Source: Mytilus trossulus | Lineage: Eukaryota | Length of the DNA stretch: 64,000 bases | Direction: 5' to 3' | Assembly: GCF_036588685.1 (NCBI RefSeq) | Contig: NC_086374.1 | Span: 9,982,001-10,046,000 of the forward strand | Part shown: positions 1 through 64,000 of the stretch, piece by piece | How the letters are laid out: the number at the start of each line of letters is the position of its first letter | How positions within the stretch are numbered: the stretch's first letter is position 1 | The notes under the pieces: model-generated | Seen by the model: only the letters and a program-made list of their open reading frames with translations | What the model was told of the DNA's origin: nothing | The model's database searches: none | Translations under genes and position numbers: made by a program

Positions 1-575
1 GCACCCTACGTGTTGCTCGTGATATTAAGTAGTCTTATTCGGAAGGTCTTATTGATAAAAAGGGAACAGGATTGTATTTACGACATAAGGAACATTTCTA
101 ATATCATCTGTGAAAAGGATATTCAATAACGGTCAACCAACTCCTGATTGCGTCTGTATATTTCACGAAGGTAGGATTTCAACTTAACCATTTGGAACTC
201 TTGGGTTAAGAGCTTCACAGTTAACAGCGACCCTCTAACAAAGAAAACATGATAGGACATACAAGCACGGGACTATATCGTTTATATTAATTTGGAGATA
301 TAAATTCCGTATGCAGGGGCTGCTGGAATGTTGCAGCATTAAAAGGGAAAATTCACAATTTGTTGGCTGAAATCTTTTGTCGTAGGTTTAATTTCAACTG
401 ACCCTCATTGTCAATTTCTAGATGCAAGTCAAGATATAAGGCAGACTAAACTGTTTTCGTTGTATCCTTTATCTCTAGTTTGATAGGATAAAATGCGTTC
501 AACATAGTCACTCAATTTTGTAATATTTAGTGAGAGAACATCATCTTTATAGCAAAAAGAAAAGTTAAAAGATAT
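1..575 (-). pseudogene. Degenerate 3' fragment of a Penelope-like element reverse transcriptase
   Basis: Colinear with 57925-58510 (e.g. accctcattgtc..tttctagatg..aagtcaagatat, gctgctggaatgtt), which encodes the YLDL..NEG / NIPAAPAYG RT C-terminus; many indels here. Confidence 0.75.
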
Positions 576-1466
576 TTCTTACTTTTAACAAACGACAATC
601 ACTGAAATAAAGGCTCCTAACTTGGGACAGACATATGCATACATAATGTGGCGCATGTTAACGGGATACTAACCATCCAAAAACCACGGTGTTATAGTAC
701 AACATAAGAACAAACTATAAAAAATGAGTTGAAAAAGGCTTAACCCATCAGATGTATATGAACACAAATATATCTTAAAATACACAGAGTGTACATGAAT
801 GGATAGGTGAACAACAAATAAACAATGAAGGTCCTCGTAGCTCCTGACAGCTAGTTCAAAACAATTAACAACTAATGAAAAATCATTTAAAACTAAATTA
901 TCAATCAGTACAAATCCACCATCCAATTGATTTAGTGTTAAAATGTAATAAAAAGTCAGAAAAAAACACGACTTTGTGCAATGTCATGCATGATACATGC
1001 ATTTACAGATGTAGATAACTTTTTCTCGGATTTCAGTCGTTAGTTTTTTACTTTTGAGTGTAATACTGTTACTAGGCAATCTCTAGTTAGGTATATATGT
1101 AGGATTGTATGATGTCCTCTTTGAAATGATGTCCTCTTTGAAATAATGTCCACTGGATAGTAAATGCTGTTTATGGACAATTCTTACTTATTTGAATGTG
1201 TCCTGGACACAATATCCTATAAACATATGTCCTTAGGTATGATGATAATTAATACTTGACTTTTTAATATCATGCTTAATGTATTAAATGATATGCATTG
1301 CCTTATCATTACTGGACGCATCATGTTAACATGTAATCATGATAATTTTAATTCATTGTAACTTTGACACAGAGTTGTCTCATTTGTTGCATGCATCTGA
1401 TTGTGCCAGGAACTGATTGATAGTCAGGAAAATACTGAAAGAAGTTGGCATAAGTTATTATATAGT

Positions 1467-1846
1467 TAAAATTGAGAATGAAAATGGGAAATGTGTCAAA
1501 GAAACAACAACCCGACCATAGAAAAAACAACAGCAGAAGGTCAACAATAGGTTTTCAATGTAGTGAGAAATTCCGGCACCCGGAAGCGTCCTTCAGCTTG
1601 CCCCTAAACAAATATATACTAGTTATGCGTTTATTTTTCTACATTGGCAAGAGGTATAGGGAAGGGTTGAGATCTCATTAACATGTTTAACCCCGTCGCA
1701 TTTTTGCGCCTGTCCAAAGTCAGGAGCCTATGGCCTTTGTTATTCTTGTATTATTTTAATTTTAGTTTCTTTGGTACAATTTGGAAATTAGTATGGCGTT
1801 CATTGTTGTCTCTTTGACACATTCCCCATTTCCATTTTGAATTTTA
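1467..1846. repeat. Rearranged copy of an abundant dispersed repeat, with inverted ends
   Basis: 1467-1623 matches the 5' half of the repeat at 20711-21000. 1660-1846 is the reverse complement of its 3' and 5' parts, so the ends are ~43-bp inverted repeats (aaaattgagaatg..tgtgtcaaagaaacaacaa / ttgttgtctctttgacaca..tttgaatttta). Confidence 0.7.
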
Positions 1847-1899
1847 TGAGGTCGTGCATGACCTTGATTTATTAGACATATTGCGCCTGCAACACCATT

Positions 1900-2490
1900 T
1901 TGAAAAGAGGTATTCATGGCGGGGTCCAAATCGCTAACAAAGTCGTTTGGACTACCTCTGATATAGGAGCATTTGTATCTTTATCAGAACAGGAATTAGT
2001 TTAAGATCTGATCATTCTCCGGTATTAATAGATTTAAAATTTTCAAGCCAGATTAGAGGGAATGGAACATGGAAATTTCATAACAGTCTTTTGAATGAAA
2101 CTGAGTTTATTGAAAAAGTGGAAGAGGATATAAAATTATGAGGATATGTCATTGAAGAATATGCATCTGATCCGTCTATGGATATTGAGGCAGAGGATAA
2201 ACAGTTTAATATAAGCTATCAGTTTTTATGGGATATGATTAAGATGAAAATTCGCGGATGTGCAATCTCATTTTCGTCATTTCAAAAGAAGGAACAAAAT
2301 ATAAGAGAAAAATAATTATTATATAAGATATTATTATTAGATTAAAAACTCTTAGAGAATAACCTGCCATCATTACACCAAGAAAGAGAAGGGTTGGAAC
2401 TAGAATTACAAATACTAAGAGAAAAACTGTGAGAGTGATTAAAACAAGAGCAAAGGCAAGATGGCAAGAAGAGGGAGAATAGGCATATCC
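1900..2490 (+). pseudogene. L1/Tx1-like LINE ORF2 fragment 1 (end of APE endonuclease and linker)
   Basis: Translates with breaks to RSDHSPV, RGNGTWKFHNSL, WDMIKMKIRGCAISFSS and KTRAKARWQEEGE, typical of the L1/Tx1 endonuclease C-terminus and linker. Confidence 0.8.
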
Positions 2491-2786
2491 AGAAATCAAC
2501 GCCACTTTGCTTATTTGAATAGTTTACTAAAGAAATCGGATACGGGTCACGGAAATAACATTAAAATGATAGGGAATTTTGAAAATGTTTTAATTTTGAT
2601 TTTAGTGATAGACAGACTGTCGGGGCAGAAAATGAATAAACACAACAATATACACCATTTAATCGAAACATAATGACTGTTGTTGCAAAAATACAGGTTC
2701 CTGAGCTGTTTTAAAAATCGAAGCGAGAGGCTTTTAACATTGCAGTGTAAAATACAGGCTAAAAAGGCTGAAACGTCAAATTTGCA

Positions 2787-3048
2787 AAAGAGGGACGAAA
2801 AATACCAAAGGGACAGTGAAACTCATACATCTAAAACAAACTGACAACACCATGGCTACTGGGCGACGTCCGAGCCAGTTTCCTGTTAGATCTTCCTAGG
2901 TTCATTCAATTTTAGTTTTGCTACTGGGCGGATGATGTCCTCGGGGACAAAATGTCCACCAGCAGAGACATCGACCCAGTGGTAATAAAAGAAGGACGAA
3001 GGATACCAAAGGGACAGTCAAACTCATACATCTTAAACAAACTGACAA
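2787..3048 (-). repeat. Two short copies of the Penelope-like 3'-terminal repeat flanking a GC-rich insert
   Basis: aaagagggacgaaa.ataccaaagggacagt.aaactcata..tctaaaacaaactgacaa at ~2787 and ~2989 matches 57712-57770. Confidence 0.75.
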
Positions 3049-3489
3049 ACTTCGTGTTGAAAATTGGCTCACAAAGTTATTACAAAAACAGGTTGCCGGG
3101 GTGAAATTTGAAACTTGAATTTCCAAAGAGTAAGCAAGTCCTAACCTTGTATGTGTAGTCGTTGAACTCTAGGTTCCCACGTAAAATTAAAATTTCACTA
3201 TTTCAAGAAGAATAAACTCACGAAGGCACGAAAAATTCACTAAATTTGCGTTCATTGTTTTGATTTTGACCGCCTGACAACTTTACGGAAATACCAAAGT
3301 GATTGTAAATGAGGACTCTGTGACGGGCAACTTATAATATCCGTGTTTTAAAGATTTTAATGATATCAAGCCTATCAAACCAGTCCAGTTCAAACTAATA
3401 TCACGCAGTACAATTCTCATTTACATTTTATGAATATTAATTAGCAAAACCACTACTAATTCCTGGCTATGGGAAGTAACTATTTTTGA

Positions 3490-4293
3490 AATCTGGAAAA
3501 AAAAAATTGCACCGAAAAAATTATTCACAAACTAATTCTGGAGGACGAATCTGAGATAACGGATCCATGTACTTTTAGAAATGAACAAAAGATTTTTATA
3601 AAAAATGAAAACTCACAGGAGCACAGGAGCACATTTCTTCACCATGACAATCCTTTTATTACAAGAGAGAAGAGAAGATGTGACTTCCTGTGAAGGACCT
3701 TTATCGTTGAAGGAATGTCTGTCTTCTCTTAAACACACGAAGAACTCTAAATCACCTAGAAAAGATGTATTCTTTGTTGAGTTTAACAATATTTTTTTAT
3801 GGAATGCTATTGAAATACACAGGCAAATTTCATTCACATCAATTTCACGTGAATTTAAATTCATTTGAATCTCATGTGAAATTCACGTGAATTTCATATG
3901 AAAATAACATGAAATTTGTTCACGTGAAATTCCCAGGAATTTTTAAAATAAAGTAATTCAAACAACATCTAAATTTTTAAACTCAAGCAAAATCATGAAA
4001 ATACCAATATTTATTTTTGAAAAGTTCACGTGAAATTCATGTGAATTTTTTTAACGTGATAATCATGTGAATCTCAATTCACATGAACATTTTCACGTGA
4101 GTTTCATGTATAAGCTCGTTTGAGGTGAATCTCACGTGAATTTTTCTGGTGAATTTCAAGTGAGATTCATGTGAAATTCACGTGAGCAAATTTTGCCTGT
4201 GTACTACTAGTTAGATGTATAAATGAGTCTTTAGAATATGGAAAGTTCTTAATCACAGAGAGACTCATTACTTGTATACCAAAAGAGGGTAAG
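3490..4293 (+). pseudogene. L1/Tx1-like LINE ORF2 fragment 2 (RT N-terminus), interrupted by a MITE
   Basis: CEGPLSLKECLSSLK..KNSKSP..D, then WNAIEI|LLVRCINESLEYGK..ITCIPKEGK. Removing 3818-4203 restores the frame. Confidence 0.85.
3818..4201. mobile_element. 384-bp MITE with TA target-site duplication and internal CACGTG/CATGTG palindrome repeats
   Basis: TIRs CACAGGCAAA(A)TTT / AAATTTTGCCTGTG; TA on both sides (3816-17, 4202-03); precise removal restores the LINE frame. Confidence 0.9.
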
Positions 4294-5411
4294 TGTAACG
4301 AAGTAAGTTCTTTGGGAATTGTCAGGTGGCCAATGTCATACAAAACCAAATTAAAATATAAATTTAATTAACAAAACAAAATAAAGTAAATTCAACAAAA
4401 AATGTAATATGAAATGAGAACACAAATGTAACTAAATAAACACACACGGAACAAAACAAAATGTCATGAAATAAACATAAATCAAACAAATTTCGGCCTG
4501 CACACTTTCCGCACACTGCCCGGATACGTTCCTCGTTGTACGTACTGTAGATGTAAATGATGAACTGGGTTGTTCCCCTTTAAATTTCTCTTTATAATTA
4601 AACGGACGAATTAACTAATTTTCACATATATTTGGTTGCTTCTAAATTGATTGAAGAGAACACTAAATTTGTATGAATAAATATAATGCTGAATAACAAA
4701 CTATAACTGCTTTAAACTGCATAAATACTGCACGGACTTCTCGATTTCTCAACTAAAAATGTATATAATTTTACGGACTTTTTGCTCCAAATAAATAGAA
4801 ACGGACTATAAATTTATCACCGCCTCCATGCGTTGTAACTCCAACCAATATATCACTGAGTTGTTACCATTTTTAACCCCGACACCATTAATTCATCGAC
4901 ACCATTATCTCCGACCAGTCGACAATTAGCAACGTGCCAACGCACACTAAAACCGGGCCTAAAAACCCCTGCAAAATAATAATTGAACCCAAAAATTACT
5001 TACGTTATCTATAAATATGAATAATATGGCAATTATCCGTACATTTGGACCGCGAGCAAGAAATATCATCTCGACAGCAAATTGACCTCAATGTACCATA
5101 AAATATAAGTAAAATAACTTACCTGAGTGTTGTTTCAATTAGCCTTTGGACATCCATGTCCTGTCCTGACAATTATAATGTCCAAATTGCTATCTAAACC
5201 ACAAACCCAACTGCACAAACGTGTGCTACTCTCAATGATCATGTGCCGACTGATTTGAGACTCACCTGTTAAATTTCAATAGGTGCGTAATCACGTGATA
5301 AACAAGGTCTGCTTGACTAGATTACCGGTGTTAGTGAAAATAAGAGATAACATAAAATATAGTCCTAGGTGTAAAATAAATCATATAAATAATTAACTGA
5401 AGTTTGTTACA
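4294..5411 (-). repeat. 3' LTR
   Basis: Direct repeat of 10085-11202; same length, no difference spotted by eye; TG...CA ends. Confidence 0.97.
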
Positions 5412-5426
5412 AACGTCCCTTTCCAG
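5412..5426 (-). other. Polypurine tract (short, imperfect)
   Basis: Minus strand reads ..TGGAAAGGGACGTT immediately before the 3' LTR TGTAAC. Confidence 0.6.
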
Positions 5427-5613
5427 GAGACTAAAGAACATTTAGTCCGACCAGAAACAACAAACTTCAAAATCTAATCTGAAATTAAGCTATATCAGTA
5501 AAAAAAACCAACAAATATGTACACATCAAACATAAAAAATTCAGTCCTGTAACACTAAAATAAAACCAAAATTAACACAATAACGCTGTAATAACGTCAC
5601 ACTCAGGGGTTAT

Positions 5614-8600
5614 CTAAATATCGCCACATCTAGACAAAACATCTGCAACAATGTTTGTCTTGCCTGCAATGTAAAAAACTGTATAATTAAATTCCTGAAG
5701 TATCAAACTCCAACGGAGTAACCGTTGGTTACTGGTTTTCATCCTCTGTAACCACTGTAAAGGAGCATGATCAGTATTAATAGCAAACTCTTTACCCTCT
5801 AGATAGTTTCTCAAAGTTTTAACCGCCCACACTATGGCAAAGCACTCCTTTTCTACCACTGCGTAGTTGCATTCCGCTCCAGAGAGTTTCTTGCTGATAA
5901 ACATAATTGGACGCCTTCCGTCATCAAATTCTTGCTCTAGTACAGCACCTAGACCCTTACCGGACGCATCAGTCTGCAAAATAAACTTTTTAGAAAAATC
6001 TGGACTCCGTAATACAGAGTCACTACAAATACATTCTTTAAGCTTGTCAAAAGATTTTTGTGTTGTGTCTGACCATTCAACTTTATTTGGTTCGTTTTTC
6101 TTTGTAAGGTCAGTCAAAGGTACGGATATGTCGGAGAACTGTGGTATAAACTTCCTGTAGAAACCTATCAGACCGAGAAATGATCTCACCTGTTTCTTCG
6201 TGACAGGCACTGGAAATTCATGTATAGCAGATACCTTGTCCTGAACAGGCTTAATCTTGCCACCGCCGGCAATATGTCCTAAAAACTCAAGCTCATCGTA
6301 GCCAAATAAACACTTACTCGGTTTTGCAACGAGGTTTGCCTGTCTCAGTGAATCGAATACTGCCCTTAAATGCTCAATATGGTACTCCCATGTATCGCTA
6401 AATATACCAATATCATCAATGAACGAGTCAGCAAATTCCTCGTATCCTGCCAGAACTTTATCCATCATACGAACAAAAGTAGCACATGAGTTCATCATAC
6501 CAAATGGAGTAACAGTAAACTGATAATGTCCGAACGGCGTTATAAATGCGCTCTTCTGTCGGCTATCTTTATCAAGTGGTACCTGCCAATAGCCCTTAGT
6601 TAAATCAAGTTTACTGATATATCGTGCTCTGCTGACTTTATTCAGTACCTCATCCATGCGTGGCATAAAAATCGGGTCAAAGATAGTCTGTTTGTTCAAG
6701 GAACGATAATCGGCACAAAATCTAAGTGTGTTGTCTTTTTTCTTGATCAGTACTATCGGAGCTGCATACGGACTGTCAGACGGCTCAACTATACCTGCAG
6801 CTAACATATTGTCAATCTCTTCTCTGACCTTATCTCTAAGTGCGTATGGTAGTGGGTACGGACGTTGGTAAATCGGTTCATCTGTTTTTGTAACTACTCT
6901 ATGTTCTATAATATTTGTTACCTTAGGTACGTCACTAAAGATGTCTTCATATTCTGATAATAATTCTTTAAGCTGCTGTTTTTCGACAGTTGTCAATTCT
7001 GGTGAGATCGTAACGTCATCTACATTTTCTTTGCTTTTCAACACTGGAGTTATATCTGTAGTCATCTCACTATCATCTGTGCCTTCATCTGTGTTAAGAC
7101 CTGAAATTACATTTAAGCACGCAGCAATATCTGTTGTGACATTATTATCAAGATCATTATCTACCCGCTCATGCCATAACTTCAACATATTTACATGAAA
7201 TACTTTGTCTTTTCCTCTAACCTTGACCTTATAGTCAACAGGACTAACTTTATCAGTCACTATAAATGGTCCTTTCCAACTCGCTAACAGCTTTGATGTA
7301 TGTGTAGGCAATAATATAAGCACCTTTTGACCAACTTCAATCTTTCTGTCTCTAGCTTTTCTATCATAATAAAACTTCTGTCTTTGTTTCGCTTTTGTTT
7401 CATTTTCAATGGCGTACTCAGCCATTGTTCTCAACTTTTCTCTAGTGTCTAATAAATAACTCAACACAGAGTTTTGACATGTACTAGGCTCTTCCCACTC
7501 TTCTTTAAGTACTGCTAGAGGTCCTCTAATGTGCCTGCCATATAACAATTCAAACGGTGAGAAACCAGTACTCTCATTTGGTACCTCCCGATATGCAAAT
7601 AATAAGTAGGGGATATATACATCCCATGTTTTTGGTGTCTGTCGTGCATATGCCTTCAACATTTTCTTCAGTACACCGTTAAACTTTTCACAGAGTCCAT
7701 TACACATAGCATGATAAGGACTAGTGCGTAACTTACTTATCTTTAATAGTCTACATACCTCAACCATCAGCTCTGACATAAAGTTACTGCCTTGGTCTGT
7801 CAACAGCTCCCTGGGTATGCCAACTCTAGAAAATAAACTTATAAGAGCATTAGCGACTGTAGAAGCTTCTTGGTCTTTTAAAGGAATTGCTTCTGGATAT
7901 TTAGTGGAATAATCGACGCAAACAAGTACATAACGGTTTTTGTCATCAGTCATAGGCAAAGGGCCAACAAAATCAATAGCAATGCGCTGAAATGGCTCAT
8001 CCATAGGTGGTATGCTAATCAATGGAGCACGTGGTACTCTACCCTTCGATGTACCTATCTGACAATCTGGACAAGACCTACAGTATTCGGCAATATCATT
8101 AAATATACCTGGCCAGAAAAAGTGCTGCATGATTCTGTCTCTTGTTTTCTTATTCCCAAGGTGACCTGCCAACGGAATATCATGTCCCAACGAAAGAACT
8201 GTTCCTCTCAACTTGCTTGGTAATACAATTTGCTGAATAACTTCACCACTTGGCTTAGTATACACTCTATATAGTAAATCTGAATTATATATAAAATAAG
8301 ATGCTGGGTTATCATGCACATCACTTACATAAGATTTTACCTTATCCAAAGTCTCATCTGTCTTCTGTAACTCAATCAACTGCTTCCTATCACAAATCTT
8401 AAACTCATGGCATACGTCTGAAAAATCTATAGAATGAGATATAGGTATATCGCTACTACGCTGAACATTCGTCTGATCAATCATAATATCTGCTTCATCC
8501 TGCTTCTTCTTTCGAGATCGAGTCTCAACTGCATGACATGGGACTGAGTCACCTGAAACAAAAATATCTTCTCCACTAGTCACTGATAAACCATCGACAC

Positions 8601-9837
8601 TATGTGGTACTGATGTGTTCACATAGTTTCCAACAATCAGATCTGCAAACGGTGTATCTAAGATCAATGCAATAATATCACCTGAAATATAAGGAGTAGA
8701 AATATTAATACATACTTCTGGACACTGCTTCACTGAACCATCTGCTAAACATATGTCTCTAGTCTGACCTGTAAGACAATCTGGGTTAGTAAACGTAAAC
8801 CTACTATGAACAAATACAGTAGAACAACCTGTATCTCTCAAAACTGAGATTTTATCACTATCGATCTTACCTTCTACTATATCAAGTCCATGTACCTGTA
8901 CCTTGTCGCCATTACATGAAACACCAGGCAACCTAACAGTCACACCACTAATATAATCATCTACTCTATACTCCTGTCTACTCTGTATGCACAAACCAAA
9001 CTTACCTGGCTTAAAATTATCCTCCTTTGACCGGTTCGTCCTTGTAGGACAGTGCGTAGCTATATGACCAATGTTCTTACAAATAAAACAAGTCCTAGTG
9101 TCAGGTTGTCTTCCTTTTGATTGGTTATATCTACCTTGTTGTTTAGATTGGTCGGTGTCAATTCTCCCAACTGATTTAGAACTTACCTGTTCATCTTTAT
9201 GTGCTTGCTGAAAAGCCTCAGCTTTGTCTACCAACTCATCAATTGTTTTCGGTTTCTGTTCCTTGATCCAAAGTTTGAGCTCTTTATTACAACTTACCAT
9301 TAACTGTTCTCTAGTAACTAAATCAACAAATCTATCAAAATCAGTGCCTATCAACTCACGCTCCAACCAATGTCTAAGAAAACCTACTAGTCTGACTGAA
9401 AATTCCTTAAATGACTCATCCGAAGACTGGCGTTCACTTCTGAACTTCTCCCTGTATGCCTCGGCAGTAAGCTCGTATCTACATAAAATAGCAGATTTAA
9501 TTTTATCATAATTTTTACTGTCCTCTTCAGACAATCTAGAAAATGCCTCTAAAGCTTTCCCACAAAGTAAAGGGACTAATCTAAGGGCCCACTCAGACTT
9601 GGGTATTTTATGCAAAACCACCAATTTCTCAAAGGACCTTAAAAATACATCTGGGTCTTCACCTTCCTTAAATTTAGGAAGTTTCGACTTCAAACTTGAA
9701 TGTGTCTGTGGTGGTGCAACACCTTGAGCCATTTCTTTCTCTCTAAGCTCTAACTCTTTTAAACGTACCTCTTTTTCCATCTCTATCTTTCTCATCTCTC
9801 TCTCTTCCATCCTAGCTTCTCTCTCAGTAGACTGCAT
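5614..9837 (-). CDS. Gag-Pol polyprotein: SCAN-like capsid, CCHC knuckle, aspartic protease, integrase, RT, RNase H
   Basis: 1407-aa ORF: CFICKNIGHIATHC; LRDTGCS; HDIPLAGHLG..CRSCPDC, IAIDFVG, LTDQG, GLCEKFN, WKGPF (integrase); LDLTKGYWQV, FIDDI (RT); LQTDAS, EKECFAIVWAV, TDHAPL, ADVLSR (RNase H). True start is probably the ATG at 9925 (see findings). Confidence 0.96.
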   Translation of the reverse strand: MQSTEREARMEEREMRKIEMEKEVRLKELELREKEMAQGVAPPQTHSSLKSKLPKFKEGEDPDVFLRSFEKLVVLHKIPKSEWALRLVPLLCGKALEAFSRLSEEDSKNYDKIKSAILCRYELTAEAYREKFRSERQSSDESFKEFSVRLVGFLRHWLERELIGTDFDRFVDLVTREQLMVSCNKELKLWIKEQKPKTIDELVDKAEAFQQAHKDEQVSSKSVGRIDTDQSKQQGRYNQSKGRQPDTRTCFICKNIGHIATHCPTRTNRSKEDNFKPGKFGLCIQSRQEYRVDDYISGVTVRLPGVSCNGDKVQVHGLDIVEGKIDSDKISVLRDTGCSTVFVHSRFTFTNPDCLTGQTRDICLADGSVKQCPEVCINISTPYISGDIIALILDTPFADLIVGNYVNTSVPHSVDGLSVTSGEDIFVSGDSVPCHAVETRSRKKKQDEADIMIDQTNVQRSSDIPISHSIDFSDVCHEFKICDRKQLIELQKTDETLDKVKSYVSDVHDNPASYFIYNSDLLYRVYTKPSGEVIQQIVLPSKLRGTVLSLGHDIPLAGHLGNKKTRDRIMQHFFWPGIFNDIAEYCRSCPDCQIGTSKGRVPRAPLISIPPMDEPFQRIAIDFVGPLPMTDDKNRYVLVCVDYSTKYPEAIPLKDQEASTVANALISLFSRVGIPRELLTDQGSNFMSELMVEVCRLLKISKLRTSPYHAMCNGLCEKFNGVLKKMLKAYARQTPKTWDVYIPYLLFAYREVPNESTGFSPFELLYGRHIRGPLAVLKEEWEEPSTCQNSVLSYLLDTREKLRTMAEYAIENETKAKQRQKFYYDRKARDRKIEVGQKVLILLPTHTSKLLASWKGPFIVTDKVSPVDYKVKVRGKDKVFHVNMLKLWHERVDNDLDNNVTTDIAACLNVISGLNTDEGTDDSEMTTDITPVLKSKENVDDVTISPELTTVEKQQLKELLSEYEDIFSDVPKVTNIIEHRVVTKTDEPIYQRPYPLPYALRDKVREEIDNMLAAGIVEPSDSPYAAPIVLIKKKDNTLRFCADYRSLNKQTIFDPIFMPRMDEVLNKVSRARYISKLDLTKGYWQVPLDKDSRQKSAFITPFGHYQFTVTPFGMMNSCATFVRMMDKVLAGYEEFADSFIDDIGIFSDTWEYHIEHLRAVFDSLRQANLVAKPSKCLFGYDELEFLGHIAGGGKIKPVQDKVSAIHEFPVPVTKKQVRSFLGLIGFYRKFIPQFSDISVPLTDLTKKNEPNKVEWSDTTQKSFDKLKECICSDSVLRSPDFSKKFILQTDASGKGLGAVLEQEFDDGRRPIMFISKKLSGAECNYAVVEKECFAIVWAVKTLRNYLEGKEFAINTDHAPLQWLQRMKTSNQRLLRWSLILQEFNYTVFYIAGKTNIVADVLSRCGDI

Positions 9838-10064
9838 GTTTTTTCAACATTTCTAAACATGTCTCCAAAGTTTCACCCTTCTCTAACATCTCCGGAACCC
9901 AAGCGGGTAATACACTTCCTGCCATACTGTACAATACAAATAATAATAAAATGATAATGTAAACAAATAATACAACATAAAAGTTCAAACAAAATATATA
10001 ACAGAAAAAAAATCCCTGTTGTCTATCTGACAATATTTTCTAATATAACAATTGGCACAGTGAC

Positions 10065-10083
10065 AATCCCACCGCTGCCACCA
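10065..10083 (-). promoter_or_regulatory. Primer binding site complementary to the tRNA-Leu 3' end
   Basis: + strand AATCCCACCGCTGCCACCA matches the 3' end (with CCA) of metazoan tRNA-Leu(AAG-type) as I recall it; lies 1 nt inside the 5' LTR. Confidence 0.85.
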
Positions 10084-10084
10084 T

Positions 10085-11202
10085 TGTAACGAAGTAAGTT
10101 CTTTGGGAATTGTCAGGTGGCCAATGTCATACAAAACCAAATTAAAATATAAATTTAATTAACAAAACAAAATAAAGTAAATTCAACAAAAAATGTAATA
10201 TGAAATGAGAACACAAATGTAACTAAATAAACACACACGGAACAAAACAAAATGTCATGAAATAAACATAAATCAAACAAATTTCGGCCTGCACACTTTC
10301 CGCACACTGCCCGGATACGTTCCTCGTTGTACGTACTGTAGATGTAAATGATGAACTGGGTTGTTCCCCTTTAAATTTCTCTTTATAATTAAACGGACGA
10401 ATTAACTAATTTTCACATATATTTGGTTGCTTCTAAATTGATTGAAGAGAACACTAAATTTGTATGAATAAATATAATGCTGAATAACAAACTATAACTG
10501 CTTTAAACTGCATAAATACTGCACGGACTTCTCGATTTCTCAACTAAAAATGTATATAATTTTACGGACTTTTTGCTCCAAATAAATAGAAACGGACTAT
10601 AAATTTATCACCGCCTCCATGCGTTGTAACTCCAACCAATATATCACTGAGTTGTTACCATTTTTAACCCCGACACCATTAATTCATCGACACCATTATC
10701 TCCGACCAGTCGACAATTAGCAACGTGCCAACGCACACTAAAACCGGGCCTAAAAACCCCTGCAAAATAATAATTGAACCCAAAAATTACTTACGTTATC
10801 TATAAATATGAATAATATGGCAATTATCCGTACATTTGGACCGCGAGCAAGAAATATCATCTCGACAGCAAATTGACCTCAATGTACCATAAAATATAAG
10901 TAAAATAACTTACCTGAGTGTTGTTTCAATTAGCCTTTGGACATCCATGTCCTGTCCTGACAATTATAATGTCCAAATTGCTATCTAAACCACAAACCCA
11001 ACTGCACAAACGTGTGCTACTCTCAATGATCATGTGCCGACTGATTTGAGACTCACCTGTTAAATTTCAATAGGTGCGTAATCACGTGATAAACAAGGTC
11101 TGCTTGACTAGATTACCGGTGTTAGTGAAAATAAGAGATAACATAAAATATAGTCCTAGGTGTAAAATAAATCATATAAATAATTAACTGAAGTTTGTTA
11201 CA
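10085..11202 (-). repeat. 5' LTR
   Basis: Direct repeat of 4294-5411, adjacent to the PBS. Confidence 0.97.
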
Positions 11203-11207
11203 GTAAG

Positions 11208-12760
11208 TCAAAAAAAGTTATCTTAAGAACTGGGGTCCTTTCACACTGCTATGTGTAATCTGTAAGATAGCTACAGCAAGTCTTGTAAATAGATTTAAAA
11301 AGGTCTTGGTAAACATTATTAGTCAAACACAAAAAGGTTTTCTTAAAAGTATGTATATAGGCGAATGTACAAGATTTGTTTATGATCTGATAGAAAAATG
11401 GGAGAAAACGACATTCCTGGACTTTTAACTTTTATTAGATTTTGGGAAAAGCTTTCGACAAAGTTTAGTGTTTTTTTGTAAATGAGGCTTTGAAGTTTTA
11501 TGGCTTTGACCACACATTTATAAGTTGGATTAAGGCATGCTTCTGTGATGTCTCTAGTGCGGTTTTAAATAACGGGAATATCTCAGAATTATTTTCATTA
11601 AAATGGGGTGTCTGTCAAGGGGATGATCCTATGTCTCCTTATCTATTTATTTTAGTGCTTGAATTACTAAGTGAAGCTATTACTAATGACCCTGATGTTG
11701 GTGGTGTAACAATTAATGACTCTCAAATTTTTTTCAGTCAATACGCAAACGATTCTTCTGTAGTCGCGGATGGTGACTACAAATCCCTAATTCAGTGTTA
11801 ATAATCATTTTCAGAATGTGCTGGACCTAGGTGTAATGTTGACAAAACCGAAGCAATATGGATTGGGTCAAAAAAGCGAAGTATGGAAAAATTTTTGCCA
11901 GAAAAAAAACTTGTTTGGAACCATTCTGGGAGGTTTGAACTGTTTGGTATATGGTTTAAGCTTGCTTAAGTGGAATTGTGTAATTATACAGCCAAGATAA
12001 ACATATCAAGGCATTACGCAATACTTGGGCTTAAAGAGAACTAACATATATTGATAGGGTTGTAGTTATTTTAGCCCTTCCCATTTTAAGTCAAAATCTG
12101 ACTGTCTTTCCTAATCCCCCAGAAGGGGTTTTGAAAGAGGTTCAGAATATATTTTTCAGCTTTTTATGGAAAGGTTAACCGGATAAAGTGAAAAGGGCAG
12201 TGATAATGTCCGAACACTGTGATGGTGGTCTTAAGATGCCTAATATTCATTATTTTTGCTATAGTGTAACAATGTCTTGGCTGTATAAATGATTAAATCC
12301 CCAAAATTACTCTCCTTGGAAAGTCTTGTTACTTAGTTCTATAAAAAAATGTTTTGGGGGGACAACACTTTACACTTGAGTCAAGAGGTATCATTGCTTT
12401 ATAAAGCAGAAAAAGTTAATCCGTTTTGGTATGATATCCTGGTAAATTTTCCATGTTAAAAAATAAGCTTTAAGCTGATTTTTTTTTGAAATTCTGCCCA
12501 ATGTCCATATGATTGAACCCGAACATCAAAATAGATTGCAGGATGACATGCGATTCTGAACAGATGGAAAAGTATAATAGAAGATAGTTCAAAACTGGAA
12601 ATTAATGAAAATAAATCAAATAGATAAATTGAAAAAGGAACCAAAATTTTGTAAATTGTTCTATACATATGTTTTTGAGGATAATAAAGCGATATCTTTA
12701 TCTTCCCGTGAAAAATGGAACAGAGATTTAAATATGAAAATTGAAGATTGGAATGCTATT
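11208..12760 (+). pseudogene. L1/Tx1-like LINE ORF2 fragment 3 (RT core and downstream)
   Basis: IISQTQKGFLK..YIGECTR, LLDFGK, GVCQGDDPMSPYLFILVLELL, SQYANDSSV (decayed YADD), KTEAIWIG, GGLKMPNI; multiple stops and frameshifts. Confidence 0.88.
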
Positions 12761-13640
12761 TAAGACAGACAACTAGATACCATTAATATACTACGTATAC
12801 ACAAGCCAGAGTCTGAGCTTGATTTGCTATAAGATATAAAAACTAAACTGACGAAAAAAGGTCATTTATTCAAAATCATAAAATGCAAAAAATACATTTT
12901 GCAAATAAAACATTTGACATAAAAGTTCATATTTAATATGAAATAATAATACTTAATTACTACGAAATTACATCAACTAATATCATGTCAATTGAATAAA
13001 TGACAAAGAATAGCAAAGGTGGGGAGAAAAACCTGCCACAAATCCACTCTTTGGCTGAAAGAGTGGATGTGAAATCCACTCTAAGGCTAAAAGAGTGGAT
13101 CCCACACCCGAGGACTCTGGCGACGTGAATACAATTATATATGACTAGAAGAAAGAAGAAAAAATACATTCACATACATGTACACCAAACACATATCACT
13201 TTATTATGTAAAACGTTTCCATATTTAGCAGAAATATTAAAAGTTCCTATTTTCATATACCAAGATATTACTTTAAAATTATCCTTTACTGGTAAAAATG
13301 ATTAAAGTTGTAAATCTTATTCCGACCAGGATCACAGCAATACATTACAATAGAATCGCAGTTACAATGTAAGTATGATTCAGAGTTCATATTTCTTCTT
13401 ACATCCAGACATTTAAATATAGAATTTGTATATATTTTAGTACAGACAATTAGTACTTTGATTAACCGAAACTATATTTTTAATTTTAAAAATTCAAACG
13501 AAACTAAAGTATATTTTTACAAAGCCCTGGATCCTTTCTAAATACGAAGTTTTATATCTGACTATTTCTGTAAGGGATCATGAGCAAAGGATTCCCAAAT
13601 ACACTTGACACTTTTCAATCGAAAATGTATAAACATAAAA

Positions 13641-13955
13641 AAGAAGATGTGGTATGATGCCAATGAGACAGTTCCCCACAAGAGACCAAAATGACACGGA
13701 AATTAACGACTATAGGTCATCGCACGGCCTTTAACAATGAGCAAAGCCTATATTGCATAGTCAGCTATTAAAGACCCCAAAATGACCATGTAAAACAATT
13801 CAAAAAAGAAAACTAACGGCCGTATTTACATAAAAAAAAAAATCAAAAAATAAATGAACAAAAAACTTAAATGTAACACATAAGCAAACGACAACCACTG
13901 AACTACAAACTCCTAACTTGGGAAAGGCACATACATACATAATATGGCGGGGTGA
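13641..13955 (+). repeat. Abundant dispersed repeat (aagaagatgtggtatgat.gccaatgagaca family)
   Basis: Related copies at ~25585-25760, 30897-31160, 53876-54078, 55325-55400, and reversed at ~52120-52420, 54180-54225, 63368-63405. Confidence 0.8.
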
Positions 13956-14806
13956 ATTCCATAGGGTAAACATTTTCAAATTAAAATTAGTAAATAAGTA
14001 TTTACTGTAAACCTTTTTTAACTCTCAGTTATTTTTGTTGTGATCCGAATTGATATGAGACTATAGAAATGATTTTCGTAACTCATGATACGGTAAAAAG
14101 AAAAGTTTTAGTCACAATTTTTAATATACAGCTTTTCAGAATTTTAGTGACTGGTGAACATCACCATTCAATATTAATAGTTATAATTTATATCGATAAC
14201 ACCACTATAAAAAAAGGAGGAATACACCAAACTAAATTCAACCTAACATAAAATAAATTCATTCCTTCCTGGCATGCGACAGAACTTGTTTTAACAAACT
14301 GTTATTCCAATGCAATACATTTAAAAGGTTTATATTGTATATTCTAACATGACGTCCTTCAAACGCTTTGAGTACACACCCGTGGTAAAATATGAATATA
14401 TTGTATTGGCTGTTCCGATCGTACTCCCACGTCATATGTTTATTTGTGAATGAACAAACCGACGTCATAGAATGATGACGTAATAATTAAAGCATTTTAC
14501 GGGAAAATACACGCTTCTGTCACCGAAAATCATCACAACAAGGAAAAGTAAACAAACGATGCTTACATGTGGTATAAGCCCCCCCTTTTTTTTTACATAG
14601 AAGACATATAAGTAAATTATCATTAAAATTCATCCAAATCTATCCTATTACGTTATAGTAAATAGTTTGAGTATGTCACTTTATTCTGTTTGCTCCGTTC
14701 TTTTACGCCAATCTAAAAGTGCGTTAATTTATGGGAACGGCAAATATTTGCCTCCACCTAGAGCGCTTCGATCCAAAAGAATTGCCGTATTTGTCCTATT
14801 AGAATC

Positions 14807-14965
14807 GAAATAATTCATGGGGGCTTGAATATATCTAGATTTTACCACGGGTTGTCCCTTTATGCCGATATTTTACCCCTCGCTATCGCTCAGGGTAAAA
14901 TATTTGTCATAAAGGGCCAACCCGTGGTAAAATCACGATATATTCAAGCCCCCATGAATTATTTC
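14807..14965. repeat. Near-perfect 159-bp palindrome (foldback/MITE-like)
   Basis: gaaataattcatgggggcttgaatatat..ttttaccacgggttg..cccttta pairs with taaagggccaacccgtggtaaaa..atatattcaagcccccatgaattatttc; short loop around cgctatcgct. Confidence 0.9.
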
Positions 14966-15414
14966 TTAAGTAGTAAATAAAGATGTAAAATGAATAATAT
15001 AATATTCCAGCCTTAAGTGGTGTATCATATAATTTTTTGTACCTTAACGATAAAAGTTAAAAGATGTAAGTTTTAACCGAGTAAATATTTATAGCTTTTG
15101 ACACATACTATAAACATTTAACCAAAAGAAAAAGGAAAAAAAACCAATTTAGTTAATAACCAGTTTAGTTATAAATATAAAAACTTTGGTTTGTGATGGA
15201 TTTAATTCTTAAGACCATAGCATTTAGACAACATTGGAATATATATATAATTTGAATAATTAGTATGAATAAGCACGGCAACATTTAAAACCAAAACATG
15301 AATTACGAATTATTCATGTATACATACAGGAAGTTAAACCGAGCCTACCGAATGATCCCATTGACACTCGAACAATGTGTAAAGAAATGATGAGGAGGGC
15401 GGCAATAAAGACAT

Positions 15415-15995
15415 ATATTGTATGAAATAAAGATCACAAACGTTTTAGCAGGCTATACTGACCCAAAACAGGATACATTGAAATTATGTGAAATAAAGAT
15501 AAAAACCGTTTTGGCAGGCAATGCTGATCCAAAACAAGACAGATGTAATTATAAGAAATAAAGATCATTAAACGTTTTGACAGGCAATGCTGGCCCAAAA
15601 GAAGACAGTTGTAATTATAAGAAATAAAAATCATCAAATGTTTTGGCAAGCAATGCTGACCCAAAACAAGACAGTTGTAATTATATGAAATAAAAATAAT
15701 AACCGTTTTGGCAGGCAATGCTGGCCCAAAACAAGGCAGATGTAATTATAAGAAATAAAGATAATAAAACGTTTTGGCAGGCAATGCTGGCCCAAAACAA
15801 GACAGTTGTAATTATAAGAAATAAAAATCATAAAATGTTTTGGCAAGCAATGCTGACCCAAAACAAGACAGTTGTAATTATATGAAATAAAGATAATAAA
15901 CGTTTTGGCAGGCAATGCTGACCCAAAACAAGACAGTTGTGATGGTTTGAAATAAAGATCATAATGTTTTGTCAGGTAATACTGACCCGCAACAG
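15415..15995. repeat. Tandem minisatellite, 66-bp unit, ~9 copies
   Basis: Unit aaacgttttggcaggcaatgctgacccaaaacaagacagttgtaattatatgaaataaagatcata; the 22-aa periodicity of ORFs 15434/15634 reflects this. Confidence 0.92.
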
Positions 15996-17139
15996 CTGAA
16001 GTATAAAGTTCTGATCCTAAATTTATTCTTTTTAGCTGTTAAATTCTATAAACGTATTTGACTTCAATCCTTGAATCACGGATACTATTAGGACCATTCC
16101 ATCTATGAACTGCGGCAGAAGTCTTTGTTTGTTTTATTTTCTTCCTCTAAAACTAAGTGATGTATGTAAGTAACGAGAGTCCCGAACAACGAACGACATA
16201 GTCAACTTTAAAGAGATGATGGAATAACATTAGGAACTTTGAGCTTTCATCGTAACTAGGGTCCACTTGTGTAACAAAATGCTGATCGAAGTCGTTTTTT
16301 GTAAATTTATAAAACAGTCAATTAGGCTTTGGTTAGTCAATGTTGATACGACTCGCACTTCTGGATCAAAATTCTAATTACGAAATTAGGTATGTGTCCT
16401 TAATGTCAGTGAAACAGCAACCCATCACTATTCGTATGTTCGTATTATCGGACTTATCATGCTTATGGCATATCGCTGGCAAAAGAAAGTATATGGAAGT
16501 TGTTGATATCACGCTTTATTGCACACGTCCTTAAATGGGGAAAGTTCTTTCGTAGATTAATGCCATTTTTAGCGCTCTTCGTCCATAGTCAAGGCATGAA
16601 ATAATCAAAAATATATATAAAATAATGGATAAAAATTAAATTCTCATTAAAAACAATCTTGGTCTTACTCAAGGACCACAAACATAACGCATGTTAAGGA
16701 ATAGTATGCGATAATTAAATTATCAAAGTTTCCCTTCTTTAATAATCAACCATTAAACAGAAAAGATGTTTTTATCATGTATTAAATGAGTAATAAAGAG
16801 TATGAACTTGAAAATATCATCAGTTTATGTCTATAAATGTCTTGTCCAATGTTATTTTCATTAACACATCTAGTATATAGAAAAAAGCAAACCACCTTAC
16901 AGTGCATAAGTATCGGCATAAAAATTATCAATTACGTTCATCGCAACCCAAACTATATCATTTACATGAATTATACTAGTAAAGATAAATAAAATAATAC
17001 AATAAAAACATGTATAATTACAAACTGACAAACATGTAAATCTGACTACATGTATCAAAATACTGGCAATTTTGTATGAAGTTAAAGAATTGATTACAAA
17101 ATTAATTTATTCCAAACCAATCACCATGACGAAAAAATA

Positions 17140-17900
17140 ATTAAATGTAGTTTAGCATGAGTTTCATGGCGAAGCATAAAACAATACATAGATCATAGAC
17201 CAAGCTACTACGACCTCTGCAAAAATATATCATGCGTTTCATGACGAAGCATAAAACAAAACCCACTACATATTAACTTTACAAAAGCAAATACACAGAG
17301 GTCATAGACCAAGCTACTACGACCTCTGAAAAAGTAGCATGAGTTTCATGACGAAGCATAAAACAATACAGAGATCATAGACCAAGCTACTACGACCTCT
17401 GTAAAACCGAAGCAGCATGAGTTTCATGACGAAGCATAAAACAATACCCACTACATACTACAATATTTGCAAAAGTAAATACACAGAGGTCATAGACCAA
17501 GCTACCACAACCTCTGAGAAAAATAATACACAGAGGACATAAGTACAAGCAACCACGCCCTCTGCGAAAATTTAAATATCGTCCACATTACCCAAAACAG
17601 GCAAAGACAGGTAAATTGGTTCGTAATAAATAAGCATTGGGTTGCGATAAACATATAGGTAAGAGACATATCCTTTTTATACCGATCACATAAAGCAAAC
17701 AAGGTACACTTGCATAAATTAAAATACTAACACTTATAGCGATTAGGCTAACTTGCAAAATTATGATAAGCTCAAACCAAACTGCCGTGACGAGATTTAC
17801 GAAAGTAGCATGAGTTTCGTGACATAGCATAAAACAATGAACTCTGCATAAAACGTAATGAAAAAGCACATACACAGAGGTCATAAATACAAGCAGTCAA
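17140..17900. repeat. Complex tandem repeat with alternating ~76- and ~107-bp units
   Basis: catgagtttcatgacgaagcataaaacaa..gtcatagaccaagctactacgacctctg at 17156, 17231, 17338, 17416 and ~17809. Confidence 0.8.
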
Positions 17901-18848
17901 GCTTACTGCACCAATTGAAATCACTCCAACCTTACCCAAACAAGTAAGTCAAATAGGTTTGTAACACAATAGCTTAGCATCAATACTTAAACTGTCTTGC
18001 TCTTTCATATAAGAGTACTTAAAATGTATGAAACCGTTAATAACATCATATAAATTATAAGTGTATAACTTGGCATTCTATCATGTATGGTATTATTATC
18101 GTTATGCAATAATCCAATTTTTAATTGTAGTAAATTTAAACGAATCATATCTTACAAATGCATAAGGCGGATATACGTTCTGCAAACATTATGATGCTGT
18201 AAAGGATGCAGTAACTTGTAAAATTACAATCAGGTTAATCATCAGATAAATGCTAAATAATTACATTTTGATCGCAAACCGCGGCATAGTGTCGCCACCC
18301 ACATGAAAATCAAATTGACGCAATATCTCTTTGACAAAGAAATGAATTTGACCAACTGCTCATGTTTGGCATTAATCTAAATAGTGAGTTTTTTCCGAAT
18401 GAAAATATGGTTAAAAAAATAACTACGTTTGTTCAAAATGTAAGCATAGAATAGCTTAAAAAAAAATTATAGTTCGATTTTACCTGAAATAGCTAAAATG
18501 AAATCACTCCAGTCCAAAATTATCCATAAAATACAAAACAAAATCACATATAATTTTGAACAAATTGTTTGATAAGAATCACACAAGTGAACACATAAAA
18601 TGCTGATGATAAAAGGAAGTGACCACAATGAACTTACACGTGAACTCGTGCTGACCCGCAATGCCATTGACCAATAAGAAAGATGATATCCGGTCATGCA
18701 TTGGACATAAAAGAAATTTCTCTGCACGTGAAAACAAGTTATCTAATTTCAACAATTTATCGTTTAATGAAGTAGGACACTCTGACCCTTTGACCAGACT
18801 AGAGACATTATACACAGTGTATATAAAGTGCGAATCCAGCTAGTTCAT

Positions 18849-20091
18849 TTTTATACGACCGCAAAATTTGAAAAAAAAATCGTCGTATATTGCTATCACG
18901 TTGGCGTCGTCGTCTGCGTCGTCGTCGTCGTCGTCCGAATACTTTTAGTTTTCGCACTCTAACTTTATTAAAAGATAATAGAAATCAATGAAATTTTAAC
19001 ACAAGGTTTATGACCACAAAAGGATGGTTGGTATTGATTTTGGGAGTTTTGGTCCTAACATTTTAGGAATTAGGGGCCAAAAAGGGCCCAAATAAGCATT
19101 TTCTTGGTTTTCGCACTATAACTTTAGTTTAAGTTAATAGAAATCTATGATATTTTGACACAAGGTTTATGACCACAAAAGAAAGGTTGGGATTGATTTT
19201 GGGAGTTTTGATTCTAACTGTTTAGGAATTAGGGGCCAAAAAAGGGCCCAAATAAGCATTATTCTTGGTTTTCGCACAATAACTTTAGTTTAAGTCAATA
19301 GAAATCAATGAAATTTAAACACAATGTTTATGAACACAAAAGGAAGGTTGGTATTGATTTTGGGAGTTTAGGTCCCAACAGATTAGGAATTAGGGGCCAA
19401 AAAGGGACCCAAATAAGCATTTTTCTTGGTTTTCGCACCATAACGTTAGTATAAGTAATTAGAAATCTCTGAAATTTAAACACAAGCTTTATGACCATAA
19501 AAGGAATGTTGGTATTTATTTTGGGAGTTTTGGTCCCAACAGTTTAGGAATAAGGGGCCCAAAGGGTCCAAAATTAAACTTTGTTTGATTTCATCAAAAT
19601 TGAATAATTGGGGTTCTTTGATATGCCGAATCTAACTGTGTATGTAGATTCTTAACTTTTGGTCCCGTTTTCAAATTGGTCTACATTAAGGTCCAAAGGG
19701 TCCAAAATTAAACTTAGTTTGATTTTGACAAAAAATGAATCGGTTGGGTTCTTTGATATGCTGAATCTAAAAATGTACTTAATTTCTTGATTATTGGCCC
19801 AGTTTTCAAGTTGGTCCAAATCAGGATCTAAAACTATTATATTAAGTATTGTGCAATAGCAAGTCTTTTCAATTGTACAGTATTGTGCAATGGCAAGAAA
19901 TATCTAATTGCACAATATTGTGAAATAGCAATTTTTTTTTAATTAGACCATTCAGTGATAACAAGCAGTTTTTTTTACATCTTTTATGATGTATTTAAAT
20001 GAGTAGTTATTGTTGCAAACTCCATTAGAAATTTTAATTGAGATTAGTTTTGGAATAAGGGAAAGGGGGATGTGATTAAAAAAATTGGGTC
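18849..20091 (+). mobile_element. Helentron-associated (HINE/DINE-1-like) element with (GTC)n and internal ~160-bp tandem repeats, 3'-truncated
   Basis: Starts in a T run (tttatacgaccgca), subterminal inverted motif (cgtcgtata), (cgt)n microsatellite 18905-18935, four ~160-bp units to ~19560, then ~125-bp units. Confidence 0.75.
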
Positions 20092-20690
20092 TGATTAATT
20101 TTCAATTAGCAAATAAAACTGGTTATATTCCATGCCCTTAATTATAACCAGAAGTACTTTTTTTTTACAAAACTTTCAATTTAAGGTTGTTCATAGAATT
20201 CTACCATGTAATTCGTTTTTATTGAAATGTCAATTAAAAGAAACTGAACTATGTACATTTTGTTCAGAAATTGAATTAAGAAGTCATTTTAGGTGTGTCG
20301 GAGGATTTCGTCAACAGGAAAATAGTTAATAATGTTTCGCTGTTATTCAAATACTATCCATACGAAAGTAGATGTAAGAACATGCCCCCTCTAAAATATG
20401 GTGGAATAGAATATTTAAAGTATTTGATTAATATAGAAAATACTATGTATGTTTTTAACCCCTGTACAAAAAGTAAAAATAGATCAAAAATGGAATTTGT
20501 AAGAAGCAGCTTTTATTCAATTTTATTAACAAAATCATTTATAATATTTATATGTATATCTTATTATATCCTTTTGGCTTGATTGATCTTTCAAGTTTAA
20601 CTTCATTTTTTACAATGTGTATCGAATACTGCAGTATGTAATTTCACAGGTTTCATGAAATTAAATAATTATATATAAAAAAAACGTTAA
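20092..20690 (+). pseudogene. L1/Tx1-like LINE ORF2 C-terminal zinc-finger region and 3' end
   Basis: LQNFQFKVVHRILPCNSFLLK....ELCTFCSEIE (zf-RVT-type motif) followed by an A-rich end at ~20665-20697. Confidence 0.8.
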
Positions 20691-20710
20691 AAAAAATAAT
20701 TATATATATG

Positions 20711-21000
20711 AAATTGAGTATGAAAATGGGGAATGTGTCACCGAGACAACAACCCGACCATAGAAAAAGACAACAGCAGAAGGTCACCAACAGGTCTTCA
20801 ATGTAACGAGAAATTCACGCACCCGAATGTGTCCTTCAGCTGGCTCCTTAACAAATATATACTAGTTCAGTTATAATGAACGCCATACTTATTTTCAAAT
20901 TGTTAACAAGAAACTAGAATTAAAATAATTCAAGACTAACAAAGGCCAGAGGCTCCTGACTTGGGACAGGCGCAAAAATGCGGCGGTGTTAAACATGTTT
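20711..21000 (+). repeat. Full copy of the abundant dispersed repeat (aaattgagaatggaaatgggg family)
   Basis: Reverse-complement copy at ~40300-40610; rearranged copy at 1467-1846. Confidence 0.8.
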
Positions 21001-21002
21001 AT

Positions 21003-21138
21003 GATATATATATATATATATATATACAACTCGTCTAAACATCAACCCAACAATGTTAGATCTGTAAATTTGCTTTATATATATATATAATATATATACA
21101 ACTCGTCTAAACATCAACCCAACTATATATATATATAA
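21003..21138. repeat. (TA)n microsatellite with an embedded duplicated motif caactcgtctaaacatcaacccaac
   Basis: Motif occurs at ~21027 and ~21099, each copy flanked by TA runs. Confidence 0.8.
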
Positions 21139-21965
21139 TACCCACCTTCATATGATCACCACCAATATTTCGTAGCCATAAAGAAGTAAATTTGTGTAAA
21201 TATTTCATGCGATGACAGTGAACGTAAATAGCATGTCTAGCTAACTATACTATACACTACATGAACGTATTAAGCTTATTGTTAAAACGGCCAGTTTTGC
21301 TTTTTTTATTTCAATTTGTTTTTGCAATAATTCGATTTTGAGTTATTATGTTTTTATGTTTCTGTGTTTTTGACTTTTAATATGGTCTGTTCGGCTTCCA
21401 TAAAATGTGAGATAAAAAACAAAATATGAATTCAAAATTAAAATGATATGTGTGTTTGGAGTAAAAAAAAATAGAAGTTTCTACAAATTTAATGTGTTTA
21501 GATTTTTGTTTATTTTGTTCACGCTAGTCGAAAACCACGATATATCTAACCTGACAAGTCATTATCATTTGAAGTGGTGTGGAACTAGAGTAATAAATGC
21601 ATATCATCATATATTATTCTAATTGTGAAAATTTAAATCTATAATTTGATCTTAACAAGTGTAGCTGGCAGACAAATGATTCGTAAAATTACACATAAAC
21701 AACCTTTTAAAAGTAAAATTCCAAAAATATCTTACTCAGTATATGTTTAAAGTTTTAAAATTGATAAAAAAATAATGTTTGTAATCATAATTTGTTTTTT
21801 TTTAGATGAAATGTTCCTGTAATTGGTTATTTTTGAAATATTAGTGAGTGGGTTTTTGACAGAAATTGTCATGAAAAGATAATAAGCAAGAAAGTAGGCG
21901 AACAAAATACCTTTAATAATCTCTTTTATCCAACAAAGTTTGCTTCGTTGTACAACTAGAGACAT

Positions 21966-24953
21966 TCAAAAACAAAGATAAGTATCATTTATGTAGTTTT
22001 ATCCCTTTCAGTATTAGGAAGCGTTTACACATCTCTTGATTATTACAAGGTAAACAATCTTTTACATCATCATCTTAAAAATACAAATGACAATAGAACA
22101 TTGTAGAATGTTATCAAGTTAATTTAATTTATTTCCATTTTTTTATCCTATTTCATGTGATTTCGAAACAAATGAGTATACGACAGTTAAAAACATAAAG
22201 CTGAAAAAAGGCTGAAAAAAGGCTGAAAATTCATCCAATATTCATATTCAATATTAATATTCACACTTTGTTTATTAATAAAACATCAAATTGTTTCGTT
22301 ATGTTATCCATACTTTCCTACCGGTTTCAGTGTTTCACAGATATTCATCGATATCAGTGAAACAGTGAAACTATGGAAATCATTTTTTGATTTTATAGAC
22401 AAAATATGAATATTCATATCGAATAAAAATATTTGAGGCATTTTCAGCCTCATTTCCCACCTATTTTACGCAGAGCTTGGACAAAATTTATAACTTTTCA
22501 ATTTATACTAGGCAACAAAATAAACGATTTTTAATTCTCCATAAATAATGCGAATTGCAGCTCCTAGTCAGACTTTGGAAAACGTCACTTGTGTCTGAGC
22601 AGAAAGTCTTATCTTTTTTCTAAAATAGTTCATCGAAAGGTACCAAGACCTTGTTGATGAATATTCCGTATCAACTTCACAAATAATACATGATGGTTTT
22701 GAAGTATAGATTCTGCATACTGACGTTGTTTATACTATTTGACTTGACTCTGTATTTATGTATCACGTCATACTTTGAACGACTAAATTATTTTATTTTA
22801 ACTGTGTAATGTCAAACGAGCGATTCTACGCCTGAACTTAAAATATTTCTATCCTTAATGGGTGGAGTTTACATAGATAAATAAAATCGCAAGCTAGCTA
22901 TGAAACCTGGTTCAATTCACCATTTTCTACATAAAAAAATGTCTGTTCCAAATGAGGAATATGACAGCTTGTGCGTTATATTGTTCAGAAGTCGTGCTTT
23001 TTCGAATGCTCATTCAGACACATTTGTGTGTTTGTTTGTTCTGTTGTGTAAATTGACATCAGCAAGTATCTTCACATGCATGCACAAGACGATGCAATTC
23101 TGGTACATACGTCATTCCATTGATTTTGATTAGAGACTTTCCGTTTTGAATTTTCCACGAAGTTCAGTACTTTTGTTACTTTACTTTATATTTCTATAAA
23201 TCAATAGAATAAAACTCTTATGTGTAAAGCATATGCATGAACTTCTAGAGGTAGCTATTCAAAACTTTTTTGTTTGGTATGATTTTCAGAACTTGCCACT
23301 GAATGCTCTATATTTCATATCCTTTATTACAGAGATTGCCACCAGTAGCCTTTGACTCGGCAAATAGTGATCTCCCTCAAATGAAGTTTGAAACCATCAC
23401 TGTAGGAAAAGGGCGTTTAAAAACCTATATCAAAGCTAACTTTAAAATGAACAAAAACTAATATTTCGGCAGTCACTATCATTCTACATGGTTTGTAGAT
23501 AATATTCCTGTTACATCTTGTAATTAATCGTATTAAACACATCTTTTATTATCAAACAGTATCACAACAACTTGTTTTCCAACAGCCACGTGAACTAAAA
23601 TAGACAAGAGATAAAAAAAAATTGCATTCACGATTTGTTAAGCTTTAAACAGAAAGAAGTCTTAGTAAAGACAAGTAATAATATTATCCTATCATGGAAA
23701 AGATTTATGAGAGTATGGCAGGTTCGAACTGGTGTTATATTGTTCTTCAATCCTCGAAACGTTTTATTTCAACCGGTCTTATGTTTAAAATAACACAACA
23801 TCATTTGTTACATAGTACTATATTTAATAACTTAAAACAAAATATCATAGTATCTGTAATATTTGTACTTATAAAGAGCTAGTTATTTTTGTTTCCTATA
23901 TCGATATATTAGTACAAACTAATTAACGTTGATGAGATATGTCAAAGTAACCTATATTTTGTAGTTTACATTCAGAACACGGATTTCTCCGCCTATGGGA
24001 GTTCAGTGAAATATGTTTCTGATGGACGTTTGATTTCATCCGATCTATCAACTTCTTTGACGCCACATGATATTGCAAAAACAACTTTTAAAGTTATTGT
24101 CAGATACAAGCATGATGAATTTTTACGCTTAAAAAAGAAGAAGGAAACAAAACATTTCTACAGCTATCAGAATTATGAAATTACATTCAAAGGTTCTGAC
24201 TTATATTGCCCTGTAACTGTCTCTTCAGTAACATATAACTTTGAGGATTTTGAGTTTTTTATTGCCAAGCAATCGAGTACAAGGAAATACAGAGGCATGT
24301 TTGGTTTCGCCCACGACTCTGATAGTTCTGTTAATGAAATCTCCACGTCATTTGAAGGGTTCGAAATCAAAACAAAACCATCCAGGTATGTGAACGATAT
24401 AGCCACACGGGATGGTAATACTACACTGCTCACCTTTTCAGAAATCTCAGTTCCTGCATTTTCCAACAAGCTTAAGGTTGTCGATATTGATTTAGTGGAA
24501 GACACCAAGAGACGGTATCATGGTTTGTTAAAAGTAACAGTTTCTACAACTAACAGGTTAAACGTAGATATCAAGTATGTTTTTGAACTAACGAGATATC
24601 TTTACAATGGTTTAAGCCTCAAAGAGCCTTTCTTTCCTCTAACTGGATTAATCATAACAAATTTCGAAGAAAGTGGTGACGCAGAAAAGCCAACATTAAT
24701 ATGCAGAGTATTTGGTTTTAGAAATGCCAAAGTTGAATTATTTCTACAAACAACAAAGTCTGATGACAGAGTAGAAGTTACCAAGAATGTTTACCCGATC
24801 TACAATGAATTCGAAACAGTGCAAACTCTAGTCTTTGTTGAAAAAAGTGACAGACAGGCTGGGACATATTACTGTGTAGCAACTTGTTTAGACGGAGACA
24901 AAAAGAAAAAAGTCGAAAAAAGAAAAAAATATGCTTTTGTAATGAATAGTTAG
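21966..24953 (+). pseudogene. Probable three-exon gene or pseudogene for a secreted protein with a C-terminal Ig-like domain
   Basis: Exon 1 ~21966-22049 SKTKISIIYVVLSLSVLGSVYTSLDYYK|gtaaac (signal peptide, no in-frame ATG). Exon 2 23333-23490 RLPPVAFDS..KMNK/TNISAVTIILH|gtttgt (needs a 1-nt correction). Exon 3 23965-24953. Confidence 0.6.
23965..24953 (+). CDS. Terminal coding exon with Ig-like domain (includes ORF 24006-24953)
   Basis: Open for ~329 codons in AT-rich DNA after acceptor ttttgtag; PTLICRVFGF..VELF...DRQAGTYYCVAT fits the Ig B-strand Cys and F-strand GxYxC; ATTAAA at ~25007. Confidence 0.72.
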
Positions 24954-25093
24954 TACTTGAATAGAACCTCAGTTTAAGATTCGACGTCAAAAAAATATGA
25001 TAAACAATTAAAACACAGTTATATAAGGGCTTCATTTGATTATCTTTCTTGTTACAAAACAGTAATAAATATCAAGCTAAAATAGTCACTAAA

Positions 25094-26095
25094 AGAGGGA
25101 CGAAAGAAACCAGATGGACAGTCAAATTCATCAATCGAAATAAACTGACAACGCCATGGGTAGAAATGAAAAAGACAAATAGACAAACAATAGTACACAT
25201 GACACAAACTTCGACGAAGCAAATCTAATCCTTGGTAGAACAAATTCAAGGTCAACAATTGTTTTCTCTTTTCACTTTTTTTTTTGCATTTACATTTCGA
25301 TCGTCTAAGTGTTTTTACAAATTGATAACTGTATCAAAATTTCATTGAATTTTACAAATCATGGACACACCCATCTACAAAATCCAAAGATATCATCATG
25401 AGTAAAATAATAAAAAAAAAACACCTGTATTTTATTAATATTGGATAATTTACTTCTCAACATTATACTATTACACAAAAACAGCAGTTGCAATCGAGTC
25501 TGAGGATTCCGTAGAAAAGTGTACAAATTGTTTTGATTCAGTGGGGCTATAAATACCTTTATATAATATTTTCATGTAAAATATAAGATGTGGTACGGTT
25601 TTCAATGAGATAAGACCAAATCATATAGTCACCGTACCACTTTGAACAATGAGCATAGCTCATTCTGATCCATACTGCATAATCAGCTATGCAGGACCCC
25701 GAAATGACGATTGAAAACAATTTAAACGTGAAAACTAACAGCCTAATTTATGTACAAAAAATAACAAAACAGCACAACAAATAATAGTACACACGACACA
25801 AAATAGAAACAGTAGACCGAGCAACACGACCCCCCCCCCCCCCCCCCCCCAACAACAACTGGGTACGATCTCTGGTGCTCCGGAAGGGTAAGCCGATTCT
25901 GCTGAACATGTCGTCCTGTTGCTCATGTTTTTAAGTAGTCATATTCGTAAAAAGGGCACGGGATTGTAGTAACGACATAAGGAACAGATCAAATATCATC
26001 TGTGAAACGGTTATTCTATAACTGTCTACCAACTCATGATGGTGTCCGTAAATTTCACGAAGGGAGGATTTCAACTTCACCATTTGGCACTCTTC
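25094..26095 (-). repeat. Cluster of Penelope-like 3'-end fragments and dispersed repeats
   Basis: 25094-25210 and 25760-26095 match 57712-58140; ORF 25931 reads QMVKLKSSLREIYGHHHELVD; poly-C at ~25830-25850. Confidence 0.75.
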
Positions 26096-29000
26096 TGATC
26101 CTAATTGTGAATTTTTAGATGTGCGGTTTAACATGTTAGCGGAATACTAGTCATCCCAAAACCAAGGTTTACGGTACAACATAAGAACGAACTATACAAA
26201 ATGAGTTGAAAAAGGCCTAACTTATCAGATGGATATGAACAGAAACATATCTATAAAAACATAGAGTGTACGATCACGAATAGGTGCACAACAAGTAAAC
26301 AATGAAGGTTCTCATAGCTACTGACAGCTAGTTCAAAACAATTAACAACTAATAAAAAAATCATTTAAGACTAAATTATTAATCAGTACAAATTCAACAT
26401 TCAACTGATTTAGTGTAAAGACGTTATAAAAAGTCAGAGAAAACATGACTTTGTGCAATGTTATGCTACAGGAAGAAGATAACTTTTTTCTCGTTTTTCA
26501 GTTGTTAGTTTTTTACTTTTGAGTAAAATATTGATACTTGGACATCATTTAATACCAAAAATTTATATTTTCTTTTGGCGTCTTCTAATAATAAATATAG
26601 TAAAGTTCTTCACATTTGATGTTATACTTCACACACTTCCTTCTTATTGTTCTTCTGTCATTGTCATTAGCATTATCTGGTTATTTCGAATTCTTAGAAC
26701 TTAAATGTCTCTTTATTCTATATATATAGAAACTACTATGAAAATTTGTCCAGTGGGTAGTACTTTTTCATAACTTTTGTAGTAGTCTAATTACCTGTCC
26801 ACTTGATGGACTACATTTTATGGCAATGGACATTATAAATAACAAAATTCTACGAACAACTGTCCAGGTGGACACTTTTTTAAAGGGCACTATATTGTCT
26901 ATCATATAGTCGTGCGTCCAGCGGACAAACCACTGAATAAAATACTTAACGTATAATTACTATACTATATATAAAAATATTAATTTTCGCGAACCATTTA
27001 GGTCACGGAAATTCCAAAATATGGCATCAGTAAGGAGAGTTGTGCAAATAATGTGAATACACAGAACCCCCATCCAAATTATCTTTAGCTAAAAGTATTC
27101 ATCATTTCCTATTTTATATGTACTAACAACATTCCATTTTTCTTTAATTTCGATTAAAATATTCCAAAATCTGAGTCAAAAAAGGTTTAATGCCCAAAAT
27201 AAGCATTGTCTGATTGGTTGAAGTACCGTGGCGTCAATGATAAGCATAGCAAGCCTCGATGTAAAGCACACGCTTCACATGAATAAGGAGAGTTTTACAA
27301 ATAATGTGAATACACAGATCCTCCATCCTATTTACATTTTGCTGAAAATGTTGCAATGTTCATCATTTCTGTTTTGATTCTGCTAACAACATTCCATTTT
27401 TTCTTTACTTCCGATTTAAATATGTGGAACCCGCAATAAAAATAGATGGCCTCAATCAAGGATTTGTATAGTGTGAAGGTCTCACTATACAAACGCAACG
27501 CAAAAAATTCCGTTGACTCTGATTTCAACGTATTGATAATAAACCCATTCACAAATAAAGATCTCCTTGCGCTCAAATGTAATTCTTAGTGAAGTATGCT
27601 GGTAATTTCGTTTACGAAAACTTATACACACTTTATCATTATTATTTTACCAGGCTTTTGCAAATTCACGTTTGTTTATGCTGAACTTTAGTCAAATTCA
27701 ATTTTATACATATTTTTTTTACGTAATGCAATAGGAGTAAGAATATTATTTCGCGCCACTTTAACCAGCATCATCACCATCAACAAAATTATTAACGTTA
27801 TCTTTGTGAAATTCAGTTATATAGTTTTTTAAATAGAGAAATTTTGGTAAGTATTACTTATTAATGTTAAGGTTCTACTGATGTGCTTCTCTAGACCTCT
27901 TTGACGGTCCGTTTTATCCCATGTATCTCAATATTATCTCCGATGACAGAAATGTCAACCAGACCTATTCGTGTCAAAAGTGAAAATCGCATCTATTTGA
28001 TGAACTAATTTATTCTTAAACTGAACATGCATTATTTCAGTATAATTTAATAACCAATCACATTCACGTTGCATGTTTGCATGAAATTGTCCTGTATTAG
28101 TGAATTGTAAGGGCGGTGCAACTTGAGGTCAGTGCACGATCACGTGACATTATTATTTGTAAACAAATTAACATTCTCCCCGCGTAACACGTGTCTGAAT
28201 TATCCTTTCAAAGTGTTATGAATCTTTCAATCGCTATTTTATGATATATTTTTAGGTTTGCATATCAGTAGTCAAAGTGAATTAGACATAGTTTCTGAGT
28301 TGTGTGGGTTTTTTTATATAGAATTAGAAGGTAAAACTACATAAGGTGGTCTCATGGGGGGGGGGGGGGGGGGGGTTCTGATCCCGGATCCCACTTACTG
28401 TTTTGTCAGATTCCTGTATCCCGCTTACACTATGTACATAAGCAATTCTCATTTTTTCCTCATATCCCGGGTCCCCCAAAACCTCATTTCCCGTTTTCAC
28501 GACACAATAATTTGACTTTCACGTTTCACGCTTACGAAAAATCGTCAATTAACTTCAACCAAAAAGATGACTCAACTTCCCTCTATATTTAAAACCTGCA
28601 TACTAATTTAAACAGCATTTTCCCCCCTTGAACACTATTTGGCCCCTTCTGTGTCATTTCCCTTTAAATTTGCTCAAAAGTCATACTTTTAGTCTATTTA
28701 CAATAATGGCTGATATGTGATTTCACCATCTTAACTGCAATTTTCATATTGAACACATTTGACTATTCAATATGAGTTCCCATGTATTTTTGTCATACAT
28801 GAAGGAGGTTTTAGGTCATGTTTTCCTAAACACCTTATTGCTATTTGTCTGTCTGGATTGTTAAAACCACAAAAGTCATGTCTTTTTCAGGACTTCTGAA
28901 TCCAACCATGTAGTATGGAATGTTATTGAAATATGGTTTTGGTGGATGGATGGTCATGAAGGACCTGTAGTACAAAGTATATCACTGGATTTAGCTCTTT

Positions 29001-29385
29001 GTCTAAGTGTATTATTAAAGTACTTTGCTTTGAGCTCAGTTCATTGTTATGAAATTCATTCTTTGTGAAATAAAGATTTGATAGACAACTCTAATGGACA
29101 AGGATTTGTCAATGTAGTATCACCTCTATGTACAATGTAAGTATTCAGGAGATAAAAGCCTTCTATTTTGATTTGAACCAAACATTTTATAAAAAAACAA
29201 ATTTACCGGACAATGCTACTCCCGCTACTAGCAATATGATGCTAGGTTGTTTTAATACATCTGTACTGCCTGCTGATGACTCGGCCCTGAGTGTAAATGG
29301 TCCTTCAATTAGGAGGAAAAAAATTATAAGGCCTATCTAGTCTAATCGATTTCTAAAACTATATTTCATTGCACATGTTCAACAT

Positions 29386-30336
29386 TTTTATACAATCACA
29401 AAAAATTTTGGGTCGTAAATTGGTATCCTGTCCTAAAGATGGATAATTACTTTAGTATAAGTAAATAGAAATCAATAAAATTATAACACAACGTTTATAA
29501 CCACAAAAGGAAGCTTGGGATTGATTTTGGGGGTTGTGGTCCCTAAGGTTTAGGAATAAGCGGTACATAGGTGCACAAAACAAGCCTTAATCTAGTGTCG
29601 GTATGAAAAGTTGTGTATCAGTATTTCAATTGTTCTGAAATTGTACCACTATGTTTAATACCATAAGTAGAAGGTCTGAATATATTGTGTGGGTTATGGG
29701 ACAAACAGTCTAATAATTAAGGGTCAAAAACAAACATTTTTGTAGATTCAAGACCCTTAATTGGAGTTATCGTTTTGTCCAGAATGGTTGTTGAATTACC
29801 TTATACCAATGCTTTATGAAATCTTCTTTGAAAATTGGAGTGATCTTTCTTTGTTCAGTCAACTTAAATCAATGCTATATACAATATACAATGCAATATT
29901 CACTTTATTACCAACTGATGAATTAAAGCAGTCATTAATAACCATTCAGTGATTACAAGCACTTTCTAGGGGTATGCCCTTTCACAAATGGAAAAATTGT
30001 ACAATTTTTTAGTTTCTGATCTCTTAACTTAAGTTTGTCTCCACTAAATTTTTCTCATTTCAGAAATTAAAACAAAATTTCTTCAGATATTTTTTGTTTG
30101 AAAGGATTAATATTCAACAGCATAGTGAATTGCTCCTAAACCAAAAGCAAAACAAATATTTTAAGTTCATTAGACCACATTCATTCTGTGTCGGAAACCT
30201 AAGCTGTGTCATCTATTTAATCACAATCCAAACTCAGAGCTGTTTCCAGCTTAAATGTTGTGTCAATACTAGCCCCAACTGTTCAGGGTTCGACATCTGC
30301 AGTCGTATAAAGCTGGGCTCTGCGGAGCATCTGGTC
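29386..30336 (+). mobile_element. HINE-like element, same family as 18849-20091, retaining both ends
   Basis: 5' ttttatacaatcaca..ggtcgtaaattggtatc; decayed 160-bp units; 3' subterminal gcagtcgtataaa (inverse of tttatacgaccgc) followed by a short GC stem-loop region gctgggctctgcggagcatctggt. Confidence 0.7.
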
Positions 30337-31346
30337 CATTCATTTGTTTATTTTTCAATTTGTGTGAATTAACATTGTTAAAGTTAATGCTAATTACTAC
30401 ACTTTCATACCACAACAAATATTGTATTGGTACATGTATCACTCATATGTGTATCAATAAAACAAACAAAAATGAAAAGGAATAATTTTGCATTACCTTT
30501 TTAGATATGTAGACATATTTAGACTAATTAGTAGATGTTGATAATGTTGGCTAAAAATGCTTGAAATTCTATCAGATTACTTTTGGAGCAGTTATGTGTT
30601 TTTGAAGCATGCTTACAAAGGTTCTTTTGGTGAAATCATTTTCATATTGGTCAAAATAATTTTCTTTGCTTCGACCAGCTTTGGAGGAGATATAATTCAG
30701 CACATACGTTTATTTCCTAGATCGTCTATCCCCAAGCATCATGTCAGGCATTATTAAAAACCAATAAATGTATTCTAATCTGAGGAACAATTTGACATTT
30801 TAACACTTAATTTTAACTAATGATACTGACGATCCACCACAAAGTAATATAAATAGAACCATACCAAATACCAATATTAAGCAAATACATATCAAAAAGA
30901 GGTGGTACATGTATGATTGCCAACGAGACAATTCTCCACAAGAGACCAAATCGACACCGAAATTATCAACTACAGGTCACTTTACAGCCATAAACAATGA
31001 GCAAAGCCAATACCGCATAATCAGCTATAAAATGCCCTGAAATGACAATGTAAAACAATTCAAGCGAGAAAACTAATGGCCTTATTTTTATTGAAAAAAT
31101 AAACAAAAAACTAATATGTAACACATAAACAAACGAAAACCACTGAATTACAGGTTCCTTATATCATGTACTTAAAACTAGATATCATCTCCCATTAAGA
31201 AAAAAAAAACACGTGAAAAAAGAACCTATTATGTGTTGCTCTCCTAGGTATAAAATGTATCCAAAATCAAAGATGTAGAACATATTCTATAATAATCATT
31301 TGGTAACTAATGTAATTACTGTCTCCTCCGTGCCCGTCTTGAACAT

Positions 31347-31822
31347 AAAAGAATGTGTCCAAAGTACACGGATCAAAAACTACCTTGACCAAAAACTTTA
31401 ACCTGAAACTCCCACTTTCATTTTCTATGTTCAATGGACCGTGAAATTGGGGTCAAAAGTCTAATTTAGATTTGAAATTAGAAAGATCATATCATATGCA
31501 ACAAGTGTACTAATTTTCAAGTTGATTGGACTTCAGCTTCATCAAAAACTACCTTGACCAAAAACTTTTACCTGAAACTCCCACTTTCATTTACTATGTT
31601 CAATGGACCGTGAAATTGGGGTCAAAAGTCTAATTTGGCTTTAAAATTTAAAGAATCATATCATAATGAACATGTTTACTAAGTTTCAAGTTGATTGGAC
31701 TTCAGCTTCATCAAAAACTACCTTGACCAAAAACTTTAACCTAAAGCAGGACAAACGAACGAACGGACCCACAGACCAGAAAACATAATGCCCCTCTACT
31801 ATCGTAGTTGGGGGCATAACAA
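31347..31822 (-). mobile_element. HINE-like element with ~171-bp internal tandem repeat
   Basis: caaaaactaccttgaccaaaaacttt repeated three times, (gaac)n, terminal hairpin atgcccctctac..gtagttgggggcat. Confidence 0.72.
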
Positions 31823-33319
31823 ATTTAATAAATAACACTCATAATGCTTAGATTGTTTGTCATCGTGCAACATAGTTAATGACATCATATAGGAAAAACA
31901 GAGAACTCATTTTGTCATAAGACACTTAACTGTCAAACATCCATACATACTCATCTGTGTCCACACTTGTTTCTTATCCAAAATATATTTGTTGTGCGTT
32001 CGTTTGTGGTTTGGGAATCATCATGTGACCTTCTACATGCATTGCAATTGCTGGGATGTACAGGAATTCATCAAACATAAATTGGAGGAGATATTTTCAA
32101 TAAATCGATGAGAGAGAAATTGACAATGAGGTACGACAGTGAATTATATTTCACAAGAAAAATGAAGGTTTCAATTTCAACATTTGGAACTTTCCATTTC
32201 TTTGTAACAACTTTCAAAGGCTGAGTTTTCTATCATTATTTTCGTTATATATCGTTGCTGCTTACGAGGAAGTTGTTTAATGGTTGGTTGTTATTCATAG
32301 TGGTTAAGTTTGCCTTCAATAAAGTGCTCTTTAGGGGTTATTATGAGAAAATGAATGGGGGATAGCCTTCTCCCTTCCCTACCATAGTCTCCATTCACCA
32401 ACCACTCTTCTGCTTTCGCCCACCCGAAAAAACTATATATATCTCATTACCAGAAAAAAAATAAAGGTTTTTTTCTTCACAATTTTTATTACATCAAACA
32501 GAAAACTTTTTCGTTTTCTACTTATTCATTGACTTTCACGAAAGCCGCACTTATCTTGATACTGGAACCAAACCACAATGCAAAATACAATATAGTACAC
32601 ACGAGACGATTTAAAAAAAAAGAAGCTATTTTTGGAGTATTTATACAGCATCCGAAAACCAAAGATATTCAAAGTTTGATTTATGTTGTTCCAAAAAGGA
32701 AAATCCATACACGATTTTAGATCTATAAAAATTCCACCCATAACAAATTATACAGAAACAACAAGAACAATCACATATTATACAAATTAAAGATTCCCTT
32801 AAAACCAAACACATTGAAAATAAATTAGAAATTAAAAGAGTTACTTATTTGCTCATTTCTAGAATAAACTTAATATAATCGGAATTAAAGTAGGCTTGTG
32901 TGGTGTGGTATCGGCCGGCAGAACCGCCAACAATGTGTAGGAGGTATTTTGTACACAGATATACTTCAGAGTGAAAATATCAAGCCTTCTACTATCAGCT
33001 ATTTGCTCTCCACAGAATAAAAGTGTAAAGAATGATCATATTATTATTATAACTTAGCTTCAGGTTTAGTCTGAATATTGGCAAGAATTAGTTATGTCTT
33101 TCTGTCAAAACTACACGAAACACAGTTAAATATCGTTTCATCTCAGGTTTAAGTAGGTTTCCTATAAATAATCTTTTATAGCTCTAGGAGTAACTAGCTC
33201 CATAACTTATCAGAGCCACGGGCAAATGATAGCAACAGGATATTCAAACTGATAAGTGAAACACAAAATGAAAACTTCATGCCAAAAACACATGAATTAA
33301 CTTCTGTTTTTACTAATAA

Positions 33320-33475
33320 AGCATATGAAAATAATAGAATTGATGACAGGTTGTAGGTATGGGAATCGAATAACCCCTTTAATAACAGACTTGTTCCTCT
33401 ATTGTTATGAACAGGTTATGGCGAACATGAGTAAAGATTTGTCGGAATTTCATTTAATTGATAAAATCAAGAAGA
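33320..33475 (+). pseudogene. Small Penelope-like RT fragment
   Basis: TPLITDLFLYCYEQ..MSKD resembles the CAPLxADLFL motif seen at ~58560-58610. Confidence 0.5.
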
Positions 33476-34205
33476 CATACCATACCGTTCGCGAATCAAA
33501 ATATGCAAGGGAAATTAAATGAGTTTTATTTTAAATATATATTATTTGCTTAAATATTCAGAAGGTATGAGACACAAGTAAATCAAATTTATAATTATTC
33601 TCCTATATAACAATAGAATATTTACAAAGCATACATGCGAATATTATACATTATATATATTGCATATGTGTAAACTGACGACTCCATGGCTAAAAACAGA
33701 CCAACAGTACATACAACAGAAAACAGAAAATCAAAACCCGAGCAACACGAAACTATGGGTGATAACAATAGAAACTTCGGACTATATCCCCATTGGTCTT
33801 TTTTGTATAGAGTAGGTTGTGATGTGAATTTGCAGTTTCAGCAAATAAAAAAAACGAATGAAACAAGTGCATTTCTAACCTTATCGATGAAAATAGTTAT
33901 AATGTCTTAAGAAACTAGAAGAAATCAAAAGAAAAACATAAAAGAAATTTTTAGTTTATTTGATTGCAAATGGTTTCATTTCGAAGGATTTCAATCATAT
34001 TAAGGCGTAATTCAGTTGAATTCATTTATTTAAAATAATGACGTTTTTTTTTTATCATTATCAATATATAGACTTTAAACTGTACCTACAAATGTATAGA
34101 TAACATGTGTTATTCTTATGTACACAGGGAAGTCAATATAATATTATATAGTGTTCGATGTAAAAAAAACATATGTGATTTTCACAAATAAAGATATTAT
34201 ATAAA

Positions 34206-34262
34206 ATGATGATGGATTTTAACGTTAGACTTTATCTTCTAGTACTCTTGTGTTTTATACAC
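34206..34262 (+). CDS. Exon 1 of Notch-ligand-like membrane protein gene (signal peptide)
   Basis: ATG..MMMDFNVRLYLLVLLCFIH|gtaagt, phase 0; joins VHG-ES of exon 2 to give a plausible signal peptidase site. Confidence 0.72.
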
Positions 34263-34795
34263 GTAAGTAAACAAACGTATGATGTCAAATAATACACTTT
34301 TCCTAATCGAAAAATTGTTGAATGTGATTTTCGTGAATAAAGAAAGATTGATAACCTTTATTGTATGGGCTATCTATATATATAAAAGGTTAGGCTAGAG
34401 ATACGTCCAGTATTTAAAATCTACGTAGCAGCAACGACATTGAACGCACCTGATAACAAATTTATGCACGAAAATGTGAACCGCGCGTAATAATATTATC
34501 TGCGTTATTCACGTTTTTTTGTGTGCGTTTTTGATTATTTAAATAAGTCTACTAGTTATTCCTTTTAATACAGCGACGTTCATGCAAGTAAAGTACGTAT
34601 GTGGTGCATAGATTATTACATGGGATTTTACATATATGACCCTTTATAGGCCGAAGGTTCAAGGGCTAATATCATGAGCAAGAGCCGATAAAGGGTCAAA
34701 ATAACATTCAATGATTTATTTGTATTACAGATCATCATATACTGCAGCAGAATAAATACCGACAAGAACAATTAAAATTTTGTCTCTCTTTTAAT

Positions 34796-37700
34796 TATAT
34801 TTCTTTTCGTTTTGAGATTTCTTTCTATTTCTGTTGCGTAATACTGAGTAATTCGGTTTTCGGACTTTATATACTGTTTTACGCGCCCTTTTCGTTTCAT
34901 CGAGAATTCAAACACCAAACTTGTTCGACAACTTTATGGACAACGTGAGTGACGAGGAAGACCAACGCGATGTTACATGTACTAACCGAGATTATGAAAC
35001 GCCTAATCAAACAGACCCAGATAATCATGTATTTTTTTTTTTTTAAGACGCCTTTTCTTTGTTTTCCCGTCAGCTGTATACTGTCAACCGTCTGAACCCT
35101 TATCACAAGAACTCCGTTGAAGGAAATGCTAGTTCTGATCTTATTCTTCACCATAGCGCAGCATATACAAATTTTCGTCTAGGAGTAGGAGCACGGCTGG
35201 TGGAAAAAGAGTTTGCACATCAAGCGAGTACTTTGGAGGAAAGAAAGGAGCAACCCAATCTTACTACTGGCACTGCAACGAGAGAGGTCATTAGGCCTAA
35301 CATGTACCAGGAAAGTAGGCAGATATCCCCAAGAGAAGCAGGTGCAGTGAAACAGTTAAGTACCAGTTTTATAATTTAAACGAGCAAGATTATGAATATG
35401 AAAATTCACTCATAAGATATAGAAACCCATTTTATTTTGGTAGCATTTTCGAACATTTTCATTTTTGAAAGATATTTAAAAAGCAACAATGTTGTTCTCA
35501 ATGTAAGTCCTAACGGCTATTTAATACCTTTTTATAAATAATAATTCTGCTTTTAAGCATTCAGTATTCGTGGAGCGTAACGTGTAATTAATAAGCCTTT
35601 AGAAACGAGGGCAGCTATTGAACGACGAGATCCGATTCCTTTTTTTGTTATAAATCATCGGACATATTGGATATTGTGGATATTTCAGAATACAACTAAT
35701 TATCTTTAAAATTTCAGCTTTCACCTTTGAATTATCTACAGCAGTACGTGTTTTCAAAAGTTTTACGTCCCGTTGTCAAGCATTTGCGTTTGCAGGGCCT
35801 AAAGAATTATATTATATATTGACGATGGCTGGGGAGTAGAGTATAATGCACAATCTTTTTAAATGTTATCTGATATCTTGTATCTAGATTTTATTTCCGC
35901 AGGTTTGTTTGGTTTTTTTTTGGTTTTTTGTTACCCAAGTGAAAGGCGTTTGGAAGCTTCTCAAAAATTAACTTGGCTTGGTTTTGAATGGGATCTTCCT
36001 TTACACTAATACTTTTTAGTATTTGTTTAAAATTTAGTATCTATACAGAAATAGAATGGATACCTAGTCATTATTATGAACTTGCCAATATTTACAGTAA
36101 TTGCTTTTTTACTTTTATGATTGGTTTGTATCCAATTTGTATTTTAACTATTTTGATAAAGTGTGAGGTCCATACACGTGTGACCTATTTGCAGACAAAA
36201 TTTAACTGTTAAATTGCAACATCTTTCAAATTAATTAGATCAATTTCACATATACTTACCTGTAAAGGTCAAGGCACTTTACTCGTACCGAAAAAGACAT
36301 CGTTACCTGTTTGGCCATTATTGTGGTCATTTAATGGTAATAGGTTTAAATAGACGTCTTCGTGAAATATTTAATCGAGTACGCCAAACCCAGCAGGTTG
36401 TTTCTAAAAGGCTCTGATATTAACAGATTTTCGTTGCTGGGAAATTGTTATTTAATATTTCATTCTGAGGTTAGATTTCAGAAGCTGAGGGCAATTATAT
36501 ATTTATTTTCCGGTGATGGGAGTTTATTTTAGACATTGTAACTACCCGTGATGGTCATTGCGACTTTTAACCTGTTATAGGTGTTTTTAATTGAACAGAT
36601 TATTTCCCGTGATAGGATTTTGTTTATTTCCCCGTGATAGGATTCTATTTATATCTTGTGATGGGATTTTGTTTACGTTCATGTGCTGGAATTTTGTTTA
36701 AACCCGTGATGGGACTCTATTTATCTCCTGTGATGGGATTTTGTTTATTTTCCCGTGATGGGACTCTATTTCTTTTCTGTGATGGGATTTTGTTTATGTT
36801 CCCTTAATGGGGATTCTATTTATCTCCTGCGACAGGATTTGTCAACTGATCTCAACTCCGTGACGGAGACCCTTGCAAGATTTTTTTGTCTGATAATTGG
36901 CACCATATAAGTCAATTTTTTTTTCACGTCTGAGACTTTACAAAAAAAAAGTTTTTTATAATTACGAAGAGATATATATCATCAAGTCAGAATTAAAGAA
37001 TATGTTGTTTGAAAACTGAATTTCATTGCTGAGAAATTATCATTTAACTTTATCGTTCTGAAGTTAGATTCAGAAGCTGAGGGCAATTGTATATTAATTT
37101 TCCCGTGATGGAATTTTATTTAGACATTGTAGTTACCCGTGATGGGAGTTTATTAAGACATTGTAATTACACGTGATGGGAGTTTATTTAAACATTGTAA
37201 TTTCCCGTGATGGGAGTTTATTTAGACATTGCTATTACCCGTAATGGGAGCTTTTATTTAGACATTGTAATTACCCGTGATGGAAAATTACTTAGACATT
37301 GTAATTACCCGTGATGGGAGATTATTTAGACATTATAATTTCCCGTGATGGGAGTTTATTTAGACATTGCTATAACCCATGATGGGAGTTTATTTAGACA
37401 TTGTAATTACCCTTGATGGGAGTGTATTTAAACATTGTAATTGCCCGTGATGGGAGTTTACTTAGACATTGTAATAACCCGTGATGGGAGATTATTTAGA
37501 CATTATAATATCCGTGATGGGAGATTATTTAGACATTATGATTATCCGTGATGGGAGATTATTAAGACATTGTAATTACCCGTAATGGGAGATTATTTGG
37601 ACATTGTAATTACCCGTGATGGGAGTTTATTTAGACATTGAAATTTCCCGTGATGGGAGTTTATTTAGACATTATAATTTCCCGTGATGGGAGTTTATTT

Positions 37701-39433
37701 AGACATTGCTATTACCCGCGATGGGAGTTTATTCAGACATTGCTATTACCCGTGATGGGAGTTTATTTAGACATTGTAATTACCCGTGATGGGAGTTTAT
37801 CTAGACATTGTAATTGTCCGTGATGGGAGTTTACTTAGACATTGTAATTACCCGTGATGGGAGATTATTTAGACATTATAATTTCCCGTGATGGGAGTTT
37901 ATTAAGACATTGTAATTACCCGTGATGGGAGATTATTTGGACATTGTAATTACCCGTGATTGGAGATTATTAAGTCAGACATTGAAATTTCCCGTGATGG
38001 GAGTTTATTTAGACATTATAATTACCCGTGTGGGGTATTGCGACTTTTAACCTGTTATAAGGTGTGTATAATCTAATAGATAATTCCCTTGATGGGATTT
38101 TGTTTACGTTCATGTGCCAAGATTTGGTTTATTTTCTCGTGATAGAACTATATTTTATCTGCTGTGATGGGATTTTATTTCCGTTCTCGTAATGAGATTT
38201 TGTTAATTTTTACGTGATGGGATTTCTATTTATCACCTGCGACAGGATTTGTCAACTGATCTCAACTCCGTGACGGAGACCCTTGCAAGAATTTATTATG
38301 TCTGATAATTGGCACAATATGAGTCATTTTTTTTTTGTTACGTCTGAAATTTGTAAGAATTTATTAATATACATGTTGTTTGATGCTGCAGGGTTTTCAC
38401 GATTTTAGCTTGCAAATATTAAAGTATCCAATTTATCTTTTTCACAAATCTCATCTAGATTTAGTAAAACAGATGTGTAAAGACACGGCAACACTTTTTG
38501 TATTGCTAGAACTAACTCGGACCTGTGTCCAGTGATATTTATATATCTTTGATTTCCAGTGAATATGTATTTAGAGCAATTAAGAAGTAAAACAGTATAT
38601 GCATGTACGTTATGCAAATCAGCAAACCTGTTTCATATACCAGAGCAAGACAGATATTTTAGATGCTTTGTGTCAAGATGGTTTCGATAAAAAATTAATT
38701 TGAGGAGTGGATGCGCGACTCCGACAGCTCATAATAGAAAAAGATAGAATTTTAAAAGCACACAGTAGATGAAAGTCAGATCTATTAAAAGACGGTTACA
38801 TAAAAGAAAATTTATATAACAGGTTATCTGTTGCTAATAATTTGAATTTGTAAATGACTATTTTTGTATCCTATTTATACCAGTCTACACCAGCATATTT
38901 CCTTTGTTTTGTCGAACTGTCTAGTGTGTATCTCCTGCCATACTAGTCTTTGTTGTTTCTTTATATAGCATAATAAATAATTTATGTTCGGACGAGCAAA
39001 GCGAGGTAGAAAATAACTATATTTCTTTTCGTTTTGAGATTTCTTTCTATTTCTGTTGCGCAATACTGAGTAATTCGGTTTTCGGACTTTATATACTGTT
39101 TTACGCGCCCTTTTCGTTTCATCGAGAATTCACACACCAAACTTGTTCGACAACTTTATTACATTAAGATTGAAATATTATGCTTTGTATAAATCCTAAT
39201 TCTTTGTATTTTCTTTTTGTAGATATTAGTAGAACAGTTGAGATGATTATATAGATAATACAATGGCGCATGATGTATGGTCTTTAATGTTAAATGCACG
39301 GCATATATGTATTTTGAAATGTTATATTAAAACTGTCTGGTGTGTATCTCCTGCCATACTAGTCTTTGTTGTTTCTTTATATAGCATAATAAATAATTGA
39401 TGTTCGGACGAGCAAAGCGAGGTAGAACATAAC
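34796..39433 (+). mobile_element. Degenerate Ngaro-type (DIRS-order) tyrosine-recombinase retrotransposon
   Basis: Split direct repeats A1 34796-34937 / A2 39018-39159 and B1 38915-39017 / B2 39331-39433. RT remnant YVFSKVLRPVVKHLRLQG..YIDDGWG (~35745-35835); RNase H IEWIPSHYYELAN; methyltransferase-like GPYTCDLFA and TLLVPK..PVWP; YR remnants KTDV*R.GN..CIART.SDLCPV, LRSGCAT and RW.SD..KDGYIKE (~38370-38850). Confidence 0.88.
37100..38030. repeat. Tandem satellite, 34-bp unit, ~27 copies, no spacers
   Basis: Unit cccgtgatgggagtttatttagacattgtaatta repeated head-to-tail inside the Ngaro element. Confidence 0.95.
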
Positions 39434-41411
39434 ATTTAAATATTGATTTTCAAAGACATCAAATACTGATTTGTTTACTCTAATTGTTTTAATTTATATT
39501 ATAGCATAATATTTATCGTGAGATATATATCACAACAACTGTTATGTTCTTAGTTTGAAAAATGATATTCACCTTTCCTGTGATGGTTGACCCCGATAAC
39601 ATGTGCCTAGTTTTTTCTTTATAATTGTCATGAAAAATGTCTAGCATCTTATTATGCAGGAAGCAGTTGGCGCTGGAACCTGTTTAATAGATATAAGCAA
39701 ATAAACCTTAGCTGTACATTTAAGTGAAAAACAACTTTCAGTAAAAAAAAAAAAGAACGATATTAGAAACAGCAAAATATATTATTTAAAAATGCAAAAC
39801 AAATAATGGAAAAAATGAAAAAAAAGTGTTCTTGACTGTAGGGCTGCTGTTGAAGCCTATGATAAAAAGAACATAACATAAAAATTTTCATATCAAACAC
39901 CTTATCAGCCCATGGTCGGCTCTCTGGAGTTGCATGATTTTTTAACAGAAGTTAGTATATCGACTTAGATACTATTATAATTGTAGTATAAAGGCCAGAT
40001 TTTGGCAATTATACAAGAAAAATAATAATATGTTGGTTTTGATTATTTCGAAACAAAAGCAGTGCTAATGTATCAATTTGATGATAGAAAAATAAAAGCA
40101 ATCAATATTTCATTCTAAATCCATAGCTATAAACAAAAAAGACAACAGTAGTAAACCGCTGTTCAAAATTCATAAATCGATAGAGAAAAAAAATAATTCC
40201 GGGTTACAAACAAAACTAAGGGAAACGTATCAATAATAAGAAAACTACGACACGGCAGAGACATAACACCGAAATGTAAAACACAGAGAAACGTACTATA
40301 GGGCAGGGTTGAGATTTCATAAACATGTTTAACCCCGCCGCATTTTTGCGCCTGTCCCAAGCCAGGAGCCTCTGGCCTTTATTAGTCTTGTTTTTTTTTT
40401 TTTTTTAGTTTCTTGTGTACAATTTGGAAATTAGTTTGGCGTTCATTATCACTGAACTAGTATATATTTGTTTAGGGGCCAGCTGAAGGACGCCTCAGGG
40501 TGCGGGAAATTCTCGCTACATTGAAGACCTGTTGGTGACCTTCTGCTGTTGTTTTTACCATTGTCGGGTTGTTGTCTCTTTGACACATTCCCCATTTCCA
40601 TACTCAATGTTACAATGTAACAATGGGCATTTTCCTGACTTAGTACAGGACATTGTATGAAAAAATGGTGGGTTGAACCTGGTTTTGTGGCATGCCTAAC
40701 CTCCCTCTTTAATGGCAGTGTTAATTATAGCATTATAATGACAACATTACACGACAGGGCTACAATAAATAAATTGGAGAAATTATAGGACAAAGAAACA
40801 AACGAATAATAGTCATCAAACAGTAACAGGTTAATAAATATTTTTTATCGCCAGACGCGCGCTTCTTCCACACAATACAATGCTCAGATGAAAAAAAGTT
40901 TGAAAGCCATAACAACTACAAAGTTGAAGATAGCCGGGGACCAATTCATATATCCCTTATCATAGAATCGAGACAGTGCAGGTAACTCTCTGCTTTCTTG
41001 TTTTTTAACGCATGCATCGTAGTAGGAAAGCATGATTGATATTGTTGAACCATTCAGTCTGTGTTGCAAAGAAGGAAAAAACACGATAGTGAGCAAAATC
41101 ATCATTCAGCTTCCTTTTGAAAGCTTTAACGTTTACATAATCTTTTACTTTTCATCACACGAATACACACGATTTGGGTTGACCGTACGTACTAAATTCC
41201 CTTTTATTCCGCAGCCTATATCGGACATAGTGTTTGTATACGACAAGACAAGACCAGAAATAAAACTGGTTCAAACCTTTAGACATAGTTTTATAGAGTG
41301 GCATTTTCTATCTCCTACTATAGAGAATCACACACTGGTTCAATTTCAATCTAGGTGTTTGATAGACATATCTGTATTTAACACCATTAATTAATATTTT
41401 CCTTTACTTAG

Positions 41412-41563
41412 GTTCATGGTGAAAGCAACACAATATTGAGCATACACTTAGCTGATCTCACAACAGACAATAAACTGGCTAATGGACAATGCTGTCAAGG
41501 TGGTACTCCAGTCAAACGTGAATGTTCAAAACCCTGTCATATTTTAATGACACTGTGTTATGG
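41412..41563 (+). CDS. Exon 2 of Notch-ligand-like gene (C2/MNNL N-terminal half)
   Basis: cctttacttag|VHGESNTILSIHLADLTTDNKLANGQCCQGGTPVKRECSKPCHILMTLCYG|gtaagc; phase 0 to 2; Delta-type CC..C..C....LC cysteine pattern. Confidence 0.85.
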
Positions 41564-42049
41564 GTAAGCATTTTTTTAGTTAATATTTTGATATATTTTT
41601 AGAAAATTCAAATATGTTTGGGAGTATACTAGTTTAAAATTGATTGAGCCCAAAAATTGATTTGGAGCGGGGTGCCCGGCCTTCTTTTGGCATTTCATTT
41701 GTTGTAAATCTAGACTTTTTACCGGATCCAACATAAATTTTGTTTTATTTCTGGCCATGCAGCTCATTTTTTTAAAATCCCCGACCAGTATCTAAAACAA
41801 ATGGTTCGACATTATGATGAGTATCCTAGAAAATCAGAGTTCAAATTATTACCGTTTTGATAAACTACAAAAGACAATAACATAAACAATGCATTCAAAC
41901 ATGATTGATGTATTATATGAACAGAAGCAGAAACTGAATTAGAATTATTTATTATAGTGTCACATACCAATATAAGATACAAGGAATACATCATAATTAC
42001 ATAATATGCATTTAAAAATTAAATATCACAGTTAAAATATTGGTACCCA

Positions 42050-42410
42050 GACAAATTACTGACTAATGAGACACTTTAAAAATATAACACATATTATAAA
42101 GCAACTAAAACTAATGTTCTAACATATTATTACACACACTGATAAAACATTTAATGTAAAGTGTTTGCTAACAATGTTTGAATTGCATCCTTTGACATTA
42201 AGAAAATAATAATGTCCTGTAAATCAAGAATCTCACAAATATCACCAGATGTCTTTATTGAATCAAATATATATCTAAAATCTGCATAAAAATCGCACCC
42301 TAACAAAACAAAATTTCATCCTCAATACAATTATTTGTACAATACATACAAGTAAGCTCAATTAAAGGAAAGTTTGGCTAGGTGTATCTACCCGTTTTAA
42401 CGGCCAGTCA
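42050..42410 (-). pseudogene. 3' end of a non-LTR retrotransposon (C-terminal Cys motif)
   Basis: Minus strand TGRYT..LIELTCMYCTNNCIEDE....GCDFY. Confidence 0.55.
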
Positions 42411-42683
42411 TATATATTGTGTTTGCGACAGTCATTGAAGAGACACTATTTTTATTGACTACTATATGATTGTGTTACAATATACTCCACACCTTAGTTT
42501 TAAACCTTTAAGTTCCGACTTGGTGCAGAAAGTAAACTTCTGTTGTGTTCTTTTATTCTTTCTGTGAAAATGCTTTCTCCGTAGACTCTCAAAGGCCCAA
42601 GTAAAAGTTTCTTAAACATTATGTTTTACCAAACTGAAAATAATAAAAATAGTCTCATTCGATTTCTGATTATCACGCTTTAA

Positions 42684-42945
42684 AAGAGGAAGGGACAGTC
42701 AAACTCCTAAATCAAAACCAAACTGACAACGCCATGGCTAAAAATGAAAAAGACAAAAAGACAAACAATAGTACACATGACACAACATAGAAAACTAAAG
42801 AATTAACAACACGAACCGTACCAAAAACTAGGGGTGTTCTCAGGTGCTCCGGAAGGGCAAACAGATCCTGCTCCACGTGCGGCACCCGTCGTGTTGCTTA
42901 TGTGATAACAAATCCGTTATATAGTCTTATTCGGTAGGTCACATG
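42684..42945 (-). repeat. Penelope-like 3'-terminal repeat copy
   Basis: Matches 57712-57990, including the ggtgctccggaaggg..ggcacc motif. Confidence 0.85.
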
Positions 42946-43391
42946 AAAAAGATAAAGCAGAACCTATTTTTCAAAGTTTTTAATATGTGCATATTTGTTT
43001 GGTATTAAAATGAATGTCATTAACTTTGATTAAGAAATTAAGTTGTAAACCGAATCGGCATTGTTAATGATGTCACATGAACAAACACATGCATAAATGA
43101 CTTATTGCCCTCAGAACTCGTAAGAAGGCAATGGATAAAAGTAGGTCAACTTCATTGAATGTAACACCATATAAAATAATGTACAGGTAAATCAAAATAT
43201 TTTTTTTTGCATTGTTTATAGTATGAGAACAGTTCATATGTAGATGTGAATTGTCTTTTTACAACTCAAAAGTGAAGTTGAAGGGCAACAAAAACCATTA
43301 ATTCCAAAAGATTTGACTGGTTGCGATGTTATTTCGTAAGAGTAAGAAAACAATTAATACTGTATTCACTAATATCAATTCATTATGTAAG

Positions 43392-43524
43392 GTCCTTTTC
43401 TTCGAAATGTGCATATGGATCTACAAATTTTACGTTGACGCCAAGTCAATCTAGAAAGGCTTCATTTGGTGAGAATCTTGGAAATACAACAAATCCGGTA
43501 ATATTACAATTGGTAGGATTGAAA
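43392..43524 (+). CDS. Exon 3 of Notch-ligand-like gene
   Basis: ctaat..tgtaag|SFSSKCAYGSTNFTLTPSQSRKASFGENLGNTTNPVILQLVGLK|gtaagt; phase 2 to 0; CxYG and NPV/I motifs as in Delta. Confidence 0.82.
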
Positions 43525-44418
43525 GTAAGTATTGTTTAATTTATGTCTTTTATGCCTCCTCGTACTTCTTATATTTTGGCAATTATAAAATGATAAGTAA
43601 AGGAATGACTGTCATGTTTTTTTTCTGTTTATGAAGACATAACATCAACAATGTGGTGCATTCTGAAAAACCCGCGTAGCTGGTTATTTAAAGTGTGCAC
43701 CACATTTTGCATCTTATTTCGAATAAGCAGAGAAAATATTACATTCATTTATGGTACCTGGTACATTTAATAACTATTTCTTATAATTAATAAAACTTGA
43801 GTTTATCATGAAAAAAACGTTGATGACGTCACGGTCACATGAAAATTATGTATATGAGCTGATAAACAAAACAACGACAGTCAATCAGACGCGTTTCATA
43901 TATAATTAAATTATTCGTTTTATTTCAATTATATCATGTCATAGAATTTAAATGAATTGACACTACAAAAAGTAAATACAACTTTGTTACAAAGCATATG
44001 TACACTTGTAATTGCTAATTGCATGCACTTTGTTTGATATCAATTTTTGTTTAAACTGTAATTTACGCCTAGAATACATAAGTTTCAGGCTTCGGTGTAC
44101 TAAAGATTACGAAAAATAATATTTAAAAGATTTTTTTGTTGACTGACGCTTGTTCTCAATGTTTCTAGTCAACAACAAATCAATGTAAATTTACCTGTTT
44201 CCATTGAACTTTCATGAAAAAATGTTATGCCGTGAAAAGAACGCATATACGTTAATTGTCAACAGGTCATTGCTTTAGGTACAGTTCAAAATGATCTTGA
44301 TTAATTAATCCTAATTTGAAATTTTAACAAAGAAATAGGGACCATTTAATGGCATTATCGAACCTACTATTCTATACTCCAGACGCAAAATAGAATTTAA
44401 AAAAAACACAGTTAAATT

Positions 44419-44686
44419 GGTACCCAACACTTTAAAAAAAAATGATTTGTATCGTTTGATTTTTTTAAAATTTTGACAAAGTATTTACTTGACCCTTTGA
44501 AGAAAATATTAAAATTTCAAAAAATTTGAACTAACCGTTTTATCAGAAAAATTACACTGGTTATATAGCAGTTTGACAAACACTTATTTTGATCATTGAG
44601 AAGTTTAATAATTCCCTTAAGAACACAACGTAATCAAAATGTTAAGCTGATTTTACAGAGTTATCTCCCTGTATTGTTAGGTACCA
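44419..44686. mobile_element. Small MITE
   Basis: Inverted ends ggtacccaacac / ttgttaggtacc. Confidence 0.55.
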
Positions 44687-45109
44687 ATTTAATTCATAAT
44701 TATGACCTCATCAGTATTAATCCATGATAACACATTGGTGTTGACTACTAGGTCGGTGATGTCTTCGGTGAGGAACAGCATTTGCGTCAACTCAGTGGAT
44801 GTAAATAAATTCCTCATAGATGTCATGTTTTAAATTGTATAAATAAATTGTATAATATTGTTTCGTGAATAAAAAGACTTCTCAGTCCATTTTCCCTACT
44901 GAATATCGTTGACATCACGGTTATGAAATGTTTTCTTTCGATCCAGGCGATTGTGTAATCCTTGACATACATGATGCTTGAAAAACTCGTCAAATATACC
45001 ATTTTCTGATACAAAAATTTATAGATGAGTCTAAGATATATAACTTGAAATTAGGAGTTTCAAAATAGACGTAGCAAATGCGATTGCCTGGAATAGATCA
45101 GCTCACTGT

Positions 45110-48010
45110 ACAGTCTGTCCGTTATTGGTATCGAAAAGGTTTGCGTGTCTAACTGCTAAATGCATAAAGTGTTCATGATCATTTCTTTCGGGTTCTTTCA
45201 CTAGTTGTTTTTAGTTTGTATACGTTTAATTGTGGAGTTAATTACTTTTTGAGTGTCAAAAATTCATTGAAAGTACTTGACAAATTACATGCTCATATTG
45301 GTGATTTGGAATCTGTTCAAAGCTTTCATTTTTCTCCCTACATGTATATACCACTTTGTCATATAATCTTTTTAAGAAAAAATCCACACACATCATTAAA
45401 TTCACTGGGGTAAAGCTGATGACCGTAACTGCATTCACGGTCATCCCAAGATGTCAGCTGAAAAATTAGGTCAGTATTTTTATTGTCTGTTAAGGTGTTT
45501 CTACATCATTTTCTTTACAAAGCATACTTTGATACGATGTAAATTTATAAAAGATTCACACGGAAGTCACAAATCTCTACCGAGGAACGTGTATAAAACG
45601 GGAATTTGGATTTGAAAAATTCGCTAGGATGTCCGTAAATCGTAATCGAGATGACCGTAACAGGATTAGCGATTCATAACAAGGCTGACCGTAATTGGTT
45701 AAAAGATGACCGTAAATTGTTAAGGATGACCGTAATTTATAAAGAATGACTAAATTTAAAAGGATGACCATCAATTGAAAGAAATATCCATATTTGAAAG
45801 CATTGTTTTTTTGTTGAGTTTGTCGCAATAGGGGATCGGTTAATTCTTTTTAACTATTTGGCGTATTTTGAGTTTATATGAAAATGATAGTAAATAGTAT
45901 AATCGATGTTGTGAGTAGTTTTGATTTAAATGGACACTAGAGACAACAGACACCTGCAAACAATATGTGATTTTAACTGTGTAACTGAGTGGACCGTATT
46001 AAATGAAACTCGTATGTCTGTTTATTTTGCTATCTTCTGCATATTTAAAAAAAAATGCAACTCAAAAACCAGGTAAGTTAGTTTTTTTCTCAAACATAGA
46101 CTTTATATAACTTTTACATATCTTAAGGTCCTGCCATGCTTTAAGGTTTATGTACCCTTCTGTAGCAGTTTTTGTACGAATTTTTTTTAAAACATCAATT
46201 GTATCAAAACTACAGATATAATGATTAATAGATACAGTCCATTTTAAACATATACTAGGGGAAACTTGATGCAAAACATTATTATTTACTGTTGCATTGC
46301 ATTTAATAGAAAAAGAGTACTTTGTGGCAAATAAACCAAGATTTTTATAGAAAATCCACAGCCTTTAATAAAGAGATTGTTGTTATAAAATTTGAAACAT
46401 AGATTACTCACTTGCTTTTCTATGATGTGCTAGTGTTTATTTTTTACAAAAAGTTCTAACCAACCTGTACGGGAGAAAGGTAGAAAGACCATTCACAATT
46501 GGTTTTACATTCGTCTTTTCTCTTTTAATTAAATAAAAATAATAATAAACCTTTTGGACAAATGTAGAGTTCATAAGATAAAAACATTCCCTGTGGAACA
46601 CCTCTCCGTCCCCCTTTTTGTACTGTGTATTTTCAACCCTCGAATTAAGCTTTCCAATCTAATTAAAATTAAAACCTTGCTTTCTAACCAATCTGTTCAT
46701 GTACCGGACCGGAAACTTTCTTTATTCAATACGAAAATCTACAGTGCCGTTAAACACATGCATTTTGTTTGCTTGGAGTATACGCCCCGAAAAGAAAGGA
46801 ATAGCCTAATTCCAAGATACTATATTCCTGCATCACCTGATTTTTACCACGTGGAGCTTACATTAGAATAAATACCGAATATGGAAAGTGAAACTTCAAT
46901 TCAAAACATAAAGTCCGAAGGCACAAAAGAGAAAAAAGAAGGTTTTTTTGGCAAAGGGTGCCGGGATAATTTTCTCTGTGTTCAAAATGTACATGAAATG
47001 TTTGCTACTGCCCCTTTTTTGTTCTATAAATTCTAACCCTGAGTTTTCTATCTGCTACTCCATGCCAAGAAATCCTCGCTAAAAATTCCGGTCGACCTCC
47101 TACGGCACCCATTAGTATTTAAAGATTTGATTTCATTCAACAAATTAATTTATGACCATATGTCGCTTAGAACAAAGCCATATATGTCGCTTAGAACAAA
47201 GCCATATTCCAAATGGTCAATATTAATCATCCATATAATTTGCACTATGGGCTGTTTGCAGAATTTCAAAAGAGGCAATTTCTTGGCATGAATTTCAAAA
47301 TACCTCGTGCAGAGTAACTAAAGTCGACCGCAACCTAAAAGGTGTACTTGATTTGGTCCATGTTTTTATTTGTTCTAACCAATAACTACATTAATAAACT
47401 TGTTTTAAGGAAATCAATGCTAACACTGCATGTAATAATCTAATATCTATCGGTCATCAAATTTTTTGTCTACCTTTATGATAATTTTGTCTGATAAATA
47501 CGTCTTACACCAACACGATTAATTATTTGATACAGAAAAGGTAATACAATTAATACGGATATTTCTTAGAAATGACGGTTATACTATGAAAGTTACGGTC
47601 ACCCTTTATAAATTACGGTCATCCTTTCGAAATTACGGTCATCATTTTACCAATCACGGTCATCCTTATTATATGTTACGGTCATCTTGAAAATATTTTA
47701 AAGATGATTTACGGTCATCTTAGCGAATTTTTAAAATCCAATTTCCCGTGTTATACACGTTCCTCGGTAAAGATTTGTGACTTCCGTGTGAATCTTTTAT
47801 AAATTTACATCGTATTAATGTATGCTTTGCAAAGAAAATGATGTAGAAACACATTAACAGACAATAAAAATACTGACCTAATCTTTCAGCTGACATCTTG
47901 GGATGACCGTGAATGCAGTTACGGTCATCAGCTTTACCCCAGTGAAATTGGCATTTAACAAGTCAGAATGAAAATATATATTTAAACGTTCAAACCCTTT
48001 CAGTTCATCT
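45110..48010 (+). pseudogene. Penelope-like RT fragment split by the CACTG element
   Basis: NYFLSVKNSLKVLDKL..ESVQSFHFS..YTTL before 45402 and IKLAFNKSE after 47945. Confidence 0.65.
45403..47944. mobile_element. 2.5-kb non-autonomous DNA transposon with CACTG termini, ~370-bp TIRs and 5-bp TSD
   Basis: CACTGGGGTAAAGCTGATGACCGTAAC.. / ..GTTACGGTCATCAGCTTTACCCCAGTG; AAATT on both sides; subterminal gatgaccgtaa repeats. Confidence 0.92.
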
Positions 48011-49628
48011 TTAGCTCACCTGAACTGAAATTCTTTTGTTAATTTATATATAGTGGTCATTTTGCTTAGTTTCTTTTGTTACCTATTCTGACATCGGACT
48101 CGGACTTTTTAACACAGCGTTTTACTGAGTGTTTGTTTATTCTACATTGGCTAGATGTATAGGGTTATGATCTCACAAAACATGATTCACCCCGCCACGT
48201 GTTTGCTCCTGTCCAAAGGAGCTTCTGACCTTTGTTGATATTATATGATAATTTAAGTTTGTTTATATTTGTTGGAGTTAAGTCTCAACCACTAGACCAT
48301 TAATTCACACAATAACTGTTAATAAACATAAATAGCAACCGCCTTGAATTATGAGGAAGACCCAAAGTGAAGGGAGGGGTAGTACTGAATTTTAGTATGC
48401 GTTTATATCTTCAAAAGTTTCGGGAATATAAATGTTGAAAATATGCCGCACAGTCAAATAGTTTTACATTTGAAACAATAAATAGGACATATGATTTTTT
48501 CTATTTTAAGATAACATTTTTACGAAACCAGTAAAAGGAGTTCCTGTAGGAAGTTGTATTGTCTATGTTTTCATAAATGATTTGACATATGAACCTTTTA
48601 CTAATGAATTGACTGTAATGTTAGAGAGCGTACGTGTGCTCATTTGAAAATTGTCAGACGTTAAACGTGAATTTTAATCAGCATTACATTCAAGTTGTAT
48701 TGAATGGGTGTGTATGAGTAATGACAATAAAACTGCGGTATGAAAAGCACTTGAACTTAAAATCTTTCATTTATCTCTAATTTCTTTTCCATAGCTTCTT
48801 TAATAGACTAACAAAATATTATAGTAATCACTTTTACTGCACCAGATCCGCATTTTGACATTAACATTTTTCTTAGTGCTACTCGATGCCATAAAATGTG
48901 AAAATCCAAATATTATTTAAACATTGAAGAAGATTTATACGAAATGTCCTGTACCAAGTCAAAAATATGCCAGTTGTCATCTAATAGTTCGTTTATATGT
49001 TTGTTGCATTGTTGTTTGTATTTTTTGCAGATCAGTATTCCGTTGTTTCGTTGTTTCCCCCTTATAATTGATGGGTTTCCCTCGGTTATAGTTTATAACC
49101 TTGATTTATTTTCTCTCAAACGATTTATGACTTTCAACAGCTGTATTCTACTGTTGTTTTTATTTTTATGCCATTTAAATATGATGAAAAGACGTAAACA
49201 ATTATTATTTGAATTACATCTAAAAGCGGTATGTACATGATTTGCAAAGATTGTGTCTGCTTTGTTCAAAGTGAGAGGGTTAGCGCTATAAACCAGGTTT
49301 AATCCACCATTTTCTACATTTCAAAATGCCTGTACCAAGTCAGGAATATGATAGTTCTTGTCCATTCGTTTTTGATGCATTTTGTTATTTGATTTTGCCA
49401 TGTGATTATAGACTTTCCGAATTGATTTTCCTCTAAGTTCAGTATTTTTGTGATTTTACTTTATTTCCCTACATTTTAACTCCTATAATGATTATTATTA
49501 ATGTGACCTTAAACAGCATAATATTAAAAAGGGAATGTTATCCATCAATAATATGCAAGCTGACTTTATCATTTTATTGAAAGATGTAAAATATTCATAA
49601 ATATCTAAATTCAACTTTTTTCTTTCAG

Positions 49629-49795
49629 TCTTACTACAGTGGACATGTTTATGCGTATGATATGTATCAAAATACAAAAAACTTGATATTCGACACACAA
49701 ATGTTCTTCAATTCCAGAACCGCTTTCCAACAAGCATATGAAGGATCAAAATGGAATCAACTGATAGTTCCGCATTCACCAACAGATCACTTCAG
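49629..49795 (+). CDS. Exon 4 of Notch-ligand-like gene
   Basis: ttttttctttcag|SYYSGHVYAYDMYQNTKNLIFDTQMFFNSRTAFQQAYEGSKWNQLIVPHSPTDHF|gtaaat; phase 0 to 2. Confidence 0.82.
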
Positions 49796-50128
49796 GTAAA
49801 TTATTAATCTGATTTTAGACATAAAGATAAGCAAAGCAAACGTTAAGTTCAAGTTGCATTTAACTGGTCCACATATTTTTGTGGGTTTTGGCATACAAAT
49901 GTGGTGTCCTATCCTGGAATAAAAAAAAAGAATAATACACTTATCTCTCTATCTGGAATAATATTGAACTAAAAGATTTATACATTTTGTATTTGTATAT
50001 AAAGCACTTCAAACACGAAAACGTTCTTAAAAGCGTTAATAGTGCAAATTTTACCTCCCTAGATGTACATTTCTACAATAAATTTGTATTCAATTTTCAA
50101 TGCTGCTCGAGGCAAAACAAATTGAAAA

Positions 50129-50708
50129 AGGAGTAGGTCCGGTAAGACCCCTTTTTGGCCCCAAAATATAACAGTTTTACAAAATTGTTAAAATGTAAAC
50201 TATTAGTTATCTATTGGACAGTTGAATGCTTCTGCTACATTAATATGGGCTGATTTTGGCAATACAATGCACATATATCGGGTTGTAGCACCATTAAGTC
50301 ATGCTAAATTACTGAAATCTTCAAAATTCTATCATTTTAGTTAAATTTTAGACGGTTTCCGTGTAAAACGAAAGTGGCCGCATTCGTGTTCATCCTTAAT
50401 ATTGAAATGTAAGTTATATTTCATGATAATACATAACATATATAAAGGTTGTGGATGAACACGGATGCGGCCACTTTCATTTTTGACAAAAACCATCTGA
50501 AAAGTGACGTTTTTTGGCATATTTGAGAGATTTTTCATATTTGAGCTTGAATCGGATCTTTTTTTATGACTAAATCAGTTAAAATCTTTCACAAAAAATA
50601 ATTGAATCAAGTGAAATAGACACTTAAGTGTTTAAAAAGTGGTCAAATTCTTTCGTCAGATGAAACTGAAATTTGAGGCGAAAATGAGTCCTTACCGGAC
50701 CTACACCT
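50129..50708. mobile_element. MITE with ~35-bp TIRs
   Basis: aggagtaggtccggtaagacc..ttttggccccaaa / tttgaggcgaaaatgagtccttaccggacctacacct; internal inverted pair aaagtggccgcattcgtgttcatcc / ggatgaacacggatgcggccacttt. Confidence 0.82.
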
Positions 50709-50864
50709 TTAAGCATTTTTCAAGTAGCGAAGAGCTAAAAAAAATAAGTAAAAAATGCTTGCACTGTAAAAAAAAAAAATACATGTTCCGTTATCGGAAG
50801 ACACGTTTACATATTCGAATTACATGTATTATTATTGTCGCCTTTGATTTTACGTATATCTTGT

Positions 50865-51140
50865 TCATCTGTTTTATCCGGTACGCTCCCGTTAGGTGTA
50901 CGTTTTATGCGGTACTCGTCCGATGGATGAACGTTCGATCTCCGTTCTGTCCGGTACGTGTCCGTTTCCCGTACGTTGCATATCTTGTTTGTGTCCGTTA
51001 TGCATCTGTTACACGTCCATTTTATTCGGTCAGTTCATCAACGGACTCTCACTGGATAACAATTTTGTCAACGGACAACTTTTATTTTCATCCGTTTTGC
51101 GTCCGTTCGTGCTATCCGGTAAGGTGTGACCGAGGCTTTA
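50865..51140. mobile_element. One end of a PIF/Harbinger-like non-autonomous element
   Basis: Dense tccgt/ccgtt subterminal motifs ending gtgtgaccgaggcttta; the other end was not found. Confidence 0.5.
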
Positions 51141-51169
51141 CTAGCTTTGTAGCGGTATCGGTGGATTTT

Positions 51170-53085
51170 GCTCTTATCGTAAACGGCTGCCTATTTGATC
51201 CCATAAAAGTTCTTTATGATAGAAATTCGGTGATAATGCTTGCCAAGGGAGAACTTGAAAATTGTTTTCTCAAGATAGTCCATACAAGTCAATGCCACGT
51301 GACATCTGACGTTATCCTCTTGGAAAACGTTGTTGAAACCGCAGTGTCGAATTATTTCATCTCTATACCTCAAATCGTTCAAGTTAACATCAACGATGTT
51401 TAATTGTGTGCGTCCGTTGTGACATATTCTAGCCGATGCCACCAAACTTCCGCCTCCAAAACAGTTGCGGCAGTGTAATAGACATATCATGCGATTTTGA
51501 CGTTCTGCGACGTCGCATAGGGTCAGCCGTTACGGGGTCTATCATTTGTTGAGCCGGTGTCCTATAGCCATTCTTCCCCCATGCCAAAATTTCCGTGGGG
51601 AAATACTGGATCGATCCAATATTTCCCCCCGGAAAAATTAGCATGATCCTACTTTTCCCCCTCAGCGTTATAAGGGGAAAACTAGGATCAGGCCAATTTT
51701 TCCCCCGTGAAAAGCATGATAAGCTAAATTTTCCGCCTTGTAATATAACGTCGGCGACGTCACGATAAGATTTTTTAAATGATAGTAAAAAGTAAAAACA
51801 CAAAAAAACTGAACTCCGAGGAAAATTCAAAAAGGAAAATCCAAAATCAAAAGGCAAAATCAAAAGTCCAAACACATCAAACGAATGGATAACAACTGTC
51901 ATATTCCTGACTTGGTACAGGCATTTTCTAATGTAGAAAATGGTGGATTGAACCTGGTTTTATAGCTAGCTAAACCTCTCACTTGTATAACTTTTTTCTC
52001 AGTTTATAGTTACCAAAGCTTCATCGTGTGAATATACATTTGATATGTATTTATATGTGTTTTTCTATGTTGTGATGTTATACTATTGTTTCAGAAAAAG
52101 GGAGAAGGTTTGGTACTATTAAAACGTTTAACCCCGCTGCAAATGTTTGCACCTGTCCTTAGTCAGAAATCTTATGTACAGTAGTTGTCGTTTGTTTATG
52201 TAATTTATACGTGTTTCTCGTTTCTTGTTTTTTTTTAATATAACTTAGACAGTTGGTTTTCCCGTTTGAATGGTTTTACACTAGTAATTCTGGGGCCCTT
52301 TATAGCTTGTTGTTCGGGTGAGCCAAGGCTCCGTGCTGAAGGCCTATTATGGTTTACTTTAATAAATTTTTATTTCAGGATGGAGAGTTGTCTCATTGTC
52401 ACTCATATCACGTCTTCCTATATCTATATACATGTTATATATTTATTGACACGAAGCACATTCTGTTCAAATCCATTCTCTTCCGTGGACCCTTGGTATC
52501 ATTGACCAAATAAATACAATTACTTTAACCATTTCTGGCCAGTCAGTAGTTTTTTCCTTGCATGCGGACATATAGACAGTCATTTAAAAATGTAAAAAGA
52601 CTAGGGGACACATAGAAAACGGTTGAATAGAAAGAAAGACTAGTTGACAAAAGACAGACTGATAAACATGTAGACAGATTTGTGTAAATGTAAATGAACA
52701 ATAAATTTGTATATTTATAAATTAATTTAATTCTAACACTGTTCGGTTTAATTTCCAGACTCTATATAAACATAGTGAAATCTATGATGGGGGAAAGATT
52801 GGCATGGGGGAAAAGTTACTATATGTATACGTATTGTCAACTTTCCGCAGGGGAAGAATCACAATGGTCCAAAATTTCCCCAGGGGAAAGATTGGCTCAT
52901 GCCAGTCTTTCCCCCGGGGGAAAAACTAGCATGGGGGAAGAATGACTATATAACACCGGATTGCCTTAGACGAATTCCTGCCCCATGAACATGATTTTTG
53001 ACGTCAGCGTACGTCATCCCAGCTCTAACCCAGCACTTGTTTATGCTCAATTTGCGTACCATCAAATTCTCTAGGTTTTCACCAT
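51170..53085 (-). pseudogene. Decayed Tc1-family transposase, interrupted by the Ginger-like element
   Basis: MVRKLS..RAGMTYADV..RLRQ|SGSTNDRPR and FGGGSL...GRTQL...NLNDLRYRDEII...VFQEDNVRCHVA (Tc1 HTH linker and DDE region). Confidence 0.8.
51558..52955. mobile_element. Ginger-like non-autonomous DNA transposon (TGT...ACA, CCGG TSD)
   Basis: TIRs tgtcctatagccattcttcccccatgc / gcatgggggaagaatgactatataaca; CCGG at 51554-57 and 52956-59; subterminal ttcccc/ggggaa repeats; other repeats inserted internally. Confidence 0.82.
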
Positions 53086-53442
53086 CTTTTTTAAATGGCA
53101 AATTGTTTACCTGATGCAGTAGCCCAGTAATTGACATCAAACAATTCAAATGCTTCATTGATTCAAGGCGAACTCGATTACCGGACGAAAAGAGAACATT
53201 CAGGATTTTCGTCGTATTCGTTTCGGATTTGTTTTTGGCACAAAAGACTTAACAGATTCTTTTTACGTTGAATTCAGAAATAAATAAAATAATTCTGAAA
53301 CTTTAATCAGAAAAATATAGAATTATTGAAAAAATTAACTTTGCATCGTTTCTTTTGTTGACTAGTATATAAAAGTCGTTCAAGCCTATGTTTGTGTTGG
53401 ATAACAACCGCGATTCTAATATGACTTTCTTTCTGTGGCTTT

Positions 53443-53828
53443 AAGGAAGCTGGCTTGTCATGTTTTAGATTTTTTGTCACATTTTCGAAATCCTCTGGTT
53501 TTATCCATTTGAAAGCCTTGAAAAAAATTGCCCACTGACCCCCATTTTACTTTTTATAAATCTTTTACATGTATAATGATAAGCCATCTGTAAAAGTCTC
53601 ATAGAATTTTAATTACTTTTTAACAGTTTTTGAGAACTTGTCAATTATAAAGCTATGAAAAGTCAAGAGAGAATAACGCCAAAATGTCAATGGCTAATAT
53701 CTCGAAAACAAGAACGGTGACCTATATGTTTTTTTTTGCTCTTTGGATTCCTTAATCAATCAAAAATATCTATATATACTTGTGTTTTGAAAAGTTAATT
53801 ACTTTGAAACTGAGAAGCGAACTCCATA
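53443..53828. mobile_element. Probable MITE at a TTAA-like site
   Basis: Imperfect inverted ends ttaaggaagctggctt / aagcgaactccataa. Confidence 0.4.
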
Positions 53829-54874
53829 ACAAAGGCTGCACGTAATTGAAGTCGCAATTGAACCGTAAATATAAAAAAGAAGATGTGGTATGATTGCAAA
53901 CGAAACAACTGTCCACAAGAGACCAAGATAACACAGACATTAACAACTATAGGTCAACGTACGGCTTCCACAATGAGCAATGCCCATACTGCATAGACAG
54001 TTATAAAAGGCCCCGATATGACAATGTAAAAGAATTCAAACGAGAAACTAATGGCCTTATTTATATAAAAAAAAAATGAAGTCAGTTCAATTTTGATCTA
54101 CGCTAGCGATCAAAATGGACATTCTACATTTATAAAATATAAAATGGACAAGTTTAAAAGTACGTTTATAAATTGTGACATGGACAGAGAGTTGTCTCAT
54201 TGATACTCGCACCACATCTTCTTATGTCTATTTGTGTTCTCTCTAGGTAATTTAAAAATAAAAACACATTTACGTGTATCTGTTTAATTTTTATCGTTTA
54301 ACTGGTGAATTTCCTTAACGTTTCTAAAATGGCTTCCTTTCGAGCGTGAATTAAAAGTCCGCTTCGAAGTACACAAGTTGAAATTCAAAAAAATTCTAGA
54401 TGTCATGCTCTATGCTCATTTAAGCATGCGTAGGCTTTGTATTTGTAAACATATAACACTTCGCTAACGCTTTGTATAAAAAAAAATTATACGTGTGCGT
54501 GCAAAACAAATTTCCTGGTAGAAGGGTCTAAATACTAAACAACATTTTTCAAAAGACAAAAAAAAATATTTTAACAAAACGCATTTGACTAGCAGGTCAA
54601 ACAACGGACGAATTTGTTCTTTAACCATGATGACTGCCATTGCCAAATAAACGGATCACTAGATGTAACAATTTGGTCTTAATTATTGTTCTATTAAAAA
54701 ACAGAAACAATTAACTTGCGGAAAAAATGGTAAACCGCAAACAATAGTTGCAGAAATAAGTACACCATATCCTGATTTCGACAATTAATTTTATTGTTTT
54801 AGAGGATGCAGTGTTTGTCGATATTTAGAAAGACAATGCTACTTATTTTCTATCTATCAATTCTATTTTTTCAG

Positions 54875-54996
54875 TTTAAAATTGCATTATAAGTTATACT
54901 GCAGCATTAATGCATATAAAGACAGAAACCAAGGGTGTTTAAACTGCAAATCAGATATGAAAGTCCACGAATGTTCATTAAGAAGCTGCAAACCAG
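54875..54996 (+). CDS. Exon 5 of Notch-ligand-like gene (end of C2 plus incomplete DSL motif)
   Basis: ttctattttttcag|LKLHYKLYCSINAYKDRNQGCLNCKSDMKVHECSLRSCKP|gtaata; phase 2 to 1. Confidence 0.82.
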
Positions 54997-55882
54997 GTAA
55001 TATTTTTTAAAAGAAAGTAAGGAAAATAAAGTTATACTTGAAAATTATCTTTGAACAATTCTCTTCAGGGAGCTTTATTATCTTTTCATAAAAATCACTT
55101 TATCAATTTCATATGTCCGAGGCGCTTTTATGGATTAACCTATATCAAGAACGCTCGAAAGCGAATATCGATGTTTTAGAATTTAAACAATTTTAAAGTA
55201 ACGGCAAACGGTTATTGTCCCTACTTTTAATACGGTTCGTGTATGTCAATGGCTCACTTAAGTACTTATATTATGTTAAGATGTTGTCTTTTGTGCTGAT
55301 TTCATTACTCTTTGATATAAAATAAGAAGATGTGACAAGACTGCAAATGAAACAACTCTCTGAAAGATCGAGACCAATAACACAGAAATTAACAACTATA
55401 GTGTTTGGCAGTAATAGTAACGTTACTCGACGTAGTTTTCAATAATTTCAACAGACTTCTTCACAAAACGTCAAACATTTGAACTATTTTAATACAGCTG
55501 GCATTTTGATGTTAAACTATGTATTTATATAAAAAAAAGAAGACTGAAAATGACTCATTATATATTTGAGAAATAAACTATATTTCCTCATAATCTGAAC
55601 TTATTGAAAGTATTTATTTCAAATATTTGTCACTGCCCAAGCATGTCAATTGTTGCAAAATGCATATCCTTTTTGGTGGTCAAGACTTCCTCATTGCAAG
55701 TATCTAAGTATAGGCATATTTATCGCGTGGAATCAGCCGGTACCAAAGTTGTTAGTACTTTATTAGTATAAATGTTATCAACCCGTCTTCAACTGTTCTT
55801 TTCGAACTACAAATATAGCCAATGATTCATAGGTATTTCACTTACATTATGTCATATTTTTAATATTAGCATAAAAAAAAAA

Positions 55883-56490
55883 TTCCATCTTCATTTAAAC
55901 TGGTAAAAGTCAGTTTATAAGAACAAAAGGCTCAAAACATGATGTTTTCAATTACAGACCAATTGTAATTTTACTACCAATTTCTAAAATTCTTGAAAAA
56001 CATGTGAAATATCTTAATAAATACAACTCATTGTGTAAAATGCAGTAAGGCTTTCTTGCAAACCATTCTTGTTAAACTGCGTTGACACCTTTAATAGATA
56101 AGTGGCTTGAAGCCATTGATAATGGAGATCTTGTTGGTGCAATGTTTCTAGTTAACATTTTCTTACCGTAATCATAAACTGTATAATCCTAATCATAACA
56201 CCGATCTTTTTGCTGATGATAGCACCATATCAGTCATTGGACAAAACAAAAGTTGCTTCAGTCAAAATCTTAATACGGTTTTACAAGATATGTTTCGCTG
56301 GTGTGATGACCATTAAATGGCTGTAAATGTATCTAAAACGAAAGCTGTATGAATTGGATCAACCAAAAACTTTCCTTTACATCAAATGAAAACATTAATC
56401 CTGCTTTAAATGAACAACCAATTATAGAAAGTACATGTGAAAAGGTTCTAGGTATTGTTATTGATGCATCTCTATCTTGGACTTTCATAT
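55883..56490 (+). pseudogene. CR1/L2-like LINE RT fragment
   Basis: NYRPIVILLPISKILEKHV, GFLANHSC.TAL..LIDKWLEAIDNG.LVGAMFL, LFADDSTI. Confidence 0.82.
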
Positions 56491-56699
56491 CGATTATATG
56501 ATCACGACGAAAAGTTCAATTATTTACATATGTTCTGTACAGTTTGAAGATAGTTAATGTACTACTAGCAGCAGTTGCGAATATAATAGTTCTTGTCCAT
56601 TCGTTTTAGATGCGTTTTGTTATTTGATTTTGCCATGTGATTATGGACTTTCCAAATTGATTTTCCTCTGAGTTCAGTATTTTTGTTTTTTTCTTTAAC

Positions 56700-57705
56700 A
56701 ATTTACAAGAATTTTAAATAAAGTTTACACACATGAAATTAAACTGTTCAAGTTCTTCATTCGTAAGATCAAAATCGGTGTCACAGGCAAGAATACAATT
56801 AAGCAATTTATTGTCAGTTATAATTCCTAAGTAAACACTAAATGTAATCGGGTTTATGTCTAAAACACTCCTTCAAAGTTGATCTCGAGGATCAACTGGA
56901 TAGTCACATGATAATATTGAATGAGTACAAGGATCATTTATCGTTTACCATATTTATCGCATAATATTCTGTTGTTTTGTAAGTTCTCGCGTATCAGACA
57001 GCACGTTAATGTTAAAAAATGGGCCTGCCTGTGCATCAGTGGGTGACGTATTGTTACTCTCCATGCCGCATGCGGTACACAAAACTAGTGAACGCTTTAA
57101 AAACAACAAAATCAGGATCCACTGCCATACGATGATGCCACTTTAATACCTCAACCTTATAAATTGACGTCTTGACTACCGATTTCCAAGTTGCCGAACT
57201 TGGAAATTGTCCATCATTGAGAAACTGATCAAGATATTTCGATAAAACATATTTTTTGAGTATTTCAATAATTTCACAAGCGAAACCTAATCTGGTGTCA
57301 TATTGATTATATCTAGCATCAATGAGTCTACGGAGAAGAATACGGAATGAGACAGCTGAGTATCGAAGGCGACATGTTCTTCCAAAGAACAACAGTTTTC
57401 GATCACATATAAAACTTTCAATTGAAAGCCATCCTAACAATGATACGCACATGTGCTTCTTGTTCTTCTTGGTAAACGTTGTATAAATTTACAAATATAG
57501 TGGTGAGTTCTTTCAATCATCAGTGTTTCAGTGCAGGTAAGTTTTCCCCATAGTTCACAACCGTATAGTGCTTTCGGATAGCAGAGCTGACGTATAATCT
57601 TTGCGCATACAATTTGATTTACAATGGCTCGGTGTATTCCAAGGCGTATAACTGATGTCGTTGTCGAGCGCAAGATGCGACAAGCTCTAAGAGTTCTGTC
57701 CATTG
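56700..57705 (-). pseudogene. 3' part of a non-LTR retrotransposon ORF2
   Basis: PKALYGCELW..ICKFIQRLP..LLGWLSIESFICDRKLLFFGR; clade not determined. Confidence 0.7.
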
Positions 57706-57711
57706 TTTTTA

Positions 57712-59910
57712 AAAGAGGGACGAAAGATACCAAAGGGACAGTCAAACTCATAAATCTAAAACAAACTGACAACGTCAAGGCTAAAAATGAAAAAGACAAA
57801 CAGAAAAACAATAGTATAATACGACACAACATAGATAACTAAAGAATAAACAACACGAACCCCACCAAAAACTAGGGGTGATCTCAGGTGCTCCGGAAGG
57901 GTTAGCAGATCCTGCTCCACATGTGGCACCCGACGTGTTGCTTATGTGATTACAAATCCGGTAAATAGTCTAATTCGGTAGGTCACATTCATGAAAGGAA
58001 AGGGGATTGTAGTTACGACGTAAATAACATATCCGATATCATTTGTGAAACGGTTATTCCATAACGGTCAACCAACTCGTGATGACGTCCGTAAAATTTA
58101 CGAAGGGATGATATCAACTTCACCATTTGGAACTCTTGGTTTAATAGCTTCCTTGTGAGCAGTAACCCTCTATCAAGAAAATCATGATAGGAAATGCAAG
58201 CACGGGAATATCGTATCAATTGGGAGATATATACCCCGTATGCAGGTGCTGCTGGAATGTTCCTACTTAGAAATAGAAAGTTCACAATTGGAAAGCTGAA
58301 ATCATCTCTTTTGTCGTAAAGTTTTGTTTTCAACCGACCCTCATTGTCCATTTCTAGATGTAAGTCAAGATATGAAGCCGACTTAACTGTATCTGTAGTA
58401 TCCTTTATCTCCAATTCGATGGGAAAGATGCGTTCCACATAGTCACCAAATTTTGAATTGTTTAGTGAAAAACGTCATCTATATAGCGGAAAGTAGACTT
58501 AAAGAATATTGCTATCTTTCTTCCTAAGAAGTTCCTGCATGAAGTCAGCCTCATAAAAATAGAGAAACAAGTCGGCAAGAAGAGGGGCACAGTTTGTTCC
58601 CATTGGGATGCCGACAGTCTGTTGAAAAACATGTCCTCCGAACGTAACAAATATGTTGTCAATCAAGAAATCAAGCATCTTGCTAATATCGGTTTCAGAG
58701 AATTTTTTGTTTGAATCAGAGTGATTCTTTACAAAGGTAGGATTTATCCCTCCCTAAGACAAGATACTTGTATCTACGTTGGCCATTCTTTTTTATGAAG
58801 CAAAGTAATACCAACTCTTTCAATTCGTCTTTTAGTTTGGAATGTGGAATACTTGTGTAAAGAGTAGAAAAGTCAAATGTTTTAATACTGTTACAAGATG
58901 AAAGAGAGTTAGATTGTATGTACTCTAAAAGATCTTTGGAATTTTTAAGTATCCACATCTGATTCACGCCAACTCTAGAATAGGCAGTTTCACAATAACT
59001 TTGAAGCCCGTCTTTGATTGCTGATAAAATAGATGTTAATAATTTAGAAAGAGGTTTCGTGGAGCACTTGCAAGACCCAGCAATATACCGTTGTTTGTAA
59101 GGACACTTATGTAGTTTAGGTATCCAATACAGTGATGGAAGATCCAGTTCTTCATCTTTGGTTGACATACCAAAGGAACAAAGAACAGACCTATGATTAT
59201 CCAGGATTTCCTCTTTGGTAAGTGTCGTGAGGTTATATGTTGAGTTTACAAGTGAATTGTCTATACCTAATTCGTTTATCAAGAATTAATGAAATGACTT
59301 TTACAGACAAAAACGATGTTGTTTGGGGCTTTGTCTGCGGGGACAACAACATATTTATCATGGAGGAACATTAGGGTCTTTAAAGATTGACGTAGCATGG
59401 GCATTGTTGGACCCATTCAGTTTCTTAATTCTGATTTGTATTAACGACCTCACTGCCTTAATCCATTCGGATAGAGTGTCTACGTCTTCCTTCTCGCGCA
59501 TAGCCCATTGCCTGGCATAATCCTCGACTGAATCCATCAAAATTGTAAAGTTGTATTTCCAATTGATGGAAATAGGCTCAGTCCCCCTCACGATATTTCG
59601 GACCTTTCGATAACACATTTCGTAGAGAGGTGTTACTAACAATGTTAAGGTCACCAGTAATAACGTGGCCAGCAGGATTATATGTGAATTGGGAACTAGC
59701 ACAAGTGCAATCAGGAGGTTTAGACTTGAAGTCGTCAATATCGAGATCCTGCAAAACGCGTTTGTAATTGAAACTTTTAGGATCTTTTAGTTGTAATAGG
59801 TTTGGTATAGGTATAAGAAATTATTGGTACAGACTGGTCTTTGAAATAAGGAGGTATTTTCGATTGAACTAATTTATGATGAAGGATATTGCCTAGGTTG
59901 ACGCCATCAA
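57712..59910 (-). mobile_element. 5'-truncated Penelope-like retroelement with frameshifted RT
   Basis: CTCASSQFTYNPAGHVITGDL..KGPKYRE; LPSLYWIPKLHK; KTFDFSTLYTSIPH; GIPMGTNCAPLLADLF; FRYIDDV; YLDL..LYDKRDDF..PAYGVYISQLIRY; ~300-bp 3' region; no GIY-YIG downstream of the RT. Confidence 0.85.
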
Positions 59911-60688
59911 GACACAATACGCATAAAGGTGAAAAACACCCCCCCTTTCTGCGGATGATGGGCAAATACACCGAGCCCTAACCCTTCAAGGCTGTGAAAT
60001 ACAAGGTTTATTTCGAGAGTATCTGAGAATAGATGGTAAGATGACAGCTTGTGAAACAGGAGATAGGCTTGTTATAAGCAAGACTCTAGACAAACCAATC
60101 CCCAGAAATCTGCCTATTGGAAGATATTTTGGGAGAATTTTCCATGCTGGTCAACCTGAATTCCAAAATAACAACAATGGTGAAAGAGAAGAGAGAACAT
60201 GTCACAAATGTCTTAAACCTGGCCATTTGCTTTTCCAATGTCCCAATGACTGGGTTTGCAAAACATGTAAGGAAAGCGGCCACAAAATGTTAGATTGTCC
60301 ACAAAATTTTCAGACTGTTGATGAACATGATCATGATGAATCTAGACAGCAACCTGAGAATGACAATATTGCATCTGTTGACAACACAGATCAGGATAAA
60401 AATGTAGATCACACTGAAATAGAAGTTCCTACAATACCACCTGCTAAAAAACAATCTGGAAAAAAGAACAATAACAGCAAAGCATCTACTAGCAAGACAG
60501 TTGCACCAAAAAGAAATAAAAATGGAAATAGTGACAATGTAGACAAAGTACAACTCCCAATAGATAGATCTGTTAGAACACCACATAGGAGAACAGTAAA
60601 TGCAAGTGACAGATCACCTCCAACACCTACAGAAGCTTTACATGACAAAACTAGTGGAACCATTGGAACTAAAAAAAGTAAAGGATAA
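59911..60688 (+). CDS. L1/Tx1-like LINE ORF1 (RNA-binding region plus two CCHC knuckles), 5'-truncated
   Basis: DTIRIKVKN.PLSADDGQIHRAL..CETGDRLV..CHKCLKPGHLLFQC..CKTCKESGHKMLDC plus a low-complexity basic tail; one frameshift in the C7 run at 59939-45. Confidence 0.8.
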
Positions 60689-60828
60689 TTCAAATGTATA
60701 GAATCACAAAACAATGACAATGATTGTACAATAGTTTTATCATACAAATTAACTAAAAAAAAATATGACAAAAATGACAATTAATCTGTTTCAGTATTGT
60801 TTTTGTTTTTCTGAAATTTAATCTTAAT

Positions 60829-61722
60829 TTGATATCATTTAAAAAAATAATAAAAATATGTAAAAGTTTAAAGCTCTTTAAAAGAGTTAAAAGTTGCTAT
60901 GAAGAAGTATTTATCAAATGTGAAGTTGTACTAAAATGTGAAACATATAACCAAAATGTGAAAATGTCAAATGTAGTGTGTAAATGTTGTTTAACTATTA
61001 TGATACATGTAATCATACATCAGCTGTTCAATGTTTACATTATAAACATAGGAATTAGGTTTTTACCTATGCTATATATAGTAACACGATTCACACTATC
61101 AGTTAACGGTGAACAGAACGAGAAACTTTTCTTTCTGAACCTTACATCACTGATGCGATACCTACAAATCAATAAAACAAATACAAGTAATACGATAGAG
61201 AAAAATAACTACTTGCCTGTAGAGTACGGATATAGTCCGGCAGTATGCACATATATTTGTCCACAACATCTTACTTTTAAATCCGAAAAAAAATACACAA
61301 AGTATATATCAAATGCACATGTATACAATAAAGCACCGCACTATTTCCATTGTATTGAATTAAAAAACCATGCAAGTAGCGTAAATCAGAAGAAATTCAC
61401 AACGATTCAGAATATTTCGAAACATGCTATATGCTGTGTTTCTGGTTTTACACTTTATAACCGTAAAAACATGAACGGCATTAAATTGTCCACCTTTCAA
61501 TCGTGTCGAGTTCTTGTTGTCAATTTAATACATATTTACATGATAGTATTTTCCTTTCAAACATGGACATCAAATTCTAAATTATTCAACTACCATGCGT
61601 TAAGTCCTACACTATCAAACTATCCAAATTTATTTACAATGCGTTTTAAAATACACATTACTTTCACGAAGTTTAATAGCGGAACAATTGGTTTAAGGTC
61701 ACACCAGGTGAAAGGTAATTAG
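60829..61722 (+). CDS. Unknown 297-codon ORF downstream of LINE ORF1
   Basis: Long stop-free frame in very AT-rich DNA with two hydrophobic stretches; no recognisable motif. Confidence 0.45.
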   Translation: MISFKKIIKICKSLKLFKRVKSCYEEVFIKCEVVLKCETYNQNVKMSNVVCKCCLTIMIHVIIHQLFNVYIINIGIRFLPMLYIVTRFTLSVNGEQNEKLFFLNLTSLMRYLQINKTNTSNTIEKNNYLPVEYGYSPAVCTYICPQHLTFKSEKKYTKYISNAHVYNKAPHYFHCIELKNHASSVNQKKFTTIQNISKHAICCVSGFTLYNRKNMNGIKLSTFQSCRVLVVNLIHIYMIVFSFQTWTSNSKLFNYHALSPTLSNYPNLFTMRFKIHITFTKFNSGTIGLRSHQVKGN

Positions 61723-63589
61723 TATGTAGGTTGTATAGATATGTGTAACAACTATGCATTAACCAAAATAATGAATATGTATTTTAATTGTGTACCAATT
61801 GATGTAACTGTATTAAATATCTCTGAGTGTTATAAAATTGCAACTTTGTGTAGTGTGTTGAAATTTAAGTATAATCATAATTCAGTGTATATAAAGTGCG
61901 AATCCAGCTAGTTCATTTTTACTGTTATATGCGGATATGTCTATTGTAGAATGGAGGATCATGGGAAAACTGTCATACGCAACTATTATCAGCACCCGCA
62001 GTGCGCATGCGCTAAGTTTGATCGCAGTCGATATCGACAAATTTACTATAGATTGTTAAAGGAAATATTGAATTTTGGTTAGCTGACAGTAAACAAAAAT
62101 AAATAGCTTATTCATTGGCATCACATTAGAAAATATATTTTCTTAGCTTTCTAATGACATAATTTATAATTGAATCGGGATTGCAGAAGTTACGGCCATT
62201 TTCATTTTAAAAAAAGTGGTTCATTCCCTATTACTTCATACAATTCAAAACCAAAAACGTATGCAAAGGAGTTTTCATATATGAATACATCTTTCACTAT
62301 TCTTAGAAATAAATCCATTGGCATAAATATATGTTCTTTGCTTTATAATCTTTCCCATGGTATATATTTGGTATTTTAGAAAATTTAATGAATCGGGGCC
62401 TTTTTTTATCCAAAACTGGAGTTGTTGTCATTGTTTGAAGATTGCGAGAAAAATTCTAAGTCCATGGAAGTATTATATTGATATATATAATACTTCCATG
62501 GTTCTACCAAGTAAATCGCTCACAGGTCACAAAACAAAGTTAAATCTATTTGACTTGTACATAAAATATTTATACATTTAATAAAATGTTTTACATCATG
62601 AATTTAAAAATTCAGTAAAGTAAAAGAAGTGTAACTTTTATTTAAAATAATATTTTTGTCCAGCTGTCAGTTTTCTTTATTTTTGATAATATAAAATATT
62701 TCATTATTACATTAACTCAGACTTTTGGATGTTTTTCGTGAAGCGTATTCAAAAAATTTGAAATCCCATCTAAAATGGATTTGTTTTTTTTGCAATTTTC
62801 TTACAGATCCTTTAAAAAGTTTTTTTTTAATAATAAGGCGGCCGTAACTAAACAATTTTGAAACTTGAACATGTTCATCTGATTAACATAGAAGTAATAG
62901 ATACATATTTTATAAATATTATTCTCATGTTTTAAAAAGACCAATTAGTTTTGATGAAACAGGAAAAGTGTCATTATCTTAAATTGTCCAGATGCAGTAA
63001 CACTTTCAGAAGATCTTTTGTAGTAGATGGATTTGGAATGAAATCTTATACGATACATTTTCTTTCATCAATTTGATACCTTTTCACTGCTTTTGATTGG
63101 CAATATGAATCGCTGTACTATCTTACATGTACATGTGATATATACTAGTCTATTGCTTGTTTGATGCACATTCTCCTTTTATCCACTTATCTTTTAGAAA
63201 AAATAAATTGCGTACGAACAAAATAAATATTATTTTTTATTTGTCTCCGTCCTTTCAGAAGTTTCTATCGTGAAATATATATATTTTTTTTATATTTGTA
63301 CATTCATGTAAAATTTGTATTAAAAAGGAAACTTATTTTGATTATTGTTCTGTTAATGTAAAGTTTACGGAGAGCTGTCTCATTGGCACTCATACCAAAT
63401 CTTCTTGCATTTATTTTGTACATGTATTTGCAGAATTTTTTATTTATCGAATGAATGAGATAATTTGAATCGTTAAAACATGAAAACAGATGCCTGCGAC
63501 CCCTGTTGTTTCAATTAGCATGTTCTAAAGATATCTGCGTGAAGTTCATAAATTTCATCAAGTATTTGATCACCTGTTGTGAATTTCAG

Positions 63590-63867
63590 ATAACACTGTA
63601 TCCGTGGTTAAAACTTTCCTTTACATATCAGTAATATTATTTTCCCCCCTTTTTTATATTATACTCGGAACATTATTGTATACACTTTTTCTGTGGGACT
63701 TTCTTTACGGTTTTAGGCGGCATGCAATAAAATTTTGGGAAAATTTGCTGATTAGTTTGAGAATATCAGTACATAAATTCATTAGTATCAGAAGTATGTG
63801 CTTCGATTGGCTTATATCTATAAAAAAAAAAAAAACAAGCAATCTAAGACTATATAATTTTTGTTAG
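63590..63867 (+). CDS. Probable exon 6 of Notch-ligand-like gene (transmembrane segment and cytoplasmic tail)
   Basis: gaatttcag| phase 1, D-NTVSVVKT-FLYISVILFSPLFYIILGTLLYTLFLWDFLYGF-RRH..; in frame with exon 5. A gtatgt donor at ~63794 could shorten this exon. Confidence 0.65.
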
Positions 63868-63869
63868 TG

Positions 63870-64000
63870 AGAGACCTATCTTTCCAGCAACGAACATGTG
63901 AAGCGTGAATAAATATTGTTGAAAATGAGAAACATGTATTGATAGAGTGTTCATTATAAGATGACCTGCAAACTGATCTTTTTTAGAAAAAAACTTTGTC
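63870..64000 (+). pseudogene. LINE C-terminal zinc-finger remnant
   Basis: QRTCEA*INIVENEKHVLIECSL resembles the CxxC..E..H....C motif. Confidence 0.45.

What the first reader, a model, noticed from the sequence alone, without database searches (positions are those of the whole stretch)
34206..63867. Hidden six-exon gene for a minimal Notch-ligand-like membrane protein with no EGF repeats
Seen: six small exons (34206-34262, 41412-41563, 43392-43524, 49629-49795, 54875-54996, 63590-63867) with GT-AG boundaries and matching phases (0,2,0,2,1). They join into a stop-free 302-aa protein: MMMDFNVRLYLLVLLCFIHVHG-ESNTILSIHLADLTTDNKLANGQCCQGGTPVKRECSKPCHILMTLCYGSFSSKCAYGSTNF..TNPVILQL..NLI..KWNQL..SLKLHYKLYCSINAY..GCLNC..HEC..CKP-DNTV..long hydrophobic segment-RRH. 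Known: Delta/Serrate ligands begin with a lipid-binding C2 (MNNL) domain (six Cys CC..C..C..C..CxYG, NPI, W, LxYxY), followed by DSL and EGF repeats. Inference: this is a very divergent, EGF-less C2+partial-DSL type I membrane protein. It could be a lineage-specific Notch decoy or modulator, or a C2 domain reused for cell, gamete or immune recognition. The ORF track misses it because ~97% of the locus is transposon-filled intron.
Basis: partly seen in the sequence, partly recalled or inferred. Interest (0 to 1): 0.88.

Follow-up and report, generated by a model that had tools for sequence, protein, structure and literature searches.

The report
Mussel Delta-like gene front, EGFs downstream
Five of the six proposed exons are real and encode the front end (lipid-binding C2 domain plus receptor-binding-type DSL module) of a divergent mussel relative of the Notch ligands Delta and Jagged. 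The proposed membrane-anchor exon is a chance reading frame inside a jumping-element copy, and the gene most likely runs on into a giant exon of about 26 EGF repeats 40 kb beyond the window, so it is not an EGF-less minimal ligand.

Summary
Exons 1-5 are confirmed. A tandem paralog about 132 kb downstream keeps all five exons at identical lengths with no stops (dN/dS 0.43). A Mytilus edulis RefSeq model (XP_071153812.1) uses the same four junctions.

Their identity as Notch-ligand C2 (MNNL) plus a DSL-like module is supported. Pfam MNNL scores 24.1 bits (cut-off 22.5) on that model. The ESM Atlas's structure of that model matches Delta-like proteins at TM 0.62-0.68.

Exon 6, the supposed membrane anchor, sits inside a dispersed repeat of at least 2.8 kb. 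Copies 92-96% identical lie on at least 8 other contigs, and the paralog lacks it.

Exon 5 ends in phase 1. It fits a strong acceptor 49 kb downstream, 40 kb past the window end. The junction closes the six-cysteine DSL motif (C-x-P-G-W-x4-C) and opens a 3.2-kb exon with about 26 EGF repeats. The paralog has the same layout, with about 39 EGFs and a mucin-like tail.

The RefSeq models stop short of the EGF exon.

An unchecked first-reader note records another C2-only Notch-ligand-like gene elsewhere in this genome.

The parts
34206..34262 (+). Exon 1: start codon and signal-peptide-like leader (19 codons, phase 0 donor gtaagt)
   Evidence: The paralog keeps a 19-codon counterpart with the same gtaagtaaa donor. 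The same exon is present in M. edulis P0010/P0002.
34796..39433 (.).
41412..41563 (+). Exon 2: first part of the MNNL/C2 domain (G-x-CC-x-G ... C ... C ... C)
   Evidence: Pfam MNNL 21.2 bits, E 2.2e-4, profile positions 10-46. 76% identical in the paralog.
43392..43524 (+). Exon 3: middle of MNNL/C2 (C-x-YGS ... NPV)
   Evidence: 82% identical in the paralog.
49629..49795 (+). Exon 4: C-terminal half of MNNL/C2, the best conserved exon
   Evidence: 87% identical in the paralog. A profile search finds M. edulis XP_071153810.1 at E 7.8e-35 and two short fragments from other assemblies.
54875..54996 (+). Exon 5: end of MNNL (L-x-L-H-Y-K-L-Y-C) and cysteines 1-5 of a DSL-like module; ends in phase 1 after C-K-P
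   Evidence: 55% identical in the paralog with all cysteines kept. The donor g|gtaat is the same in both copies.
54997..64000 (+). First 9 kb of the inferred ~49-kb intron 5. It continues to G000:C2:10086034, where the EGF exon starts (C2:10086035-10089190, outside the window).
   Evidence: There is no conserved coding exon between exon 5 and the EGF exon in either paralog. Of the nine long ORFs in the interval that I scanned against Pfam, four hit retroelement domains (RVT_1, Exo_endo_phos, zf-CCHC) and five hit nothing.
61974..64000 (.). Copy of a dispersed non-coding repeat of at least 2.8 kb (runs on to about 878 bases past the window end).
   Evidence: 28 translated matches genome-wide, many with stops. 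92-96% nucleotide identity over 2.1-2.8 kb to copies on other contigs. No long ORF. Absent from the paralog's intron.

Best explanation
The window holds the 5' part of a divergent, lineage-specific member of the Delta/Serrate/Jagged (DSL) ligand family in a mussel (Mytilus) genome.

Exon 1 gives a signal peptide. Exons 2-4 and the start of exon 5 give the N-terminal C2 (MNNL) domain. The rest of exon 5 gives five of the six cysteines of a degenerate DSL module. Exon 5 is then spliced across a retroelement-filled intron of about 49 kb to a single 3,156-base exon at G000:C2:10086035-10089190, 40 kb beyond the window end. That exon supplies the last DSL cysteine (the junction reads C-K-P-G-W-x4-C) and about 26 EGF repeats. 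It ends at a phase-1 donor, so at least one more exon should follow.

It is a chance open frame in a recently inserted interspersed repeat, and its 'hydrophobic segment' reflects AT-rich sequence.

A tandem paralog about 132 kb downstream has the same exon plan, with about 39 EGFs and a Ser/Thr-rich stalk.

Shown here: exons 1-5 and their conservation, the MNNL identity, the repeat nature of exon 6, and the existence, phase and motif fit of the EGF exon in both copies. Inferred: that exon 5 is really spliced to the EGF exon, that the product is a secreted or membrane-held extracellular protein, and any role in Notch signalling. The DSL module is too divergent for Pfam, so canonical Notch activation is doubtful. 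A lineage-specific adhesion or recognition role, or modulation of Notch, is as likely.
For: Splice sites, frames and phases of exons 1-5 are as stated.

The paralog keeps exons 1-5 at equal length with no stops; dN/dS is 0.43 and Fisher p is 3e-4. RefSeq M. edulis XP_071153812.1 joins the same exons at the same junctions.

MNNL identity: Pfam gives 24.1 bits (cut-off 22.5) over profile 8-141/157 on that protein, and 21.2 bits on the window's exon 2 alone. The cysteine pattern aligns with the canonical Delta exons of the same genome. The ESM Atlas gives feature score 0.92 to MNNL+DSL clusters, and all ten listed structure matches are Delta-like proteins at TM 0.62-0.68.

Exon 6 is a dispersed repeat.

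The EGF exon is an open frame of 1,072 codons (chance about 3e-37 at local composition). Pfam EGF E is 6.8e-102 with 20 stretches, and EGF_DL_JAG scores 27.7 bits. The acceptor has an 80% pyrimidine tract and is in phase 1, matching exon 5's phase-1 donor. The junction restores P-G-W-x4-C in both paralogs. The frame upstream of the acceptor has no ATG.

The same order and orientation hold in the paralog, with a 13.7-kb intron. There is no other conserved coding exon between exon 5 and the EGF exon in either copy. The long ORFs of the interval that hit any Pfam family are retroelement genes.

Introns that cut through cysteine-rich modules are the rule in this region of DSL-ligand genes (PMC2725086).
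Against: The two RefSeq M. edulis models of the paralog's ortholog do not reach an EGF exon. One (170 aa) ends by reading through the exon-4 donor. The other (221 aa) ends in an 11-residue tail after exon 5. That tail has no counterpart in the 224 kb examined here.

A profile search of 1.84 billion representative proteins with exon 4 found no long protein carrying this N-terminus. Word-based searches from the start of either EGF exon found only generic EGF proteins.

Pfam DSL does not score exon 5 or P0010 even at E up to 10. A 49-kb intron is long. No transmembrane exon was found for the window's gene.
Confidence: 0.72

Rival explanations
1. Two separate genes. Exons 1-5 plus a short terminal exon make a small secreted C2 + truncated-DSL protein of about 210-220 residues, as RefSeq models it in M. 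edulis. The EGF exon would belong to a different, neighbouring gene whose 5' exon has not been recognised.
For: RefSeq XP_071153812.1 (221 aa) and XP_071153810.1 (170 aa) stop without EGFs. No database protein links this N-terminus to EGFs. EGF-less DSL-family genes are reported in bivalves (PMC8166818). An unchecked note of this scan describes another C2-without-EGF gene in this genome (s1-830012).
Against: The 170-aa model ends by reading into intron 4, which gives Arg then stop, just as the window's own donor would. The 221-aa model's 11-residue tail is not found near either paralog here. The EGF exon starts inside a cysteine module with no ATG upstream in frame, and it needs exactly what exon 5 supplies. 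No conserved private 5' exon exists between exon 5 and the EGF exon in either copy.
Confidence: 0.15
2. One reading: exon 5 is spliced to 63590-63867, giving a 302-residue EGF-less type I membrane protein, at least as one isoform made by a recently exonised repeat.
For: An AG acceptor, phase 1 fit, an open frame and a hydrophobic stretch followed by basic residues are all present.
Against: The segment is the interior of a non-coding repeat of at least 2.8 kb, with copies 92-96% identical on many contigs. Several copies have stops in this frame. It is far younger than the gene duplication (dS 0.36) and is absent from the paralog. Its acceptor tract is weaker than the EGF exon's (60% vs 80% pyrimidines). 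Hydrophobic peptides are expected from 68% A+T sequence.
Confidence: 0.07
3. The window's copy is a decaying duplicate (unexpressed pseudogene) and only the downstream paralog is functional.
For: The window's copy is the more divergent one: 74.5% vs 93.3% identity to the M. edulis protein. It also has a much longer intron 5 and no database model of its own.
Against: All five exons and the 1,051-codon EGF exon are open, with intact splice sites and every cysteine kept. The chance of such an open frame is about 3e-37.
Confidence: 0.06

Closest known systems
Delta / Delta-like ligands (MNNL-DSL-EGFx5-9-TM; e.g. DLL1, DLL4, Drosophila Delta)
   Same: N-terminal C2 (MNNL) domain with the same cysteine pattern, followed by a six-cysteine module ending P-G-W-x4-C and then tandem EGF repeats. 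All ten listed ESM Atlas structure matches are Delta-like proteins. Pfam MNNL is over its cut-off on the M. edulis ortholog of the paralog.
   Different: About 25% identity to the canonical Delta MNNL exons of the same genome. DSL scores below Pfam detection and lacks the YYG and RPRDD-FGH motifs. About 26 (window gene) and about 39 (paralog) EGFs, against 5-9. The MNNL is split over four exons, whereas canonical copies here hold profile positions 1-100 in one exon. The transmembrane segment is not identified.
Jagged / Serrate (MNNL-DSL-EGFx14-16-VWC-TM)
   Same: A long EGF array after MNNL-DSL. There are weak hits to the EGF_DL_JAG and JAG1-like EGF2 models inside the EGF exon.
   Different: No VWC/cysteine-rich domain was seen. 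The EGF count is higher still. The atypical EGF1-2 (DOS) region directly after DSL was not recognised.
Bivalve-specific DSL-family expansions and mollusc Delta2 (Sci Rep 2021, PMC8166818)
   Same: A lineage-specific, tandemly duplicated, fast-evolving DSL-family gene in a bivalve. That paper reports DSL and EGF domain expansion in lophotrochozoans, bivalve genes with DSL but no EGF, and a Delta2 lacking the TM domain.
   Different: That survey did not include Mytilus (0 occurrences). The gene here keeps MNNL and most likely a very long EGF array, so it is not of the DSL-only type.
RefSeq Mytilus edulis XP_071153812.1 and XP_071153810.1 ('uncharacterized protein')
   Same: The same exons 1-5 (or 1-4) and the same junctions. 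93% identical to the paralog's exons and 74.5% to the window's.
   Different: These are short models that end by intron read-through or in an unconserved 11-residue tail. They are probably truncated models of the paralog's ortholog, not of the window's copy.

Membership tests
MNNL / Notch-ligand N-terminal C2 domain (Pfam PF07657) | Profile HMM score at or above Pfam's gathering cut-off (22.5 bits) | tested here: inconclusive
The window's exon 2 alone scores 21.2 bits, E 2.2e-4; exons 3-5 alone give nothing. The natural M. edulis protein made of the paralog's exons scores 24.1 bits over profile 8-141/157, and P0002 scores 23.6 bits.
MNNL / Notch-ligand N-terminal C2 domain (Pfam PF07657) | Conserved cysteine framework (G-x-CC-x-G, C, C, C, C-x-YG) and the N-P-[IV] and L-x-Y-x-Y-x3-C landmarks | tested here: met
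   Read directly from exons 2, 3 and 5 and aligned with the canonical Delta exons of the same genome. hhalign gives probability 68%, E 4.8e-5, over the CC...C...C...C-x-YG core.
MNNL / Notch-ligand N-terminal C2 domain (Pfam PF07657) | C2-like beta-sandwich fold as in DLL1/DLL4/JAG1 N-termini | tested here: inconclusive
   My two AlphaFold2 runs failed (pLDDT 40.9 and 31.6), so no fold search was made. The ESM Atlas's own model of P0010 (pTM 0.66) matches Delta-like proteins at TM 0.62-0.68 over 180-197 residues. This is model against model, and for the paralog's ortholog.
DSL domain (Pfam PF01414) | Profile HMM score at or above the cut-off (24.2 bits) | tested here: not met
No hit at E up to 10 for exon 5 or for P0010. 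Neither exon 5 nor the EGF exon is among the 53 DSL matches of the genome-wide scan.
DSL domain (Pfam PF01414) | Six cysteines directly after MNNL, ending C-x-P-G-W-x-G-x2-C | tested here: met
   Five cysteines are in exon 5. The sixth is supplied across the phase-1 junction (C-K-P | G-W-x4-C) in both paralogs. The spacing of C1-C5 differs from canonical DSL, and the YYG and FGH motifs are absent.
Delta/Serrate/Jagged ligand (whole architecture) | Tandem EGF repeats following DSL in the same polypeptide | tested here: inconclusive
   The EGF exon exists, is phase-matched and is co-duplicated. The splice itself is not shown by RNA, and database models do not include it.
Delta/Serrate/Jagged ligand (whole architecture) | Single-pass transmembrane segment and cytoplasmic tail after the EGFs | tested here: inconclusive
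   The EGF exon ends at a phase-1 donor, so more exons should follow. No convincing TM exon was found for the window's gene. A TM-like exon lies 1.9 kb after the paralog's EGF exon, but it is not phase-compatible with a direct join.
Delta/Serrate/Jagged ligand (whole architecture) | Binds and activates or inhibits Notch | not testable with these tools
The divergent DSL makes canonical binding doubtful (inference).

The most novel reading that the evidence does not exclude
These would be free C2 + truncated-DSL proteins acting as soluble or repeat-anchored decoys of the long form or of Notch.
Probability: 0.12. Interest if true: 0.55.

Novelty: new member of a known kind. Interest (0 to 1): 0.3.

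Why it matters
This result corrects an attractive but probably wrong reading. The 'minimal EGF-less Notch ligand' arises from the window cutting off a gene with a 49-kb intron, and from a repeat-borne open frame that happens to fit the phase.

What remains is still useful. It is a Mytilus-specific, tandemly duplicated branch of the Delta/Jagged family with a degenerate DSL and very long EGF arrays. One copy has a mucin-like stalk. Public annotation holds the family only as two truncated 'uncharacterized' fragments.

It adds a case to the known expansion of DSL/EGF genes in bivalves. It also shows that gene predictors fragment such genes at giant retroelement-filled introns. Whether such proteins still touch Notch is open.

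Tried and rejected
I did not try further.
I therefore could not inspect the one other DSL gene (C1:53.88 Mb) whose DSL exon also stops at profile position 37. I did not try to obtain those letters another way.
- AlphaFold2 on P0002 alone (pLDDT 40.9) and on P0010 with a 15-row alignment of exon pieces and canonical MNNL exons (pLDDT 31.6) were both too poor for a fold search.
- phmmer of P0010 against PDB sequences gave nothing relevant.
- Word-based homolog searches from the start of each EGF exon returned only generic EGF proteins. The best Mytilus hit (P0011) is about 30% identical and is not an ortholog.
- The search with P0010 returned only its own cluster.
- I looked for EGF-like exons in the 40 kb just after the window and found none. 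The EGF exon begins 35 bases beyond that stretch.
- I looked for a conserved 3' or TM exon shared by the two paralogs and found none. One 124-base colinear match is open in only one frame and does not look coding.
- Exons were handled one by one, or through natural database proteins.


Full report
WHAT IS IN THE SEQUENCE

Exon 1 (34206-34262) starts with ATG and ends at a gtaagt donor. Exons 2-5 each follow an AG and precede a GT. The frames are open and the phases run 0, 2, 0, 2, 1. Exon 6 (63590-63867) follows an AG, is open in the required phase and ends at TAG. Everything below rests on single exons given by reference, or on natural database proteins.

EXONS 1-5 ARE A REAL GENE

The window is G000:C2:9982001-10046000 of a 1.3-Gb genome. 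Other follow-ups of this scan call it a mussel. Its proteins here are 74-93% identical to Mytilus edulis models.

Each of exons 2-5 has exactly one other match in the genome. All four lie on the same contig and strand, 132-144 kb downstream. They match over their full length (50, 44, 55 and 40 residues) at 76, 82, 87 and 55% identity, with no stop or indel and every cysteine kept. Exon 1 also has a 19-codon counterpart with the same donor, 30 kb upstream of the paralog's exon 2.

Summed exon by exon, pS is 0.287 and pN is 0.140, giving dN/dS 0.43 and Fisher p = 3e-4. Ungapped flanks are at random identity.

A profile of exon 4 searched against 1.84 billion representative proteins found M. edulis XP_071153810.1 (E 7.8e-35) and two short fragments from other assemblies.

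WHAT EXONS 1-5 ENCODE

Exon 2 alone scores 21.2 bits against Pfam MNNL, whose cut-off is 22.5. P0010 scores 24.1 bits over profile positions 8-141 of 157, and P0002 scores 23.6 bits.

The cysteine framework and the N-P-V and L-x-Y-x-Y-x3-C landmarks line up with the four canonical Delta/Jagged MNNL exons of the same genome. hhalign gives 68% probability over the cysteine core.

My own AlphaFold2 models were useless, at pLDDT 41 and 32. The ESM Atlas, however, holds P0010 letter for letter with a model of pTM 0.66. All ten listed structure matches are Delta-like proteins (MNNL + DSL + EGF), at TM 0.62-0.68 over 180-197 residues spanning residues about 5-218. The feature search gives 0.92 to MNNL+DSL clusters.

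The DSL part itself is below Pfam detection.

EXON 6 IS NOT A GENE PART

Its translation matches 28 places on many contigs, most of them with stops. At the DNA level, the window from about 61974 to 878 bases past its end aligns at 92-96% identity over 2.1-2.8 kb to copies on at least eight other contigs. The 'exon' is therefore the interior of a dispersed repeat, and that repeat has no long ORF.

The paralog's intron has no such copy. A 4-8% divergence between copies is far younger than the duplication (dS 0.36). The hydrophobic 'anchor' is what 68% A+T sequence yields.

WHERE THE GENE GOES INSTEAD

Comparing 125 kb from the window onward with the paralog's region showed colinear matches at exons 2, 3, 4 and 5. 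The next colinear match is a large block at window-extended position 103949-105198.

That block is a single open frame of 1,072 codons. Its chance at local composition is about 3e-37. It is packed with EGF repeats: Pfam EGF E is 6.8e-102 with 20 stretches, EGF_DL_JAG scores 27.7 bits, and it holds 161 cysteines, or about 26 repeats.

Its acceptor (tttttttcttctag, 80% pyrimidines) lies at C2:10086033-34 and leaves the exon in phase 1, which is exactly what exon 5's donor (C-K-P, g|gtaat) requires. The junction reads C-K-P-G-W-T-N-H-L-C and is followed by D-L-N-E-C. This supplies the sixth DSL cysteine in the canonical P-G-W-x4-C setting.

The frame upstream of the acceptor has no ATG, so the exon cannot start a protein with a leader of its own. 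The paralog has the same acceptor, phase and motif (G-W-S-S-H-L-C), 13.7 kb after its exon 5. Its exon is 5,388 bases long, with about 39 EGFs and a Ser/Thr-rich tail. Both EGF exons end at phase-1 donors.

A translated comparison of the two exon 5-to-EGF intervals finds no other conserved coding segment, only repeat fragments. Of the nine long ORFs of the 49-kb interval that I scanned, four hit reverse transcriptase, endonuclease or gag zinc-knuckle domains and five hit nothing.

Module-splitting introns are normal in this part of DSL-ligand genes (PMC2725086).

WHAT SPEAKS AGAINST THIS

The two RefSeq models stop short. The 170-aa model ends with Arg-stop, which is what reading through the exon-4 donor gives. 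The 221-aa model ends in an 11-residue tail that I could not find anywhere in 224 kb around either paralog. I read both as truncated predictions, but they could reflect real short transcripts. No long database protein carries this N-terminus. No membrane anchor was found for the window's gene.

COMPARISON WITH WHAT IS KNOWN

The architecture is that of Delta/Jagged (MNNL-DSL-EGFn). It differs in four ways:
- about 25% identity in MNNL;
- a DSL lacking the YYG and FGH motifs;
- many more EGFs than Delta (5-9) or Jagged (16);
- a mucin-like stalk in the paralog.

Expansion and rapid divergence of DSL and EGF genes in bivalves is published. That work includes DSL-only genes and a TM-less Delta2, though it did not cover Mytilus (PMC8166818).

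VERDICT

My confidence by reading:
- a single long gene: 0.72;
- two genes, or genuine short products: about 0.15;
- a decaying copy: about 0.06.

This is a new, lineage-specific member of a known family, of modest interest. The main open points are the splice across the 49-kb intron, the 3' end, and whether the protein still engages Notch.

I did not try to get round any of them.

Noticed in passing
outside the window: G000:C2:10125329-10200122 (+), loci L013, L034, L029, L027, L050: An intact tandem paralog of the whole gene. It has exon 1, exons 2-5 and a 5,388-base EGF exon with about 39 EGFs and a roughly 330-residue Ser/Thr-rich (48%) mucin-like tail. It is the ortholog type of M. edulis XP_071153812.1 (93% identity).
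   Followed up: partly
outside the window: paralog EGF exon, window-extended 214431-216894 (C2:10196431-10198894): Inside the paralog's EGF exon, a unit of about 333 bases (three EGFs) is repeated head to tail about seven times at 71-79% identity to the window gene's single unit. This is recent intragenic amplification of an EGF triplet.
   Followed up: no
outside the window: window-extended ~118.9-129.3 kb (L036-L037): A tandem array with a period of about 1,748 bases (at least six copies) downstream of the EGF exon. It was seen as identical ORFs and repeated BLAST hits at 1,748-base steps.
   Followed up: no
G000:C1:53881962-53882075 (-) and L007 (C1:53888566-53888697, -): Another DSL-family gene whose MNNL exon stops at profile position 48 and whose DSL exon stops at profile position 37. 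These look like the same two intron positions as the gene studied here, so it is possibly the closest canonical relative.
   Followed up: no
L005 and L006 (G000:C1:3691496-3691639 and 3655829-3655972, +): Two tandem MNNL exons (profile 1-49, 32-34 bits) with complete single-exon DSL domains about 10-12 kb downstream (C1:3703679 and 3666137). This is a further tandem pair of Delta-like genes.
   Followed up: no
window 57000-61720 and L008:3890-8845: Retroelement remains in intron 5: a gag-like zinc-knuckle ORF (window 59933-60685, +), a 759-residue reverse-transcriptase ORF (L008:3890-6166, -) and LINE-type endonuclease and RT fragments (L008:7164-8845, +).
   Followed up: partly
window 34190-34205: A TATATAAA motif sits only a few bases before the exon-1 ATG. 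That is too close to serve as this ATG's promoter, so an untranslated upstream exon or another start site may exist.
   Followed up: no
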